Source: an uncultured Clostridia bacterium
GTDB taxonomy: Bacteria; Bacillota; Clostridia; Christensenellales; UBA1242
NCBI GenBank assembly: GCA_947366545.1
Contig: CANBAL010000003.1
Span: 55,492 to 119,491 of the forward strand
Length of the DNA stretch: 64,000 nt
Direction: 5' to 3'
Part shown: in pieces, positions 1 to 64,000 of the stretch
How positions within the stretch are numbered: the first letter of the stretch is position 1
Layout: each line of letters opens with the position of its first letter
Translations under genes and position numbers: made by a program
Notes under the pieces: model-generated
Seen by the model: the letters and a program-made list of their open reading frames with translations, nothing else
The model's database searches: none
What the model was told of the DNA's origin: nothing

Positions 1-1331
1 GGCAGGCAATTCTAGACAAATTGCAACTTATGGTGTCAAATGTTTCATTTATTATGTGGTTTAAACCTTTAAAGGTTCTTGACCTTGTGGATAACACAAC
101 CCTTGTGATAAGCACAAATTCAACTTCAGCAAAAAACCAAATTCTAAGGAACTATATGGACAAACTCACCGAAGCGGTGCATGATATACTGGGTGAAAAC
201 ATTGAAGTTGAGATTCTTGACCAAAATGAAGAGATTTCATATATAGAAAAGAATGGCAAGAAAGCAAGGGCAAAAGAGGTTGAAGTAAGCAAAAATCCAT
301 TTAACGCAAAGTATACCTTTGACAATTTTGTTGTAGGAAAAAGCAATCAATTCGTCTATGCTGCTGCAAGAGCGGTGGCAGAGCATCCGGGGGAGAAATT
401 CAATCCTCTGTTTATCTATGGTGGTGTTGGACTTGGCAAAACTCACCTTCTTCACGCGGTAGGAAACTACCTTCGCGAATTTAATCCAAACCTTAAAGTT
501 ATGTATGTAACCTGTGAGCAGTTTACAAATGCCTATATTGAAAGTTTAGGTTCTCCTTCCAAAACCAAGGCCACCCTTGAATTTAGGTCTAAGTTTAGAA
601 ACCTAGATGTACTTATGATTGACGATATTCAATTCATCTCAACAAAGCCTTCCACACAAGAGGAGTTTTTCCACACTTTCAATGAACTGCATGAGGCAAA
701 TAAGCAGATTATCATCACCTCAGACCGTCCACCTAAGGAAATAAAAACCCTTGCGGACAGACTTCGCTCCCGTTTCTCTATGGGGCTTATTCAAGATATT
801 CAAACCCCTGACCTTGAAACAAGAATCGCCATTTTAAGAAAGAAATGCCAGATTGAAAAATATGTGATTGATGACGAAGTTATTGACTATATTGCAGAGC
901 GGGTAGACTCTAATATTCGTGAACTTGAAGGCACACTTTCAAAGGTATATTTCCTTGCAAACCTTATGGGTAAACGCTCAGCCAGCATGGAAGAGGCACT
1001 TGAAGCACTTAATGGCGAGGCGGAGGAAGAGAAGAATGAAGGTCTTACCCCTGACGCCATTATTGAAGGCGTATGCAAATATTTTGATGTGACTAAGGAA
1101 GATATCTTAGGCAAGAAAAAGAGTAAGGATGTTGTGGAGCCAAGAATGATAGCAATCTATCTTATCAGTGACATCCTAGAAATCCCACTTGTATCCATAG
1201 GCAAGATATTTGGCGGAAGAGATCACACCACAATTATGCACTCCCGCGATAAAATTGCTGACGGGGTAAAGACCTCTCACAAGATGCAGACCCTTGTAAG
1301 TGAAATTCGTAAATTGTTGAAAAGTGGATAG
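1..1331 (+). CDS. dnaA: Chromosomal replication initiator protein DnaA, 5' end cut by the window edge
   Basis: The ORF track starts at an internal TTG (21), but the frame stays open back to base 3 (..QAILDKLQLMVSNVSFIMWFKPL, typical DnaA domain I). Walker A GGVGLGKTHL, DDIQF box, and C-terminal DNA-binding region GGRDHTTIMHS are present. Confidence 0.95.
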   Translation, partial: QAILDKLQLMVSNVSFIMWFKPLKVLDLVDNTTLVISTNSTSAKNQILRNYMDKLTEAVHDILGENIEVEILDQNEEISYIEKNGKKARAKEVEVSKNPFNAKYTFDNFVVGKSNQFVYAAARAVAEHPGEKFNPLFIYGGVGLGKTHLLHAVGNYLREFNPNLKVMYVTCEQFTNAYIESLGSPSKTKATLEFRSKFRNLDVLMIDDIQFISTKPSTQEEFFHTFNELHEANKQIIITSDRPPKEIKTLADRLRSRFSMGLIQDIQTPDLETRIAILRKKCQIEKYVIDDEVIDYIAERVDSNIRELEGTLSKVYFLANLMGKRSASMEEALEALNGEAEEEKNEGLTPDAIIEGVCKYFDVTKEDILGKKKSKDVVEPRMIAIYLISDILEIPLVSIGKIFGGRDHTTIMHSRDKIADGVKTSHKMQTLVSEIRKLLKSG

Positions 1332-1595
1332 CCTTGCAAAGTATTACACACACTTGTCCACAATTTGTGAGCAAACGCATGATACTATATATAGAGTAAA
1401 ACCACTTTAATTTCAGATTATTTCACTAGATACAGAGCAGAACTTGACTTATCCACAATTACACATTCACTAATAATATTACTATTATTAATCAAATAAT
1501 AAACATAAATATTTAACGCGAGTGAGAGTGATTTTGTTTGTCAAACAGCCTCTAATGTGGTATACTTAAAGTGTAGATAAAGGAGAAAAAATATT
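1332..1595. promoter_or_regulatory. oriC-type dnaA-dnaN intergenic region. DnaA boxes TTGTCCACA (1354-1362), TTATCCACA (1449-1457) and TGTAGATAA (1572-1580, reverse orientation, 1 mismatch), plus an AT-rich unwinding-type tract at about 1469-1520
   Basis: One perfect TTATCCACA consensus box and two one-mismatch boxes read directly. Next to them is a run of almost pure A/T (cactaataatattactattattaatcaaataataaacataaatattt). The position between dnaA and dnaN is classic for Firmicute oriC. Confidence 0.7.
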
Positions 1596-2693
1596 ATGTT
1601 AGTTGTATGTCAAGGTTTGGAACTAAGTGATGCTTTTTTAAGAGTAAGTAAGGCAATTTCAAACAAGATTACAAACCCTATTTTAGAGGGAATTAAACTT
1701 GTTGCAGAAGATGGCACACTTACTATGAGTGCCACTGATACCGAACTTTCCATTGAAAAGAAAATAAAGGCAGACATTAAGATTGAAGGTGAAACAGTAG
1801 TACCGGGTAGATTTATTACTGAGTTTGTGAAGAAACTTACCAACTCTTTAATTGAACTTGAACTTAACGAAAGAAATCAACTTATCATTCGTTATGAAGA
1901 CAGCGAAAGTGTAATTCAGTGTTACAACCCTGTTGAATACCCTGGCTTTAAAAAGGTGCAAACGCAGGAATATTTTGGTATCACCAAAAAAGATTTTAAA
2001 TCACTTGTGAATAAATGTATCTTTGCTGTGGCAACAGACGATTCAAGACCAATACTCAAAGGCGTACTCTTTGATATTGACAACAAAGTACTTAATGCGG
2101 TTGCTCTTGATGGATACAGGCTTGCAAGAATTAAGAAACCTATAATGTCAAATATTAAAAAGTCAATAGTTGTGCCTGCAAGAAGCTTGAATGAAATTTC
2201 AAGGCTTATTGATGAAAATGATGAGGTTATAAACATTTACATTGATGAGTTTACTATAATGATTGACCTTGGAGACACAAAAGTTACTTCAAGATTACTT
2301 GAAGGCGACTATATGAATTACAAACAAATTATACCAGTAAACTATGAGACCTTTGTAATCGTGAATAGAGACCAGTTTGTTGAGGCACTAGAGCGTGCCA
2401 CCCTACTTCTACGATCAGCACAAAACAACTTTGTTAAACTTGATATAAAGGAAAATAACATTTGTGTAACAAGTAACAGTGAACTTGGTAATGTTAAAGA
2501 GAACATTCCAGTAACGGTTGCTGGAAAGGATTTACTAATATCTTTCAATCCAAGATATTTCCTTGAAAGTTTAAGGGTAAACACAAACGAGTTTGTTAAG
2601 GTATGCTTTAATGAAGCATCCAATCCTTGCGTAATCGTACCAACCGAAGATGATGAATTCTTATATCTTATTCTCCCAGTACGCTTTATGTAG
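1596..2693 (+). CDS. dnaN: DNA polymerase III beta sliding clamp
   Basis: 365-aa ORF directly after dnaA with SD AAAGGAG upstream. It has typical three-domain clamp length and a C-terminal ..YLILPVRF-type ending. Confidence 0.93.
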   Translation: MLVVCQGLELSDAFLRVSKAISNKITNPILEGIKLVAEDGTLTMSATDTELSIEKKIKADIKIEGETVVPGRFITEFVKKLTNSLIELELNERNQLIIRYEDSESVIQCYNPVEYPGFKKVQTQEYFGITKKDFKSLVNKCIFAVATDDSRPILKGVLFDIDNKVLNAVALDGYRLARIKKPIMSNIKKSIVVPARSLNEISRLIDENDEVINIYIDEFTIMIDLGDTKVTSRLLEGDYMNYKQIIPVNYETFVIVNRDQFVEALERATLLLRSAQNNFVKLDIKENNICVTSNSELGNVKENIPVTVAGKDLLISFNPRYFLESLRVNTNEFVKVCFNEASNPCVIVPTEDDEFLYLILPVRFM

Positions 2694-2844
2694 TGCATTA
2701 TGCACCTTTTTGGGAACAAAAATACAAAAAGAAAAACACGGGTTGCCCGCGTTTTTTCTTTTATTAAGTTACATTATTCTTCATAATATTGTAGTCTATT
2801 ATTTATTTTAATCATTCAAATGAAAAAACATGAAGATTATTTTA

Positions 2845-2873
2845 TTGACAAAGAAGAAAGTTTCAATTATAAT
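2845..2873 (+). promoter_or_regulatory. Consensus sigma-A type promoter for the rpmH operon (TTGACA-17 nt-TATAAT)
   Basis: TTGACA at 2845-2850, a 17-nt spacer, and TATAAT at 2868-2873. It lies about 30 nt upstream of the rpmH SD AAAGGAGG. Confidence 0.6.
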
Positions 2874-2904
2874 AAGTTAGTTACTAAAAGAAAGGAGGCA
2901 GGAC

Positions 2905-3039
2905 ATGAAGCGAACATATCAACCTAAAAAGAGACAGAGAAGCAAGGTTCACGGCTTTAGAGAAAGAATGAGAACTACTGGCGGAAGAAATGTTATAAAA
3001 AGAAGAAGAAATCGTGGAAGAAAGAAACTCGCTGCTTAA
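2905..3039 (+). CDS. rpmH: 50S ribosomal protein L34 (44 aa, below the ORF-track size cut-off)
   Basis: Hand translation gives [54 protein letters not shown] lies 6 nt upstream and rnpA follows. Confidence 0.95.
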
Positions 3040-3361
3040 AACTAAGGAAAGAGAGGACCATAGACTTAAAAAGAATAAACATTTCAGTTACATCTATAGA
3101 AAAGGGAAACGCAAAAATACCAAGAATTTGACATTATTTACCGCGCCAAGCAGATATCGCACATTCAAAGTTGGGATTTCTGTAAATAAAAAGATAGGTA
3201 AGGCAAATGTAAGAAATAAACTTAAGCGTAGAATAAGAGAGATTGTAAGAATAGACAACCTACCTAAGGAATACAACAACTACATAATTTTGACAAGGGA
3301 AGGCTCTCAAGAACTGTCTTTTGACGGGTTAAGAGCGCAGTTAAAAGAATTATTTTCATGA
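3014..3361 (+). CDS. rnpA: Ribonuclease P protein component (start uncertain; the GTG at 3014 overlaps the rpmH end)
   Basis: Basic 115-aa ORF after rpmH with ..[18 protein letters not shown].. and a KLKRRIREI motif typical of RnpA. There is no ATG between the rpmH stop and the conserved RLKK region. Confidence 0.85.
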
Positions 3362-3624
3362 AATACCTTTTACTACCTTTTAAATACTTAGTTAAGTTGC
3401 CGGTATACTTTTATAAATATTTAATCTCTCCCTTACTTCCTCATACTTGCAGATTTACGCCAAGTTGCTCCAACTATTTCCTAGGGGCAGTAAATGAATT
3501 TGGGGCTTTTAGAGGTTCCTATATCGGCTTTAAGCGTATTATGAGATGTACACCAAGAAATAAGTGCTATGGTTATGACCCAGTGCCAATTAATATTAAA
3601 GGAGACTGCCGATGGCTATTTTAA
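3358..3624 (+). CDS. yidD: Membrane protein insertion efficiency factor YidD
   Basis: ISPLLPHTCRFTPSCSNYFLGAV...RCTPRNKCYGYDPVP matches the YidD signature. ATGA overlap with the rnpA stop. Confidence 0.9.
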   Translation: MKYLLLPFKYLVKLPVYFYKYLISPLLPHTCRFTPSCSNYFLGAVNEFGAFRGSYIGFKRIMRCTPRNKCYGYDPVPINIKGDCRWLF

Positions 3625-4907
3625 GCACTCTTCTTGCGGTGAGTGAACCGACAGGAATGTGGGAAACTATAATAAAAGCTTTTGAAGGCTTTACAAACAA
3701 CTATATACTTGCGATAATTCTTTTAACAGTGCTTATTAGAATTGTTTGGGCACCTATTGATACCCTAAACAAGAAAATGACTTTTAAGATGACTGCAAAT
3801 CAAGCAAAGATGCAACCTGAACTTGAAAAGATTAAAGCCAAGTATGCAAACAACCCACAACAATTACAACAAAAACAAAACGAACTATATAAAAAATACA
3901 ATACCAATTCTGTTGGTAGTTGTCTTTTTATGCTTGTATTCTTTGGCCTAAATATGGCGATATTCTTCACCCTATTTTCAGGCTTGAATACTATGGCTGC
4001 TTTTAAGACAAGCGGAAGTTATGAAGCACTTAAGTATGACTATGCAAACTGCTTACAAATCACCGATACCTATCTTACAAATGGCGGTAGCAACGAAATT
4101 TTTAAGGATTTTACCAATCTTTCTTTTGAAATATTTGATAAAGACGGACAAACATACATTGCATTTAAGCAAGGCGAAGATGTACTCTATACAGAGGAGT
4201 ATAAAACAAGTTTTGCAAGTGGTGAGGGCGAAACTCTAGTTACCACAAATGCCTATGTAAATAATCTTATCGTAAAATATATTAATCCAGAAACCCCAGT
4301 TGTGCTTATAGAAGAAGTGAAAGATGGGGAAGGAAATGTAACGCAAGCAGGACTTACACTATCTTCAGCAATTCAAAGTGTGGCGATGAAGGCAGTAGAA
4401 GTAAAATACGATAAGTCACAAGATAAATTTTTATGGATACAAAATATTTGGATAGCGGACTCCCCTCTTCAAAACTCGATATTCGATTACAATACTTTTG
4501 TTTCAAAGGTAGGCAAGAATAATATAGAAGAAGGCGAAGAAACTATTTATAACAGTTTTATGAAAGATTTAAAACTTTCTAAGGGAAGAGTTAACGGATA
4601 CTTTATATTACCTATCATATGTATTCTCACCACCTTCCTTACAATGTTCTTAACAACAAGAAAGAAGAAGGGGGACACCACCCCTGCACCAGCGGGCGGA
4701 AAGGTTACAAAAATCTTAATGCCAATAATATTTGGTGTATTTGCATTATTCTACAACAGTGTGTTTGCGATTTACATGGCTGTAAGTCAGATAATAAGCG
4801 GACTACTGATTCCACTTCAAAATCTTATTTTGGACAAATGGAATAAGCATGACGAAAAGAAAAAGAAAGAAAAAATTGAAGTTGTGGATTATAGTAGAAA
4901 ATTTTAA
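3612..4907 (+). CDS. yidC: YidC/Oxa1-family membrane insertase, unusually long (431 aa) with a large hydrophilic insert
   Basis: SD AAAGGAGA upstream. Conserved first TM plus amphipathic C1 region (QAKMQPELEKIKAKY..QQKQNELYKKYN), FLWIQNIW motif, and C-terminal TM pair with a basic tail. Position after yidD. Confidence 0.85.
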   Translation: MAILSTLLAVSEPTGMWETIIKAFEGFTNNYILAIILLTVLIRIVWAPIDTLNKKMTFKMTANQAKMQPELEKIKAKYANNPQQLQQKQNELYKKYNTNSVGSCLFMLVFFGLNMAIFFTLFSGLNTMAAFKTSGSYEALKYDYANCLQITDTYLTNGGSNEIFKDFTNLSFEIFDKDGQTYIAFKQGEDVLYTEEYKTSFASGEGETLVTTNAYVNNLIVKYINPETPVVLIEEVKDGEGNVTQAGLTLSSAIQSVAMKAVEVKYDKSQDKFLWIQNIWIADSPLQNSIFDYNTFVSKVGKNNIEEGEETIYNSFMKDLKLSKGRVNGYFILPIICILTTFLTMFLTTRKKKGDTTPAPAGGKVTKILMPIIFGVFALFYNSVFAIYMAVSQIISGLLIPLQNLILDKWNKHDEKKKKEKIEVVDYSRKF

Positions 4908-4922
4908 TTAGGAGGGAGAAAA

Positions 4923-5690
4923 ATGTTATCTGCAGAAGGAACAGGAAAAACAATAGAAAAAGCGATTGAGGCTGCTTTACTTGAACTTAAAGCACCACGC
5001 GAGGATGTCGATATCAAAATTATCAACGAAGGCGGACTTTTTAAGAAAGCCAAGGTGGTAGTTACAATTTCCGATGATGCCAAAGATAAATATGTTAAGC
5101 GTGAAAAGGCAAGAAAGGAAGAAAAGGTTAAGGCTCAGGAAACAAAACCAGTGGAAGAGCCAGCAAAAGAAGAAAATGTAGCACCTGAGAATAATGAAAA
5201 GGTTGAGGAGCCTGAAAAGCCAAGAGCAAAGAGAGAGGAAAAGGTAGTTGAGCCTATTTCATTCCTTGAAGGACTATTTAAAACTCTTGGAAAAGAGGTT
5301 GAAATTTCAACACTTGAAGATGAAAGATTTATCACTTATTCAGTGACTGGTGAAGACCTTGGAGAAACAATAGGAAGACGCGGAGAAACCTTCTACGCAA
5401 TATCAAATCTTTTAACAGCTGTAACTGGAAGGAGCGAAAAGAAAATCCTTCTTGATATTGCTGGGTACAGAGAAAAAAGAGCAGAAAGCCTTACCCAAAC
5501 CGCAAAACGACTTGCAAATAAGGTTGCGAAGAGTGGTAGATATATGAAACTTGAGCCAATGAACCCAAGCGAACGAAGAATAATTCACACTGCTCTTCAA
5601 GATGACGAGCGTGTAACCACCCTCAGTAAAGGCACCGAGCCTCGCAGATATGTAATTATTTTCCCAAAGGAATATAACGATAAACATTAA
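4923..5690 (+). CDS. jag: Jag/KhpB RNA-binding protein (Jag_N, KH and R3H domains)
   Basis: KH GXXG motif (IGRRGETFYAI) and R3H motif (MNPSERRIIHTALQ). A Lys/Glu-rich linker is present. SD GGAGGGAG; follows yidC as in most Firmicutes. Confidence 0.88.
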   Translation: MLSAEGTGKTIEKAIEAALLELKAPREDVDIKIINEGGLFKKAKVVVTISDDAKDKYVKREKARKEEKVKAQETKPVEEPAKEENVAPENNEKVEEPEKPRAKREEKVVEPISFLEGLFKTLGKEVEISTLEDERFITYSVTGEDLGETIGRRGETFYAISNLLTAVTGRSEKKILLDIAGYREKRAESLTQTAKRLANKVAKSGRYMKLEPMNPSERRIIHTALQDDERVTTLSKGTEPRRYVIIFPKEYNDKH

Positions 5691-5696
5691 AATAAA

Positions 5697-5722
5697 AGCC
5701 CTAGCGTTGCTAGGACTTTTTT
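5697..5722. terminator. Bidirectional rho-independent terminator between jag (+) and the convergent paralog pair (-)
   Basis: CCTAGC-GTT-GCTAGG hairpin flanked by an A-run and a T-run (aaaagccctagcgttgctaggactttttt). Confidence 0.6.
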
Positions 5723-6266
5723 ATTCTGCCTCTGCGTAAGGATTTGTAATTTTATAAGTCTTGTATAAATCATAACCAAGAAGGCCATGTATTCGTTTAG
5801 GAAGATAAGCGATAGAAGTCACAGTGGGCGACTTACCTACTTTTTCGGTCCAAGAACCGTCTTTTTCTTGCAAAAGGAAATGATAGTCACCATTATCAAA
5901 TAGAGGATATCTAAAATAAAGTGCCACCCGCCATTCATTCTTTTTTAGCAACCCGTCCACAGGATATTCCTCTACTTGAAGCCCCACCTTGCGAACATAA
6001 TCAAATAAATTTTTTGCAGTTTTTTCTTCATCAAGAAAGAAGTCTTCATAAATTACTGTTCCAATTTTAATCCAACTTGCAGTTTCATTTGTTAAATTCA
6101 TATGTTGTAAATCTTCATTTGTAATGTTAAAACAATGTGTAAAGCAATTTGTAATATTCTCGATTTTTTCTCCATTTGCCGATTGCCCAGTATAGTTTGT
6201 CATTTGCCTTGAAGGAAGATAACCTTTTTTAAAAATAGTATTAAGTTGTTTAATAAGACTGTCCAT
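5721..6266 (-). CDS. Uncharacterised protein, paralog A, with conserved Cys...His motifs (possible papain-like thiol hydrolase fold)
   Basis: 181-aa ORF with a strong SD (AGGAGGAAATATG). It shares NCF.H...N.TN..L, GDYHF.L.E.D..WT.K.G, YLPKRIH and TNPYA motifs with the upstream gene. Confidence 0.7.
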   Translation of the reverse strand: MDSLIKQLNTIFKKGYLPSRQMTNYTGQSANGEKIENITNCFTHCFNITNEDLQHMNLTNETASWIKIGTVIYEDFFLDEEKTAKNLFDYVRKVGLQVEEYPVDGLLKKNEWRVALYFRYPLFDNGDYHFLLQEKDGSWTEKVGKSPTVTSIAYLPKRIHGLLGYDLYKTYKITNPYAEAE

Positions 6267-6275
6267 ATTTCCTCC

Positions 6276-6824
6276 TTAGTTTTCTGGTGCATAAGGGTTT
6301 GTGACAATAAATGTATTTTGTAATATATAATCCCCATGAAGACGGTGTATTCTTTTAGGCAAGTAGTCAAAATAATCTACAACGCCATGAAATCCGCGTT
6401 TAGCTGTCCACAGATTATCTTCTTCCTTTAATGCAAAATGATAATCGCCAGAAAGAAGGTCGACACTATCAAAGTCAGTAGTAAGATAATAGGCAATTTC
6501 CCATTGATTTTGTTTCAAAATTTGCGATGGGTGACATTCTGTTATTTTTAAACCGGTTTCTTGCATAAAACTTATAAAGTTATTTAAAATTTGACTTTTG
6601 TCATTGCTCCAAAACCCAGAAAAGCCTTTTGCATCTTGAATAGAAAAGTTCTGGGATAACTGATCATTAGTTAGGTTATAACATGCATGCATAAAGCAAT
6701 TAGCAAATTTTATGCCAAATTCTCTATCATACTGCATGAGTTTGCGGCATGGAGTATGTCCCGACTTTATTATACCGCTAAGTGTTTCAATGACTTTTTT
6801 CCTATTGTCTATTCCCATAATCAT
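6276..6824 (-). CDS. Uncharacterised protein, paralog B, same Cys...His motif family (start uncertain: 6824 or 6818)
   Basis: The ORF track gives 6276..6860. Internal ATGs at 6824 and 6818 sit just after a TTGACA-17-TACACT promoter-like element. Motifs NCFMHACYNLTNDQL, GDYHFALKEEDNLWTAKRG, YLPKRIH and TNPYA are present. Confidence 0.62.
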   Translation of the reverse strand: MIMGIDNRKKVIETLSGIIKSGHTPCRKLMQYDREFGIKFANCFMHACYNLTNDQLSQNFSIQDAKGFSGFWSNDKSQILNNFISFMQETGLKITECHPSQILKQNQWEIAYYLTTDFDSVDLLSGDYHFALKEEDNLWTAKRGFHGVVDYFDYLPKRIHRLHGDYILQNTFIVTNPYAPEN

Positions 6825-6913
6825 AGTGTACACCCAAAATAGACGGGTGTCAATAGTCAATTTTGATAAAAGTCGGCTTGCATTTTTTAAGTTTATTTGC
6901 TAAAATGGTAGAC

Positions 6914-8254
6914 ATGAAAGAAAAGACGATAGTGGCGATCTCCACACCTCTTGGAAGAGGAGCAATATCTATTGTAAGAATGAGCGGCAAGGAAAGCTTA
7001 ACCTTGGCCGAGAAAGTTTTTTGTTCTCAAAAATTAGATTATAGAAATATTACTCCCCGCTATCTATATTTGGGTGATTTCAAACTAGGCGATGGAATAA
7101 TTGAAAAATGTATGATGGTGTATTTTAAATCACCATTTTCGTATACTGGCGAAGATATAGTTGAATTTCAAGTGCATGGCGGCACAGTGCTAACGCAAAG
7201 GATACTCGAAAAACTTATTGAAAGCGGTGCCACTCTTGCCGAGGCGGGCGAGTTTTCAAAACGGGCATTTGAAAATGGGAAAATATCACTTGATGAAGCG
7301 GAAAGCATAATTGGTGAGATAAACGCGGAAAGCGAAAGTGAACTTTCAGCCTCCCTCTCTGTCGCAGGCGGAAAACTTAAAGAGGAAATCCTTGCTTTGC
7401 AGCACTCTTTAACAGAAGAACTTGCAGAAATTGAGGCCACTCTTGACTACCCCGAGGAAGACTTTGAAGCGGCTGTTAAAGAAAAAATATTTAGTGAAAT
7501 TGAAAGAGTATATAATTCTTTAGCAAATATCTTAAACCAAAGTAAAAATGCAAGGTTTTTAAATCATGGCATTAATATAGCACTTATCGGCTCTCCAAAC
7601 GCTGGAAAGTCAAGCCTACTTAATGCGGTGCTTGGAAAAGAAAGAGCGATTGTAACAGATATAGCAGGAACAACTCGCGATACAATAAAAGAAACTATCG
7701 CATATAAAGGTATAAATCTCAATTTCTTTGACACGGCTGGGATACGCGATACAGATGACCAAATAGAAAAAATAGGGGTCGACAAAAGCAAAGAATATCT
7801 GCACTCAAGCGATATCGTCCTTCACATAATTGATGGCAGTAAACCATTGTCACAGGATGATAAGGAGATAAACACAATGCTCGCTGGCACAAACTATATT
7901 GTTGTTATCAATAAGATAGATAAGTCAAGGGTTGTCAAAACATTTGAAAATGAAATAGAGGTCTCTGCCCTTGATAAAATAAATATTAACGAACTACTTG
8001 AAAAGATTTATAATAAGGTTATCAGCGAGGAAATTGATTTTAATAAACTTGTTGTGACAAACGAAAGACAACTGTCGCTTATAAATGAAGGCTTAACCAA
8101 AGCAAAAACGATTTTGGCTAGACAGGAAGAGAGCATGGATGTTGTGGCAATGCTTATCAAAGATTTGTGGCAAACATTAGGAAAAATCACAGGTCAATGT
8201 GAGAATGAACAGATAATTGACCTTATCTTTTCTAAGTTTTGCTTGGGGAAATAA
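6914..8254 (+). CDS. mnmE: tRNA modification GTPase MnmE
   Basis: [26 protein letters not shown]-terminus, G1 [22 protein letters not shown], and C-terminal CLGK. Start chosen at the ATG at 6914 because the 6863 start abuts the divergent gene. Confidence 0.93.
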
Positions 8255-8256
8255 GT

Positions 8257-10110
8257 ATGAAAGATTTTGACGCTATTGTAATAGGTGCTGGACATGCGGG
8301 ATGTGAAGCCGCTTTGGCACTTGCAAGAATGGGGAATGAAACGCTGCTTTTAACACTAAGTTTGGATGCGGTGGCTTTTTTGGCGTGCAATCCTTCTATT
8401 GGTGGTACAGCGAAAGGACAACTTGTCTGCGAAGTGGATGCACTAGGCGGCGAAATGGGTATCAATATTGATAAAACCTCAATACAACTAAGGATGCTTA
8501 ACCGTGGGAAAGGTCCAGCCGTGCAAAGTCTGCGTGCACAAGCCGATAAGGTGGAATATCACAATGAAATGAAAAAAACGCTTGAAAACACCCCAAATCT
8601 ATATCTTAGACAAGGTGAAGCGGTAGACATTATCGATGAAGGAAAGTACAAACTTGTAAAAACGGCGGTAGGAATAGAGTATAAGGCGAAAGCGGTTGTA
8701 TTTGCCACAGGCGTATATCTTGATAGCCGCATCATTATAGGAGAGTATACAAAAGATGTAGGGCCAAACGGCTTTATGAATGCCAAATTTCTTTCTTCAA
8801 GTTTGGAAAGATTGGGAATAAAACTTCTTCGATTTAAAACAGGCACTCCTGCCCGCGTTAATTCACGCAGCATTGATTTTTCAAAACTTGAAATTCAGAA
8901 TGGTGAAGATAATATTCAATCTTTCTCTTTTATGACAAAAGAAAAACCCAAAAACAGAGCGGTGTGTTATCTCACATATACAAATGAAAACACACATGAC
9001 ATTATAAGAGCGAATCTTGATAAAGCACCAGTATATTCCGGGCTTATTAAAGGTGTTGGCCCAAGATATTGCCCTTCGATTGAGACTAAGATAGTGCGCT
9101 TTGCCGATAAAGAGCGTCACCAACTTTTCTTAGAGCCTGAATCCTTGTCTACAAACGAAATATATATCCAAGGTTTTTCTACATCTATGCCCACTGATAT
9201 TCAAGAGCAAATGATTCATTCGCTTAAAGGATTAGAAAAAGCTGAGATTATGCGTGATAGTTATGCGATAGAATATGATTGTATAGATCCTAAGCAACTT
9301 CTCCCCACCCTTGAACTAAAAAATCATAACGGACTTTTCTTTGCCGGTCAGATAAATGGGACAAGCGGCTATGAAGAGGCGGCGGCACAGGGATTAATTG
9401 CCGGTATTAATGCCAGCCTCTATTTACAGAACAAGCAACAACTCATATTAAAGCGCAGCGACGGTTATATAGGCGTGCTTATTGACGATATTGTTACAAA
9501 AGGCACACTAGAGCCTTATAGAATGATGACAAGTCGTGCAGAATATAGACTGCTTTTAAGACAAGACAATGCAGATTTAAGGCTCACCGAAATCGGTAGA
9601 GATGTTGGACTTGTCAGTGACGAGAGATATAATATGTTTTTAGAGAAGAAAGCAAAACTTAGCGAGTGCATGGAAAAACTAAAAACAAAGATAAAGATGG
9701 ATGAGATTTTTGAAAGCCTGTTTAAAGAAAACGGCGAAAATTTACCAAAAGAGAATATCACGCTATATGAAATGCTTAAGCGAAGCAATATTGATATCTT
9801 TAAAATAAATGATAAGACTCACCTATTTGATGAGTTTGACTATGATATTTTGAATGAAGTCAACATTATGGTTAAATATGAGGGCTATTTAAAACAGCAA
9901 GATGAGGAAATTGCGAAATTTAAAAAGAACGAGGCGACTTTAATTCCTGCAAACTTTGACTATTTCAAATATCATGGACTACGCTTAGAGGCTGCTGAGA
10001 AATTAAATGAAATTCGCCCTCTTAATCTAGGTCAGGCATCTAGAATATCTGGGGTCTCCCCTGCCGATATTGCGGTGCTCTCAGTTTTGATTAAAAAAGA
10101 TAGAGGTTAA
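8257..10110 (+). CDS. mnmG: tRNA uridine 5-carboxymethylaminomethyl modification enzyme MnmG (GidA)
   Basis: [22 protein letters not shown]-binding N-terminus, ..GPRYCPSIE.., 617 aa. Start at the ATG at 8257, right after the mnmE stop. Confidence 0.95.
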
Positions 10111-10113
10111 GGT

Positions 10114-10806
10114 ATGAAAGAAAAGTTGATAAAAATATTTGCTGAGTATGGCTTTAATCTCACTCACCCCCAAGCCGAGCAGTTTGAGAAATACTACCTA
10201 TACTTAGTGCAGGAAAACGAAAAGTTTAATCTCACCGCTATCACTGAAGAGGAAGATGTTATAATTAAGCATTTTTTAGACAGCATTTTGCCTATAAAAG
10301 AACTAAAAGAAGGTTCTAGTTTAATAGATATAGGTACAGGGGCAGGTTTTCCAGGGATTCCGCTTAAAATCATGAGGCCAGATTTGAAAATAACTCTCCT
10401 TGACAGCCTACAAAAGAGAGTAAAATTTTTAAATGAAGTAATTTCCCTTCTAAATTTGAAAAACATAACTGCAGTGCATTCGCGTGCTGAAGATTATGTG
10501 AAAGAAGGGCGAGAAAAGTACGATTATGTGGTATCGCGTGCAGTAGCGCGTATGAACACCTTACTTGAATACACCCTACCATATATAACGATAGGCGGGC
10601 AAGCACTATTGTATAAATCACAAAAGGCAGAAGAGGAACTTGCAGAATCGCAAAAAGCACTTTCCATCTTTGGAGGCACTCTAGATAAGATTATTCATAA
10701 AAAAATTAAAGAGGAGGAGCGAAATATAATTGTCATTAAAAAAGTTAAACGCACACCTCCACTGTATCCCCGCGGTAAAAATTTACCAAAATCAAAGCCA
10801 ATTTAA
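10114..10806 (+). CDS. rsmG: 16S rRNA (guanine527-N7)-methyltransferase RsmG
   Basis: SAM motif DIGTGAGFPGIPLKI. Follows mnmG. Confidence 0.9.
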   Translation: MKEKLIKIFAEYGFNLTHPQAEQFEKYYLYLVQENEKFNLTAITEEEDVIIKHFLDSILPIKELKEGSSLIDIGTGAGFPGIPLKIMRPDLKITLLDSLQKRVKFLNEVISLLNLKNITAVHSRAEDYVKEGREKYDYVVSRAVARMNTLLEYTLPYITIGGQALLYKSQKAEEELAESQKALSIFGGTLDKIIHKKIKEEERNIIVIKKVKRTPPLYPRGKNLPKSKPI

Positions 10807-10897
10807 TTAAAATTACGCAAAAATAATGGTTTAAATGTTAATTTTCTTTATTTTTGCGTTTTTTTATGTTATTATAATTAAAGAAACGAGGTTAAAC

Positions 10898-11716
10898 ATG
10901 GGAAAAATTATTTCTTTTGCAAATCAAAAAGGTGGTGTTGGTAAGACCACCACTTGCATCAATTTGTCTGCATACATAGCCGCCATGGGTAAAAAAGTGC
11001 TTGTTGTGGACCTTGACCCCCAAGGCAACGCTACAAGTGGACTGGGCATAGATAAAGATAATGAGATTAAAACAGTATATGATTTAATCGCAGGAGATGC
11101 TTTAGTAGAAGATGTAATTAAAGAAACAATAATCGAAGGGCTTGACATTCTTCCTTCCACAGTGGATCTTGCAGGTGCTGAACTTGAAATGGTAGAGATG
11201 CCACAGCGCGAGAAAATTATGAAAGGAATCCTTGAACCACTGAAGGAAAGTTATGATTTCATAATGATTGACTGTCCTCCTTCTTTGGGTCTTATTACAG
11301 TAAATGCCCTTACGGCAAGTGATAGCGTTATCATTCCAATGCAATGTGAATACTATCCACTTATGGGTATTACTCAACTTATGAATACAATAAGACTTAT
11401 TAAATTTCACTTAAATCCAAATATTGATGTGGAAGGCGTAGTAATGACAATGAAGGACAAGCGTTCTAATCTTACAAACCAAGTAAGCGATGAGATAATT
11501 AAGTTCTTTGGAAAAAAGGTGTTCTTCACATATATACCAAGGAATATTCGTCTTGCAGAAGCTCCAAGCCATGGCGAGCCTATTCTAATTTATGAGCCTT
11601 CGTCAAAGGGAGCTGAAGCATACTTAAGTTTGGCAGAAGAATTTTTAGACAGAAATAAGGTGAAGTATAAACCACTTACACATGACACTAAGATTAAACT
11701 AAGGGAGGTAAAGTAA
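10898..11716 (+). CDS. soj: ParA/Soj chromosome partitioning ATPase
   Basis: MGKIISFANQKGGVGKTT deviant Walker A, DLDPQGN, IDCPPSLG. Start at 10898; the hydrophobic N-terminal extension in the ORF track was rejected. Confidence 0.93.
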   Translation: MGKIISFANQKGGVGKTTTCINLSAYIAAMGKKVLVVDLDPQGNATSGLGIDKDNEIKTVYDLIAGDALVEDVIKETIIEGLDILPSTVDLAGAELEMVEMPQREKIMKGILEPLKESYDFIMIDCPPSLGLITVNALTASDSVIIPMQCEYYPLMGITQLMNTIRLIKFHLNPNIDVEGVVMTMKDKRSNLTNQVSDEIIKFFGKKVFFTYIPRNIRLAEAPSHGEPILIYEPSSKGAEAYLSLAEEFLDRNKVKYKPLTHDTKIKLREVK

Positions 11717-11717
11717 T

Positions 11718-12671
11718 ATGGCAAACAAGAAAGGGCTTGGAAGAGGTTTAGAGTCTCTTTTCGGCTTTTATGAGGATGAAAGTGATAATATCATAACTAA
11801 TCAAAATAAACCTGCAGACAAAAACGAAGTTAAAGGTGTTACGGAAATTGAATTAAAAAAGATTATTCCAAACCCTAATCAACCAAGAAAACACTTTGAT
11901 GATGATGCCCTGCAAGAACTAGCAAACTCAATATCTGTTCATGGTGTTATTCAACCTCTTGTATTAAATAAACTAGATGACGGCAATTATTTGATCATTG
12001 CTGGTGAAAGAAGATGGAGGGCTTCAAAGCTTGCAGGACTTGATAAAGTACCAGCAGTTATAAAGGAATATACAGATAAGCAGATAAAAGAGATTTCGTT
12101 AATAGAGAACTTGCAAAGAGAGGATCTTAATCCTATTGAGGCTGCAAGGGCAATTAGGCAATTAATGGACGAATACCACTTAACGCAGGAAGCAGTTTCT
12201 GATAGAATAGGAAAATCTCGTTCGAATGTTGCCAACACGCTAAGACTTTTAACCCTTTATCCTGATGTAGTTACACTTATTGAAACGGGGCGGCTATCTG
12301 CAGGACACGCACGTGCCCTAGTAGTAGTGGAAGATACTACTAAGCAGATTAAACTTGCTAGACAAGCCGTAGACGGAAAAATGAGTGTGAGGGAACTTGA
12401 AAAGGCGGTTAAAGATTTAACAAAACCTTCTAAAACAAAAAGTGGAACTGCTCAAGAACAATCGCTTGAGTTAAAAGAACTTATTTCAGATATGCAGCGA
12501 GTATTCGCTACTAAAGTGTCGGCGATTGGTAATGATAACAAGGGAAGAATATATATAGACTACTATTCAAGGGACGATCTTGATAGACTAGCAGATATGA
12601 TAGAGCTTTTAAAGAAGAAAGAAATTACTTTAAGTGACCTAAAAAACTACAATAAAAGACATTCTAACTAA
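11718..12671 (+). CDS. spo0J: ParB/Spo0J chromosome partitioning protein
   Basis: ParB box GERRWRA and HTH region LTQEAVSDRIGKSRSNVANTLRLL. SD GGGAGG upstream. Confidence 0.93.
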   Translation: MANKKGLGRGLESLFGFYEDESDNIITNQNKPADKNEVKGVTEIELKKIIPNPNQPRKHFDDDALQELANSISVHGVIQPLVLNKLDDGNYLIIAGERRWRASKLAGLDKVPAVIKEYTDKQIKEISLIENLQREDLNPIEAARAIRQLMDEYHLTQEAVSDRIGKSRSNVANTLRLLTLYPDVVTLIETGRLSAGHARALVVVEDTTKQIKLARQAVDGKMSVRELEKAVKDLTKPSKTKSGTAQEQSLELKELISDMQRVFATKVSAIGNDNKGRIYIDYYSRDDLDRLADMIELLKKKEITLSDLKNYNKRHSN

Positions 12672-12678
12672 AAAAAAC

Positions 12679-12702
12679 AGTAGGTGCATGCCTACTTTTT
12701 TA
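12679..12702 (+). terminator. Rho-independent terminator after spo0J
   Basis: AGTAGG-TGCATG-CCTACT hairpin followed by TTTTTT. Confidence 0.6.
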
Positions 12703-12708
12703 TTAAAA

Positions 12709-12724
12709 TGTTTCATGTGAAACA
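12709..12724. promoter_or_regulatory. parS site (TGTTTCATGTGAAACA)
   Basis: 16-bp perfect palindrome. It differs from the Firmicute parS consensus TGTTNCACGTGAAACA only at the central CG (here TG/CA). It lies 38 nt after the spo0J stop. Confidence 0.75.
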
Positions 12725-12749
12725 AAATGACTAATAATTTAAAGCAAAA

Positions 12750-12765
12750 TGTTTCATGTGAAACA
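12750..12765. promoter_or_regulatory. Second identical parS site (TGTTTCATGTGAAACA)
   Basis: Exact repeat of the 16-mer, 41 bp downstream of the first. Both are embedded in the same aaaatgtttcatgtgaaaca context. Confidence 0.75.
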
Positions 12766-12859
12766 TTTGTTGATACAGTAAAAATCAGAAATTAATTTGT
12801 TTTAATTTTCTTTGTCTTTTTAATAGATTGTGATATAATGTTATCGGAGGTAAATACAT

Positions 12860-13390
12860 ATGGAATTAAAAGGTACTAAAACAGAAAAGAATCTTCAGAA
12901 GGCCTTTGCTGGGGAAAGTCAAGCAAGAAATAAGTATACATATTTCGCTTCTCAAGCCAAGAAAGATGGCTATGAAGAAATAGCCCAAGTTTTCGAAGAA
13001 ACAGCAAATAATGAGAAGGAGCATGCAAAACTTTGGTTTAAAGCTATGAATGGCGGCAAGGTTGGTACAACGCTTGAGAACTTACTTGCTGCTGCAGCTG
13101 GAGAAAACGAAGAATGGACCAAAATGTATAAAAAGATGGCGAAAGAAGCTCGTGAGGAGGGCTTTGAGGCACTAGCAAGACAATTTGAAGGAGTTGCTGC
13201 TATTGAAAAAATGCATGAGGAGAGATATAGAAAACTTGCTGAAGCAGTAAAGAACGCCACAGTCTTTAAAAAGACAGAAAAGGTGATGTGGATATGCAGA
13301 AACTGCGGACATGTACATGTTGGAACAACAGCGCCAAAAGTTTGTCCAGTATGCGCTCATCCACAAAGTTATTTTGAAGTTTTGAAATAG
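12860..13390 (+). CDS. rbr: Rubrerythrin
   Basis: Ferritin-like diiron E..H motifs ([18 protein letters not shown]) and a C-terminal rubredoxin-type CRNCGH...CPVCAHP. Confidence 0.9.
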
Positions 13391-13471
13391 AATAAGATAA
13401 TAGTAAGGTATAAAAGCAGATGAGAATACTTGTCTGCTTTTTTAATAGCAAAAATAGGTAATGTCTAATAA

Positions 13472-13546
13472 GGTCGATAAATAGTAAAAAATAATGCTGC
13501 TTGCGAAATAATTTAGAAAATGTCGATATTTGTAAAATAATGCTGC
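13472..13546. repeat. Two imperfect direct repeats (GTCGATA-n3-(A)GTAAAA(A)ATAATGCTGC) upstream of the Spo0A-C-like gene, each starting with a 0A-box-like (T/G)GTCGAT
   Basis: Copies at 13472-13500 and 13521-13546 read directly. Spacing is about 49 bp. They lie upstream of a TTTACA-17-TAAAAT promoter-like element. Confidence 0.4.
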
Positions 13547-13642
13547 GTAAAAATAAAAATATTTAAAAATGTTGTTGAAAACACTTTACATTTGTATTTT
13601 TTTGTAGTAAAATCTTCTTATCATAAAAAAGAGGAGGAAAAT

Positions 13643-14062
13643 ATGATAAACAAAGAATATTATGTAGAGGATAGATCCACAAGAATGCTGCTTGAAATAG
13701 GTGTGCCAGCAAATTTACAAGGGTTTAGGTATTTAAGGAGTGCAATCGCTAAAGTGATTGAGGATCCAGAGCTTTTAAATGCAGTAACTAAAAAAATGTA
13801 CCCAACAATTGCAAAAATATATGATGTAGCACCAACGGTAATTGAAAGAAGCATTAGACACTCTATTGAAGTTGCTTTTAATAGAAAGGGTGTTGATGGT
13901 ATTAATAAGTTGTTTAATTGTGAAGTATGCGATTGTCATTATAAACCATCAAATAGCGAACTTATTGCAATCTTAGGTGAAAAAATATCTTCTGAAATTA
14001 AAGCAATGGAACTAGGCGTAACCAAAAAAGATTCAGATAATGATGATAAAAATGAAAATTAG
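13643..14062 (+). CDS. Stand-alone Spo0A C-terminal (DNA-binding) domain protein with no receiver domain
   Basis: LLEIGVPANLQGFRYLRSAIAKVIEDPELLNAVTKKMYPTIAKIYDVAPTVIERSIRHSIEVAF resembles the Spo0A effector-domain HTH and signature helix. SD GAGGAGG before the ATG at 13643. Only 139 aa. Confidence 0.78.
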   Translation: MINKEYYVEDRSTRMLLEIGVPANLQGFRYLRSAIAKVIEDPELLNAVTKKMYPTIAKIYDVAPTVIERSIRHSIEVAFNRKGVDGINKLFNCEVCDCHYKPSNSELIAILGEKISSEIKAMELGVTKKDSDNDDKNEN

Positions 14063-14073
14063 TTAAAAATCAC

Positions 14074-14102
14074 TTGAAATTTATAAAACTTTTGATTATA
14101 AT
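14074..14102 (+). promoter_or_regulatory. Promoter for tRNA-Ser (TTGAAA-17 nt-TATAAT)
   Basis: TTGAAA at 14074-14079 and TATAAT at 14097-14102, about 37 nt upstream of the tRNA. Confidence 0.55.
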
Positions 14103-14138
14103 AGACTTACATACTTTCAGTATGTCAGTTTTTTATTT

Positions 14139-14226
14139 GGAAGGATGGCTGAGCGGTCGAAAGCGGCGGTCTTGAAAACCGTTGACCTGAAAGGGTCCTG
14201 GGGTTCGAATCCCTATCCTTCCGCCA
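14139..14226 (+). tRNA. tRNA-Ser (anticodon TGA), type II with long variable arm, CCA encoded
   Basis: The sequence GGAAGGATGGCTGAGCGGTCGAAAGCGGCGGTCTTGAAAACCGTTGACCTGAAAGGGTCCTGGGGTTCGAATCCCTATCCTTCCGCCA folds as a cloverleaf by hand. Acceptor GGAAGGA/TCCTTCC, anticodon loop CTTGAAA. Confidence 0.95.
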
Positions 14227-14234
14227 ATAGATAA

Positions 14235-14270
14235 CAATCCGAACAATTATTGGGTTTGGGTTGTTTTTAT
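14235..14270 (+). terminator. Rho-independent terminator after tRNA-Ser
   Basis: 10-bp stem CAATCCGAAC/GTTTGGGTTG (two G-U pairs) followed by TTTTTATTT. Confidence 0.6.
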
Positions 14271-14317
14271 TTCTATAAACTTAAATCCCTTGACTTTTAG
14301 GTGGCGTTTTTCTTAAA

Positions 14318-16120
14318 ATGATAAAGATGAAATCAGTTACAAAAGGGAAAAGCAAGCAATACTATTTTTTTAAATCGTTAAGCTATTTAAAACCTTACAA
14401 AGGCTACATGTTTATTTGTTGTTTAAGTTGTGTGTTATTTGCAGCACTTACTATTTTTTTTCCTATTTATACTGAGAAGACTTTGACCGCCTTTACAAAT
14501 AGTGATTGGAAGGGTTTACTTATTAGTGCAAGTTTTTTACTATTATTTCAAATAGCAAGTTCTGTTGTGCATATGATTTTTTGGGGGTCGACTGCGGATA
14601 AGCTTAGAGCAAGACTTACCAAAGACATTAGGTACAACACCATTGAAAGCATTATGAATTTGAAGACCCGAAATTTTGATCTTTATGGCAGTGGAAGGCT
14701 CATTCAAGTTGTAACTTCCGATACGGCATCCCTTTCTGGCATTTATACAAGTGTAGTTGATGTGCTTACGAACTTGCTTGCAAAAATGGCAATTTACGTT
14801 TACATTTTTGCTGCCAACTATATATTAGGTTTCTATTGTTTATTTGAATTTATCGTAATCTGTTTTGTTTATCATTTCAGAATAAGTACAAGAATGAAAG
14901 ACCAATCCGTACTTAAGAAAGAGGTGGATAAAAACATCGGATTCGTTAACGAGACTATTCGTGGATCAAGGGATATAAAAAATTACAATATCAACGACTC
15001 TATGCTTGCAAAAGCAGATGAATCTTTACACAATTTGGAAAAAGCAGATAAAAAATTTGGACAAAAGCAGTATTTACTTTATCGCGTGACGGTGATTGTA
15101 CAAAATGTTATGGCATTTTTGTTTATTCCGTTGGCTTTGCTTCTTATCCATTATGATATGACAACCTTTGAAACGGCATTTACAATTTTTATATTTAGAA
15201 ACAACGCAACATCCGTTATTGATTGGCTTATGAATACATGGGAGTACATCAAAGATGGTGGATTTTATGCAGAGCGTATATTTAATGTAATAAATGGATA
15301 TCAAGAAGGGTTTGAAGAGTTTCCTGAAAAGGACAATTTCAAAAAATTGCCTGAACAACTTGACATCGAAATCAAAGATTTGTCTTTTGCATATAACGAT
15401 GAGGACTTTGTTCTTAAAAACCTTAACTTGAAGATTCCGCAAGGTAGTAAAGTTGCTATTGTTGGTGGAAGCGGAAGTGGTAAAAGCACATTATTGAAAC
15501 TTCTTAACAAGACATATGATGTGGAGCGTGATAAAATTTTTATCGGAAATCATGACATATGCGATTTCTCCAAGAATACTTTGAGAGACACAATTACCAT
15601 TGTTCCGCAAGAGCCATATATATTCAACTTTTCTATCATTGAAAACTTGAAAATAATCAATCCTAAGGCAACAAAACGGCAGATTGTGTCCGCTTGCAAA
15701 AAAGCGCAAATCCATAGTTTTATTACTAGCCTGCCAGAAGGTTATGACACTCAACTTGGTGAAGGAGGAACACGACTTTCGGGAGGACAAAAACAGCGCT
15801 TGGCTATTGCGAGAGCATTTCTGAAAAATAGTCCTATTCTTATTTTTGACGAAACGACCAGTGCACTTGACAATGAAAACCAAAGTAAAATTAAAGAGGC
15901 CATAAACAGTATTGGTAGAGATAAAATAGTAATAATTGTTGCCCATAGATTGTCAACTATTGTAGATGCTGACATCATTCATTTCTTGAAGGACGGTAAA
16001 ATTTTAACCAGTGGAACACATAAGCAACTGCTACGAAAGTGCAAAGAGTACAAACGCCTTTATGAACATGGAAATACGCGACAAGCAGAACAAGAAAGAA
16101 ATGATCAGATTGTCGATTAA
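14318..16120 (+). CDS. ABC transporter, fused permease/ATP-binding protein (MsbA/exporter type); start at 14318 or 14327
   Basis: Six-TM N-terminal half. Walker A GGSGSGKST, signature LSGGQKQRLAIARA, Walker B ILIFDETTSALD, H-loop AHRLST. Confidence 0.9.
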   Translation: MIKMKSVTKGKSKQYYFFKSLSYLKPYKGYMFICCLSCVLFAALTIFFPIYTEKTLTAFTNSDWKGLLISASFLLLFQIASSVVHMIFWGSTADKLRARLTKDIRYNTIESIMNLKTRNFDLYGSGRLIQVVTSDTASLSGIYTSVVDVLTNLLAKMAIYVYIFAANYILGFYCLFEFIVICFVYHFRISTRMKDQSVLKKEVDKNIGFVNETIRGSRDIKNYNINDSMLAKADESLHNLEKADKKFGQKQYLLYRVTVIVQNVMAFLFIPLALLLIHYDMTTFETAFTIFIFRNNATSVIDWLMNTWEYIKDGGFYAERIFNVINGYQEGFEEFPEKDNFKKLPEQLDIEIKDLSFAYNDEDFVLKNLNLKIPQGSKVAIVGGSGSGKSTLLKLLNKTYDVERDKIFIGNHDICDFSKNTLRDTITIVPQEPYIFNFSIIENLKIINPKATKRQIVSACKKAQIHSFITSLPEGYDTQLGEGGTRLSGGQKQRLAIARAFLKNSPILIFDETTSALDNENQSKIKEAINSIGRDKIVIIVAHRLSTIVDADIIHFLKDGKILTSGTHKQLLRKCKEYKRLYEHGNTRQAEQERNDQIVD

Positions 16121-16253
16121 TTTACGTAAGTAGTAAATGATAAGTATTATAACTATAAAAGAATTAGAATCGATTATAAGAAGTATTGGCAGAAATTGAA
16201 TAGGTGTAGATACGCAATAAAAGTAAAAAGTTTGCATCAATTATACAAAAAAA

Positions 16254-16282
16254 AGACTGAAAGATTACTCAGTCTTTATTTT
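16254..16282. terminator. Bidirectional terminator between the ABC gene (+) and the lipoprotein gene (-)
   Basis: AGACTGA-n8-TCAGTCT hairpin flanked by an A-run and TTTATTTT. The lipoprotein stop codon lies in the loop. Confidence 0.6.
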
Positions 16283-16666
16283 AGTTATCGTGATTGTGAC
16301 GGTGGTTTCGTTGTATTCCATATTAGCGATAAAACCGTCTGCGACATCTGTTTCAAAAAGAGCGACAGCTTCTTCAGGGTCAGATAAAAGAATGTCAACG
16401 CTAAATGAAATGTTTGCATATGTGTTTTTGCAAACTATTGTGAAGTCTTCATACAGCACTATGGAATTTGCAAGGTAGTCTTTTATCTCGTTAATCGCAT
16501 CTGAAAAATCTACTTTTTCCTCTTTTGGCGGAGTTGGCTCAGAAGGTTCAGAAATTTCTGGTTGCACAGGCGGATTTGTTACATTCGCATTTGAAGAGCC
16601 TTCGTTGCAAGCTGTCAATGCAAGCCCCAGCATTATTATACATAAAATCTTTAGCATCTTTTTCAT
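16265..16666 (-). CDS. Small lipoprotein, function unknown
   Basis: Signal peptide with lipobox MLGLALTAC. SD GAAAGGAAA upstream. 133 aa. Confidence 0.75.
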   Translation of the reverse strand: MKKMLKILCIIMLGLALTACNEGSSNANVTNPPVQPEISEPSEPTPPKEEKVDFSDAINEIKDYLANSIVLYEDFTIVCKNTYANISFSVDILLSDPEEAVALFETDVADGFIANMEYNETTVTITITKIKTE

Positions 16667-16751
16667 AAGTATTTCCTTTCTTTCCGTATATTGCCTAGTA
16701 AGTATAGCATGCTATCAGAAAAAGTCAAAACAAAAAGCCTAAGTTTATTTC

Positions 16752-17816
16752 TTAGACTTTTTTGCGTTTTTGTTTTGTTTTTTTATAGAATATCACTATG
16801 GCAAATGTTATTGCTGCCACCCCTATTGCACTTGGTATCAATATTACTGGCAACGGATTGATTACAGTGTTTTCATCAAGTTTTTCATTCACAGACTGAT
16901 TATTATTTTGATTTCCGCCGATTACAAGGGTATTGTCATTTTCGTCTACAGTAGTTTTGTATAGGGTGGCATTAATTACTTTCGCAAGCTCTTTTGCAGA
17001 TTCCTCGACATATGATTTTTCTATTGTATGGGTGCCCATTTCAAATAGTATTGCTTTATTAGATAGTGCTTGGTTATAATGCCCTTTCCCCCAATATATA
17101 TCTTTAAAAAGCCAAGGACATTCTACCTCTGCAACGCTTAAAAGATACATTGCAAACTCCAAGTTTTTTTGTGAGTTGGCATTTGATTGCCCTAGTACTA
17201 TTCTTACTTTGCTATGTTCCTCCCCGTCCACCTGAGTGAGGTAATAACTTCTGCTTGCCCCGTCTCTGTGGATATCAAAGATAGCGTCGGGTGAATCTTT
17301 TAAAAGTCTCTGTGCCGTTTCTTTGCTTCTTGTATATGCACTTGAGTTGTGAGGGATATGAAGGGTTTCATCAAGTGTGACAGAAATATTGTATCTATTT
17401 AATGCTGTCTTAAGCACCCTTGCAATATCGTGTATTCCACCTTTTCCATATACACTTTCTGTGCCGTCACCTATAATATAGCTTTCGTCATTGTGCGTCA
17501 TATACATTGCTATCTTTTTCGGTTTGGTGGAGATTTGCTCCAGTCCATTCTTTTTAATAATGTTTGGTTTTGGATATGTTTGTGTATATTTTGCCTTGGC
17601 TTCACCCGTGGTTTCATCGACAAGGTAAACTTCGTATTCATTAAAGTTTTTATCTATAAACTTGTCGCCGATTTCCACATCTTCACGCTCTGTAAGTGGC
17701 AAGCTATTCTCGTCATAGATTTGATAAATAACGCCGATTTCTTCAGCACTTGTTGTAACTGAAGCAGCAGGAAACAATAAAAGAGAGATTAAAAATAAAA
17801 CTATCAATTTCTTCAT
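16752..17816 (-). CDS. spoIIP: Stage II sporulation protein P family (SpoIIP-type cell-wall hydrolase)
   Basis: N-terminal signal sequence. MYMTHNDESY, H..SAYTRS, FDIHRDG and HYNQAL..KAILFEMG motifs follow the SpoIIP pattern. A C-terminal TM is present. Confidence 0.78.
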   Translation of the reverse strand: MKKLIVLFLISLLLFPAASVTTSAEEIGVIYQIYDENSLPLTEREDVEIGDKFIDKNFNEYEVYLVDETTGEAKAKYTQTYPKPNIIKKNGLEQISTKPKKIAMYMTHNDESYIIGDGTESVYGKGGIHDIARVLKTALNRYNISVTLDETLHIPHNSSAYTRSKETAQRLLKDSPDAIFDIHRDGASRSYYLTQVDGEEHSKVRIVLGQSNANSQKNLEFAMYLLSVAEVECPWLFKDIYWGKGHYNQALSNKAILFEMGTHTIEKSYVEESAKELAKVINATLYKTTVDENDNTLVIGGNQNNNQSVNEKLDENTVINPLPVILIPSAIGVAAITFAIVIFYKKTKQKRKKV

Positions 17817-17849
17817 AGTTTTATTATTCTATCAATTTCATAAATTATA

Positions 17850-19070
17850 CTATTTTTCAGATACTTGGTTCGTGTCGGTGTCAAGATATTTTGAAAGAGG
17901 GATAACAACAAAAATTTGTGCCACTGCAAATATTAACAGATATAGGTAGACATTGTTCAGGGTTGTTAAACCGAGTATCAGCAAGGTGACCCCATTTAGA
18001 AGTAATCGCCCAAAGTTTCCAAATATATTGCCTAGCATTAACGCCTGTCTTTGTTCGCTTTCTGGAAGATTAGAAACAACCATTTTGTTCTCAAGTGTGG
18101 AGTAAAGGTCCCTTATTGAGATTGCTATAAGAAGACCTAGAGTTATCAAAACGATATTGACTATTATGTTTGTAGGAAGATTTCCGCCAAGTGCAAGACT
18201 TAACGCAGCCAAAATTATGGCTACGCCGATAGATATAAGAAGGTTGTTTTTCTTCTTTGTTTTCTTATAAATGATTGGCATTAAAAAGTTTGAAAGCACT
18301 CTCAAAATTCTTGAAGCAAGCACAACGCCGCTTACAATTAGACTGATTTTTGCAAGCTCCATACCTCCATTTTCACATACTGTTTGAAGTAAAAGCGTCG
18401 TTTTGGTCAAAAAGAAAGAATAAGTGCCAACACCAAACAAATTCATAAAAAATATAAGTATTATAATTTTGCGTTTAAGCACTGTTTTAAGTTTAGCCTG
18501 AGGTGGAGTGTCCTGTTTTTCCACTTTAGGCTCGTTGTAAAGGATTGCAAAAATCAGTCCTACAATGGTAAAAGCAAGACAAAGGTACATAGGAAGGTAT
18601 GGGTTTATATTAAAGAAGATGCCCGCAACAATGGCTATAACCATTGTAATTATGGAGTAGCCAAGTTGACCTAAACTTTTCCATTTGACAAACTGCTCAT
18701 CTTTTCCTTGCAAGTGCAGGTTGTTCTTCAGCATAACAGTGGCAGATTGTCTAAATAGGCTTGACACAAGATGCAGCGTCTCTGCAATCACAAAGCCATA
18801 AATGGTACGGCAGAATGTAAATAAAAGTATTGACACGATTAGGCAACATGCACCTATAATTATTGACACATGGTTAGACAATTTTTTATTAATTAAGTTA
18901 ATCAAAGGATATAGCACTATTGAGAAGGCTAGACCCAGCAAGGTAATCAAAATAATGTCAAAACTGGTCATGCCCTTTACTGATGTAAGAAAAAGATTGT
19001 TTACAACAATCCAAAACAGTAGATCAATCGCAAAGGTGTGGTACAAAACATAGATGATATTTGATTTCAT
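17850..19070 (-). CDS. Polytopic membrane protein, MFS-like permease
   Basis: 406 aa with about 12 hydrophobic segments in a 6+6 arrangement and a central hydrophilic loop (EPKVEKQDTPPQAKLK). Confidence 0.65.
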   Translation of the reverse strand: MKSNIIYVLYHTFAIDLLFWIVVNNLFLTSVKGMTSFDIILITLLGLAFSIVLYPLINLINKKLSNHVSIIIGACCLIVSILLFTFCRTIYGFVIAETLHLVSSLFRQSATVMLKNNLHLQGKDEQFVKWKSLGQLGYSIITMVIAIVAGIFFNINPYLPMYLCLAFTIVGLIFAILYNEPKVEKQDTPPQAKLKTVLKRKIIILIFFMNLFGVGTYSFFLTKTTLLLQTVCENGGMELAKISLIVSGVVLASRILRVLSNFLMPIIYKKTKKKNNLLISIGVAIILAALSLALGGNLPTNIIVNIVLITLGLLIAISIRDLYSTLENKMVVSNLPESEQRQALMLGNIFGNFGRLLLNGVTLLILGLTTLNNVYLYLLIFAVAQIFVVIPLSKYLDTDTNQVSEK

Positions 19071-19107
19071 GACACCAGTTTAGCGAAATGTGACGAAAAT
19101 TGCAAGC

Positions 19108-19140
19108 AAAATAAAAAAGGATTGATTGCATTATCAATCC
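19108..19140 (-). terminator. Rho-independent terminator after tRNA-Asn
   Basis: On the minus strand: GGATTGAT-AATGCA-ATCAATCC followed by TTTTTTATTTT. Confidence 0.6.
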
Positions 19141-19151
19141 GTTGTTAGAAA

Positions 19152-19226
19152 TGGCGCCCCAGGTAGGATTCGAACCTACGGCCTATCGGTTAACAGCCGA
19201 GTGCTCCACCACTGAGCTACTGAGGC
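19152..19226 (-). tRNA. tRNA-Asn (anticodon GTT), CCA encoded
   Basis: Reverse complement is GCCTCAGTAGCTCAGTGGTGGAGCACTCGGCTGTTAACCGATAGGCCGTAGGTTCGAATCCTACCTGGGGCGCCA. Acceptor GCCTCAG/CTGGGGC, anticodon loop CTGTTAA, T-arm GTAGG-TTCGAAT-CCTAC. Confidence 0.93.
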
Positions 19227-19423
19227 AAAATAAATTATGTGATGTGTCGCACTCGGCGTGTTAACCTTTATCGGTTTAATTCCGCTTATCCACCCTAAAA
19301 CCGACAAGTCGCTTTCAGGGGACCCGTGCGCTCCATACGCAGAACTAAAGTTCTTGGCGTTCAGCCTCATGCTCCACCACTGAGCTACTGAGGCAAATAC
19401 AATTAACTTTATCCTTAATTGTG
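19227..19423 (-). ncRNA. Structured 5' leader of tRNA-Asn. It carries a perfect copy of tRNA nt 1-25 (closed into its own hairpin) and an antisense copy of the anticodon arm
   Basis: 28-nt perfect direct repeat at 19202-19229 and 19370-19397. Inverted repeat 19249-19266 versus 19188-19204 (17 of 18). The promoter at 19430-19458 lies upstream of the whole unit. See findings. Confidence 0.5.
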
Positions 19424-19429
19424 CAATTT

Positions 19430-19458
19430 ATGATACCAAATATTTGTTTTATTGTCAA
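19430..19458 (-). promoter_or_regulatory. Promoter (TTGACA-17 nt-TATCAT on the minus strand) driving the tRNA-Asn leader plus tRNA
   Basis: Plus-strand tgtcaa at 19453-19458 and atgata at 19430-19435, with a 17-nt spacer. Confidence 0.55.
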
Positions 19459-19477
19459 TAATTTTTGAAACAAATAT

Positions 19478-19657
19478 TTAAAAATTTTCGTTTATTGTAA
19501 CGACTTCTTCTATTTGATCGTTTTTGTTATTGATGTCATCCAAATCCTTTTGCTTATTATTTAGGATTATTGTAGTAATTATGGCAAGGGAAATTGCCAA
19601 AATCAGTACGATTATGGCAAGTATAGTTCTAAACTTGTTTTGAGTCTTGTTTTCCAT
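19478..19657 (-). CDS. Small bitopic protein (59 aa) in the position of divIC/ftsB after yabP-yabQ; not in the ORF track
   Basis: Hand translation gives MENKTQNKFRTILAIIVLILAISLAIITTIILNNKQKDLDDINNKNDQIEEVVTINENF*. It has an N-terminal TM followed by a polar helical tail. It overlaps the yabQ 3' end by 29 nt in another frame. Confidence 0.4.
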   Translation of the reverse strand: MENKTQNKFRTILAIIVLILAISLAIITTIILNNKQKDLDDINNKNDQIEEVVTINENF

Positions 19658-19997
19658 GTTTTTTTAGCTTTCCTTTGAATCTTACTATAGTATTGTAACA
19701 CTTATCAAGTAGTTTTGTCCACAATTTTCCTATAGTAAACCTTTCCAAAAAGAAACTTAGCGCGAATATAAAAAGTATATATAACCTAAATTTTCCATAA
19801 TTTACAATCAGATTTATATAAAACAGCAAAAAAGCGGACAATAAGGCTTGCAAAAAGTAGGTAAGTTGCCTTACCACCTTGTTTTTGTTTAGAAAATATG
19901 TCACAAAGGTTCCCGCATCAAATATTAGGCCACTTAAAAGTCCAACACCAAAGATTGATAGGATTATTATGGGCTGGCTCAGTGTCTCGTATAGCAT
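19629..19997 (-). CDS. yabQ: YabQ-like spore cortex biosynthesis membrane protein
   Basis: 122-aa protein with 3-4 TM segments. TAATG overlap with the yabP stop. Assignment rests on the conserved yabP-yabQ gene order. Confidence 0.6.
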   Translation of the reverse strand: MLYETLSQPIIILSIFGVGLLSGLIFDAGTFVTYFLNKNKVVRQLTYFLQALLSAFLLFYINLIVNYGKFRLYILFIFALSFFLERFTIGKLWTKLLDKCYNTIVRFKGKLKKHGKQDSKQV

Positions 19998-20251
19998 TAC
20001 TTAAAAATCCTTTTAAGCAACGGTTGTTTGCTTCCGCCTAAAGATGAAAATTTAACATTTGAAGTTTTGCCGCAAAAGACAACCATTTCATTATCTAAAT
20101 CAAGTTTTTTGACTTCTATGTTTGCACCCGTAATCACTATTGTTGTTGTGGAAGTTTCAACCACCGCTTGATTTTGTGTGGATGAGACCACTTTTTTTGC
20201 TCCTTTTATCGAAATACTATTGTTATCTTCAATGAAAACGCTCTCACTCAT
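19997..20251 (-). CDS. yabP: Sporulation protein YabP
   Basis: 84 aa. The pattern ..ISIKGAKKVVSSTQNQAVVETSTTTIVITGANIEVKKLDLDNEMVVFCG.. matches the YabP/YqfC beta-rich family. SD AAGGAG upstream. Confidence 0.72.
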   Translation of the reverse strand: MSESVFIEDNNSISIKGAKKVVSSTQNQAVVETSTTTIVITGANIEVKKLDLDNEMVVFCGKTSNVKFSSLGGSKQPLLKRIFK

Positions 20252-20332
20252 AATTACTCCTTTTTAGTATTTTATTTTGGGAAAGATATAAAAATGATAG
20301 ATTTCTTTATTTAATTCATGTAGAATGTAGTT

Positions 20333-21157
20333 ATGGAAAAGAAAGTGATTTTGACGAAAAAGAAAGATAGGATTCTCAACATTTTATGTGGAGAGGGTTT
20401 TTCATACAATTACGCAAGCAAGTTACTACGAAATAAAGATGTAAAAATTGATGGCGTGAGGGTAAAAGAAAACATTGATGTTATGGTTGGCAGTGAAATT
20501 ACCGTATTTTATTCTGAGAATGGCATTGCGGCAAAATTTGAAATCGTATATCAAGATGAAAATATTTATATAATTTCAAAAAAGTCCGGCATTGAAGTTG
20601 AAGGAAAGGAGGGGCTTGAAGGACAAATAAAGGGTGCGATTGCGGTACATAGACTAGATAGGAATACTGAAGGCTTACTTGTAATGGCGAGAAATGCCAT
20701 GGCAAAAGAGGTGCTACTTAATGCCTTTAAAAATAGGACGATTGAAAAGAAGTATGTGGCAGAGGTGATTGGGGCGACAAATTTTAAAGGGGAAGAATAT
20801 AAAGCTTATCTTATAAAGGACAGCGAAAAGTCTGCAGTGAAGATTATTTCTAAGCCAAGTCATAGTGCGGTGGAAATAATCACGAGATTTAAAACATTAA
20901 AATCAACACCTGCCTCCAGTGTTGTAGAATGCGATTTAGTCACCGGAAAAACGCACCAAATTAGGGCACATCTTGCCTACCTAGGCCACCCTATAATTGG
21001 GGATGGAAAATATGGAAAAAATGAAAATAATAAAAAATTCAAAGAAAAATCGCAAAAATTACATTGTTTTTATATAAAATTTAATAAATTATCCTCTCCG
21101 CTTGATTATTTAAACAATAAAATATTTACAAATTATCCCGAGTGGTTTAAGAAATAA
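20333..21157 (+). CDS. RluA-family pseudouridine synthase with N-terminal S4-like domain
   Basis: Catalytic motif HRLDRNTEGLLVMARN and KTHQIRAHLAYLGHPIIGDGKYG. Confidence 0.88.
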   Translation: MEKKVILTKKKDRILNILCGEGFSYNYASKLLRNKDVKIDGVRVKENIDVMVGSEITVFYSENGIAAKFEIVYQDENIYIISKKSGIEVEGKEGLEGQIKGAIAVHRLDRNTEGLLVMARNAMAKEVLLNAFKNRTIEKKYVAEVIGATNFKGEEYKAYLIKDSEKSAVKIISKPSHSAVEIITRFKTLKSTPASSVVECDLVTGKTHQIRAHLAYLGHPIIGDGKYGKNENNKKFKEKSQKLHCFYIKFNKLSSPLDYLNNKIFTNYPEWFKK

Positions 21158-21329
21158 ATTGATATTTTCAATTTATTTTTTTGTTTGAAAATATAGGGCG
21201 AAAAAATATTTTTGGAAAAAGAAAAAAATATATATAAATAAATAATAAAATATTATTAAAAAATTATTTGATAAAATATGACAAAAAGTGTTAGAATAAA
21301 TTATACATAAAAACAAGAGGTATTTTTAA

Positions 21330-24300
21330 ATGAGAAAAAAATCCCTTTTAATGGTTTTATCGGTTGTGCTTGTTTCCATGTTTTCGCTATTTGCATGCAC
21401 AGATAAAACAAATTCCAAGGTTAAGTTTACGCAAAACGAAATTGTAGTTTCTCAAAATGAGCCTATAAATTTTTTTGATTACCTTGATTTAGGGGACTTT
21501 CAACAAACAAACATTAACTTTACTTTTTCAAGAAATGACCTTGTAAAGGAAGAGATGAATGAGTATAAGGCGTGTGATATCGGTGGACAAACCACTGTCT
21601 TTGCAAATAAAAACGGTAAGGTGCTTGCAGAAACAAAACTGATAGTAAAATATAAGTTTGCACCTCCAGAAAAAATTGAGATAAGTGAGGACGGCTATCT
21701 TACATGGGAAAATAGTTATGTATATAATGGCAGCGAAATAAAATATGCGTCCCAGTACATTGTAAAAATAAACGGTGAAGAACTGCCTATGCCAGTAATT
21801 GGCAACACTTTCTTTATTGGTGAGGAGCAAGGCGAGTACTTAGTACAAATTAAGGCTAAGGGTATTGAGGAAGAATACATAGACGCTTCTGAATTTAGTG
21901 TAGAGAAGGAAGTTTGCTACAGAGTTGTGCCAAAAGTGGAAAATGTTGAATATTTGCCAAGTCAAAGTTTTGGCAATAGTGAGGGCACTATCACTTGGGG
22001 TGCGGCAAATTATTTTGGGCAAGATGCAAGATATAATGTATATCTTGGCGACATAAAAATCTTAAATGATAGCGAAGAGCGAAAGGTAAGCGTTGACTTA
22101 AATAATTTCAAAGCAGGACAGAGTACAGAGATTGTTATCGAGGCCTTTATTCCAAATTCCGATATTCTAAGTTCAAGAAGATTGATACCAGTGACCAAAC
22201 TTACAAACCCTCGGGTGAAATATCAAGGCGGACTATTAAGCTGGGATGAAGATTTAAATGCTGAACAATATAGGGTTTTCTATGTTGATAAGCGCGACCC
22301 TAGCATAAATGGTATTATTAATGAAGGTAACAATGGCAGCATTCTCAATGGGTTAAGCCATGGGATATATGAAGTGCAGGTGCAAGCCGTAGGTATGATA
22401 AATGGAAACGGGATTTTTGCAAGCAGTGGCGTATCAAATACCATTGACTGTGTGAAACTTGAAAATCCTGAAATCGCATATTCCGTTGAAGGAAGTAGGG
22501 TGATTATTAATTTTACCCAAGACGAGTATATAAAAAATTACACAATTAGGTATGCAGATCAAGTTGTTAACTTTAACACAACTGCGGGTCTTACCAAAAT
22601 AATTGATATGTCTGGCTTAGAGGCAGGCAAATATGAGTTTAATATTTTTGCCACCCCTACTTTGTCTGGCGGCGAAATACTACCATGGCAAAGCGCGGAA
22701 GGTGAAAGTTATAGCAATGTGGTAAATGCAGATGTAAAGGTGTTTACCATTTACAAACATCCCGCTTTTGAAAGTGTGACACATTCATTAGATGAATACA
22801 ATAATTCAATCTTGACCTTTGAGGCGATTGATTATGCCGATATTTACAAAGTGACAATAAATGGAGAGGAACTATTATTTGAAGATGTAGAGCCGGTCTA
22901 TCTTGAAAATGAAGGAAAATACATAGTAAATCTGAATTTAGGCGATTTATCTTCAAAAATAGTTGAAAAATACAATATTGTAGTGGAGGCTTTCCGAAAG
23001 GACGAAAACTCCATAAGTGTTAGTTTTCAAAAAGAAATCAATCTTTTGCCAGTGGTTACCGCTGAGGGGACAGAAAACCAAGAAAACGGTCTTTTCAAGT
23101 GGCAAAGTGCCAGCGAATACGCAAAATATGTATATGAGATTTACAAACTTGACGGCCTGTATAAATTAGGAAGTGAAGAACTTAATAATGCTATAAGTGG
23201 TATCACTCCACTTGTTGGAGAGACTGAGAATACTGTAATAAACAATCAAATTAATGATTTTGGCTATTACTATATCAGAATTTATACTCGTACAAGAAAT
23301 CAAGAAGTGACAGATAGATTCCTTGACGGAGATTTTAATGATGAAAATCGATACTATCAATCGATTTTCACCGTACAAGCAAGGCTTGGCACTCCTAAAC
23401 TGACTTTCGGGCTTAATGATGAGACAGGCACTTATGCCGTCACCATTCCTAATGTTGAATTTTCTGACAAATACTTAATTTCAGTCCTTTACAATGATGA
23501 AACTATAGAAGACACCCTTTTCAATAGTCCTGCTGCCGACAGAGTTTATTTCTTTGGAACTAATCAATTTGATAGGGCTGGCAATTATACAATAAGCGTT
23601 GTTGCAAATTCTGGTGAGGAAATTCCAAAAGATATGGAGGGGGAATTTATAAAAATTCTTCACCCTAATTCTGAAATAAGTGTTGTGAATGTGGAAAAAC
23701 TTGCAAACCCTACATTTACATCAGAAGATATAGATCAAGATTTAATCCTCACTCTAAAAGGTCCTTCTCATGTCGGCGATATTATTATTTCAAAGAATGG
23801 AGAGAGGTTAAATAATGAAGGAGATAATACTCTTGATTTAAGTCAAATAAGTGGAGAAATCGTATTCCAGTTTATCGCAACTGATGAGGATGAAACAGAT
23901 AATAATTATTACCTCGACAGTAACCCTACGCCTTACACCTTTGTTCGCGCCGCAAGGCCAACAAACCTTGTTCACCGAAAAGGCAATTTAATTTTTGAAT
24001 GCGCTGATGAAGAATACATTGATGAGTATAAAGTTGAAATCACCCTTGTCAATACTCTTAATCCTAATTATACCATTGTAGCATCTGCCGAGAAAGGCAA
24101 AGAGTTTGGCTTGCAGGACTATATTCAAAACGAAGTGAAGATTAATAGCCGTTTTAAGAGTGAGTATGAGCAGTGGTCAAAGCAAAAAAACGGCGTGATA
24201 GAAATTAAAGTATTTGCGTACAAGTTATCATATGTAGAAGTGGACGGCAAAACAGTTTTCATGATGCCTTCACTTGCTGCAACCACTCCAACTGGGGAGG

Positions 24301-27300
24301 AAAAGCTTTCCTTAGTAAACCTTGACGCGCCAGAGATTATAGGCTATGACACAGAGAACAGAATTTTAAGCTGGCAACCAGTGGGAAGTGCAATCGGCGT
24401 CACCACCTATGATGTTTTTGTAGGCGATGAGAGGGTGGAAACAAACACCACTGGCACCACCTATAATTTCAACTTAAAAAACATACAATTTGGTACTGCA
24501 AAGGAAATCACCGTAGTCGCATATAACGATAGTTATCTTTCGTTTGCAAGTTCAAAACCTATTACTATAAAAAGGCTCAACAGCATACAAAAGGTAAATG
24601 TTATGCAAAGCGGCGAAGTGTATTTCACCCTTCCTCTTACTGGCGTAGAAAGGGTAGAGTGCAATGGGCAGACAGTCAACCTTAATACAAATACTGGAAG
24701 AGTCTCCTTCAACCTTTCTGACTACGAAAGTGACGGCACGGCGAATATTTCACTTGGAGTTATTGCAAAGAATGAAGGCAGCGATATCTATTATGAAAAC
24801 TCTCTTCTTTCAAATTTTGCATTTGAAAACATTTCAAACAAGCTTATTGAATACACAAACAAAGGCGGAGTTCTAAGCTGGACAAATGTCACCCCTGACT
24901 TTGCAGGCGTAGAAGGGAATCCTGTCACCTATACAATCACAATACACAGGGATTCTCCAAAACTTATCACAGGAATAAGCGAAAATAAATACCCACTTAA
25001 TTCGAGTGATTTATATGACCTTTCAATAGGCAATTACTCTTTGGATGTTACGGTTGTCATACCTGATTATCTGATTGGCGGCAAAAATTGTAAAGGTTAT
25101 TATGGCTCTTTGACAAGCGCGCAATTTAGCGTTGAAAAACTTGAGGTGGTAAGCGAGGAAGAAATTTCACTTAGCCTCAAAGAAAATGATACCTTACGCA
25201 TATCACAAAGAAAGGTAAACGCTGATGTTATAATCTCTTGGCCTAACAAATGGCAGGGAGAGGTGGCTTTTGATATCACAATAAATGACAAAAGTATTAA
25301 GTCACTCAAAGAGGGTGACCTTAGCAGTGACTATAGCCTTACTCTCAGTGAGAATAAATATCTTTTAACATTGAAACAAAGTAGCTACTTTGTGGCAGGC
25401 GAGAACAACTTTGAAATTCAAGTAAATGCAGACGATGCAATTTCTTCAAATAAAACAACAAAAACAATAAATAAGTTTGCTACCGTAACAAAGGCAACTA
25501 TTGATGAAAACGGCCTTCTAACTATTGAGGGTGAAAAGGGCGATTATGCAATTTCGATAATCTATAACGATAAGACAGTCGACAAAGAAATTTCTGATAA
25601 TAGCGTTGACATTATGGATCTTTTACAACTTTCACAGGGCAGATATACCTTTGAAGTGGTAAGATTTGATAGCAAAAACATTTCTCTTCCAAGCGTTGGC
25701 GTGTATGGAAGCAGCGGTTATAGATTGCAAGGAATTGGCAGTGCGGAAATTAAGGATACTGGCAATGTTGAAATAAGCCTGTTTAATGAAAGTGAAATCG
25801 ATGAAAATATTGTATTTGTCGCAAAGCGTAATGACGAGGTGAAGGAGTTTGAGCCTCAAAGAAAAGAAGAAAGTGCAATATTCAATTATTCATTAATGGA
25901 CTTTATAAAATTATTCCATATTGAAAACGAAGGAAAGGTCATCATACAAATTTCAGTACGCAAAACGGGTTGCGTAAATGCTGATTGGAAGGATGTTGAG
26001 TACAACTACTTGGCAAGGGAAAGTGGCGTGACTTATACCCGTGGAAGAAATTATAATGATGACTATATCAAAATTACTAAGGTGGAAGACACTACTACAG
26101 CAATTACATTCACCCTTCTTTTAGCAGGACAGACTGAGCAGAACGCAATTAATAGGACATACCTTGCAAGCGAACTTGAAGGATTTTGGATTACAACTGA
26201 AGAGGGTGGCTATTTCACAAAAGAAAAACCTTCAAATGTTAGTCCTGAAAAGATAGAAAGTTGCTATGGGCTAAGTCTAAACTCACTATTACGCGAGGTG
26301 GAAAAGGGTGAGGTTACAATAATAATCAGTAGAATTGCACACAGCGACCAAGGTTATACACAATACAATAGCGTTGAAATTTCACAGATAAATAAACTTT
26401 CAAAAGTGGAAAGCGTGGTCTTAAGAGATGGCGTGCTTACATGGAGAAACTCTACTGAAAGTGATGTGACTGGCTATTATGTTTATTTCTATGTTCAAGA
26501 CGGAGATGCTTTAAAACAGTCATTCTATAAATCAACCACAACTGCTTTCTTAGATATCAAGGCTTTAACTGAAGTACAAGCGGGAACAAACTATTATTTA
26601 AGAGTGGTTGCCGTATCAAGCAAAGAAAAATTTATTGCATCAAATGAAGCAAACCAAGTAAATGCTATGAAATACCGCAGTCCAAGTAAGGTACAAATTC
26701 AAAACGGGAGAATTGTTTTTGACGAGCAGGCTGTTCTAAATTCAGATTTCTTGACTGCGATTAAAACAAATTATAACACTACAAACTTTGTAAGCACTAT
26801 GGCAACAACCACATTCACAAATCTTTTCCATTTCTCAGCATCAAGTATTAGAAGTGCAAGAATAAGGCTGCAATTTAAAGATGGAAATCGAGTGTACTAT
26901 GCCACTGTCAACGCATATGATCTTATGCCAGATCTAAGCCAATACACCTTTAAGTCTTCGACTACTGACCCTATAGATTACCTGTTTGCAATTGAAAAGG
27001 AAATAGACGGAATTTCGGGTTCAAGTGAATTCAAAACCAATCTTCAAGCAATGCTAGATATTCTAAAAAATGTAAATGGTATTGCTAGAAATGGACTGTT
27101 ATTTGATGATTTTGGCAGAAGCATACCTTCTGGCAACTACACTATCACACTGTGTCAGACAGGGCTTGACAATATTGGCACAATAACCTCAGATTACTCA
27201 CAAGAATGTAAGGCTAGCGTAACTGAGGCACCAACAATAGTATTTAGTACCGAAAGTCAAAACAATAAAACACAATATCTCATTACATTTAAACGGGTGA

Positions 27301-30300
27301 ATATTAGACATGGTTTGGAAGAAAATGCTGTTAAGGCAAATCGCTATGTGTTCTATTTAGAGAATGCGTATGATGGAAAGATTACTACTTTTATTATAGA
27401 AAACACCGCTGGCGATAGTGGAGTAGAATATTTCCTTAAAGCATCTGTCAAGATAAGTATTCCGCTTGTGTATAATGAGGCAGACGACACTCTAACACTA
27501 AATATAACGGAACATCTTGCAGCGCTTAGAATTGCCAAAACCACATACAATTTCACAATCTATGCGGAAGGAAACGGCTATGCAATAAATGGTAAAACGG
27601 ACATGAAAACTCTTTCCTTACTCGACATTAATCCAAAAAATATTACATTAGAAGATGGTGAACTTTCTTGGACAGTGGAGGATCGCTACAACGCCTCTTC
27701 TACAAAGGTTGTGCTAAAACAGAAAAATGTGGCGGCAATAACCACTCAGATTGAGTTTGTAGGTACCAAAGCGATGCTTGAATTAGCAAATGTCGGTGAA
27801 TATGAATATATCATTCTCTCATTGCTTGGTGGGTATAGCAATTCAAGCATGAGCGTGGACAGTGATAGTTATATGATACGAAACTTGTATAAACTAAGCG
27901 ATATTTCAGTGTCTGCGAGCGATGACCATTTCACTATAGAAGACCCCAACACACTGGGCGGCTATTACTCTATTTACAATGATGTTGACGGTATCGGAAA
28001 CCCATGTACACAGGCGGGTAAGGAGTACTCCCCAACGCAGTTTAAGGCTAGTGAATACTTCTTCCGTAAGTTAGGCAGCAGTGGTGACTTCACAGAAGAA
28101 ACCCTTACGGAAATTGATATCGAACAAGGTGCCGACCACATCTTAGCGATTAACGGAGTTTCTCCAATCATTCTTTCTTCAAATATAACAAGCCTTAAAG
28201 TGGCATTCTTAAATTCTATTGAGAGCTTTAATATAGAAAACGGAGATCTTTCATGGAGTATTAATAAGAAAAATATAACGCTGCCAGAAGGACACGAAAT
28301 CGTATACGAAGTAACCGCTTGCATCAAGGGGGATGCGATTACAAGAAAACAAACTCTTTATACAGCAGCCACCACATTAGACACTCTTCTGTTTACAGAA
28401 TTGCCAGATTTATCAAATGATCAAAAATATGTGTTCGAAGTTCGTGCGCTTGCTTACAAATTGACTGAAGACAACGGAGACATTCAAACCGTTGAAGGCA
28501 AAAATTATCTAAAAACTCAAATTACTATTGATGATAAAGTATTGCTTGCTGGCAAAGAATATACTTACTCTGGGGGTGAAGGCGGCATTACTCGTGCCGC
28601 AACGCCAACTGGTATTAGTACAAAGTACGGAAGGTTGAGTTGGGACGAAACAGGTGGGCTACGTTATGGATTTAGAACAAGTGTTACGCAAGAAGTATCA
28701 CTCGAAAATCTAAAGTACGGCGACAATCCACATAAATTATTTATCTACTCATATCAAAAAGGGGTTGCAGATAAAATTAAATCAAAACTCCAACCAGTGA
28801 CATTTAATGGTGATAGCCGCATTTACAAATTGCCACAAGTTGAGAAGGATGACTTTGTTCTATTACCAAGAGAGGGCTTTGTAGAAATTGATTTATCAAA
28901 TCTCTATACTAGGAAAACAATTTCAGGCACAGACGCGTATTATAGGGTTAAACTTACAGTGATTGTTGATGAAAGCGAATATGTAGCATATTCTTACAAA
29001 GATGCAAACCAAAACTTCTCTCTATATTTCAAGGAAGAAGAATTTGGTGCAAAAGATAATGTTATTACAGTACCTAGCACATACAAATCGCTAGGATTAA
29101 AATTCCAAGTTGTAGATAATCAAGGTACAACCCAGCGTATTATGACGCTTAATGGTGAGGAAACACCATATGACATCACACCACTAATGTGGGGAAAAGG
29201 TGATACAGTTACTTGGAACAATGAGAAAATGCAATTTGAGTGGACCTATACTACAGATTCAGCAGATAAAATTGTCCCTATGTATAGGGTAAAAGTAAGT
29301 TACTTAGTAGTAGATGGCCTTGTAAAGACTGTAAAGACAGAAGAGGCTGAAGTATTTACAAATTACTACCAGCCAAGAAGACTGGGAAATATTACAAAAA
29401 TAGAAGTATGGGTGAGGAAGGATGCAAATTCAATTTACTCTACAGAACCAATTCGTTATGACCCAACCAAAGAAGAAATATATGGGCAAAATGGCATTGT
29501 TTACAACATATTTGCAGGTGGTGACGGGAGCAAGGAAAATCCTTATAGAATTGCAAATAGTGAGCAGTTTAAGAACATCAAATATAGAAATAACCAAGAA
29601 ATAAAATATTATTTCCAACAAACCGCCGACATTGATTTTAGCATTAAAGGCTTTGGTTTAAATGAGGCTTTTTATGGTGAGTATAACGGTTATTTCAATG
29701 GAGTTAAGACTCTTAACCTTACCCTATCTCCATCAGCAGTGGCAACTGAGAATGGCGGCAGCCTCAGTCTTGGATTTAAATTTGCAACCAGTGCTCGTCA
29801 AAATGTTGATGTCACCTTTGGCGGCTTTGGCGGACTTTTTAAAGAAATCGCTGCTGGTGGAGTTGTGAAAAATCTCTCTCTTTCATTAAACTTTAATGGG
29901 GCACCTTTAAAACAAAACGCGCTTATGACGGGACTGGCACTGATAAACTATGGAAAAATTGAAAATATTAATATAATTTCGGTTACCAGCAGTTATACCA
30001 TTTCTTCTGGCTCCAGCAATAACACCCTTGCTCAAGCAGGACTTGTTGGAAGAAACTTTGGCAATATAACTGGTTGTGCGAATAATGCCGAGGTGAATGT
30101 TAGATTAAATTCTCCTTACGCGAACAATGTTATTGTAAGTGGACTTGTGCTTGCAAACGAAAAGGATCAGAGTATAAAAGGCATAATTTCTGATTCTTAT
30201 AATAATGGAAACATTACTGTGACTAACACCAAAAAAAATAGCATGATTTGGATAAGCGGACTGGTTATCAATAATACAAGTGAAATCTTGCGCTCGGGCA

Positions 30301-30689
30301 ATAACGGAAATCTTGAAACTATAAATGGTACAAAAGATGCGTACTCAAGTTATATTGCGGGGGTAAGTTTCAAAAATGAAAACGCCACACTTTCATATTG
30401 CTATAATAATGGTGCAATAGCCCTCGGCATAAGCAGCACAACCAACTTTACTGGTGGTATAGCATATGTTATGAAAAGTGGTAGAGTGTCAGGACTTGTA
30501 GATACAAGTAAAAGCAAAATCATAAATACTTGTTTAGAGACTATAAGACAAGGTGATATGACATATGCAAGTAATGGCAATTTAAGTATCACCTCAAGTT
30601 CGCCTAGCGAAATTGAATTTGACTGCGGCGATGGCAAAACCATGAAGATTGTTTTAGTGGGGGAAGAATACAAAGCATCAATTATTTAG
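21330..30689 (+). CDS. Giant surface lipoprotein (3,119 aa): about 25-30 Fn3/Ig-like modules followed by a C-terminal GLUG-type beta-helix-like region
   Basis: Signal peptide with lipobox SLFAC and SD AAGAGG. Recurrent module starts occur about every 90-110 aa (G.L.W: GYLTWEN, GLLSWDE, RILSWQP, GVLSWTN, GVLTWRN, GELSWTV, GDLSWSI, GRLSWDE). C-terminal ~400 aa: GSKENPYRIANSEQFKNI.., then GLVGRNFGNITGCANNAEV / SGLVLAN / SGLVINN repeats. Confidence 0.9.
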   Translation: MRKKSLLMVLSVVLVSMFSLFACTDKTNSKVKFTQNEIVVSQNEPINFFDYLDLGDFQQTNINFTFSRNDLVKEEMNEYKACDIGGQTTVFANKNGKVLAETKLIVKYKFAPPEKIEISEDGYLTWENSYVYNGSEIKYASQYIVKINGEELPMPVIGNTFFIGEEQGEYLVQIKAKGIEEEYIDASEFSVEKEVCYRVVPKVENVEYLPSQSFGNSEGTITWGAANYFGQDARYNVYLGDIKILNDSEERKVSVDLNNFKAGQSTEIVIEAFIPNSDILSSRRLIPVTKLTNPRVKYQGGLLSWDEDLNAEQYRVFYVDKRDPSINGIINEGNNGSILNGLSHGIYEVQVQAVGMINGNGIFASSGVSNTIDCVKLENPEIAYSVEGSRVIINFTQDEYIKNYTIRYADQVVNFNTTAGLTKIIDMSGLEAGKYEFNIFATPTLSGGEILPWQSAEGESYSNVVNADVKVFTIYKHPAFESVTHSLDEYNNSILTFEAIDYADIYKVTINGEELLFEDVEPVYLENEGKYIVNLNLGDLSSKIVEKYNIVVEAFRKDENSISVSFQKEINLLPVVTAEGTENQENGLFKWQSASEYAKYVYEIYKLDGLYKLGSEELNNAISGITPLVGETENTVINNQINDFGYYYIRIYTRTRNQEVTDRFLDGDFNDENRYYQSIFTVQARLGTPKLTFGLNDETGTYAVTIPNVEFSDKYLISVLYNDETIEDTLFNSPAADRVYFFGTNQFDRAGNYTISVVANSGEEIPKDMEGEFIKILHPNSEISVVNVEKLANPTFTSEDIDQDLILTLKGPSHVGDIIISKNGERLNNEGDNTLDLSQISGEIVFQFIATDEDETDNNYYLDSNPTPYTFVRAARPTNLVHRKGNLIFECADEEYIDEYKVEITLVNTLNPNYTIVASAEKGKEFGLQDYIQNEVKINSRFKSEYEQWSKQKNGVIEIKVFAYKLSYVEVDGKTVFMMPSLAATTPTGEEKLSLVNLDAPEIIGYDTENRILSWQPVGSAIGVTTYDVFVGDERVETNTTGTTYNFNLKNIQFGTAKEITVVAYNDSYLSFASSKPITIKRLNSIQKVNVMQSGEVYFTLPLTGVERVECNGQTVNLNTNTGRVSFNLSDYESDGTANISLGVIAKNEGSDIYYENSLLSNFAFENISNKLIEYTNKGGVLSWTNVTPDFAGVEGNPVTYTITIHRDSPKLITGISENKYPLNSSDLYDLSIGNYSLDVTVVIPDYLIGGKNCKGYYGSLTSAQFSVEKLEVVSEEEISLSLKENDTLRISQRKVNADVIISWPNKWQGEVAFDITINDKSIKSLKEGDLSSDYSLTLSENKYLLTLKQSSYFVAGENNFEIQVNADDAISSNKTTKTINKFATVTKATIDENGLLTIEGEKGDYAISIIYNDKTVDKEISDNSVDIMDLLQLSQGRYTFEVVRFDSKNISLPSVGVYGSSGYRLQGIGSAEIKDTGNVEISLFNESEIDENIVFVAKRNDEVKEFEPQRKEESAIFNYSLMDFIKLFHIENEGKVIIQISVRKTGCVNADWKDVEYNYLARESGVTYTRGRNYNDDYIKITKVEDTTTAITFTLLLAGQTEQNAINRTYLASELEGFWITTEEGGYFTKEKPSNVSPEKIESCYGLSLNSLLREVEKGEVTIIISRIAHSDQGYTQYNSVEISQINKLSKVESVVLRDGVLTWRNSTESDVTGYYVYFYVQDGDALKQSFYKSTTTAFLDIKALTEVQAGTNYYLRVVAVSSKEKFIASNEANQVNAMKYRSPSKVQIQNGRIVFDEQAVLNSDFLTAIKTNYNTTNFVSTMATTTFTNLFHFSASSIRSARIRLQFKDGNRVYYATVNAYDLMPDLSQYTFKSSTTDPIDYLFAIEKEIDGISGSSEFKTNLQAMLDILKNVNGIARNGLLFDDFGRSIPSGNYTITLCQTGLDNIGTITSDYSQECKASVTEAPTIVFSTESQNNKTQYLITFKRVNIRHGLEENAVKANRYVFYLENAYDGKITTFIIENTAGDSGVEYFLKASVKISIPLVYNEADDTLTLNITEHLAALRIAKTTYNFTIYAEGNGYAINGKTDMKTLSLLDINPKNITLEDGELSWTVEDRYNASSTKVVLKQKNVAAITTQIEFVGTKAMLELANVGEYEYIILSLLGGYSNSSMSVDSDSYMIRNLYKLSDISVSASDDHFTIEDPNTLGGYYSIYNDVDGIGNPCTQAGKEYSPTQFKASEYFFRKLGSSGDFTEETLTEIDIEQGADHILAINGVSPIILSSNITSLKVAFLNSIESFNIENGDLSWSINKKNITLPEGHEIVYEVTACIKGDAITRKQTLYTAATTLDTLLFTELPDLSNDQKYVFEVRALAYKLTEDNGDIQTVEGKNYLKTQITIDDKVLLAGKEYTYSGGEGGITRAATPTGISTKYGRLSWDETGGLRYGFRTSVTQEVSLENLKYGDNPHKLFIYSYQKGVADKIKSKLQPVTFNGDSRIYKLPQVEKDDFVLLPREGFVEIDLSNLYTRKTISGTDAYYRVKLTVIVDESEYVAYSYKDANQNFSLYFKEEEFGAKDNVITVPSTYKSLGLKFQVVDNQGTTQRIMTLNGEETPYDITPLMWGKGDTVTWNNEKMQFEWTYTTDSADKIVPMYRVKVSYLVVDGLVKTVKTEEAEVFTNYYQPRRLGNITKIEVWVRKDANSIYSTEPIRYDPTKEEIYGQNGIVYNIFAGGDGSKENPYRIANSEQFKNIKYRNNQEIKYYFQQTADIDFSIKGFGLNEAFYGEYNGYFNGVKTLNLTLSPSAVATENGGSLSLGFKFATSARQNVDVTFGGFGGLFKEIAAGGVVKNLSLSLNFNGAPLKQNALMTGLALINYGKIENINIISVTSSYTISSGSSNNTLAQAGLVGRNFGNITGCANNAEVNVRLNSPYANNVIVSGLVLANEKDQSIKGIISDSYNNGNITVTNTKKNSMIWISGLVINNTSEILRSGNNGNLETINGTKDAYSSYIAGVSFKNENATLSYCYNNGAIALGISSTTNFTGGIAYVMKSGRVSGLVDTSKSKIINTCLETIRQGDMTYASNGNLSITSSSPSEIEFDCGDGKTMKIVLVGEEYKASII

Positions 30690-30722
30690 TATTTTTATAT
30701 CAAAAAGAGAATAACATACAAT

Positions 30723-31556
30723 ATGAAAAAATGTCTGATAGTTTTGGCAATGTTGTTTTCATGTTGTATGTTTTTTTCTTGCAAAACTTTAGAGCCAAAG
30801 TCTAATGAATTTATTATGCTTTCAATCTCTAATGAGACAAATGGGCAGGTAAGGCAATCTTTGTATTTTACACTTGGTAGTGAAAAGTTGAAGGCGGCAG
30901 GGCTTGACGCACTTGAAATAGAGGGGGTAAAACGTGAACTAATTAAAAATGTCACTCGCTTTCGTGATGAGTTTTATTTAAGTTTTATTATTACCTATAA
31001 TTCAAATCCCAATCCCCAGCAGAAGATAGGCGAAAAACTTGTTGTCTCGCAAACCGCATACAACGAAACAAGTGATACGGTTGGATTTAGCATAGTTTTT
31101 TCCTCCATGGAAACATGGAATTATTATCACTCTTCCAGCGGCGGGGGAGAGAGTGAAAGTGAAATCGGGTTTATGATTAAAACTTCATCCACTGGCACCT
31201 TTCCTTTTGCGGCTAAAATAGGAGATATTACAATAGGGGAAAGATATGAAAGTGCTTACTTAAATTCACTCAAAAGTGTCACAAATAAAAATGTCGAATA
31301 TGACCCCGATTTTGTCTATGACTATGCGACTCCGTCAAGCGTTATAAAAAGCGATAGTGAATACAAGTTTGAAAGTGGACTAAAACACCACTTGTGGCTA
31401 AGAAAAATGGAAGAATATAAGCAAAATGATAAAATCAACATTTACACTTTGCAGCCAAATCGAGGGCTTTGGTATCTCACAATACTTGCTTTCACTCTTT
31501 TAGGTCTTGGCATTGCGATAGTTATTATTAAGTTAAAAGATAAAAAACGGCGTTAA
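30723..31556 (+). CDS. Lipoprotein with a C-terminal TM anchor, unknown function, co-transcribed with the giant lipoprotein gene
   Basis: Lipobox MFFSC and a C-terminal LWYLTILAFTLLGLGIAIVII-KLKDKKRR. It starts 33 nt after the giant gene stop and a terminator follows. Confidence 0.7.
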   Translation: MKKCLIVLAMLFSCCMFFSCKTLEPKSNEFIMLSISNETNGQVRQSLYFTLGSEKLKAAGLDALEIEGVKRELIKNVTRFRDEFYLSFIITYNSNPNPQQKIGEKLVVSQTAYNETSDTVGFSIVFSSMETWNYYHSSSGGGESESEIGFMIKTSSTGTFPFAAKIGDITIGERYESAYLNSLKSVTNKNVEYDPDFVYDYATPSSVIKSDSEYKFESGLKHHLWLRKMEEYKQNDKINIYTLQPNRGLWYLTILAFTLLGLGIAIVIIKLKDKKRR

Positions 31557-31572
31557 GCCGTTTTTATTTTTT
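31545..31572 (+). terminator. Rho-independent terminator after the giant-lipoprotein operon
   Basis: AAACGGC-GTTAA-GCCGTTT hairpin followed by a T-run. Confidence 0.6.
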
Positions 31573-31648
31573 GAAATTTCTTTTTATCTTTCTTGAAATT
31601 TGGCAAACTATGTGATAAACTAGAAAGGTTAAAAGGACGCTTAAGAAA

Positions 31649-33484
31649 ATGAAGAACGAGAAAATTAGGAATATTGCTATTATTGCGCATGTCGACCATG
31701 GTAAAACCTCCCTTGTTGACGCTTTGCTAAAACAGGGCAGTGTATTTAGGGATAACCAAGTTGTAACAGATAGAGTTATGGACAGCAACGCTATTGAAAG
31801 AGAGAGGGGAATTACTATACTTTCAAAGAACTGCTCCTGCCTTTATAATGATGTAAAAATAAATATTATCGACACTCCAGGCCACGCAGATTTTGGTGGC
31901 GAGGTTGAACGAGTGCTTAAAATGGTAGACGGAGTACTCCTTGTAGTAGACGCCTATGAAGGACCTATGCCACAAACACGCTTTGTGCTTGAAAAGGCAC
32001 TTGCATTAAAATTAAAGGTTGTTGTGGTAATTAATAAGATAGATAGACCAGACGCCAGAATTGGTGAGGTTATTGATGAGGTGCTTGAACTTTTCCTTGA
32101 ACTTGATGCAGATGAAGATCAACTCAATTCTCCTTTTGTCTTTGTTTCTGCAAGACAGGGGATTGCTTCACTTGATAAAGATAAAAAGGGCAGTGATATG
32201 AAACCTCTTTTTGAGAAGATTATAGAGCATATTCCTGCACCAGAAGGTGATGAGAAGGGCGCTATGCAGATGCTTGTTTCTTCTGCGGAGCATAACGACT
32301 ATGTTGGAAAACTTGCTGTCGGCAAATTAACACGCGGCTCACTTTATGTAGGACAAAATGTTGTATTGTGTAACTACCATGATAGTGCGAAAACAGTGCG
32401 CTCAAAGGTTGTCAGCCTGTTTGTATTTGAAGGTGTGAAGAGGGTGCCAGTAAACTCTGTGCCTATCGGGGAGATTGCGTGTGTTGCCGGCCTTGAGGAT
32501 GTGCAAATTGGCGATACCATATGTGACAGCAGTGCTATTGAGCCTATTGAATTTGTAAAGATTGCTGAGCCTAGCGTTGAGATGACCTTTATGGTTAATG
32601 ACAGCCCTCTTGCAGGCAAGGAAGGTAAATATGTAACCACCCGTCATATAAGAGATAGGCTTTTCAAGGAGGCCGTAAAAGACCTTTCTTTAAGGGTGCA
32701 AGACGGTGATACTGCAGATACCTTCAAGGTATGTGGCAGAGGGGAAATGCATCTGTCTATACTTATTGAAAATATGAGAAGGGATGGCTATGAATTTCAG
32801 GTCAGCATGCCAAAAGTATTGATTAAAACAATAGACGGCAAGAAGTGTGAGCCTGTCGATAGACTTTTCCTTGATGTACCTGAGGACTGTGTTGGGACGG
32901 TTATGATGAAGATGGGTGTAAGAAAGGGGGAACTTGTTGGAATGACCCCTCACGGCAGCAGAATGAAAATGGAGTTTACCATACCTTCACGTGGACTTTT
33001 CGGATTTAAGTCAGAACTTCTTACCGATACTAGAGGTGAGGGTGTAATAAATTCAATCTTCTATAGATATGAGCCATGGAAGGGAGAAATTAATAGGCGT
33101 GAATATGGCTCTCTTATCGCACACGAAAGTGGTGAGGCGATAGTTTATGGACTATATAATGCACAAGAGCGAGGCGACCTCTTTATAGGTGCTGGCGTTC
33201 CTGTTTATGCTGGAATGGTTGTTGGTCAAAACCCTAAGGGCGGCGACATTGTTGTGAATGTATGTAAGAAAAAGCACCTTTCCAACTGCCGTGCTTCTGG
33301 CTCTGATGAAGCACTTAGGCTTACCCCTCCAAGAAAACTTAGTTTGGAAGATGCAATCGAATTTTTGGCGGATGACGAACTATTAGAGGTTACGCCAAAG
33401 AGTATGAGAATTAGAAAATTAATCTTGGACCACAATATGAGATTAAGGGAGCGTGGTAAAACACTTAGAGGGGAGGAAGAATGA
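31649..33484 (+). CDS. typA: Translational GTPase TypA/BipA
   Basis: IRNIAIIAHVDHGKTSLVD, DTPGHADFGGEVER, NKIDR. 611 aa with the typical BipA C-terminal domain. Confidence 0.95.
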   Translation: MKNEKIRNIAIIAHVDHGKTSLVDALLKQGSVFRDNQVVTDRVMDSNAIERERGITILSKNCSCLYNDVKINIIDTPGHADFGGEVERVLKMVDGVLLVVDAYEGPMPQTRFVLEKALALKLKVVVVINKIDRPDARIGEVIDEVLELFLELDADEDQLNSPFVFVSARQGIASLDKDKKGSDMKPLFEKIIEHIPAPEGDEKGAMQMLVSSAEHNDYVGKLAVGKLTRGSLYVGQNVVLCNYHDSAKTVRSKVVSLFVFEGVKRVPVNSVPIGEIACVAGLEDVQIGDTICDSSAIEPIEFVKIAEPSVEMTFMVNDSPLAGKEGKYVTTRHIRDRLFKEAVKDLSLRVQDGDTADTFKVCGRGEMHLSILIENMRRDGYEFQVSMPKVLIKTIDGKKCEPVDRLFLDVPEDCVGTVMMKMGVRKGELVGMTPHGSRMKMEFTIPSRGLFGFKSELLTDTRGEGVINSIFYRYEPWKGEINRREYGSLIAHESGEAIVYGLYNAQERGDLFIGAGVPVYAGMVVGQNPKGGDIVVNVCKKKHLSNCRASGSDEALRLTPPRKLSLEDAIEFLADDELLEVTPKSMRIRKLILDHNMRLRERGKTLRGEEE

Positions 33485-33744
33485 AACTTGACCCGCAAGC
33501 GAATAAGCAACTGCATAGAAAATACAAACGAATGATTTGGTTTGTATGTATTTTCTTTGTCTTTGGTGCAATTATTTCCTATCTGCTTGTGCTTGCTGGA
33601 CTTCATCCTGTACTTAATGGGTTTATAATTATCTGCCTTGCAGGTGTTTTCTACTTGCTGTTTTTACTTATATGTGCTAAAATTGATAAAAAGAGAGAGG
33701 AAAAGCGGGAGAAGGAATCAAACCGCGACCCTTTTGCTCACTAG
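33481..33744 (+). CDS. Small two-TM membrane protein, unknown function
   Basis: 87 aa with two hydrophobic helices and a charged tail. ATGA overlap with the typA stop. Confidence 0.5.
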   Translation: MKLDPQANKQLHRKYKRMIWFVCIFFVFGAIISYLLVLAGLHPVLNGFIIICLAGVFYLLFLLICAKIDKKREEKREKESNRDPFAH

Positions 33745-33753
33745 GAGGATGAA

Positions 33754-35187
33754 ATGGCTGATTACAAAATTATGCCTCACAACATTGAAGCCGAGCAGGC
33801 TGTGCTGGGCTGTATTTTGATTGATACGCAGGCACAGGTTGATATTTTGGCTCTTATAAAAACCGAGGATTTTTATAGTGAGGCTCATCAGCAAATTTAT
33901 AATTCTATGCTAAAGATTTATCAGCGTAGTGTACCTGTTGATTTTGTCACTCTTGCCGACCAACTTGAAAAAGATAAAATTCTTGAAAAGGTGGGCGGGA
34001 TTGAATATATCACCTTCCTTACCAATGCAGTGCCTTCGGCAGCCAATTTTAATTTTTATTGTGATATAGTTAAGGCGGCCTCTGTGAGAAGAAAACTCAT
34101 AAAGGGCGGACAAGATATAATTGAAACGGCATATGAAGAGGAAGATAAAGATAAAGCCCTTCAATATGGCGAAAAAGTTATATTTGATATTGCTGAAAAA
34201 CAAGAGCGCAGTTCACTAGAACATGTCGGTAAACCAGGCGGAGCAATTCAAAAGGTAATAAACACTTTTGACGCTATTGCGAAAGACCCAACCTCGCTTA
34301 ATGGTATTCCTACTGGTTTTAAGGAATTTGACTCAATAACAAACGGATTACAAAACAGCGATCTTATTTTGCTTGCCGCAAGACCTTCTGTAGGTAAAAC
34401 TTCACTTGCTATGAATATCATAACTCAGGCGGCGATCGACCAAGGTAAAAAATGTGCGGTGTTCTCTCTTGAAATGTCTCGTGAACAACTTATGCAAAGG
34501 GCGATATGCTCGGTTGCAAAGGTAAGCATGGCGAAGGCACTTAACGGAAGTATGGATCCTGATGAGTGGAAAAGAATTTTAACTGCAACCAAAAAACTAG
34601 AGCAAAGCGGACTTTATGTTGATGACTCAAGTATGACCACACCTACCGACCTGCTTTCAAAATGCCGTAGACTTAAGGCGAAAGAAAATATCGACCTTAT
34701 CATGGTGGACTATATTCAATTAATGACCAGCGGAAATAAAAGAAATGATAACAGACAACTTGAAGTCAGTGAAATTTCAAGAACACTTAAAATTGCTGCA
34801 AAGGAACTTAATGTTCCAATCATAGTGCTGTCACAATTATCGCGTGCGGTGGAAAGTCGTGCGGGTGATCATAGACCTATGCTTGCCGATCTTCGTGATT
34901 CTGGTGCGATTGAGCAGGATGCCGACATAGTGCTTTTCCTTTATAATGCTGAAAAGTACAATGATGTACCACAAGAAGATGAGCCAGGTACTGTTGAATT
35001 AATCATCGCAAAGCATCGTCGTGGTAGAACTGGCACGGTGAAATTGCGCTGGATAGGAGAATACACCACCTTCACCAACCTTAACGACAAAACATTGCTG
35101 CAAAAGAAGGAGGCTCCAAAGCCTGTGCAACAACCACAAGATGAAAAGCCACTTGAAGATGTGAAAGTCGATATTTTTAATGATTAG
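33754..35187 (+). CDS. dnaB: Replicative DNA helicase DnaB (DnaC in Bacillus nomenclature)
   Basis: PHNIEAEQAVLGCIL N-terminus, Walker A AARPSVGKTSLAMN, LSQLSR and RDSGAIEQDADIV motifs. SD AGGAGG upstream. Confidence 0.95.
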   Translation: MADYKIMPHNIEAEQAVLGCILIDTQAQVDILALIKTEDFYSEAHQQIYNSMLKIYQRSVPVDFVTLADQLEKDKILEKVGGIEYITFLTNAVPSAANFNFYCDIVKAASVRRKLIKGGQDIIETAYEEEDKDKALQYGEKVIFDIAEKQERSSLEHVGKPGGAIQKVINTFDAIAKDPTSLNGIPTGFKEFDSITNGLQNSDLILLAARPSVGKTSLAMNIITQAAIDQGKKCAVFSLEMSREQLMQRAICSVAKVSMAKALNGSMDPDEWKRILTATKKLEQSGLYVDDSSMTTPTDLLSKCRRLKAKENIDLIMVDYIQLMTSGNKRNDNRQLEVSEISRTLKIAAKELNVPIIVLSQLSRAVESRAGDHRPMLADLRDSGAIEQDADIVLFLYNAEKYNDVPQEDEPGTVELIIAKHRRGRTGTVKLRWIGEYTTFTNLNDKTLLQKKEAPKPVQQPQDEKPLEDVKVDIFND

Positions 35188-35195
35188 GAGGAAAG

Positions 35196-36083
35196 ATGTC
35201 AAAAGCCAAGAAATGGACAATCGCTCTTGCTGTGATAGTGTTAATTGCGGTAATTGCCGTAGTACTTATCGTTTGTCTGCCTAAAAATGTGCAGGATGTT
35301 AAAGATAGGGCGTTTAAAGAGCAAGAAATAAGTTTCTTGCAAACCGATGAAGATTTAAATCTTTACAACTCTTTTGTAAGCAAAATTGAAAAAGATGCTC
35401 CAAGTTATAAGCAGGATGCGGAAAATGCGAGAACGGTATCCTACATGCTTGTGAATGTGCTTGATTTTTATAATGACAATCTTGTTTTTGCGAAAGATAA
35501 TAACACCTTTCAGTCCGAGTATAGAGTGGTGCTTGATAATTTTAATAAAGTAAACTCTTATGAAAAATCCATGAGGGCAATACTTAAAGAAGTAAATGAT
35601 TATGTAGGTTCAGATGCACCTACCTATATCACAGGCTCTTGGCAAAAATTTGAAAAGGAATTTAAAAACTATCTTGCAAGTTACACAAAGGTGCTTGACG
35701 GTCTCGGCAAAGTTTATATAGATTGTGTGCCAAAGGGGATAAACAATAACGCATTTACCAGCCTTGTTGTCACGACCATGACAGACTACTTGAATGTTTT
35801 GACGGACGCAACAGAAAACTATTCTTCGGTGTTAACAAAAGCGAATACATTTGTAAACCGATATATTGTTACAACCACCAATATGCAAAAATACGAATTC
35901 AGTGATAAATTAAAGGGCGAAGTAGCCAAGATAAATAAGTTCGCTTCTGTTTATAAAGAAAATATAACTGCAGTAATAAAGAGTATAAACGGCTCTCAAA
36001 TTACCTACAAAACCATAGATGCAGATAAAGACGGAATACTCGTCTCCCTTAAATCCTTTCTTGAAGGAGGTATAAACGCATGA
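35196..36083 (+). CDS. Membrane-anchored (N-terminal TM) helical protein, unknown function
   Basis: SD AGGAGG. The TM segment WTIALAVIVLIAVIAVVLIV is followed by 260 aa with no motif I recognise. Confidence 0.65.
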   Translation: MSKAKKWTIALAVIVLIAVIAVVLIVCLPKNVQDVKDRAFKEQEISFLQTDEDLNLYNSFVSKIEKDAPSYKQDAENARTVSYMLVNVLDFYNDNLVFAKDNNTFQSEYRVVLDNFNKVNSYEKSMRAILKEVNDYVGSDAPTYITGSWQKFEKEFKNYLASYTKVLDGLGKVYIDCVPKGINNNAFTSLVVTTMTDYLNVLTDATENYSSVLTKANTFVNRYIVTTTNMQKYEFSDKLKGEVAKINKFASVYKENITAVIKSINGSQITYKTIDADKDGILVSLKSFLEGGINA

Positions 36084-37135
36084 AAAAGTTTAATAAAATT
36101 TTCTTAAGTTTATTACTTGTTGTTTGCAGTGTGGCCATGTTTGCTTGCGGCGGCGGGTCGCCAAAAACGCCTTATAGTGAACTAGAAGGCACAATGACTG
36201 AAATTGCGGCGCATGATATGTTCTCTTTTTCAAGTGTTGACAGTGTTGGCAGCAAGTATATTTTGAAAAGTTTTACGAGTTCGGGCGATAAATATGTAAA
36301 TGAAAGCCTTGTTATACCTATGAATTTTATCAATAATTACCAAGACTTATCTCAAGCAAAAGAGATGAAAAATTTGTCAGGTGAGCAAACAAACGCCATA
36401 CAAAATCTTGAGAGGGAACTTACCCAGTTTAAAGAAGGGTACAATCAATTAAAAAATGAATATGATAGATTTATAATTTTCCAAACCCCAGGTTCTATAT
36501 ATGAAGGTGTAAGACAGGCATTTTTGTATGAGATTACTGATTTTATTCAAGATGCTTATGACCTTGCCTTTAAACTTGCCGATGTCCAAATAAAGGTATT
36601 TAATAATTACGCAAATAAGGAAGAAAGTGCAGAGGCACTGACAACTAACGATACAAAATTCTTTAGAGATTACCTTGCTTTGAATGTAGGACATGATTAT
36701 TATAATATTCTTCTTCCAGCCGTTAAATCGATGAATTATGATACAAGTTCATCGCTTGGCACATTTCTGAATAATGTTAAAAATGATTTTGCAGACTTTT
36801 TAAGCCTTTATGTTAGCAAAAGTAACTTTGCCGACTTGACTGGCGAGGCTGCCACTAAAAAAGAAAACGGCAAGGATGTGAATTTCTATAAAAACGAAAA
36901 GGTAACAAGCCTTTATCAAATTGAGAATAAGTTAAAGGTAGAAAGAGATATGCTTGAGAAATCATTAAATGAATTTTCATTGTATGACTACCTTGAAAAA
37001 TACAACTGCGATATTGATAGTTACAATAAAGTAAATGCGTATGCACAGACCTATTACAATCAAATACAGGTGTACTACTTAACAACTCTAAAAAACTATA
37101 TAACATATTTAAGAACTATTTTATTTAGGAGTTAA
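36080..37135 (+). CDS. Lipoprotein, unknown function (translationally coupled to the preceding gene)
   Basis: Lipobox AMFAC-GGGS. SD GGAGG. ATGA overlap with the upstream stop. Confidence 0.65.
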   Translation: MKKFNKIFLSLLLVVCSVAMFACGGGSPKTPYSELEGTMTEIAAHDMFSFSSVDSVGSKYILKSFTSSGDKYVNESLVIPMNFINNYQDLSQAKEMKNLSGEQTNAIQNLERELTQFKEGYNQLKNEYDRFIIFQTPGSIYEGVRQAFLYEITDFIQDAYDLAFKLADVQIKVFNNYANKEESAEALTTNDTKFFRDYLALNVGHDYYNILLPAVKSMNYDTSSSLGTFLNNVKNDFADFLSLYVSKSNFADLTGEAATKKENGKDVNFYKNEKVTSLYQIENKLKVERDMLEKSLNEFSLYDYLEKYNCDIDSYNKVNAYAQTYYNQIQVYYLTTLKNYITYLRTILFRS

Positions 37136-37136
37136 T

Positions 37137-38762
37137 ATGGATTACAAAAAACTGGCCGAACTACTTTATCCAAATGTAAAATTGACGCCAAAAGATATTT
37201 TTGAGAAATATCCACCTCGCAATCTTAAAAATGGCGAGGTTGTTTCTCGTTTTGCGCCAAGTCCAACAGGCTTTATGCATATTGGCAACTTTTTCCAAAT
37301 GTTCATTAGTTATTCGCTTTGTAAGGTGACAAACGGAGTGTTTTTTCTGAGAATGGAAGACACCGATGCTAAACGAGAAGTGGAGGGGGCAAGAGCGTTC
37401 ATTTATGATATATTGAATCGCTTTGGTATTAAAGTCGATGAATATCCTACTTTGGAAGGAAAAGATGTCGGTGCTTATGGACCCTATGTTCAAAGTAAAA
37501 GAAAAGAGATATATCAAGTTTTTGCAAAAGATTTAGTTGCAAGAGGTAAGGCGTTCCCTTGTTTTTGTAAGAAGACCGAGGGGAAAGAGGAAATTCTTGA
37601 AGAGCGTAAAACAAAGTTTCTCGAAAACGATGAAACAGAATATGACCCATGCCGTGATTTAAGTTATGAAGAGGTTAAGGCACATATTGATAATGGCGAG
37701 GCTTTTGCAATCAGACTTAGGACAAAAAACACAGGAAAAGAAAGAATTGTTTTCCATGATTTAATAAAAGGCGATATAGAGGCGAAGGCAAATGCTAAGG
37801 ATGTAATACTTCTAAAAAGTGACGGAATACCACCTTACCCATTTGCTCATGCGATTGATGACACTCTTATGGGGACAAATGTTGTCGTAAGAGGGGAGGA
37901 GTACATAAGTTCAACCCCAGTTCACCTTGAAATTTTTGATGCACTTGGCTTTAAGCCAATAGCATATTGCCACAATCCAGCGGTTTGTAAGATAGGGGAG
38001 AATGGCAATCGCAGAAAGATATCAAAACGCTACGACCCTGAGGCAAAAATGTTGTACTACTTTGAAGAAGGGTACCCAGCAAACGCTGTGCTTGAATATC
38101 TACTTAATATTGTAAATTCTGGTTTTGAAAAGTGGAGAGCGCAAAATCCAGATGCCGACTGGCAGGATTTCAGATTTGGAATAAACGATATTACTGCGGT
38201 GGCACCTATATTTGACCTTGCAAAATTAAACGATATTTCAAAAAATATAATCGCTAAAATGAACGCGGAAGAGGTTTATGAAAACTGGCTTAACTGGGCA
38301 AAGGAATTTAAGCCTGACCTTGCTAAGTATCTTGAAGATAATAGGAATTATGCTATTAAAATCTGTGGTATAGATAGGGGCGGATTAAAACCAAGAAAAG
38401 ATATTTATAAGTGGAGCATGATAGAAGACTATTTCTCATACATGCTTGCTCGCCCAACAGAAACTGAAGAGATAGATAATGCCCAATATTATAAAGAGTT
38501 TTTGGCTGAATATAGTAAAAACTTTAAATTGCCGGCCGAAAAGGATGAATGGTTTGCAGGGGTGAAGGCAACCGCTGAAAAACTTGGCTATGCTACTGAT
38601 AATAAGGCGTATAAAGCAAATCCAGAGGTATATAAAGGTAACACTGCTAAGGCTTGTGAGTACATTCGCCTTGCCCTCACTGGTAAAAAGAATTCACCAG
38701 ATATCTATGAACTTATGACAATTTTAGGCGAAAAAGAAACAAAGGAAAGACTTTCAAAATAA
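37137..38762 (+). CDS. gltX: Glutamate--tRNA ligase family (class I GlxRS)
   Basis: RFAPSPTGFMHIGN (HIGH motif) and KISKR (KMSKS motif). 541 aa. Confidence 0.85.
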   Translation: MDYKKLAELLYPNVKLTPKDIFEKYPPRNLKNGEVVSRFAPSPTGFMHIGNFFQMFISYSLCKVTNGVFFLRMEDTDAKREVEGARAFIYDILNRFGIKVDEYPTLEGKDVGAYGPYVQSKRKEIYQVFAKDLVARGKAFPCFCKKTEGKEEILEERKTKFLENDETEYDPCRDLSYEEVKAHIDNGEAFAIRLRTKNTGKERIVFHDLIKGDIEAKANAKDVILLKSDGIPPYPFAHAIDDTLMGTNVVVRGEEYISSTPVHLEIFDALGFKPIAYCHNPAVCKIGENGNRRKISKRYDPEAKMLYYFEEGYPANAVLEYLLNIVNSGFEKWRAQNPDADWQDFRFGINDITAVAPIFDLAKLNDISKNIIAKMNAEEVYENWLNWAKEFKPDLAKYLEDNRNYAIKICGIDRGGLKPRKDIYKWSMIEDYFSYMLARPTETEEIDNAQYYKEFLAEYSKNFKLPAEKDEWFAGVKATAEKLGYATDNKAYKANPEVYKGNTAKACEYIRLALTGKKNSPDIYELMTILGEKETKERLSK

Positions 38763-38766
38763 AAAA

Positions 38767-38790
38767 ACATGCAAACTGCATGTTTTTTAT
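38767..38790. terminator. Bidirectional terminator between gltX (+) and the MGMT-like gene (-)
   Basis: ACATGCA-AAC-TGCATGT hairpin flanked by an A-run and a T-run. Confidence 0.6.
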
Positions 38791-39095
38791 TTTGTCAAAT
38801 CGTAAAAATATAAATTTAAATCGACGCTGCCATGACACACTTCCACACCTTCACGCTCAAGAAGTTCTTGTTGCATATTTTTTCCACCGAATGCGAAAGC
38901 GCTTGATAATTCGCCTTTTTGGTTTACGACTCGGTGACAAGGTGTGACGGAATTGCTTGGGTTTGCATGTAGCGCCCAGCCCACCTGCCTTGACATTCTT
39001 GGATTTCCAAGGGCACGGGCAATATTGCCATAGGTGGTCACCTTTCCTTTAGGTATTTTCTGTACTAATGAATACACTTTGTCAAAATAGTTCAT
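38787..39095 (-). CDS. MGMT-family protein (methylated-DNA--protein-cysteine methyltransferase DNA-binding domain, active-site PCHRV present)
   Basis: VPKGKVTTYGNIA...PCHRVVNQKGELS. 102 aa, only the C-terminal MGMT domain. SD AGAGGAG. Confidence 0.85.
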   Translation of the reverse strand: MNYFDKVYSLVQKIPKGKVTTYGNIARALGNPRMSRQVGWALHANPSNSVTPCHRVVNQKGELSSAFAFGGKNMQQELLEREGVEVCHGSVDLNLYFYDLTK

Positions 39096-39150
39096 TTTCT
39101 CCTCTTAAAAATATAATATCACATTTTTAGCTAACAGCGTAAATATTAAT

Positions 39151-39339
39151 ATGGAAAATAATAAAAAACTTAACATGAAACCGGAGGAACTGGTTGCGCT
39201 TGCGTCAAGTCTTGCGATATCTCTTTCAAAATGCTATGATCATCATGATTTAGACACTTTAAAATCATTTTTTTCGGCTGTGTCGTCTAACATAGGGCTT
39301 ATTCAAAATCGCTGCAAAAGTTATGGCAATAAAAAATGA
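39151..39339 (+). CDS. Hypothetical small protein (62 aa), weak call
   Basis: ORF only, with no clear SD and no recognisable motif. Confidence 0.3.
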   Translation: MENNKKLNMKPEELVALASSLAISLSKCYDHHDLDTLKSFFSAVSSNIGLIQNRCKSYGNKK

Positions 39340-39366
39340 CATCACTTTTTGTGATGCCATAATAAT

Positions 39367-39669
39367 TTATGCTTGTTCTGCTTCAAGAGCGTTAGCGCGT
39401 GCTTCTAAAATTGCCGCTTTAGATCTTAAGTTTTCAGCTTCTTGTCTTAATTGTATGATTTGGTAATCAGTTGTAGAAATACCATTGTCAAGATAATCGT
39501 TTCTGTTTGCTTGTGCGCGTGCATGCTTTGCTCTTGTGATAGCAAGTTGTCTAGGCGTTGCTTTTGAAGGTTTTCCTTTGCCTGCGCCATAGAGTCCACC
39601 ATTTTTAACCTGTGCAGTCTTATTGATTGGCTCGCGTGTTGGCATACTTTCCATGTCTAAATTTCTCAT
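39367..39669 (-). CDS. Small basic protein with a C-terminal coiled coil (100 aa), unknown function
   Basis: A strong SD (AAGGAGGAAACGATG) defines the start at 39669, so the 168-aa version in the ORF track is over-extended. Own TTGACT-17-TATCAT promoter. C-terminal heptad-like QLRQEAENLRSKAAILEARANALEAEQA. Confidence 0.6.
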   Translation of the reverse strand: MRNLDMESMPTREPINKTAQVKNGGLYGAGKGKPSKATPRQLAITRAKHARAQANRNDYLDNGISTTDYQIIQLRQEAENLRSKAAILEARANALEAEQA

Positions 39670-39694
39670 CGTTTCCTCCTTGTTTAGTGACTCT

Positions 39695-39723
39695 ATGATA
39701 ACATGAAGGAAGGTAAAAGTCAA
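39695..39723 (-). promoter_or_regulatory. Promoter (TTGACT-17 nt-TATCAT, minus strand) of the small coiled-coil gene
   Basis: Plus-strand agtcaa at 39718-39723 and atgata at 39695-39700. Confidence 0.5.
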
Positions 39724-39849
39724 TACCCATTCTCGACAAATTTTAATATTTTTCGAAATATTTTTATTGCGGGAACAAGTATGAAAAATGGAAGCTATTT
39801 CAGTAATGGAATTGCATTGTAGTAAGTCGTGAAAGTAAAATACCATATT

Positions 39850-40105
39850 AAAAAAGTAGCGACAAATCGCCAACGCAACGAAGTGTAGTGCGATTTCGTT
39901 TGGTCGCTAACGAGACAGTAAAGCGGTAGGGTCGTATAACTTTGGAGTCTTCCAAAGTTGAGACCGATTAGCTTATACTGGCGAGTTGGAGCGAAAGACG
40001 GGATTCGTTCGGCAAACAGCGTTTGCCAGTGGCCGGGCGCGCAGTCCTCTTGTCCGCCCCGACCGCGAAGCGGGTGAGAATCCCTAATATTCGTTTTAGA
40101 CTTTC
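39850..40105 (-). ncRNA. Structured, locally GC-rich RNA co-transcribed 3' of tRNA-Gly, with a tRNA-like 119-nt element ending in a perfect copy of the tRNA 3' end; class unknown
   Basis: It lies between the tRNA-Gly 3' end and a long terminator hairpin (39850-39908, followed by TTTTTT). 48 of 70 nt are G/C in 40011-40080, against an AT-rich background. 21-nt perfect repeat at 39987-40007 and 40106-40126. Several perfect hairpins. See findings. Confidence 0.5.
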
Positions 40106-40180
40106 TGGAGCGAAAGACGGGATTCGAACCCGCGTTCCTCAGCTTGGGAAGCTGATGCCATACCACTAGGCCACTTTCGC
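40106..40180 (-). tRNA. tRNA-Gly (anticodon CCC), CCA encoded
   Basis: Reverse complement is GCGAAAGTGGCCTAGTGGTATGGCATCAGCTTCCCAAGCTGAGGAACGCGGGTTCGAATCCCGTCTTTCGCTCCA. Acceptor GCGAAAG/CTTTCGC, anticodon loop TTCCCAA, discriminator U as in bacterial tRNA-Gly. Confidence 0.92.
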
Positions 40181-40194
40181 ATAATGTTAACTTT

Positions 40195-40223
40195 AGTATA
40201 TTCTTTTGCTACAAAAATGTCAA
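40195..40223 (-). promoter_or_regulatory. Promoter (TTGACA-17 nt-TATACT, minus strand) for tRNA-Gly and its trailer RNA
   Basis: Plus-strand tgtcaa at 40218-40223 and agtata at 40195-40200. The tRNA starts about 15 nt downstream of the -10 element. Confidence 0.6.
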
Positions 40224-40261
40224 ATTAAAATATCGAAATAATTAAATAAAAATTAATTAAA

Positions 40262-40290
40262 AACAAAAAAAATGCAATTTTTATTGCATT
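40262..40290 (-). terminator. Rho-independent terminator after trpS
   Basis: AATGCAAT-AAAA-ATTGCATT hairpin followed by TTTTTTTGTTT on the minus strand. Confidence 0.6.
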
Positions 40291-40303
40291 TTTTTTAATA
40301 TTT

Positions 40304-41368
40304 TTATTTATTCAGAAATTTCTGATAATTTATTCCTATTGCATCGTGCATTTCTGCTATTTTTTTATCGGCAATTTTTCTCATTTTTTTGCCATTTTCA
40401 AACAGCATTTTATATATGTCATCAATGTTGTTTTCAAGTTCTTTTCTTTTTGCTCTAATAGGCGTTAAAATTTCGTTAATTATATTGTTTAGGAATAATT
40501 TTACTTTCACATCACCAAGCCCGCCGCGTCTGTAGTGTGCCTTTAGTTCGTCTAATGATTTGTATTCGGGCAGATATTTTTCAAAATGTTCTGGTTTGCA
40601 GAAAGCGTCAAGGTAGGCAAAAACAGTATTGCCTTCCACTTTGCCGGGGTCAGAAACCTTTATATGACTCGGGTCAGTGTAGGCATTCATAATTTTTTGT
40701 TTTACAGCGGCTTCATCTTCATAGAGGTAGATGCAGTTTCCAAGCGATTTGCTCATTTTAAGTTTTCCGTCCAGCCCAGGAAGGCGGGCAACCACCTTGC
40801 TTTCAGGAATCATCCCCTTTGGCATTTTAAAAATAGGTGCATATTGAGTGTTGAAAGAGTGGGCAATTTCTCTCGCTTGTTCTATCATAGGTGCTTGATC
40901 GTCGCCAGCAGGTATAATAGTAGGGGAAAACAGCAAAATATCGGCCGCTTGGCTTATGGGATAGGTCAAAAAGCCTACTGGAAGAGAGGTTTCGTACCCT
41001 CTTTGTTTAATTTCTTCCTTTATAGTTGGATTTCTTTTTAAGCGAGATAATGTGACTAGGTTCATGAAATAGCCAGTCATTTCAAAAAGCTCGGGTACTT
41101 CGGATTGTATAAATATGGTTGCTTTTTTTGGATCAAGGCCAGCAGAAAGCAAATCAATCGCCACCTGCACTACACTGTTTTTAACCTTATCCACATTTTT
41201 TGCATTGTCTGTTAAGGCTTGAGTGTCTGCAATCATAACATAAAAGTTGTCATAATCCCCTTTTTCTTGTATGTCAAGTAGCAGTCTTATGGCACTTGAG
41301 TAGTGTCCTAAATGTAAATTTCCAGTAGGTCTTATACCAGTAAGTATAGTTTCAGCCATGGGTTTCAT
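40304..41368 (-). CDS. trpS: Tryptophan--tRNA ligase (start at 41368 or at the ATG at 41359)
   Basis: TGIRPTGNLHLGHY (HIGH-type motif), KMSKSLGN (KMSKS motif), 354 aa. Confidence 0.92.
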   Translation of the reverse strand: MKPMAETILTGIRPTGNLHLGHYSSAIRLLLDIQEKGDYDNFYVMIADTQALTDNAKNVDKVKNSVVQVAIDLLSAGLDPKKATIFIQSEVPELFEMTGYFMNLVTLSRLKRNPTIKEEIKQRGYETSLPVGFLTYPISQAADILLFSPTIIPAGDDQAPMIEQAREIAHSFNTQYAPIFKMPKGMIPESKVVARLPGLDGKLKMSKSLGNCIYLYEDEAAVKQKIMNAYTDPSHIKVSDPGKVEGNTVFAYLDAFCKPEHFEKYLPEYKSLDELKAHYRRGGLGDVKVKLFLNNIINEILTPIRAKRKELENNIDDIYKMLFENGKKMRKIADKKIAEMHDAIGINYQKFLNK

Positions 41369-41657
41369 CCTTTTATAAAATTTTTTCTACAAGTATTATA
41401 TAAAAATTTTTTGTGGTAGTCAAATCTAATTACAAGAAAGCACAGAAGATTTTTCAAAAGGCCCTAGAGATAATTTAATCAAAATTAACAAAAAATAAAG
41501 AAAAAACCTTAAAAAATTGTGATTTTTTTATATTTTTCATTTAATTAATTTTTAACCCGAGAAAAACCTATAAAAAATTACTAAAAAAATATTTTTTACT
41601 CCTATTTTGCGATTAAAAATATTTGTTTTAAAAATACTAATTTTGATGCAAATTGTT

Positions 41658-41686
41658 TTGATTTGTCGACTTAAATGATATATAAT
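41658..41686 (+). promoter_or_regulatory. Candidate promoter of the giant gene (TTGATT-17 nt-TATAAT)
   Basis: TTGATT at 41658-41663 and TATAAT at 41681-41686, about 50 nt upstream of the ATG at 41737. Confidence 0.5.
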
Positions 41687-41736
41687 TTATATATAAATTT
41701 AAGGGGTACTTTGTGCCCAAAAAGAAGGAGCTATCC

Positions 41737-44700
41737 ATGAGAAAGAAATTGATGAAAGGTTTGTATGCTTTGGCTGTTATGCTGATGAGCGTTGGTGCTG
41801 TTGCCATGGTGCCAAGTTTGTCTGCAGAACCAGATGCGAGGGTAGAGGAAAGTGTTGAAACCTCTGCTACGCCAAGGGTGAGTACATACGCCGCGGAAGG
41901 TACCGAGGCGAGTGAGCCAACAGGCAACTGGGCAAATCAGTTTGATGCAAGTAGAGCGGAAAGTTCCACTCCTTTTGGGAACCCTGTTTCCCGCCCAGAC
42001 GGAAATTATTATCAAATTACTAACGCCGAGGACTTGGCGTTACTTTCATATCTTGTAGCCACCGCAACAAGCCCCACTTGGTTAAGTGCAAAATATGAAC
42101 TCACCGCTGACATCGACCTGGCTGGCTCCTACTGGACACCTATTGGTGTGTCACGATCATATCCTTTCTTTGGAACTTTTAATGGTAATTTCCACACTAT
42201 TAAGAACATTGTCATTGAAGGCTCGTCAGCCATTGCCGAAGGTGGCTTGTTTGGATATTTATCAGAAAATGCCTTTGTTTGCAACCTTACCGTTGATGGT
42301 TTTAGAAGTTATTTGGATGATAGCGATGTAGCATCATCAGGTGCAGTTGCGGGTTATGCTATTGGTGCCACCATTGCAAATGTGTATGCAAAAAATACAA
42401 ACGGGTTTTATGGAATTGCAGATTCCACTAATTGTATGATCTATCGTGGATGGAGTTCAAATGGCACATCAAATGACACATCTTTTTCTACAGTAGAAAG
42501 TACTCTGACTATCAATGTGGAATCTTCTAATACCTACGGCTACGCCATCATGTTCAACTTTAATGGCGGTGCAGTATACAAATATCAATCTAAGACAAGT
42601 CTCGGCTCTCTTCAATATAGCAGATATGGTGTGCTTATTAATTCCAGCGGTGCCGTTCAAACTGGCAAGGCTACCTATGGACCATTCCTTGGCACAAGGG
42701 CTGCTGTTATGTCTAATGCAAGCGGCGTGTTTGCAATCAAGGTGGGCAACGAATTTACAGTAAAGGCTGGCAGCGCCACCCTTACTTCAAGGAATTTGGG
42801 ATCCAACTTAACCGCCCTTGCTGGCACAGGTTATATCGCTACTTTAAACTGGACTCCAAAGAAATATACTTTAAATGCTTACTATAATTATTCACCTGAT
42901 ACTCCTATCGCGACAGAATTACAAAATGACGCAGTTTTCCCTACATCATTTAGTCGCGTGGGTTATACATTGGCAGGCAGATATACCAACGCTGCTTTAA
43001 CAACGGCACTAAGTGGACTTAATTTTGTAGGTGACACTGTTGCTCTCTCTGGCACTACTTATTCAATCTATTTAAAATGGAATCCATTAACTAATATTGG
43101 TTATAATGTGCATATGTTGTTAGACGGGCAATCACCTTCTGGAGAAAGCGGAAATGTTAACGCTTCTATTGCGTATGATAATTTGAAGATATTGGAAGGT
43201 AGTGGTACAGAAAACTTGGCAACCAACTCTGGTGATACAAAGGGTTTGAACTTTAACCTAGAAAATCACACCTCAAGTAATAGCGTAACAATTTCATTCG
43301 ATTTAAATTATGGCTTTGAATTTGGTGCTGGCACAAATTCTTCCGTGCTTTCAACTAGCCAAGTATTCAATAATGCCGGTGTATACCATGTGTTCGCAGC
43401 TGGCAGATATGACACTAAGGCGCCAGTTACTTCAGTGGTTGCAGTTAGTGGACAGAAGCGTACAATAACACTAAATAATATAGTTGGAAGTGGTGACATT
43501 TATATTGTTTTTAAAAGAGCAGAAGTAAAAGTTGCACTTGAAACAAGCAATGTAACAGTTGCTTTAACAAATAATAGCTCTTCTACCTCCTTGAATGCCG
43601 CAAAAACTGAACTTACCACAAAAGTAGGTGATGTATTTACTTTAACTTTTGATATTGATACAACAAAAGGTGCAAATCTATTTATCACCAATTATGGTGT
43701 TGTAGGTTTTAATAGATATGTAAATGCGGTAGATACAAGGACTTCTTTTGGTGGTGGTAGTTATGTAACAAAGTATACCGTATCGACAATAACAAACGAT
43801 TTCTTTAAAACAGATTCAGCAACTGGCAACAAAATTACTGCAATAGCCCGCGGGCTTGAATATACAGTAAATCTTACCATGACCCGTACTGAAAGTTATA
43901 CTGACAGCAGTAAATATGCTTTAGCATATGCTGCTCACAGTGTTGATCAAAACGGAACTTCTGGCAATAATACTCATAGAATTGATTTGGCTTCTGATGG
44001 TATGGGCAGAGTTTATATGTTATCTAACGATTACTATACTTTTGATAGTCTTTCACTAGTAACACAACATACAAACAGCGGAAATGATGGTACAAGCATA
44101 CCTATCACTATCGGCTCTGATAAACAAACAATTTTAAGTAATGGTTATGTTCAATATGCCTATGACTTTAAGGTTGAAGTACCAGACAACTTAGGGGAAG
44201 AAATACCTGAATATTACTTTACTTTTACTGCGAAGCCACAAGAATACTCTGTTGAAACAGAGATATATATAGATGGCGTAGAGGCTACAGAGGAGCAACT
44301 AACCGCTTATGGTTTAACAAGCACCCTTGGTAATGGAGTTGCAAAGCCTAATGATACCACTACAATCACCTTTAATCTTGGTGCAAATGGCACAAAATAT
44401 CTTGTTAACACTCCTGAAATCACATGCCAAAAAGCAAGTGAGAAAATAGGAAACACAGAAATAGATGTGCCTGGCGCTGTAGGGACAATGAGTGGTAACA
44501 CTTACACCTTTGGTACGAGAGATACTATTGTGCGAGCAGATTATACAACTAAGAAAATTACCCTTGATTTAAGTGCCACCGCAGTGGTAAAAGACTTGAA
44601 CGGTAAGAGTGGTGTGAATGGCGCTCTTGACGGCTTCACATATAATAAGGATAGCCTTGGTGCAACAGTAGGATATGACGCAGGATTTAACATTACTGTT

Positions 44701-47700
44701 GAAGGTGGGGCAAACGAGGGTAATATCAATATGATTACAGGGTATTACCTTGTAGGTTGGTATCTACAAAATGGAGACATCATACTCGATACTAATCTTG
44801 AAAATATTATTAATACTAATGCCGTACGAGATTTAGTTGCTGCAAATGAAGGCGAGACTTTAAGTTTGTCTGTACAGCCTGTAATTCAACAAAAAACAAT
44901 AAAGTTAAGCTTTGGTGAAGGAGCGGATGAACATAATCTAATTACACCAAAGAATGGCGATGCCGATAAAACAACCTATACATTTACTTACTATCATGCA
45001 CAAGAAACTTTTGATACAACAGCGGCATTCAGTTTGGCTGATATGGCGGGTCTCTTCCAAAAGATTGGTACCAGTGCTTTAAAATCTTGGCGAATGACAG
45101 AAAAAGATAATGTTTATGCTTTTAATGCTACCTCTGAATATATTGCTGCTTGGGATGATATTTATGGTGAGGGAAATGAAACCACCTTTAACTTTACACC
45201 AAATGAATGGACAAATATTGTATATACCGTTGCAATTGATGCAAGCAATTCAATTAGTGTAAGTTTAGGCAATACAATTTACCTTGTTTATGATAAAGCT
45301 GGCAATGCCACCTATCATAATGGCGAACTTAGTGTAGGTCTTACCGCTCGTGAAGGCTATACAGCAAATAAATTTAGTTTTAATGGTAATGGAAATACCG
45401 CAACAATATTAGGTAATTTATCAGGCCAAGAAAATGCATTTACGCTTTCTGAAGAAAATATTGTTGCTTTCCTTGCAAGTGAATTTCATTACCAAGCGGG
45501 CACTGCATTTACAATTACAACCAACTGGGAACCTGTAGTTTACAAGGTATTTATAAGTTATACAAATTACGAAAACTTTGCAACAAACGATAACATTCTG
45601 AAAGAAGAAGGTGAGAACGGCAGATATTATATCGAAGTGCCATATCAAACAGCAATGGCAGGACTTGCAGATTTTGAAACTGCACTCACAAGGTCAGGTT
45701 ATATTGTTTCTGGCTGGAGAAATATTACTGATAATGATACTATAACTATATATAATAAGAATAGTACATATGATAAGACGCATGATATTACAGTTAAAGC
45801 AATTTGGACTGTAGATACTGAAAATTCATATATCAATATCAATCTTGATGGAGATAAATCTGTATATTATAATGGCAAGGAGCAAACCCTTGGCACTGCC
45901 TCTATATTGCCTGCACTTGAGGATGGAAAACTTTATCTAAGCAATGGTGAAAAGGTAAATAAAGGTTATTGGGCTAAGGTTGATAACGACGGTAATATAC
46001 TTGAAAAATTTGCTGATAACCAGTTGGCACTTAGCCTTACTAATGTATCACAAAGCGGAAAGTATGTTTACGTTATCGAAGTTGTATCTGATACAAGTGT
46101 ATTGATTAGTGAAGGCTACACAGCAAAGAGTACTCCAATCACTATTGAAATCAAGAAAAATACCGTAGTGGTTGTTGGCTCAGCCCTTGAATCTTACTAT
46201 ACAGGCACCGAGAAATTTATTGCAACAGATACCAGCGTAGTGGGCGGACTATATTTCAAATATGACGCTGACGGCAATGAACTTAATATCACTGCTCCAA
46301 CAGTAGCATACGAAATTTCAAGCGACATTTTAACAGTAAAAGGCTTTAGACTTTTAAGCAGCAATGGTTATGCTGTAAGCGATAATGTAGAAATAGATTA
46401 TATTCTTGATACTCATAATTATGAAAACAACTTTACAAGTTTTGATAACTTTGGCACAGCAGAAGGTTATACTAGAGTTACTGGACAGTTCTATAACAAT
46501 TCTTATGACAAGGTTACGGTAACAAACGCTTATTTCTTAAGAGTAGAGGGTAATAAAATTGTACAAACCACCCTCGCTATAGATGTAAATGGTAGAGGCT
46601 TCTATATTGAAGGAATGCGTCATCAGCTTAAGTTGTCTTCTGATAAAATCAGCGTTTTACCAGACAAACTTATTTTAGATAAGTTAATCGCACTTCAACT
46701 TCTAAATGGTGGCGAAACCGCTGCGGCCGATACTTTTGCACTTACTCTCAGCGTTGAAACAAAGACTTCAAATGCTGACAATTATGATGATGTGTCTAAG
46801 TTTAACATTGATTATAGTATTAAATTAAATAACCAAGAGGTTAAAAACAATTTTGCAATAACAGTGACTGGCAACTATGTTATTGAAGATACAAACGCTT
46901 CAAATTCCTACTCATACAACTATCAAGTAGGTTATCTCACAGCAAATGAGGGAATGCTTCAAAGCATTACCACAAGTTATGCTGGTACTGAATACTATAA
47001 TATAAAGATAACACAAATTAAGATTGGAAGCGTAACAGTAAGTGGCGACCAAATTGGCGAGTTCTATATCTATACAACAGATGCAGGTGAGATGCTTGTA
47101 ACAATAGCGGGAAATGGAACAAAATCTCTTGATATCGTTGTACGACAAGGGTACGATATTACATTTACGGTTACTCCAGTGGCAGTACAAACCGATGTAA
47201 CATCTTCAAATCTTGTTTACTTAGGCCTTAATTCAAGAAATCTGTTGCCTGAAGATAGAGACGAACTTATTACCAATTTCACTGAAGTAAAAGACTTAGA
47301 TCAGCAAGTGGTGCTTTCAGGCTCTACTGGTGAAAGCAATGGTCAATATTATACACTTTTCACAGATGTAAAATATATCACCTTAGATAAGGGAAATGAT
47401 GATGCAAATAAGCAAATTAGTTTCTTCCTTTCAGCAGGCGATACTAGGGTCATGGCTAATCCAACATGGAAAGGCTTTGAGTTTACAGGATGGCAAATTC
47501 CAAATGGCAGCGGTGTAACAGCAGAGGACAATGGCGCCAATGGTTACAATATTCAAACAGTAGCCGGTAAGGCAGCAGTCTTAACTGCACAGTGGACACT
47601 ACTTGCTCCAACCGTAACTACACCTGCAACAAAGGAAATAGTTAAAAACGCAAGCGAGAGCGCACAAACAATCACTTTCACAGAAGTTGCTGGCACTATT

Positions 47701-50700
47701 ACTAATGAAAATAATGCAATCACATATACATATAGATGGTTTAAAGGTGAGACTTTAATTTCTGGACAGACTGGCAGAGATCTTAGTCTTAGTAAGGTAA
47801 CAACAAATGACGAGGGAAGTTATACTCTTCAAATTCTTGCTACTTACAATGGACAAACCGCAGAAGTTAATGTACCTTTCACATTAAAGGTTACTACTGT
47901 TAAGATTATTTCTTTCACTCTTGATAGAACTAGTGATACTTACAAGAACGAGGCTTTGTCACTTAACGCAAACCTCAATTTCAGCGTAGGTGCACCTCAA
48001 AACCTTAATATACTTAATAAACTTGGAAATGGTACGATTAAATTCACTATATCTTACAAGCAAAGTGCAGATAGTGAGGCAGTGGCCGTTTCTGAAATCA
48101 AGAATGCTGGAATTTATACTATCACACTTGTTCTTGATACTACAATTTATGAGTTTGATACTGATGTCGCAAACAGCCAAATTTTCACAGTAGGGCAATT
48201 TGAATACACTCTCAAAGAGAGCGATGTAAGCCTTTCTAAGGTGTTTGGTGAGTCCGACCCTAAACTTCAAACTATCTTAAACTTAAACCGTGAAGATGTC
48301 ACAGTTGAGTTTATTCGTGGGGCTGGTGAAGCAGTTGGTAATTATGCATTATCTAAAAAGTCTGTAAATAACAGCAATTATAATATTATAGTTCCTGCAA
48401 ACACATGGTTTAAGATTAATAAAACAACTTCAAATCTTTACCTATCCTTCTCTGGCAATTTGACTATGGTTTATAATGGCAAGACACCTGCAAGCATAGA
48501 GACTATTTACGATAATGGCTGGAAGGCTATTGTAAAAGACTCAGACAACAATGAACTTGCTCGCGTAAATATGAATCTTAAATCAGGAAAGGATGAAGAA
48601 AGCACATCTCCAGTGACAGTAAATCTTGACACTGCATTTAATGGGTTTATAATTACAATTAAAGAAATCAGCAAAAATGTTGGCGAATATGACCTTGAAG
48701 TTGGTGGCACCTCCTCTACCTATGCTGGCATATTCTTTGAAGGTACTGCACCTAAATTTACAATTACTAAGGCGACAATAGTTGTTAAGAATGTAGTTAA
48801 GACATTTGATGAAGCTGCAACCTTCACTTGGAACTCATTAGCCACTGATAATACTACAACTCTTACCGCAGAAAATCTTGTTGCGGGAGAGGATGTAACT
48901 ATATCTGGTAGTATGCTTGGCGTAACTGTAGGCACATATGGTGTGTCTAGTCTCACAGTCTCTGGTAAAGACTCTGGCAACTATAATGTGACTTGCAGCG
49001 AAAACGGAAGAATTAAGGTGTCCGATGCTACAATCGCATTAACAAATGGAACTGAAAACTTTAATTATGGACAAATAAAAGAATCAACTTTAAATTCACC
49101 AAGCACAATGAGAGATTTATTACAACTCGCTCTCACTGCAAATGGTAATGCTTCCGATGCATTCAATGCTGGTTATGTTACAATCAGCAGCGTAACAATA
49201 GCATCAGCTACATATTCAAAGGGCGGTAACTTAAATGTACTGCCAGAGGGTGGTAAGTATACAGTATCTATCACACTTACTTCTTCTAACTATACAAAAG
49301 CGAACGAAAACTTTAATGTTCAGATAACAATCAATACTATCACCATAGACCTAAGTGGAAACACAGTAACTAAGCAGTATGACGGAACTAACGCATTACC
49401 ACCTCTTACATGGAACATGGCAGGGCTACTCAGTGGAGACCAAGTAACTGTAACAGGTAACTACAATAGCACAGCAATTGGTACTGGCATCGCTCTTACT
49501 CTTAACCTTACTGGTGCTGATGCTGCCAACTATACAATTAAAACTCCTACACCTACTGGTAGCATTACTTCTAAAGAGTTTAAGTTTACACCTAACTATG
49601 CTACTATCGACTTTGCAAATGACGGAGTAACTAATCCAACAGGCGAAGAATTTACAGTTACCTACAACGGTAATTCTGCAACCTTCCTCTCTGCTATTGC
49701 AAGCCATTATGCAACCAGACAAGGATACACTCAAACAGGTTGGACATATGGTACAGATAACACTGACATTAAAACAGACTTCGATACCTTCCTCAGCGCA
49801 GTAGTAGAGGCAAATAAGAAAGGCACTCTTACACTTAACGCTGTATGGCAGATAGAAAAGAGAGAGGTTGTTGTTAATGTAAATAACGCTACCGTTAAAG
49901 TAGGGGATACTACTCTCACAAGCGGCACCGCTATCGAAGTGGATTACTTCTCTTCTATCACTCTTAATATTACTGGTAATGAGGGATATAAATATGTGAG
50001 AGAATCTCACACCGGCACCGCTACTCTTACTGAAACCGGTAAAAATACCCTTAACGCTACTGTAAATGTATCTAACATTACAAGCGCAGTTACAATCTCC
50101 CTCGTAATGGAAGAAATTACAGTAACCTTTAAAGCAACTAAGAACGATACTAATCTTCTTAATACAACCGTTACTGGCTGGGCTAGTGATATTACCCTTA
50201 ATTACTCCGCACTTAATGACCAAGTAGACAAACTTCTTACTACTATGACCGCTACCGCTGGTACATACACTCAAACTGCTTGGACTTTGGGTGCTAAGAA
50301 TGTTGCTCTTACAGATAACCTCCTTGCTTTAGTAAAAGAGGTTAAAGGTACTCTTACTGAGGATACAGTAGTAGAAACTCTTGCTCCTGTTTGGACTGGC
50401 GTTGCATACACTATCACATTCAATAAGAATGATGAGAACGCAACCTTCGTAACTGGCAGTGAGACAATAGACGCTACCTATGGCGAGCCTCTTACCGGCT
50501 TCCCAACAGTAGCTAAGACAGGTATGAATAATATCTGGAATACTAAGGCTGACGGCACAGGCACAACCTATGCAGAAGGAAATAAACTTACAACAAGAGG
50601 AACTTTAAACGGAGATAAATATTCTCTTACCCTCTATGCGATCTGGTCTAATGCTGATGTTGATGTAACTATCAACCCTAACATTAAGTCAGAAGGCAAT

Positions 50701-53700
50701 AACACACATATTACTAGGGTGACAGTAGATGGCACAGCTATCACAGCACCTACTACAAATACACTTAACTTTGCTAGTCAAAGAGTAATAGTAGTATCCC
50801 TTGACCCTGGTTATGAACTTGATACTACCGAAACTAAACTTACCGCTGGTAAAGGTCAAGTGAAGATTGAAGGCAATACAATCACTCTTAGTGCAGTGTC
50901 AGAACCTTCTACCTTAAATATCGTTGCTAAAGCAAAAACATATACTGTTACACTTAACGCAACCTATGCTACAGTAAATCCAACCTCTATTCAAGTAGTA
51001 TTTGATAGCACAATGACTAATCTTCCTACTCCAACAAGAGATGGATATACCTTTAAATCATGGACAGATAGCGAGGGTAATGAGTATAGCACAACTACTA
51101 CATATACAGTAGCTGGTGATATAACCCTCAACGCTACTTGGACAGTAAAGACAGATAAATATGTAACTGCAAATATAGGCACAGACTTTGAAGCATTCTA
51201 CAATGGTGCAAACCAACAAGTGGCTTCTGCTACTCTTACTGCAGGTGGTAAAACAATTACTGTCGGCGAAACACTTACAAACGGCGAAAAAGTTACCTCT
51301 CTCTACTATGAAGTTAAGAATGGCGAGACCTACTCTAAAGTAGCTGACGGCGCTACCCTTACCCTTAAAGATGTAACTAATACTTCTTACCGCTTGGCTG
51401 TTGTAATTGAAGACCTTCTCACCTCTACATCTTACACAGCATACCTTGCTGAAAAGAATGTGAATATAAAGGCAGCTGCTATTGAAGTTACAGGAGAAAA
51501 CCTTGTAAGCTACTACACTGGCACAAATGCTTTTGTAGGAACTGATACTGCAACTCAAGGCACTCTTCAATATGTAAACGGCGAAACCCCAGTAACTGAA
51601 ATTACAATTTCAAGAGTTGTATTTGAAGGCACTACATTCAATGTGGCCACCGGACTTACCGTAAGATATTACCTTAATATAGAAAAAGACTTACTCGCAA
51701 ATTACTCTGATATTAGTGGCAATGAAACTGACGGCTACTACATTACAGTAACAGGCGCTTCAATCATCGCTACTCCACTCACAATTACAGCAAAAGGTCA
51801 AGGCTTTGAAACAGGCTCTAAACATATAGTAAATAACTATGATGTTACAACTGATACTGATGTTTCTCTAACAGGCTTCAATGTAACAATCACTCTTACA
51901 ACAACAGGAACTACTGGACCTCAAACATCATTCACAGAAGCCGACTTCACTGTAATGCGTGGAACAGAAGATGTAACTAGCAACTTTACTCATACTCTTG
52001 CTGGTATATACACAATTCTTTCAAAAGATAATACTTATCAGTATACCTTTGATGTTAAATATCTTACTTCATCAAATGGCAGCGTATCTCTTGAGAAAAC
52101 AACAGGCTATACAATTAAACTCTCCGCTCTTAAAGTTGGAGAAAACAATGTATACATTGGTGAAGATAGTTACTTTAACTACACCATTGGTGATACCCCT
52201 GTATTTACCCTCTCTGGTAATAACACAGATAAGGTTGTACTTGTTGTAAACGACGACTACACATTAACCTTTAATGCAACCATTAATGGAGCATTCACTA
52301 ATGCTACCTTCTTAACATTTACAAGCGATACAGAAGTAGAGTCACTTAAATCTACTCTCGCTACTCTCACTGCACTCAACGATAAGACAATACCTCTCAC
52401 TGGTACAACTTCTCAAACTCTTACCGCAGTTGTAACCGATGTTAAGGTTGTTACTCTTAACTATGGTGCATGCGAACAAGCCCCTACTACTGTCTACGCT
52501 AAGATAGGTGAGGGTACTACAATCACTCCTCCTACTTGGACAGGATTTACCCTTAAAGGTTGGTCAACAGTAAATGGTGTTACTATCTCTGGTGCAACAC
52601 TTAGTGTTCCTACCACCGCTAACATCCTTCCTGTTACCTTAACTGCTGAATGGGAAATCACTAAACCTACTACTTCTTTGAATAATCAAGAGATTACCAT
52701 TAACGCAAGTGAAGGTAATGAAAATATCAACCTTGCTAGTGTAATAGGGGTTGTAACTGATGCAACAAGCGACCTTACATACACCTACTCTTGGTACAAC
52801 GCTTCTAACGAACTTCTTGCTTCGGGTGAAACCCTTACCGTTAAGGCTGACACCGATGCAGTCGGAGACTACTATGTAGTTGTTACCGCATCTAAAGCAG
52901 GACTTACTTCAGTAAATTCTGATCACATTGCTTTCACAATTAAAGTAACTAAGGCAACTTTAAATGTAACAATGGATACCGCTGGCTCCTTCGAGTACAA
53001 CAACACGAACAGAACAAGCGATATCACATTCACAGTTAATGGTGAAAAGAAAACACTTGCTTCACTTCTTACTGCTGGTAATGTATACTTAACAATTAGT
53101 AACGGAACAACTGATGTAATCGAGATTAAGAATGTGGGTACTTACACAATCTCTGTAAATGTAAATGATAAGATTTACAATACAGTTACAGATACCTTTA
53201 CTGTAAAAGTAACTGAGTACGATTACGAAATCAAAGACACCGATGTTGCTCATTTATGGAAATATGTTGGTGCAAGTGATCCTAATCTTGAAGCTACTCT
53301 TACATTAAATGGTGAAACACTTACCGTTTACTTCACAAGAGAGACAGGGGAAACTGCAGGCACTTACAAGCTTTCAATAGATACTACTAAGACTAACTAC
53401 TCTAACTACAACCTCTCTATTGATGAAAACAATAAGTACTTTGAAGTTAAAGCTTCTACAAATGTTCTAGTAATATCTTTAGCAAGCGAACTTAAAAAGA
53501 CTTATGATAAAGAAACTGTATCACTTTCAACTAGATATGAAGGTGGTGTATGGAAACTTGTAGTAACAAGTGGAACAGACGAGATTATCTCTGACCTTAC
53601 CTTCCAGACACTTAATGGTGACACTCTTACTCCATTTACTTCTAATGAAAATACACTTGCTGGTGCAGTATTCTCACTTAAGAACCCAAGTGTAAACGCT

Positions 53701-56700
53701 GGAAGTTATGAGATAGAAGTAAAGGGTGGTACAAACTATCCAAATGCTGCCTTTAACACTACTACTTACTTTACAATAGACCAAAAAGGTTTAGTAGTAA
53801 CAAAGGTAACTAAAGTATTCGATAGAACTAACACTTTTGATAACTCTAATGTAACTTACACAGGCGTAGTTGCTGGTGATAGCATCACACTTACTGGTAC
53901 CTTTGATAGTGAACATGCTGGTGACAGAACTGCAACCTTTACTATCAACGGAGACGCTAAGGCTAACTACAAAGTAGTAGAAGGCACTGGCTATACTGCA
54001 ACAATTACTACTTCTAGTGAAGCAGTAGACCTTACAGTAACTAAGACAACCTTTAACTATGGCGAGATTACTGATGGCCTTAACAAAGATCAACTCCTTG
54101 CTCTCCTTGGTACCCTTACTCTTACTATAGGCTCTGGCTATACTAACGCTATCGCTGACGGTTATGTTACAATTTCTAATGTTTCTATCACATCAGCTAC
54201 ATATTCAAAGGGCGGTAACTTAAATGTACTGCCAGAGGGTGGTAAGTATACAGTATCTATCACACTTACTTCTTCTAACTATACAAAAGCGAACGAAAAC
54301 TTTAATGTTCAGATAACAATCAATACTATCACCATAGACCTAAGTGGAAACACAGTAACTAAGCAGTATGACGGAACTAACGCATTACCACCTCTTACAT
54401 GGAACATGGCAGGGCTACTCAGTGGAGACCAAGTAACTGTAACAGGTAACTACAATAGCACAGCAATTGGTACTGGCATCGCTCTTACTCTTAACCTTAC
54501 TGGTGCTGATGCTGCCAACTATACAATTAAAACTCCTACACCTACTGGTAGCATTACTTCTAAAGAGTTTAAGTTTACACCTAACTATGCTACTATCGAC
54601 TTTGCAAATGACGGAGTAACTAATCCAACAGGCGAAGAATTTACAGTTACCTACAACGGTAATTCTGCAACCTTCCTCTCTGCTATTGCAAGCCATTATG
54701 CAACCAGACAAGGATACACTCAAACAGGTTGGACATATGGTACAGATAACACTGACATTAAAACAGACTTCGATACCTTCCTCAGCGCAGTAGTAGAGGC
54801 AAATAAGAAAGGCACTCTTACACTTAACGCTGTATGGCAGATAGAAAAGAGAGAGGTTGTTGTTAATGTAAATAACGCTACCGTTAAAGTAGGGGATACT
54901 ACTCTCACAAGCGGCACCGCTATCGAAGTGGATTACTTCTCTTCTATCACTCTTAATATTACTGGTAATGAGGGATATAAATATGTGAGAGAATCTCACA
55001 CCGGCACCGCTACTCTTACTGAAACCGGTAAAAATACCCTTAACGCTACTGTAAATGTATCTAACATTACAAGCGCAGTTACAATCTCCCTCGTAATGGA
55101 AGAAATTACAGTAACCTTTAAAGCAACTAAGAACGATACTAATCTTCTTAATACAACCGTTACTGGCTGGGCTAGTGATATTACCCTTAATTACTCCGCA
55201 CTTAATGACCAAGTAGACAAACTTCTTACTACTATGACCGCTACCGCTGGTACATACACTCAAACTGCTTGGACTTTGGGTGCTAAGAATGTTGCTCTTA
55301 CAGATAACCTCCTTGCTTTAGTAAAAGAGGTTAAAGGTACTCTTACTGAGGATACAGTAGTAGAAACTCTTGCTCCTGTTTGGACTGGCGTTGCATACAC
55401 TATCACATTCAATAAGAATGATGAGAACGCAACCTTCGTAACTGGCAGTGAGACAATAGACGCTACCTATGGCGAGCCTCTTACCGGCTTCCCAACAGTA
55501 GCTAAGACAGGTATGAATAATATCTGGAATACTAAGGCTGACGGCACAGGCACAACCTATGCAGAAGGAAATAAACTTACAACAAGAGGAACTTTAAACG
55601 GAGATAAATATTCTCTTACCCTCTATGCGATCTGGTCTAATGCTGATGTTGATGTAACTATCAACCCTAACATTAAGTCAGAAGGCAATAACACACATAT
55701 TACTAGGGTGACAGTAGATGGCACAGCTATCACAGCACCTACTACAAATACACTTAACTTTGCTAGTCAAAGAGTAATAGTAGTATCCCTTGACCCTGGT
55801 TATGAACTTGATACTACCGAAACTAAACTTACCGCTGGTAAAGGTCAAGTGAAGATTGAAGGCAATACAATCACTCTTAGTGCAGTGTCAGAACCTTCTA
55901 CCTTAAATATCGTTGCTAAAGCAAAAACATATACTGTTACACTTAACGCAACCTATGCTACAGTAAATCCAACCTCTATTCAAGTAGTATTTGATAGCAC
56001 AATGACTAATCTTCCTACTCCAACAAGAGATGGATATACCTTTAAATCATGGACAGATAGCGAGGGTAATGAGTATAGCACAACTACTACATATACAGTA
56101 GCTGGTGATATAACCCTCAACGCTACTTGGACAGTAAAGACAGATAAATATGTAACTGCAAATATAGGCACAGACTTTGAAGCATTCTACAATGGTGCAA
56201 ACCAACAAGTGGCTTCTGCTACTCTTACTGCAGGTGGTAAAACAATTACTGTCGGCGAAACACTTACAAACGGCGAAAAAGTTACCTCTCTCTACTATGA
56301 AGTTAAGAATGGCGAGACCTACTCTAAAGTAGCTGACGGCGCTACCCTTACCCTTAAAGATGTAACTAATACTTCTTACCGCTTGGCTGTTGTAATTGAA
56401 GACCTTCTCACCTCTACATCTTACACAGCATACCTTGCTGAAAAGAATGTGAATATAAAGGCAGCTGCTATTGAAGTTACAGGAGAAAACCTTGTAAGCT
56501 ACTACACTGGCACAAATGCTTTTGTAGGAACTGATACTGCAACTCAAGGCACTCTTCAATATGTAAACGGCGAAACCCCAGTAACTGAAATTACAATTTC
56601 AAGAGTTGTATTTGAAGGCACTACATTCAATGTGGCCACCGGACTTACCGTAAGATATTACCTTAATATAGAAAAAGACTTACTCGCAAATTACTCTGAT

Positions 56701-59700
56701 ATTAGTGGCAATGAAACTGACGGCTACTACATTACAGTAACAGGCGCTTCAATCATCGCTACTCCACTCACAATTACAGCAAAAGGTCAAGGCTTTGAAA
56801 CAGGCTCTAAACATATAGTAAATAACTATGATGTTACAACTGATACTGATGTTTCTCTAACAGGCTTCAATGTAACAATCACTCTTACAACAACAGGAAC
56901 TACTGGACCTCAAACATCATTCACAGAAGCCGACTTCACTGTAATGCGTGGAACAGAAGATGTAACTAGCAACTTTACTCATACTCTTGCTGGTATATAC
57001 ACAATTCTTTCAAAAGATAATACTTATCAGTATACCTTTGATGTTAAATATCTTACTTCATCAAATGGCAGCGTATCTCTTGAGAAAACAACAGGCTATA
57101 CAATTAAACTCTCCGCTCTTAAAGTTGGAGAAAACAATGTATACATTGGTGAAGATAGTTACTTTAACTACACCATTGGTGATACCCCTGTATTTACCCT
57201 CTCTGGTAATAACACAGATAAGGTTGTACTTGTTGTAAACGACGACTACACATTAACCTTTAATGCAACCATTAATGGAGCATTCACTAATGCTACCTTC
57301 TTAACATTTACAAGCGATACAGAAGTAGAGTCACTTAAATCTACTCTCGCTACTCTCACTGCACTCAACGATAAGACAATACCTCTCACTGGTACAACTT
57401 CTCAAACTCTTACCGCAGTTGTAACCGATGTTAAGGTTGTTACTCTTAACTATGGTGCATGCGAACAAGCCCCTACTACTGTCTACGCTAAGATAGGTGA
57501 GGGTACTACAATCACTCCTCCTACTTGGACAGGATTTACCCTTAAAGGTTGGTCAACAGTAAATGGTGTTACTATCTCTGGTGCAACACTTAGTGTTCCT
57601 ACCACCGCTAACATCCTTCCTGTTACCTTAACTGCTGAATGGGAAATCACTAAACCTACTACTTCTTTGAATAATCAAGAGATTACCATTAACGCAAGTG
57701 AAGGTAATGAAAATATCAACCTTGCTAGTGTAATAGGGGTTGTAACTGATGCAACAAGCGACCTTACATACACCTACTCTTGGTACAACGCTTCTAACGA
57801 ACTTCTTGCTTCGGGTGAAACCCTTACCGTTAAGGCTGACACCGATGCAGTCGGAGACTACTATGTAGTTGTTACCGCATCTAAAGCAGGACTTACTTCA
57901 GTAAATTCTGATCACATTGCTTTCACAATTAAAGTAACTAAGGCAACTTTAAATGTAACAATGGATACCGCTGGCTCCTTCGAGTACAACAACACGAACA
58001 GAACAAGCGATATCACATTCACAGTTAATGGTGAAAAGAAAACACTTGCTTCACTTCTTACTGCTGGTAATGTATACTTAACAATTAGTAACGGAACAAC
58101 TGATGTAATCGAGATTAAGAATGTGGGTACTTACACAATCTCTGTAAATGTAAATGATAAGATTTACAATACAGTTACAGATACCTTTACTGTAAAAGTA
58201 ACTGAGTACGATTACGAAATCAAAGACACCGATGTTGCTCATTTATGGAAATATGTTGGTGCAAGTGATCCTAATCTTGAAGCTACTCTTACATTAAATG
58301 GTGAAACACTTACCGTTTACTTCACAAGAGAGACAGGGGAAACTGCAGGCACTTACAAGCTTTCAATAGATACTACTAAGACTAACTACTCTAACTACAA
58401 CCTCTCTATTGATGAAAACAATAAGTACTTTGAAGTTAAAGCTTCTACAAATGTTCTAGTAATATCTTTAGCAAGCGAACTTAAAAAGACTTATGATAAA
58501 GAAACTGTATCACTTTCAACTAGATATGAAGGTGGTGTATGGAAACTTGTAGTAACAAGTGGAACAGACGAGATTATCTCTGACCTTACCTTCCAGACAC
58601 TTAATGGTGACACTCTTACTCCATTTACTTCTAATGAAAATACACTTGCTGGTGCAGTATTCTCACTTAAGAACCCAAGTGTAAACGCTGGAAGTTATGA
58701 GATAGAAGTAAAGGGTGGTACAAACTATCCAAATGCTGCCTTTAACACTACTACTTACTTTACAATAGACCAAAAAGGTTTAGTAGTAACAAAGGTAACT
58801 AAAGTATTCGATAGAACTAACACTTTTGATAACTCTAATGTAACTTACACAGGCGTAGTTGCTGGTGATAGCATCACACTTACTGGTACCTTTGATAGTG
58901 AACATGCTGGTGACAGAACTGCAACCTTTACTATCAACGGAGACGCTAAGGCTAACTACAAAGTAGTAGAAGGCACTGGCTATACTGCAACAATTACTAC
59001 TTCTAGTGAAGCAGTAGACCTTACAGTAACTAAGACAACCTTTAACTATGGCGAGATTACTGATGGCCTTAACAAAGACCAACTCCTTGCTCTCCTTGGT
59101 GACTTTACTCTTACTATCGGCTCTGGCTATACTAACGCTATCGCTGACGGCTATGTTACAATTTCTAATGTAACCCTTGATAACCCTCAGTACTCTTCAT
59201 CTCATCACCTTAAAGTAGGCAGTTATATTATCACTATTGCTCTTGATTCATCAGATTACTCTACCGCTGATATCTTCTCTAAACCTTTCAATATCACTGT
59301 TAATACTATTAATATCGATTTGAGTAGTACAGTGGTAGACAAAGTGTACGACAACACAACTGATATTATAAATGCTACTTGGGACTTGAGTGCTGTACTT
59401 GCGGGAGATAATGTATCAGTAAGTGCAAGTTATCAAGACAAGACCGTTGGAGAGAACAAAACACTTAATGTTGAATTTACTGGATTGGATGCAGGAAACT
59501 ATCAAATCTCAAATAAGCCAACCGGAAGAATTACTGCAACTTCAGTAAGACTTGTATTCAACAATACCGCACTTGCTGACTTTGTAAACGATAAAGAGAT
59601 TTACGCATCTAAGACTTATGCAGATATCACTTATCCAACCACCGACGCGGCTGGCACTCTTGGACTTCTTACTAAGCCAACAAGAGAAGGTTATCATGTG

Positions 59701-62700
59701 ACAAACTGGGCTTATGAAGTAAGTACAGGACGCTACGAAGCAATAACCGAGGCAAACATAATAGCAGTTCTTGACAAAGCGTATGGAAATGGTAAAGAAC
59801 TTACTATCTACGCTGAGTGGGAAAAGAATGATATTATAATAAGCATCACCTCTGTACTTGGTGAAGTTGCTAAAGCGGGAGATGTGGCAGCAGACACCTA
59901 TACAATTAAATACTATGATGACATTACCTTCACAGTTTTAGGAAATGTAGGTTACAAATTAGATGATGTAACTATCACTTCGGGCACTATTGTAGGTGGA
60001 CTTGAGAAATCTGGAGTAGGAACAAGAAAGGACGGTACATTCACCTTACATAAAGTTGCTTCAGATATCGCTTTAACAGTAGAATACTTGGAGATAAAAA
60101 TCACTGTAAATATTGACAAGAATATTCCACAGTACACTCAAGAGGTGGGTGAGGCATGGACAAGCGAAACCTTTGTATACTCAATGGACGCAAAACTTGC
60201 TGAACTTTTACCTGAGATTAAAGTACTTAGCGGAACATACACTCAAACTAAGTGGACTGCAACATTTGGCACCGATATTGATGTGGCGCTTGATGACAGC
60301 AGACTTCTTAAAGACATAATCGGCGAAGAGATAAACAGTGACGAAGACGCCGTTATCACCTTTAAGGCAGAGTGGGCAGGTGTAAATTACACAATAACAT
60401 TTAATAAAAACGATGTTGATGCAACTATAGAAGGCGATACGACAATAAATGTTGTTTATGGTCAATCTATGGCAGACAAGACATTCCCTACTGTTACAAA
60501 GATTGGTATGAAAAACACTTGGAACACAAGCGCAAATGGTAGTGGAAAATATTACACAAATGAAGACATCTTCCAAACTAGAGACGAAACAAGTGAAAGC
60601 AATTTTGCTGTAACATTATATGCTATCTGGGCTAATGAAGATTACACCTTCACAGTTGAGATAGACGACAGCCATGTTAAGTCAGTATTGTCTGGCGGAG
60701 TAGAAGTAACCAATGGAAACTTCACACTTCGATATGGCACTTCAATAAGTTTTGTAGTTACTGTTGACGAAGGTTACTTAATAGCATGCAACGAGGCTGA
60801 GTTTGCTGGCGTTGCCACTATTGAAAAACTTGGAAAGACATTAAAGATTACAAATCTTTCAGTAAATGATAAAGTATTCAAAATCTTTGCAATAGCACAA
60901 GAAAATACTATGACAGTGAATACAAATCTCTCAACACTTACAAATGTAACGGTGGGAGGCGAGGTGGTTACTGCAACTGGAAATACTTTCAAAGCAGACA
61001 CTGGCAAAGAAATTGTACTTACATTTACAGCAGAAAAGGGTTATACCTTTGATAAAGATTCACTTGTAAATGTACAAGGCGGAATCATTGTAAGAGAGGA
61101 AACAGACGGTGTCCTTAAAATAACTTGGACTGGATTTACTTCTGATTCTATAATCACTGTTACACCTTCAGCAGTAGCTAATGTGGTAACATTAAAAGAT
61201 AGCTCTAATTATGTAAGCTCACTTTACATCAACTCTACATTACTTCCTGCAAGCGGTGCAACATACAACGCAATGACAGGCAGTGAACTTACAGTATCTG
61301 TACTCCTTAAGTATGGCTTTAAGAACATAACGCTTAACCTAGTAAATGATTTAAGTGAGATTATTACTAGTGAAAACATAGTAATTACTAAACTTGGAGA
61401 AGAGACTTGGGATGAAAGTGCAAAAGCATACAGACAATCCTTTACAATAACTGGATTTGTAGATGCGTTTAATATTAAAGTAAGTGCAGAAGCAAGAGAT
61501 TACAATTTTGCGATTTCTTCTGGCAATACCGCAATGGGTAGTGTAACTCCAACAACTGCTGCTTTAAAATTTGGTGAAAGCTTAAATCTTACTGCAACAG
61601 TAAACAGTGGTTTTGCATTCATTGGCTGGTTTGTAGGTGAAAAGGCTATTTCACTTGAAAGTGAATATACATTTGTACTTAATGAATCAAACAAGACTTA
61701 TCTTGAGTCGGGAGACCCTATTGAAATAGTTGCTAACTTTGACTACTCTGAAGCTGAATTTATAATAAGCACAGAGGGTAATGGTAGTCTAGTTTACAAG
61801 ATAGGTGACGGCAACGAAATAGTCATCAACCAAAATGGTGAAAACAAGTCAATAGTTTCCTTCAACACATTACTTACTATTAAAACAGTACCTAACAGAG
61901 GATACGCACCTGAGTTTAAGTTCTATAGTGTTGACGGAAGTCAAATGACTTACACTAATTACACTTATGATGAAAGTACAGGCATCATGGTAATCCGTGC
62001 ACTTGCTGACGGGCCTAGACATATTAAGGTTGAATATGTTGCATGCAAGGCATCTATTAAAGTAGAAGCGGGCGTACAAATCAACTACCAGATGAGTTAT
62101 GGCACCGATATCGGCGGAACAATTCACTGGTCAGATGAAAATGGTAATCTTAAAACTGTAACGGGTGGCATTGATGGCGTTTCATATACAATCGAGACGG
62201 CTACAGGAAACAAAGAGTACTTTGTAGTAAATAGAAATTCTGGATTCTCATTCACAATGTCTTCTAAGAATGCTGGTGTGATTATCAACAGATTAAACAA
62301 AGACGGCAAGGTGATTTTCGAAGTTGACGGAATTGTCGGCGATATTGAGGTTGAGGCAGTCTTTACTGCGGAAGACAACAACATTGATGTATACTTTGAA
62401 GACGAAAATCATGAAAGAGTACTTGCTGGTAAGATTTCAGTTTCAACATCTGGCTATGTTGTAGCATCCGGAAACGACTCCTCTTCAGTTAAAATAAACG
62501 CTTTAACTGGTCAGAGCGTAAGCATGGAGGTGTCTACAAATCTTACCTTTAGTTTTGATGAAGAAAGAGAAAGAATTTTTGATGCAAATGATGCAATTAA
62601 GGATAAAGTTATAGTAGGAAACCCTACAGATGACAATTTCGCATTGGGTTATACTAGAAAGGTAAGCGTAACTATTACGGATATTGATAGCAATGGTTAC

Positions 62701-64000
62701 ATCGTATTCTATGTAAAACCTAAGGCCTTCAAGATACAGTTCATAAATGAACATGAAGAATTTGGACCTATAATTGAAGGCGTTAAGTATGGTTATGACA
62801 TTCCTACTTACAACCCAGAAGAAATTATTCCTGAAAGCAAAGAAGGGTATCTATTCAAGGGGTACTATACTAAGGAACTTGGACAGGGAAATCCTTACTT
62901 TGGTGAAAATGGTCAAGCAGTATCAAAGTGGTTTGAAACAGGTTATGATTGGAATGGTAGAGAGTATGAAACTGCTCATCACTATGATCCTAACACAGAA
63001 ACCTTTACACTTTATGCAGCATGGTACTACTCAAAAGAGAAGATCACTATCGACTTTATTCCAGATACCCTAAAGAATAAAGTAAGTGGTATCAAGATTG
63101 GAGATTTGGTTACTCCAACAAGCAGCAATACTACAGTATGGACCACTGGCGACAATCTCTTCTATGCAGAGGTTAAGTCTGGTGTCGAAATGCTTATCAC
63201 AGCATACAAATTTGAAGGATATGAATTCCAGTACTGGTATATTGACAGAGGAAACGGAGATGTATTACGAATCCCTGGAGAAACCTATTCATATACTTCT
63301 CAAAATGGCGAAATCCTCATCAGTGCCGTATATAAGGCAGAGTTTGACTTAGAGGCCTATGATGAGACTGCACAAGAAGTTTCAAATGTTTGCGGTGAGG
63401 TATACTTAAATACTGTTGGAAATAACAAGGGTTATTATGATACCGAAGAGGCAATCACAATATACGCAGTAGAAAACAAGGGCTATATGTTTAAAGGCTG
63501 GTTTGATACCAAGGCTAACGACTTCTTAAGAGATGATAACGATAACATCATTCTTGGACAGAAAGAAGGTAAAGTTTATGCTTATACCTTTGAAAGTGCT
63601 GATCCTCTCTATTTAAGAGCAGTATTTGAAGGTAAGTCAGTTACAATTCAAGTTTCAGATTTTGTAAGTCATGGTAATATTATTACTGTTAAGTTGAATG
63701 ACACCGTAATTGAAAAATCTGAATGGAATAATTTTGTAGCTCGAATCGGTGATCAAATCACTATTGAGCTTACAGTACAAAATGGTTATGGTGTAAATTG
63801 GGACGGCCCAACCTTTACTGGTGGGTATGGAGTTTACACTTACAGAGTAAGTGCTGTAGATATACTTTCCGATGAGGAAGAGATTATATCAATTAGACCT
63901 ATTGCTGACCCAAGTCCTTTGAAATACTTTGTAGAAGTAACGGTGGAAGGCAAGACATATAGAGAAACTGACGAACTTGATATCGCTGGCAAGGTAACTT
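41737..64000 (+). CDS. Giant secreted surface protein, at least 7,421 aa and 3'-open at the window edge. N-terminal signal peptide, GLUG-type beta-helix-like module, then long arrays of Listeria-Bacteroides-type repeats and YDG/MBG-like adhesin modules
   Basis: ATG at 41737 with SD GAAGGAG. Hand translation of frame 1 over 41737-43100, 45421-50700 and 59101-64000 shows no stop, and copy 2 is base-identical to read copy-1 sequence only over 54191-55689. About 43100-45420 and 50700-54190 (hence 55690-59100) were not translated codon by codon; there I infer openness from the absence of any other long ORF and from protein-like spot translations. The ORF track lists only short antisense or frame-2 ORFs here. 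Signal peptide MRKKLMKGLYALAVMLMSVGAVAMVPSLSA/EP. Motifs: ITNAEDLALLSYL..ADIDLAG..WTPIG..FFGTFNGNFHTIKNI..GGLFGY; many GYT(F/Q)xGW...TLxAxW units; ..KQYDGT...GD.V.V.G......G......L.G.DA.NY.I modules. Confidence 0.9.
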   Translation, partial: MRKKLMKGLYALAVMLMSVGAVAMVPSLSAEPDARVEESVETSATPRVSTYAAEGTEASEPTGNWANQFDASRAESSTPFGNPVSRPDGNYYQITNAEDLALLSYLVATATSPTWLSAKYELTADIDLAGSYWTPIGVSRSYPFFGTFNGNFHTIKNIVIEGSSAIAEGGLFGYLSENAFVCNLTVDGFRSYLDDSDVASSGAVAGYAIGATIANVYAKNTNGFYGIADSTNCMIYRGWSSNGTSNDTSFSTVESTLTINVESSNTYGYAIMFNFNGGAVYKYQSKTSLGSLQYSRYGVLINSSGAVQTGKATYGPFLGTRAAVMSNASGVFAIKVGNEFTVKAGSATLTSRNLGSNLTALAGTGYIATLNWTPKKYTLNAYYNYSPDTPIATELQNDAVFPTSFSRVGYTLAGRYTNAALTTALSGLNFVGDTVALSGTTYSIYLKWNPLTNIGYNVHMLLDGQSPSGESGNVNASIAYDNLKILEGSGTENLATNSGDTKGLNFNLENHTSSNSVTISFDLNYGFEFGAGTNSSVLSTSQVFNNAGVYHVFAAGRYDTKAPVTSVVAVSGQKRTITLNNIVGSGDIYIVFKRAEVKVALETSNVTVALTNNSSSTSLNAAKTELTTKVGDVFTLTFDIDTTKGANLFITNYGVVGFNRYVNAVDTRTSFGGGSYVTKYTVSTITNDFFKTDSATGNKITAIARGLEYTVNLTMTRTESYTDSSKYALAYAAHSVDQNGTSGNNTHRIDLASDGMGRVYMLSNDYYTFDSLSLVTQHTNSGNDGTSIPITIGSDKQTILSNGYVQYAYDFKVEVPDNLGEEIPEYYFTFTAKPQEYSVETEIYIDGVEATEEQLTAYGLTSTLGNGVAKPNDTTTITFNLGANGTKYLVNTPEITCQKASEKIGNTEIDVPGAVGTMSGNTYTFGTRDTIVRADYTTKKITLDLSATAVVKDLNGKSGVNGALDGFTYNKDSLGATVGYDAGFNITVEGGANEGNINMITGYYLVGWYLQNGDIILDTNLENIINTNAVRDLVAANEGETLSLSVQPVIQQKTIKLSFGEGADEHNLITPKNGDADKTTYTFTYYHAQETFDTTAAFSLADMAGLFQKIGTSALKSWRMTEKDNVYAFNATSEYIAAWDDIYGEGNETTFNFTPNEWTNIVYTVAIDASNSISVSLGNTIYLVYDKAGNATYHNGELSVGLTAREGYTANKFSFNGNGNTATILGNLSGQENAFTLSEENIVAFLASEFHYQAGTAFTITTNWEPVVYKVFISYTNYENFATNDNILKEEGENGRYYIEVPYQTAMAGLADFETALTRSGYIVSGWRNITDNDTITIYNKNSTYDKTHDITVKAIWTVDTENSYININLDGDKSVYYNGKEQTLGTASILPALEDGKLYLSNGEKVNKGYWAKVDNDGNILEKFADNQLALSLTNVSQSGKYVYVIEVVSDTSVLISEGYTAKSTPITIEIKKNTVVVVGSALESYYTGTEKFIATDTSVVGGLYFKYDADGNELNITAPTVAYEISSDILTVKGFRLLSSNGYAVSDNVEIDYILDTHNYENNFTSFDNFGTAEGYTRVTGQFYNNSYDKVTVTNAYFLRVEGNKIVQTTLAIDVNGRGFYIEGMRHQLKLSSDKISVLPDKLILDKLIALQLLNGGETAAADTFALTLSVETKTSNADNYDDVSKFNIDYSIKLNNQEVKNNFAITVTGNYVIEDTNASNSYSYNYQVGYLTANEGMLQSITTSYAGTEYYNIKITQIKIGSVTVSGDQIGEFYIYTTDAGEMLVTIAGNGTKSLDIVVRQGYDITFTVTPVAVQTDVTSSNLVYLGLNSRNLLPEDRDELITNFTEVKDLDQQVVLSGSTGESNGQYYTLFTDVKYITLDKGNDDANKQISFFLSAGDTRVMANPTWKGFEFTGWQIPNGSGVTAEDNGANGYNIQTVAGKAAVLTAQWTLLAPTVTTPATKEIVKNASESAQTITFTEVAGTITNENNAITYTYRWFKGETLISGQTGRDLSLSKVTTNDEGSYTLQILATYNGQTAEVNVPFTLKVTTVKIISFTLDRTSDTYKNEALSLNANLNFSVGAPQNLNILNKLGNGTIKFTISYKQSADSEAVAVSEIKNAGIYTITLVLDTTIYEFDTDVANSQIFTVGQFEYTLKESDVSLSKVFGESDPKLQTILNLNREDVTVEFIRGAGEAVGNYALSKKSVNNSNYNIIVPANTWFKINKTTSNLYLSFSGNLTMVYNGKTPASIETIYDNGWKAIVKDSDNNELARVNMNLKSGKDEESTSPVTVNLDTAFNGFIITIKEISKNVGEYDLEVGGTSSTYAGIFFEGTAPKFTITKATIVVKNVVKTFDEAATFTWNSLATDNTTTLTAENLVAGEDVTISGSMLGVTVGTYGVSSLTVSGKDSGNYNVTCSENGRIKVSDATIALTNGTENFNYGQIKESTLNSPSTMRDLLQLALTANGNASDAFNAGYVTISSVTIASATYSKGGNLNVLPEGGKYTVSITLTSSNYTKANENFNVQITINTITIDLSGNTVTKQYDGTNALPPLTWNMAGLLSGDQVTVTGNYNSTAIGTGIALTLNLTGADAANYTIKTPTPTGSITSKEFKFTPNYATIDFANDGVTNPTGEEFTVTYNGNSATFLSAIASHYATRQGYTQTGWTYGTDNTDIKTDFDTFLSAVVEANKKGTLTLNAVWQIEKREVVVNVNNATVKVGDTTLTSGTAIEVDYFSSITLNITGNEGYKYVRESHTGTATLTETGKNTLNATVNVSNITSAVTISLVMEEITVTFKATKNDTNLLNTTVTGWASDITLNYSALNDQVDKLLTTMTATAGTYTQTAWTLGAKNVALTDNLLALVKEVKGTLTEDTVVETLAPVWTGVAYTITFNKNDENATFVTGSETIDATYGEPLTGFPTVAKTGMNNIWNTKADGTGTTYAEGNKLTTRGTLNGDKYSLTLYAIWSNADVDVTINPNIKSEGNNTHITRVTVDGTAITAPTTNTLNFASQRVIVVSLDPGYELDTTETKLTAGKGQVKIEGNTITLSAVSEPSTLNIVAKAKTYTVTLNATYATVNPTSIQVVFDSTMTNLPTPTRDGYTFKSWTDSEGNEYSTTTTYTVAGDITLNATWTVKTDKYVTANIGTDFEAFYNGANQQVASATLTAGGKTITVGETLTNGEKVTSLYYEVKNGETYSKVADGATLTLKDVTNTSYRLAVVIEDLLTSTSYTAYLAEKNVNIKAAAIEVTGENLVSYYTGTNAFVGTDTATQGTLQYVNGETPVTEITISRVVFEGTTFNVATGLTVRYYLNIEKDLLANYSDISGNETDGYYITVTGASIIATPLTITAKGQGFETGSKHIVNNYDVTTDTDVSLTGFNVTITLTTTGTTGPQTSFTEADFTVMRGTEDVTSNFTHTLAGIYTILSKDNTYQYTFDVKYLTSSNGSVSLEKTTGYTIKLSALKVGENNVYIGEDSYFNYTIGDTPVFTLSGNNTDKVVLVVNDDYTLTFNATINGAFTNATFLTFTSDTEVESLKSTLATLTALNDKTIPLTGTTSQTLTAVVTDVKVVTLNYGACEQAPTTVYAKIGEGTTITPPTWTGFTLKGWSTVNGVTISGATLSVPTTANILPVTLTAEWEITKPTTSLNNQEITINASEGNENINLASVIGVVTDATSDLTYTYSWYNASNELLASGETLTVKADTDAVGDYYVVVTASKAGLTSVNSDHIAFTIKVTKATLNVTMDTAGSFEYNNTNRTSDITFTVNGEKKTLASLLTAGNVYLTISNGTTDVIEIKNVGTYTISVNVNDKIYNTVTDTFTVKVTEYDYEIKDTDVAHLWKYVGASDPNLEATLTLNGETLTVYFTRETGETAGTYKLSIDTTKTNYSNYNLSIDENNKYFEVKASTNVLVISLASELKKTYDKETVSLSTRYEGGVWKLVVTSGTDEIISDLTFQTLNGDTLTPFTSNENTLAGAVFSLKNPSVNAGSYEIEVKGGTNYPNAAFNTTTYFTIDQKGLVVTKVTKVFDRTNTFDNSNVTYTGVVAGDSITLTGTFDSEHAGDRTATFTINGDAKANYKVVEGTGYTATITTSSEAVDLTVTKTTFNYGEITDGLNKDQLLALLGTLTLTIGSGYTNAIADGYVTISNVSITSATYSKGGNLNVLPEGGKYTVSITLTSSNYTKANENFNVQITINTITIDLSGNTVTKQYDGTNALPPLTWNMAGLLSGDQVTVTGNYNSTAIGTGIALTLNLTGADAANYTIKTPTPTGSITSKEFKFTPNYATIDFANDGVTNPTGEEFTVTYNGNSATFLSAIASHYATRQGYTQTGWTYGTDNTDIKTDFDTFLSAVVEANKKGTLTLNAVWQIEKREVVVNVNNATVKVGDTTLTSGTAIEVDYFSSITLNITGNEGYKYVRESHTGTATLTETGKNTLNATVNVSNITSAVTISLVMEEITVTFKATKNDTNLLNTTVTGWASDITLNYSALNDQVDKLLTTMTATAGTYTQTAWTLGAKNVALTDNLLALVKEVKGTLTEDTVVETLAPVWTGVAYTITFNKNDENATFVTGSETIDATYGEPLTGFPTVAKTGMNNIWNTKADGTGTTYAEGNKLTTRGTLNGDKYSLTLYAIWSNADVDVTINPNIKSEGNNTHITRVTVDGTAITAPTTNTLNFASQRVIVVSLDPGYELDTTETKLTAGKGQVKIEGNTITLSAVSEPSTLNIVAKAKTYTVTLNATYATVNPTSIQVVFDSTMTNLPTPTRDGYTFKSWTDSEGNEYSTTTTYTVAGDITLNATWTVKTDKYVTANIGTDFEAFYNGANQQVASATLTAGGKTITVGETLTNGEKVTSLYYEVKNGETYSKVADGATLTLKDVTNTSYRLAVVIEDLLTSTSYTAYLAEKNVNIKAAAIEVTGENLVSYYTGTNAFVGTDTATQGTLQYVNGETPVTEITISRVVFEGTTFNVATGLTVRYYLNIEKDLLANYSDISGNETDGYYITVTGASIIATPLTITAKGQGFETGSKHIVNNYDVTTDTDVSLTGFNVTITLTTTGTTGPQTSFTEADFTVMRGTEDVTSNFTHTLAGIYTILSKDNTYQYTFDVKYLTSSNGSVSLEKTTGYTIKLSALKVGENNVYIGEDSYFNYTIGDTPVFTLSGNNTDKVVLVVNDDYTLTFNATINGAFTNATFLTFTSDTEVESLKSTLATLTALNDKTIPLTGTTSQTLTAVVTDVKVVTLNYGACEQAPTTVYAKIGEGTTITPPTWTGFTLKGWSTVNGVTISGATLSVPTTANILPVTLTAEWEITKPTTSLNNQEITINASEGNENINLASVIGVVTDATSDLTYTYSWYNASNELLASGETLTVKADTDAVGDYYVVVTASKAGLTSVNSDHIAFTIKVTKATLNVTMDTAGSFEYNNTNRTSDITFTVNGEKKTLASLLTAGNVYLTISNGTTDVIEIKNVGTYTISVNVNDKIYNTVTDTFTVKVTEYDYEIKDTDVAHLWKYVGASDPNLEATLTLNGETLTVYFTRETGETAGTYKLSIDTTKTNYSNYNLSIDENNKYFEVKASTNVLVISLASELKKTYDKETVSLSTRYEGGVWKLVVTSGTDEIISDLTFQTLNGDTLTPFTSNENTLAGAVFSLKNPSVNAGSYEIEVKGGTNYPNAAFNTTTYFTIDQKGLVVTKVTKVFDRTNTFDNSNVTYTGVVAGDSITLTGTFDSEHAGDRTATFTINGDAKANYKVVEGTGYTATITTSSEAVDLTVTKTTFNYGEITDGLNKDQLLALLGDFTLTIGSGYTNAIADGYVTISNVTLDNPQYSSSHHLKVGSYIITIALDSSDYSTADIFSKPFNITVNTINIDLSSTVVDKVYDNTTDIINATWDLSAVLAGDNVSVSASYQDKTVGENKTLNVEFTGLDAGNYQISNKPTGRITATSVRLVFNNTALADFVNDKEIYASKTYADITYPTTDAAGTLGLLTKPTREGYHVTNWAYEVSTGRYEAITEANIIAVLDKAYGNGKELTIYAEWEKNDIIISITSVLGEVAKAGDVAADTYTIKYYDDITFTVLGNVGYKLDDVTITSGTIVGGLEKSGVGTRKDGTFTLHKVASDIALTVEYLEIKITVNIDKNIPQYTQEVGEAWTSETFVYSMDAKLAELLPEIKVLSGTYTQTKWTATFGTDIDVALDDSRLLKDIIGEEINSDEDAVITFKAEWAGVNYTITFNKNDVDATIEGDTTINVVYGQSMADKTFPTVTKIGMKNTWNTSANGSGKYYTNEDIFQTRDETSESNFAVTLYAIWANEDYTFTVEIDDSHVKSVLSGGVEVTNGNFTLRYGTSISFVVTVDEGYLIACNEAEFAGVATIEKLGKTLKITNLSVNDKVFKIFAIAQENTMTVNTNLSTLTNVTVGGEVVTATGNTFKADTGKEIVLTFTAEKGYTFDKDSLVNVQGGIIVREETDGVLKITWTGFTSDSIITVTPSAVANVVTLKDSSNYVSSLYINSTLLPASGATYNAMTGSELTVSVLLKYGFKNITLNLVNDLSEIITSENIVITKLGEETWDESAKAYRQSFTITGFVDAFNIKVSAEARDYNFAISSGNTAMGSVTPTTAALKFGESLNLTATVNSGFAFIGWFVGEKAISLESEYTFVLNESNKTYLESGDPIEIVANFDYSEAEFIISTEGNGSLVYKIGDGNEIVINQNGENKSIVSFNTLLTIKTVPNRGYAPEFKFYSVDGSQMTYTNYTYDESTGIMVIRALADGPRHIKVEYVACKASIKVEAGVQINYQMSYGTDIGGTIHWSDENGNLKTVTGGIDGVSYTIETATGNKEYFVVNRNSGFSFTMSSKNAGVIINRLNKDGKVIFEVDGIVGDIEVEAVFTAEDNNIDVYFEDENHERVLAGKISVSTSGYVVASGNDSSSVKINALTGQSVSMEVSTNLTFSFDEERERIFDANDAIKDKVIVGNPTDDNFALGYTRKVSVTITDIDSNGYIVFYVKPKAFKIQFINEHEEFGPIIEGVKYGYDIPTYNPEEIIPESKEGYLFKGYYTKELGQGNPYFGENGQAVSKWFETGYDWNGREYETAHHYDPNTETFTLYAAWYYSKEKITIDFIPDTLKNKVSGIKIGDLVTPTSSNTTVWTTGDNLFYAEVKSGVEMLITAYKFEGYEFQYWYIDRGNGDVLRIPGETYSYTSQNGEILISAVYKAEFDLEAYDETAQEVSNVCGEVYLNTVGNNKGYYDTEEAITIYAVENKGYMFKGWFDTKANDFLRDDNDNIILGQKEGKVYAYTFESADPLYLRAVFEGKSVTIQVSDFVSHGNIITVKLNDTVIEKSEWNNFVARIGDQITIELTVQNGYGVNWDGPTFTGGYGVYTYRVSAVDILSDEEEIISIRPIADPSPLKYFVEVTVEGKTYRETDELDIAGKVT
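49202..54190 (+). repeat. Copy 1 of the 4,989-bp (1,663-codon) in-frame tandem duplication inside the giant gene
   Basis: 49202-54089 is identical to 54191-59078 in a line-by-line comparison by eye. The antisense ORFs in the track are identical pairs offset by exactly 4,989 nt. Confidence 0.95.
54191..59179 (+). repeat. Copy 2 of the 4,989-bp in-frame tandem duplication
   Basis: Same as copy 1. The first mismatch is at 54090/59079, and there are six mismatches in the last 93 aligned bp (54090, 54112, 54113, 54115, 54129, 54162). Similarity ends at 59171. Confidence 0.95.

Follow-up and report, generated by a model that had tools for sequence, protein, structure and literature searches.

An intact giant gene of an uncultured Firmicute is predicted to encode a membrane-anchored surface fibre lengthened by an in-frame duplication

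We found that one reading frame in the 64,000-nt stretch of DNA analysed here (the window) stays open from an ATG at 41737 to the last base, and that its product most likely forms a surface fibre of great length in an uncultured, spore-forming Firmicute. We consider it probable that the gene is intact and that its product is a giant surface fibre anchored in the membrane as a type I protein, with a predicted length of ~7,670 aa. The preliminary description had seen here a single intact gene of giant size, coding for a secreted, adhesin-like and repeat-rich Firmicute surface protein whose C-terminus lies outside the window. This core reading holds because the frame contains zero stops, the N-terminus resembles a signal peptide, the body carries stalk domains recognised by Pfam, collinear relatives exist, and non-synonymous divergence (pN) is far below synonymous divergence (pS). 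The features on which the argument rests are the following:

40304..41368, minus strand: trpS, class I Trp/Tyr tRNA synthetase, divergent upstream neighbour of the giant gene
41658..41686, plus strand: candidate sigma-70-like promoter, TTGATT-17-TATAAT, proposed from consensus alone (10/12 positions match)
41724..41730, plus strand: Shine-Dalgarno GAAGGAG, read from the sequence, 6 nt before the ATG
41737..64000, plus strand: giant open reading frame, 5' part, continuing past the window end
41737..41826, plus strand: Sec-type signal peptide by sequence, aa 1-30 (MRKKLMK, hydrophobic core, PSLSA and then EP)
41827..45630, plus strand: non-repeated N-terminal region, aa 31-1298, with no Pfam match and 51% identical to the relative P0131
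41929..42456, plus strand: beta-helix-like head, aa ~65-240, carrying ADIDLAG..WTPIG..FGTFNGNFHTIKNI..GGLFGY
45631..50988, plus strand: super-repeat A, aa ~1299-3084, from self-comparison, 30-40% identical to B, boundaries approximate
49202..54190, plus strand: copy 1 of a tandem duplication, 4,989 nt, without a mismatch to copy 2 (100% identity) over 49205-54089
50989..55977, plus strand: super-repeat 2, a chimera of a B head (aa 3085-4151) and a copied A tail (aa 4152-4747)
54160..54197, plus strand: recombinant joint from B-type to A-type sequence, with the microhomology GGYTATGTTACAAT, from a three-way boundary alignment
54191..59179, plus strand: copy 2 of the tandem duplication, 4,989 nt, with 6 mismatches, all at 59079-59151
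55978..60966, plus strand: super-repeat B, aa ~4748-6410, from self-comparison
60967..63999, plus strand: non-repeated C-terminal region, aa 6411-7421, which contains Flg_new_2 and Flg_new units and is 64-76% identical to P0131

Computed translation of 41737-63999 met no stop in 7,421 codons, and it covers the stretches that had at first been left without a codon-by-codon reading. The closest in-frame stop 5' of the ATG is a TAA at 41683. The base composition of the region gives a stop probability of 0.068 per codon, so that ~503 stops would be expected by chance across the frame, and log10 of the probability of meeting none is about -226. Each of the remaining five frames contains 234-904 stops, with open runs of at most 300 codons, and the window holds no N bases. 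The frame is thus longer than the 5,000 codons taken as the lower limit for giant surface proteins. Both start signals named in the preliminary description, the promoter and the Shine-Dalgarno sequence, were located. The ORF track listed only short ORFs over this region, because the program skips ORFs that leave an end of the source sequence.

Judged from its sequence, the N-terminus shows the n-h-c organisation of a signal peptide. In a hydrophobicity scan of all 7,421 aa (Kyte-Doolittle, 19-aa window, mean >1.6) the only site above the threshold was aa 4-30, and no internal transmembrane segment appeared elsewhere. Moreover, the relatives described below share an MKKxxxKGLY... start with the giant protein. 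These observations support the Sec signal peptide proposed earlier (..VPSLSA/EP), and the hydrophobicity profile and N-terminal layout predict that the bulk of the chain lies outside the cytoplasm.

Behind the signal peptide lies the head, of which aa ~90-220 are matched by ~1,900 representative proteins. It is 38-48% identical to P0003 and P0004, the latter bearing Pfam Glug and Peptidase_M26_N domains. Concerning the GLUG-type module claimed for this region, the homology stands but the Pfam assignment does not: the Glug profile (PF07581) reached 11.4 bits at aa 201-221 against a gathering threshold of 20.5 (E = 0.48), a search of 851-aa pieces at E <= 1 returned no match, and Pfam reported no Peptidase_M26_N in the giant protein. 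We modelled aa 1-500 and aa 1340-1940 with AF2 from alignments of 7-8 sequences (mean pLDDT 48 and 51). Over aa 70-235 the head reached a pLDDT of ~75-88, and among PDB entries Foldseek placed the putative IgA1 protease 3n6z first, ahead of beta-helix proteins, tailspikes and pectinases. All fold matches of the two models are weak (best E = 1.2e-3), and since mean pLDDT is ~50 they serve as weak corroboration only. By its sequence, the head is homologous to the ADIDL...W.PIG...F.G.F.G.GH.I module of GLUG and M26_N proteins.

The body is made of three super-repeats of ~1,700 aa each, two of them ancient and 30-40% identical. Pfam matches to Flg_new, Flg_new_2, MBG_2 and YDG all exceeded their cut-offs, and iterated profiles count ~10 Flg_new, 2 Flg_new_2, 3 MBG_2 and 6 YDG units, with Flg_new, MBG_2 and YDG all represented in super-repeat A. 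The YDG/MBG-like modules foreseen in the preliminary description are therefore present. The Listeria-Bacteroides repeat (PF09479 / TIGR02543) is present as well, with two Flg_new scores (38.9 and 47.4 bits) above the cut-off of 27 and the NCBIfam model TIGR02543 at 23.1 bits against 20.95, but "kilobases" of it was an overstatement: the recognisable units of all four families together cover ~1,300 of the 7,421 aa (~18%). About 80% of the protein has no match in the profile libraries (Pfam, NCBIfam). A sub-threshold NCBIfam match to ThiS was rejected as spurious. The AF2 stalk model (aa 1340-1940) is all-beta, and its matches are solely Ig-like, every one weak. The four families, the three super-repeats and this model describe a beta-sandwich repeat stalk. 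We found nothing in the literature on this combination of domains.

Alternatively, the protein could be primarily an enzyme carrier, either an M26 IgA1-protease-like peptidase or a glycan-degrading beta-helix protein, rather than an adhesin. Its head does resemble beta-helix depolymerases as well as the N-terminal part of M26 IgA1 proteases, and the unannotated four-fifths could conceal a catalytic domain. However, the part of the M26 proteins that the head matches is their non-catalytic N-terminal region, the HExxH motif is absent throughout the 7,421 aa, neither Pfam nor NCBIfam reported any peptidase (M26 included) or glycosidase family, and a PDB sequence search with three segments of the protein gave no match. 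We regard an enzymatic role as improbable.

The tandem duplication inside the gene, already noticed in the preliminary description, was confirmed: 49202-54182 and 54191-59171 are 99.88% identical at a period of 4,989 nt, that is 1,663 codons, in frame, with perfect identity over 4,885 nt. At the joint, B-type and A-type sequences share ~14 nt of microhomology, at homologous A/B positions and in frame. Super-repeat 2 is missing from the collinear relatives P0131, P0132, P0134 and L001. The alignments indicate that the third super-repeat arose by unequal recombination between A and B at this 14-nt microhomology, that the event preserved both reading frame and domain register, and that the 5-kb in-frame duplication lengthening the gene is, to judge from the identity of its copies, recent.

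One might instead suppose that the form with three super-repeats arose as an artefact of assembly and that the real gene has one 4,989-nt unit and encodes ~6,000 aa. The perfect identity of the copies would fit this, as would the finding that all relatives have at most two super-repeats, and the six mismatches and unmatched bases clustered at the repeat edge could be polishing noise. The joint at ~54190 argues against it, since it can exist only if there are at least two copies and it fuses B-type to A-type sequence through ~14 shared nucleotides, a junction that overlap or k-mer assemblers do not invent. Furthermore, its in-frame position at homologous A/B sites fits unequal recombination, unlike a random chimera. 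We therefore hold an artefact to be quite unlikely.

Full-length relatives surfaced in an exhaustive HMMER search, while word-indexed protein searches gave only 4 and 1 matches. P0131-P0134, L001 and P0001/2 are collinear with the giant protein from the N-terminus to the window end at 26-76% identity; these collinear relatives are 4,500-6,306 aa long, come from uncultured Firmicute MAGs and have one or two super-repeats. By its collinear homology and its position next to trpS, which also adjoins the relatives in L006, L008 and L009, the giant gene belongs to this family. A set of 1.84 billion representative proteins yielded roughly five to ten clusters that match beyond the head module, all from uncultured Firmicutes. 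The family is rare and unnamed, whereas a giant surface gene is in itself of a known kind.

In all five complete relatives a second head-like module precedes a single TM helix, behind which come an R/K run and, as the last residues, [DE]ELANS-COOH; no LPXTG-like motif is conserved ahead of the helix. The ELANS tail was absent from the five other head-module proteins inspected (5/5). P0131 is the closest complete relative: across the final 1,600 residues of the alignment it is 64-76% identical, and its aa 5911 of 6,183 aligns with aa 7400 of the giant protein. By extrapolation from relatives that are 35-76% identical, about 251 residues would remain past the window, giving the full length of ~7,670 aa; they are predicted to carry the second head-like module, followed by one TM helix and then a basic tail in the cytoplasm that closes with [DE]ELANS. 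A scan of metagenome contigs for the continuation of the gene gave no match, and among genome contigs the last 400 aa matched solely a MAG locus, 44% identical. The P0007 contig, the closest by MnmG (91% identical), stops before the giant gene.

These C-termini bear on the anchors suggested earlier (LPXTG, SLH or choline-binding), which would make the product a cell-wall-anchored adhesin instead of a membrane-anchored one. Large Firmicute adhesins are commonly sortase substrates, and the gene's own C-terminus falls outside the window. Yet the helix, R/K run and ELANS ending recur in every complete relative, P0131 included, and Pfam found neither SLH nor choline-binding domains in the part of the protein inside the window. 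Anchoring to the cell wall is accordingly very unlikely in our estimate, and a membrane anchor is the reading we retain.

The gene is chromosomal, ~40 kb from dnaA, within conserved origin-region synteny; on account of this housekeeping context and synteny, an origin from a mobile element or prophage was rejected. BLASTP showed no similarity to the 3,119-aa gene at 21330-30689, so that kinship between the two was rejected. Compared with P0131 DNA, pN is 0.16-0.34 against a saturated pS of ~0.70-0.74, and aa 6411-7421 are the most conserved part of the protein (pN 0.16-0.20). That the gene is decaying or unexpressed and still open by chance, as a frame break at 12.1 kb in the relative P0002 on L006 might suggest, is scarcely credible against zero stops over 22 kb, a collinear family that keeps its termini and synteny, non-synonymous divergence far below synonymous, and a good promoter-like site with a Shine-Dalgarno sequence.

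Considering the giant gene as intact, its product may operate as follows. Sec would export the chain, the signal peptide being cleaved after SLSA, and the fibre would stay in the cytoplasmic membrane by its C-terminal helix. From there, the beta-sandwich array would extend the head and the unique N-terminal region outward from the cell; judging from domain types, these parts might attach to a ligand, for example another cell, a glycan or a surface. The reach of the fibre would depend on how many super-repeats it has, members of the family having 1, 2 or 3.

The fibrillar (stalk-and-tip) adhesins on the surface of Gram-positive bacteria include the SasG/Aap-type rods, and Staphylococcus aureus Ebh, of ~10,000 aa, has a Sec signal and a C-terminal membrane anchor. 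The giant protein resembles Ebh, SasG and Aap in its Sec signal, its huge repetitive beta-rich stalk, its distinct N-terminal region and a length that shifts through repeat copy number; with Ebh it shares the C-terminal TM anchor, seen in its relatives. However, it has no Ebh, FIVAR, GA or G5/E domains, but Flg_new, MBG_2, YDG and unclassified modules instead, and we observed no sequence similarity to characterised adhesins, nor any sequence match in the PDB. With GLUG/M26-N proteins (PF07581, PF05342; 3n6z, 7uvl) it has in common a head motif that is 38-48% identical, although the giant family has a single head at either end (known at the C-terminus from relatives alone), and the tandem head-plus-GLUG arrays of P0135 and P0143 are absent from it. 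Several of its units score above curated cut-offs for the repeats of Listeria InlB B-repeat and Listeria-Bacteroides repeat proteins (PF09479, PF18998, TIGR02543), but such units make up <10% of the chain, which lacks an LRR internalin domain and, within the window, shows neither a GW nor an LPXTG anchor.

Surveys of huge bacterial proteins rank the surface and attachment group second among the major classes, and they point out that fragmented assemblies conceal such genes (PMC11573180; bioRxiv 10.1101/2023.11.21.568195). With >5,000 aa the giant protein falls in this class; it is far shorter than the >30,000-aa record holders, and it lacks the SecA-like, dockerin and multiple-TM features of the Omnitrophota giants. 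Our findings do not overturn current understanding, giant repeat-rich surface proteins being an established class. At ~7,670 aa (~23 kb) the gene would rank among the larger bacterial genes and would probably be the largest of its own genome, and genes of this kind escape any ORF lister that discards frames reaching the end of a sequence.

The invariant C-terminal cassette of the family (second head-like module, TM helix, R/K run and [DE]ELANS-COOH) might even be an undescribed sorting or retention signal, and super-repeat recombination a programmed means of tuning fibre length, a long shot in our view. A dedicated cytoplasmic or membrane partner would then read this signal and handle the export or positioning of fibres several thousand residues long, and recombination between super-repeats would tune their length within populations. 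The duplication represents a clean natural example of length change in a fibre protein, in a family caught growing.

From the ATG at 41737, the giant gene translates to 63999 as 7,421 codons without a stop, in a window sequence that contains no N. The preliminary description had only inferred openness for the stretches it did not read codon by codon, and these are therefore open as well. At the local base composition about 503 stops (one per ~15 codons) would be expected in this frame, with a log10 probability of finding none of about -226, and the remaining five frames hold 234-904 stops over the region, their longest open run being 300 codons. The closest in-frame stop 5' of the ATG is the TAA at 41683. 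Both initiation signals proposed for the gene were located, GAAGGAG 6 nt 5' of the ATG and the promoter-like TTGATT-17-TATAAT at 41658-41686. The ORF listing gives short ORFs only across these 22 kb; as had been presumed, the gene is missing because it has no stop in the window, and the fact that the lister, by its own description, leaves out ORFs running off an end is the whole explanation.

The window represents a chromosomal replication-origin region, with dnaA (truncated where the window begins), dnaN, yidC, jag, mnmE, mnmG, rsmG, parA and dnaB, as well as several tRNA synthetase genes, SpoIIP and 3 tRNAs. Since it starts inside dnaA, it was cut from a longer contig and is not the start of a genome rotated to dnaA; the listed dnaA ORF (1-1331) gives 436 aa from an internal TTG, compared with the 449-aa DnaA of relatives. 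The other features of concern here are:

21330-30689, (+), another very large gene, encoding 3,119 aa
30723-31556, (+), first of three ORFs of 277-351 aa amid housekeeping genes
35196-36083, (+), second of these ORFs
36080-37135, (+), third of these ORFs
40304-41368, trpS, before the giant gene and divergent from it
41737 to window end, (+), giant gene

The window's MnmG is recorded on a contig of 120,377 nt, so that the source should include the end of the giant gene. By MnmG, the closest organisms are metagenome bins at 86-91% identity. One of these, a Firmicutes MAG, has a 263-kb contig that shows synteny to the window starting at dnaA, and the giant-gene orthologue on it ends at ~262,950. 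At the position of the 3,119-aa gene, this contig (locus L003) carries a 3,156-aa orthologue. The 3,119-aa product has a lipoprotein-like N-terminus (…SLFAC), a weak fn3 as its sole Pfam match and no similarity to the giant gene by BLASTP; together the two genes occupy about half of the window. The three smaller ORFs match no Pfam family at E <= 0.001.

Word-indexed searches for relatives returned two N-terminal fragments, P0001 and P0002, both adjoining trpS, two matches confined to the N-terminal head module (aa ~65-240), and nothing further. An exhaustive search with a 1,200-aa N-terminal query found four proteins that match the full query, all collinear with the window protein:

P0131, 6,183 aa, without the first ~47 aa, at a contig end
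P0132, 6,306 aa
P0133, 4,500 aa, a single super-repeat
P0134, 6,239 aa, on four contigs, each time between trpS and a ypsA-like gene

P0131 shares 44-76% identity with the window protein. Between the two genes, non-synonymous differences amount to 0.16-0.34 per site while synonymous ones are saturated at ~0.70-0.74, which indicates purifying selection along the chain. On the P0002 scaffold (L006), the relative's ORF stops at 12115 and an ORF in another frame runs from 12100 off the scaffold (region 12100-12280); in this copy, from a metagenome, the break would be due to a frameshift or to a sequencing error.

The window protein contains two super-repeats of ~1,700 aa, A (aa ~1299-3084) and B (aa 3085-4151 plus 5815-6410), which are 30-40% identical in self-comparison. 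Their duplication is ancient and predates a tandem repeat of 4,989 nt (1,663 codons) at 49202-54190 and 54191-59179, the copies of which are 100% identical over 49205-54089. All 6 differences between the copies are confined to 73 nt immediately 5' of the joint (59079-59151 in copy 2); 3 are synonymous and the others alter 2 codons. In A and B the breakpoints lie at homologous positions (aa 2489 corresponding to aa 5814), so that the duplication created a chimeric third super-repeat, the B head joined to a copy of the A tail, with frame and domain register kept. When the left, middle and right boundaries are aligned with one another, the middle joint changes from B-type into A-type sequence at a common GGYTATGTTACAAT. 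That the duplication is an assembly artefact is very improbable, because the parental sequences share just ~14 nt at the joint, which an assembler could not have invented, and because a recombinant joint implies at least two copies of the unit. At the joint itself (within 54090-54197), 4-5 bases match neither parental flank; these and the mismatch cluster may stem from error-prone repair, a short conversion tract or polishing noise. Window aa 4201-5799 align back onto the P0131 region to which aa 2503-4304 also map, and P0131 is therefore without the third super-repeat; within the relatives, no paralogous segments exceed 44% identity. GC skew is negative (-0.09 to -0.14) within 50000-58000, in the duplicated region, and positive across the remaining window, which is probably a matter of amino-acid and codon composition rather than of replication.

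The N-terminus, MRKKLMK-GLYALAVMLMSVGAVAMV-PSLSA/EP, is built like a Sec signal peptide (n-h-c) and provides the sole strongly hydrophobic 19-residue window in the 7,421 aa. The protein is rich in Thr (15%), Asn (8%) and Gly (8%), and has nine Cys. Flg_new, Flg_new_2, MBG_2 and YDG are the only Pfam families above cut-off, and NCBIfam contributes TIGR02543 alone; family-iterated profiles recognise ~10, 2, 3 and 6 units of the four Pfam families, respectively, covering ~1,300 aa (~18%). Three segments gave no sequence match in the PDB, and no HExxH motif occurs in the 7,421 aa. An AF2 model of the stalk (aa 1340-1940) is all-beta, its fold matches being weak immunoglobulin-like ones and nothing else.

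The head had been described as a GLUG-type module. Homology to the module of GLUG/M26_N-type proteins is clear, whereas membership in Pfam Glug does not hold, the score of 11.4 bits falling short of the cut-off, 20.5. For aa ~90-220 there are matches in about 1,900 representative proteins, and in the matching protein P0004 (42-48% identity) the equivalent module lies in Peptidase_M26_N, with GLUG motifs after it. Taken as a whole, the model that AF2 gives for aa 1-500 is poor, with a mean pLDDT of 48, but aa 70-235 reach 75-88. Among PDB folds it is closest to 3n6z, from Bacteroides ovatus, a putative IgA1 protease (E = 1.2e-3, probability 1.00); the next matches are right-handed beta-helix proteins and the IgA1 protease of the pneumococcus. 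With modest confidence, this model suggests a beta-helix-like head.

In the alignment, residue 5911 of the 6,183 in P0131 corresponds to window aa 7400, so that ~251 residues lie beyond the window and the full product should be ~7,670 aa. All five relatives with complete C-termini (P0131-P0134 and locus L001, 11200-11947) end in an invariant cassette. It starts with another head-like module (..DL.F/L.GKYW.PIG....F.G..), continues with a single hydrophobic helix and a run of R/K, and closes with [DE]ELANS at the terminus. None of the five relatives has a conserved LPXTG-like motif, and five other head-module proteins have no ELANS tail. The cassette may be a family-specific sorting/retention tail.

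We propose that Sec exports the giant chain, the signal peptide being cut off, and that a C-terminal TM helix like that of the relatives would retain it in type I topology. The very long beta-sandwich stalk would then hold the head and a 1,300-aa unique region outward for putative ligand binding, and super-repeat copy number (1, 2 or 3 across the family) would set the reach of the fibre. At ~90-100 aa and ~4 nm per domain, a back-of-envelope estimate puts the length of the fibre at roughly 0.3 micrometres.

Surveys already cover bacterial proteins of more than 5,000 aa, among which surface/attachment proteins come second to NRPS/PKS as a major class (PMC11573180), and proteins above 30,000 aa are on record, Firmicutes included (bioRxiv 10.1101/2023.11.21.568195); the giant gene therefore adds to a known kind. 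Whereas sortase or SLH anchoring is commonly expected in Firmicutes, the relatives carry the TM-plus-ELANS tail. The gene belongs to a rare, unnamed family whose proteins have one head-like module towards each terminus, known at the C-terminus from relatives only, and the 5-kb expansion within it is very fresh and cleanly resolved.

Follow-up and report, generated by a model that had tools for sequence, protein, structure and literature searches.

How does a gene for a giant surface protein come to carry two adjacent, nearly base-identical copies of a multi-domain block, and does the second copy reflect a genuine event in the genome? This question is raised by a 64,000-nt stretch of a contig from an uncultured Clostridia bacterium (hereafter the window), in which a unit of 4,989 bp occurs twice in direct orientation. 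As detailed below, we consider it likely that a multi-domain block of 1,663 codons, B, was truly duplicated in tandem as a lineage-specific event, and that at least two copies of it now lie between blocks A and C in the stalk of a giant fibrillar surface protein.

The host gene and the extent of the duplication

The host gene lies in open frame 1, which spans 41686 to the window end, and has 7,421 codons within the window (Table 1). Its N-terminus reads as signal-peptide-like, and Pfam matches to YDG (best E 1e-14), Flg_new, Flg_new_2 and MBG_2 were found, the last slightly below the Pfam cut-off (24.2 versus 25 bits). All four count as known stalk domains of fibrillar adhesins, in line with the published classification of Flg_new, MBG and YDG (PMC9210967). 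Searches for a known adhesive domain were negative, both in Pfam (no hit to the N-terminal 488 aa at E≤1) and in NCBIfam. Because the gene extends past the window end, protein length and anchor were taken from orthologues, whose C-termini carry a hydrophobic helix followed by a basic RRRKKK-type tail; from these we predict a full protein of ~7,670 aa, and infer a C-terminal transmembrane anchor by homology. Family members also carry a related motif region of ~70–150 aa at the N-terminus and directly before the C-terminal anchor. TrpS and BipA are also encoded in the window, and exact-match queries with these two proteins found no entry.

Direct comparison at an offset of 4,989 found 4,977 of 4,989 positions identical, while background identity at the same offset was 0.22–0.43 in the rest of the 40–59 kb region. 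A separate repeat search of the DNA recovered the same pair. Tandem Repeats Finder is blind to a 5-kb period, and a whole-protein self-BLAST gave the diagonal alone, whereas chunked BLAST resolved the block copies. As read from the one assembly, the two copies (B1 and B2) share a core of 4,888 bp with 0 mismatches, an exact repeat too long to have arisen by chance. In the following 93 bp we counted six substitutions, at 54090, 54112, 54113, 54115, 54129 and 54162, and 6 of the last 8 positions (54183–54190 versus 59172–59179) differ, so that similarity stops at 59171. The period equals 3 × 1,663 nt, or 1,663 codons, whereby the frame is kept, and frame 1 is open throughout. Our comparison thereby reproduced the coordinates, period, core identity, six mismatch positions, frame preservation and end of similarity given in an earlier note on this DNA.

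Divergence between the copies is two-phase, with 0/4,888 differences in the core versus 6/93 (6.5%) in the tail (Fisher test, p=3.6e-11), and the left edge of the duplication shows no divergence gradient. Three of the tail mismatches are synonymous and the other three fall within two adjacent codons (TL versus DF). The earlier note took zero divergence to mean either a recent event or homogenisation, and this stands as an either/or. Antisense open reading frames recur at +4,989, as had also been pointed out; we verified this, together with the single residue (I/V) that differs in the 53791–54093 pair and stems from T at 54090 versus C at 59079. We rejected these frames as candidate genes: they had no Pfam match, fall within a conserved sense ORF of 22 kb, and are probably not genes.

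Table 1. Features of the duplicated locus (positions refer to the window; residues are counted from 41686).
Feature	Position	Strand	Remarks
Giant surface-protein gene, 5' part	41737–63999	+	ATG at 41737 after an AGGAG ribosome-binding site
Copy 1 of the unit (B1)	49202–54190	+	residues ~2501–4163
Copy 2 of the unit (B2)	54191–59179	+	residues ~4164–5826; same P0127 segment as B1
Copy 1, identical core	49202–54089	+	4,888 bp, direct comparison
Copy 2, identical core	54191–59078	+	direct comparison
Copy 1, diverged tail	54090–54182	+	6 mismatches/93 bp versus 59079–59171
Copy 2, diverged tail	59079–59171	+	counterpart of 54090–54182
Border module 1 (A–B1), ~200 aa	48943–49545	+	beta-sandwich with F.YG...GYVTIS, then YDG, Pfam E=8e-12
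Border module 2 (B1–B2 junction), hybrid	53932–54534	+	YDG, Pfam E=1.5e-11
Border module 3 (B2–C)	58921–59523	+	YDG, Pfam E=4e-11; alignment
GGTTATGTTACAAT, codons G-Y-V-T-I, A–B1 border	49171–49184	+	identical at the junction, 54160–54173
GGCTATGTTACAAT, B2–C border counterpart	59149–59162	+	
Junction-specific 8 nt, TTCTATCA	54183–54190	+	unique in the window
Sequence across the junction, example k-mer			ACAATTTCTAATGTTTCTATCACATCAGCTAC
Antisense shadow ORF, 282 aa	49426–50274	−	recurs at 54415–55263
Further antisense ORF pairs	51058–51570/56047–56559; 53791–54093/58780–59082	−	offset +4,989

The join and its hybrid domain

The protein contains three GYVTIS motifs, one at each of the three borders and none elsewhere, which bears out the earlier observation of a recurring border motif. 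At the DNA level, the 14 nt of GGTTATGTTACAAT are shared by the A–B1 border and the junction, and the next 17 nt match at 6 positions. The two parental borders have no exact match longer than 11 nt (TATGTTACAAT), and the actual join lies outside this stretch. The 8-nt block at the junction, TTCTATCA, differs from both the left flank (AACAATAG, 49194–49201) and the right border (AACCCTTG, 59172–59179), and no donor for it was found elsewhere in the window. A clean fusion of the present flanks would not give this junction. Two other placements of the join, in the 14-mer described above or at a 5-nt sequence common to both borders (GTAAC), were considered and rejected, as the observed junction would need at least five substitutions in either case. 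The locus thus presents a head-to-tail repeat with a novel join-point sequence, and a join outside a short homology of 11 nt, as is characteristic of the RecA-independent class of tandem duplications.

At the protein level, the module at the junction is a hybrid whose N-terminal half derives from the end of the B block and whose C-terminal half derives from its start. Over the join, the rows for the junction and for the A–B1 and B2–C borders form a gap-free alignment. An AlphaFold2 model of the hybrid module, built for a 201-aa two-domain piece, reached a pLDDT of 93.8 and placed the join within a predicted strand (80–87). When the junction module was searched against PDB folds, nothing reached significance (best E 0.02). 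As modelled, the join is shown to lie in frame and in structural register inside a beta-sandwich domain, with an intact hybrid domain as the predicted product. The hybrid would be complete because a version of this beta-sandwich domain is found at either end of B and the join keeps the two in register.

A single B block in relatives and the origin of the second copy

An exhaustive HMMER search yielded ~17 family representatives of 6,079–6,706 aa, all colinear with the duplicated-block protein. Each carries exactly two border modules, spaced 1,860–2,000 aa apart, versus three in the duplicated-block protein, and internal identity was ≤37% in every representative examined. In the chunk mapping to the orthologue P0127, B2 falls on the segment of B1, after which colinearity returns. 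The syntenic orthologue, whose gene neighbours a trpS of 87% identity on a JGI contig, is a complete protein of 6,230 aa; it was called as having one B block from its gene length and its first 3,209 aa, which are colinear. The nearest orthologous genes have ~50% protein and 64–68% DNA identity; the host species is present once in the protein collection (its trpS cluster has one member, on one contig) and the comparisons are cross-species. At this cross-species level, repeat number is invariant across the ~17 representatives and the syntenic orthologue, the duplicated gene being the sole variant. Pattern scans for the B block returned nothing in GTDB genomes and nothing in JGI metagenomes, and a word-indexed protein search with it gave six weak Flg_new-type matches and missed the true family. 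On these sequence comparisons, B is shown to be single in every relative examined, which makes the duplication derived and lineage-specific.

How the second copy was added is constrained by what the borders share. Blocks A, B and C have 25–35% protein identity and no DNA similarity detectable by blastn at word size 9. The earlier note had proposed unequal homologous recombination between neighbouring super-repeats; with no DNA homology between neighbouring blocks and at most 11–14 nt shared at their borders, this RecA-type route is not supported. The first join would rather have been made between sister chromosomes, either by RecA-independent recombination of the illegitimate or short-homology type or by template switching, at parental sites with at most 11–14 nt in common. 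Such an origin is in line with bacterial duplications, which arise by illegitimate recombination at 0–5 bp identity and are later lost at a high rate (PMC9997567). Selection would retain in-frame, in-register products only, and the neat position of the join could be explained by the survival of just these products. A one-step recent event, which predicts a simple chimera of the present flanks, is argued against by the observed junction. A core identical over 4,888 bp, next to a 93-bp tail with 6.5% divergence and an 8-nt block unlike either flank, would require a second step. This might have been gene conversion or unequal exchange that homogenised an older duplicate, the import of a diverged allele patch over one border, or mutations clustered around the join.

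Could the genome instead have one B block, the other being an assembly product that arose through traversal of a loop, from a chimeric read or by joining the haplotypes of two strains end to end? An exact 4.9-kb repeat is difficult to assemble, related MAG contigs end near the giant gene, and the B cores are suspiciously perfect. However, a single-copy genome yields no reads with a B-end to B-start junction, and the 8-nt junction block occurs in neither flank nor anywhere else in the window, so that it is not a graph chimera of the two borders; the borders, moreover, share just 11 nt, which is below any usual k. The six differences between the B ends likewise mean that the data contained two distinct B-end sequences, and a random mis-join would arrive in frame at a structurally equivalent residue in only about 1 of 1000 cases (rough estimate). 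Given the unique junction block and a join in both reading frame and structural register, we judge the single-copy assembly artefact that the earlier note had allowed for to be very unlikely. An error in the opposite direction is conceivable, whereby the true array has three or more copies and the assembly shows the shortest path through it (A, B, junction, B, C). Any number of units made of core, tail 1 and junction would give the same short-read graph, for which a single kind of junction and two kinds of tail suffice, and interior variants would merge as bubbles while end variants at most 33 nt apart persist as branches. The sequence, however, offers nothing in favour of more than two copies, which would be a reliable count if the 120-kb contig was built from accurate long reads, and we consider a longer array unlikely.

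The remaining alternatives accept both copies and differ on their history. Gene conversion or unequal exchange could keep the B array identical as part of an adaptive stalk-length switch of the Periscope type, with the diverged ends as a footprint of concerted evolution. This idea is in keeping with a stalk protein of the cell surface and with an identical core that has diverged edges; in arrays, edges escape homogenisation. Against it stand the presence of two copies only, the single B block and narrow length range of the ~17 divergent representatives and the syntenic orthologue, the lack of DNA-level identity between adjacent blocks elsewhere in the gene, and a left edge without a divergence gradient; we give such a device a low probability. 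Alternatively, the second copy might have come by horizontal transfer from another strain or species, in which case the 101 diverged bp at one end could mark the edge of foreign DNA. Yet the second copy matches the resident one perfectly over 4,888 bp, orthologous genes are distant even at their nearest (see above), and head-to-tail, in-register placement is what duplication predicts, making transfer extremely unlikely. A genuine tandem duplication of B thus remains our preferred reading.

Consequences and known systems compared

The extra B block would lengthen the stalk by about one quarter. With 16–17 added domains of ~100 aa, each a beta-sandwich of ~4 nm, we estimate a gain of ~60–70 nm. 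A perfect direct repeat of 4.9 kb would also be an efficient RecA substrate, and one-copy and three-copy segregants are expected in the population; the earlier suggestion that the two copies form a large substrate for gain and loss is upheld by inference from bacterial duplications (PMC9997567). The locus is therefore likely to be heterogeneous in copy number within the population, and short-read assemblies would be expected to break or collapse at it. Habitual or antigenic length variation, which had also been suggested, finds no counterpart in the family, where B is single and length stays within 6,079–6,706 aa in the ~17 divergent representatives and in the syntenic orthologue. Because the family is otherwise length-invariant, we read the duplication, from sequence comparison, as a young polymorphism, probably transient, rather than as a dedicated length-variation system. 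It is quite unlikely that this anchored stalk family of gut Clostridia (~6,100–6,700 aa) varies in whole quanta of 1,663 aa (~60–70 nm) with copies kept identical by conversion, as a 'super-repeat Periscope'; if it did, the contig would have caught a mode of surface variation in its two-copy state. The ancient A, B and C super-repeats of the family probably arose by the same kind of block addition. If real, the duplication would be a clean natural case of giant modular surface proteins growing by a whole multi-domain block per step, the join having to keep both reading frame and structural register. No new mechanism is revealed; this is a fairly ordinary event, in which a young tandem duplication lengthens a fibre-like protein.

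In-frame duplication of multi-domain super-repeats is familiar from the nebulin triplicate region and the titin super-repeats, where near-identical copies are prone to copy-number change. These cases differ in being eukaryotic, exon-based muscle proteins that are subject to other recombination machinery. Among bacterial proteins, the fibrillar adhesins described by Monzon and Bateman (PMC9210967) are similar in being very long and secreted, as is predicted for the present protein, with Flg_new, YDG and MBG stalk domains and a biased composition. The present protein departs from them in that no known adhesive domain was found with Pfam and NCBIfam, and in the related motif region that its family carries at both the N-terminus and before the C-terminal anchor.

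A further comparison is with the Periscope proteins, such as SasG/Aap, Rib/alpha C and the SHIRT domains of Sgo_0707 (Whelan et al. 2021, PMC8201768), which are likewise surface stalks whose tandem units of high DNA identity permit intragenic recombination and hence length change. Very high identity is also found here (4,977/4,989), albeit between two multi-domain units: the repeated unit spans 1,663 aa and comprises many domains of different kinds instead of a single domain of 70–130 aa, it is present in two copies, and the remaining stalk consists of diverged domains without DNA identity. Further differences are that repeat number is constant across the family at the cross-species level, and that the predicted anchor, by homology, is a C-terminal transmembrane helix and not LPXTG. 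Periscope repeats build a long rod presenting a functional domain far from the anchored end; in the present protein, no functional head was recognised in the N-terminal 488 aa.

A parallel in mode of origin is the spontaneous tandem duplication and amplification of bacterial DNA (Roth, Andersson, Reams and Neidle; PMC9997567), which similarly yields a head-to-tail direct repeat whose novel join point had little, if any, sequence identity to build on. Such a repeat is then unstable, serving as a RecA substrate that is lost at a high rate. In contrast to those cases, the duplication described here is intragenic, in frame and in register, carries extra substitutions at the join and in its 100-bp neighbourhood, and alters protein architecture rather than gene dosage.

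An almost base-perfect repeat inside the giant gene

A self-comparison of the window, shifted by 4,989 nt, gave an identity of 0.99–1.00 from 49201 to about 54100 and of only 0.22–0.43 in the remainder of the 40–59 kb region; a repeat search of the window returned the same pair of copies, B1 and B2, which match at 4,977 of 4,989 positions. All factual statements of the earlier note on this repeat were borne out. Indeed, the 4,888-bp cores align without a mismatch, the tails that follow them differ at 54090, 54112, 54113, 54115, 54129 and 54162, and the antisense ORFs reappear at an offset of +4,989, with a single residue difference in one pair caused by T at 54090 versus C at 59079. Moreover, 6 of the 8 final positions of the unit differ between the copies. 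With a period of 3 × 1,663 and frame 1 uninterrupted between 41686 and the window end, the reading frame is continuous through both copies.

Coordinates of the repeat, its borders and other features of the window
Feature	Position	Sequence or remark
Giant gene, ATG	41737	runs past window end
N-terminal motif region	~41950-42400	
B1 / B2	49202-54190 / 54191-59179	
Identical cores	49202-54089 / 54191-59078	4,888 bp
Tails	54090-54182 / 59079-59171	93 bp
Junction block	54183-54190	TTCTATCA
Left border (A|B1)		GGTTATGTTACAAT CAGCAGCGTAACAATAG CATCAGC...
Junction (B1|B2)		GGTTATGTTACAAT TTCTAATGT TTCTATCA CATCAGC...
Right border (B2|C)		GGCTATGTTACAAT TTCTAATGT AACCCTTG ATAACC...
Border Gly codons (left / junction / right)	49173 / 54162 / 59151	GGT / GGT / GGC
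TCTATCACA at junction	54184-54192	
TCTATCACA in B start	49249-49257, 54238-54246	…GTATCTATCACACTT…
Antisense ORFs, one residue different	53791-54093 / 58780-59082	
Second very large ORF	21330-30689 (+)	3,119 aa
tRNA genes	19155-19226 (-), 40109-40180 (-)	Rfam, 70.5 bits each
Direct repeat	19194-19237 / 19362-19405	44 nt, 86% identical, 168 nt apart

The giant gene most likely starts at an ATG preceded by an AGGAG site, and its product has a signal-peptide-like N-terminus (MRKKLMKGLYALAVMLMSVGAVAMVPSLSAE). The protein matches the Pfam families YDG, Flg_new and Flg_new_2, and MBG_2 slightly under the cut-off, all of which serve as fibrillar adhesin stalk domains (PMC9210967). A YDG domain follows each of the three borders, and we infer a stalk-type surface fibre. 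The N-terminal 488 aa matched no Pfam family, and an NCBIfam search of the protein returned nothing further. Threonine accounts for 19.5% of the B block (49202-59179) versus 11–12% elsewhere in the protein (41737-49201, 59180-63999); because of this richness the GC skew, otherwise positive within the gene, falls to -0.10 to -0.14 at 50–58 kb, with a third-position skew of -0.53.

Relatives carrying one B block

Blocks A (residues up to 2500), B and C (5827 onwards) are older super-repeats, 25–35% identical at offsets of ~1,660–1,790 aa in a chunked BLAST, in which the B1 and B2 proteins were identical. With the N-terminal 1,200 aa of B as query, an exhaustive HMMER search recovered ~17 cluster representatives of 6,079–6,706 aa, matching over ~1,000 aa; within each of them, internal pairs never exceeded 37% identity. 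When the giant protein was cut into 250-aa chunks and mapped on the best representative, P0127 (6,183 aa), residues 65-4250 fell on 6-4399, residues 4252-5750 went back to 2537-4238 and residues 5751-7438 continued onward to 4239-5932; B2 thus adds a second copy of a segment that is single in the orthologue. Likewise, the ~200-aa border module occurs exactly twice per orthologue, 1,860–2,000 aa apart, and three times in the giant protein. From these sequences the duplication is best read as derived. A syntenic orthologue, called at 6,230 aa, neighbours a trpS of 87% identity on a JGI contig; it is colinear with the giant protein over its first 3,209 aa (~50% identical) and stops ~800 bp short of the contig end.

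As P0127 extends 251 aa past the point aligned with the window end, the full protein is predicted at ~7,670 aa, and a C-terminal transmembrane helix probably serves as its anchor, since orthologues end in a hydrophobic helix and a basic tail. In the orthologues P0127-P0151, a related motif region (…AEDLA.L.Y.V…W.PIG…F.G.F.GN.HTI…) follows the signal peptide and precedes that helix, giving self-matches at offsets of ~6,000–6,450 aa; it matched no Pfam family. The family as a whole appears uncharacterised. A word-indexed protein search missed all ~17 colinear members (25–57% identical by chunk), and negatives from such searches should not be trusted for long, compositionally biased proteins.

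Housekeeping neighbours (pseudouridine synthase, BipA, DnaB, GltX, TrpS) and tRNAs mark the window (G+C 34–41%) as chromosomal DNA. The closest TrpS matches (95% and 79% identity) come from uncultured gut Clostridia/Eubacteriales MAGs, which belong to other species, given that flanking DNA is only 77–90% identical; the window's TrpS clusters with no other sequence and lies on a single 120,377-bp contig, the species being represented by one genome. Contigs of both nearest MAGs (CANBAX010000009.1 with L001/L004, CAOQRA010000013.1 with L003) stop within or just upstream of trpS, adjoining the expected giant-gene start, which suggests that this locus is a regular breakpoint of short-read assemblies. 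The second very large ORF has a lipoprotein-like N-terminus (…LFAC), just a weak fn3 match and no sequence kinship to the giant gene; the 95% relative (L001) has a counterpart of 1,732 aa in the corresponding place. The identical scores of the two tRNA genes and the direct repeat near the first suggest that similar tRNA genes form a small cluster here.

Anatomy and origin of the join

The motif G-Y-V-T-I-S, previously claimed for each unit border, is present at all three and absent elsewhere in the giant protein. The proposed origin by unequal homologous recombination between neighbouring super-repeats did not hold up: blastn (word 9, E<=1e-3) found no similarity among blocks A, B and C, and the two parental borders share no exact match longer than 11 nt. 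RecA-type recombination between these super-repeats is impossible as the origin for want of DNA homology for pairing, and the duplication must have begun as a short-homology or illegitimate join; bacterial duplications are documented to join at 0–5 bp of identity (PMC9997567). Selection would then have kept in-frame, foldable products.

The junction is not a simple chimera of the present borders. Its 8-nt block is unlike either parent and has no second occurrence in the window, and the segments run right-like, left-like, right-like, unique, left-like, an alternating mosaic revealed by the left-like Gly codon and unlike the product of a single crossover. The 9-nt TCTATCACA, which extends from the unique block two bases into B, recurs ~55 nt downstream, and TTCTA occurs twice at the junction, 9 nt apart; this could be templated filler or chance. 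When the protein sequences of the 3 border modules were aligned with 19 modules from orthologues, the join proved to be in register and gap-free. AlphaFold2 on this alignment gave two beta-rich domains with confidence (mean pLDDT 93.8), the join falling within strand 80-87 of the first, so that the duplication made a hybrid domain rather than abutting two whole ones. No solved structure significantly resembled the junction module.

Zero differences in 4,888 bp versus six in the next 93 bp (Fisher p=3.6e-11) do not stem from one process. Possibly, a somewhat older duplication (~6% divergence) was later homogenised up to 54089/59078 by a conversion tract or unequal exchange, or a diverged allele patch recombined over a single border, either B2|C or the junction, before or after a clean join; alternatively, clustered substitutions and a short filler may have been born at the join. 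Of the six tail differences, three leave the amino acid unchanged, which suits true divergence, as in the first two scenarios, a little better than repair errors, although a decision would need more than six sites.

Copy number, dynamics and known systems

The earlier note also allowed for an assembly artefact. That the genome holds a single B is very improbable: such a genome could not yield a B-end to B-start junction, let alone one with its own 8-nt block between two distinguishable B ends; the 11 nt shared by the parental borders are too short for a false loop in the assembly graph, and a random mis-join would seldom preserve both frame and register. The array may exceed two copies, as a short-read graph loop fits any copy number of B. 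The assembler could have merged minor differences between the cores; those that survive, all <=33 nt apart, adjoin unique sequence, where an assembler would retain them. The two-phase divergence pattern stands, because ~6% interior divergence would have held the copies separate.

The extra block would lengthen the fibre by about a quarter, 16–17 beta-sandwich domains or very roughly 60–70 nm, as estimated from the AlphaFold2 model and typical Ig-like domain dimensions. Bacterial duplications are lost at a high rate (PMC9997567); by analogy, RecA should lose and amplify a 4.9-kb perfect direct repeat at appreciable rates, and mixed copy numbers would be expected in the population. Length variation of the surface protein through a dedicated switching system seems unlikely given how little the family varies in length, with two border modules in each member; a young duplication, possibly transient or locally selected, is the simpler reading. 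The unit size, the mid-domain, in-register join and the conserved but uncharacterised host family are noteworthy. The locus is closest to two kinds already known, Periscope proteins and ordinary bacterial tandem duplications. It resembles an incipient Periscope-type array, whose defining feature is strain-to-strain variation in repeat number, whereas this locus is known from one genome; B1/B2 show the head-to-tail repeat, the novel join point and the short-homology join of a spontaneous bacterial tandem duplication.
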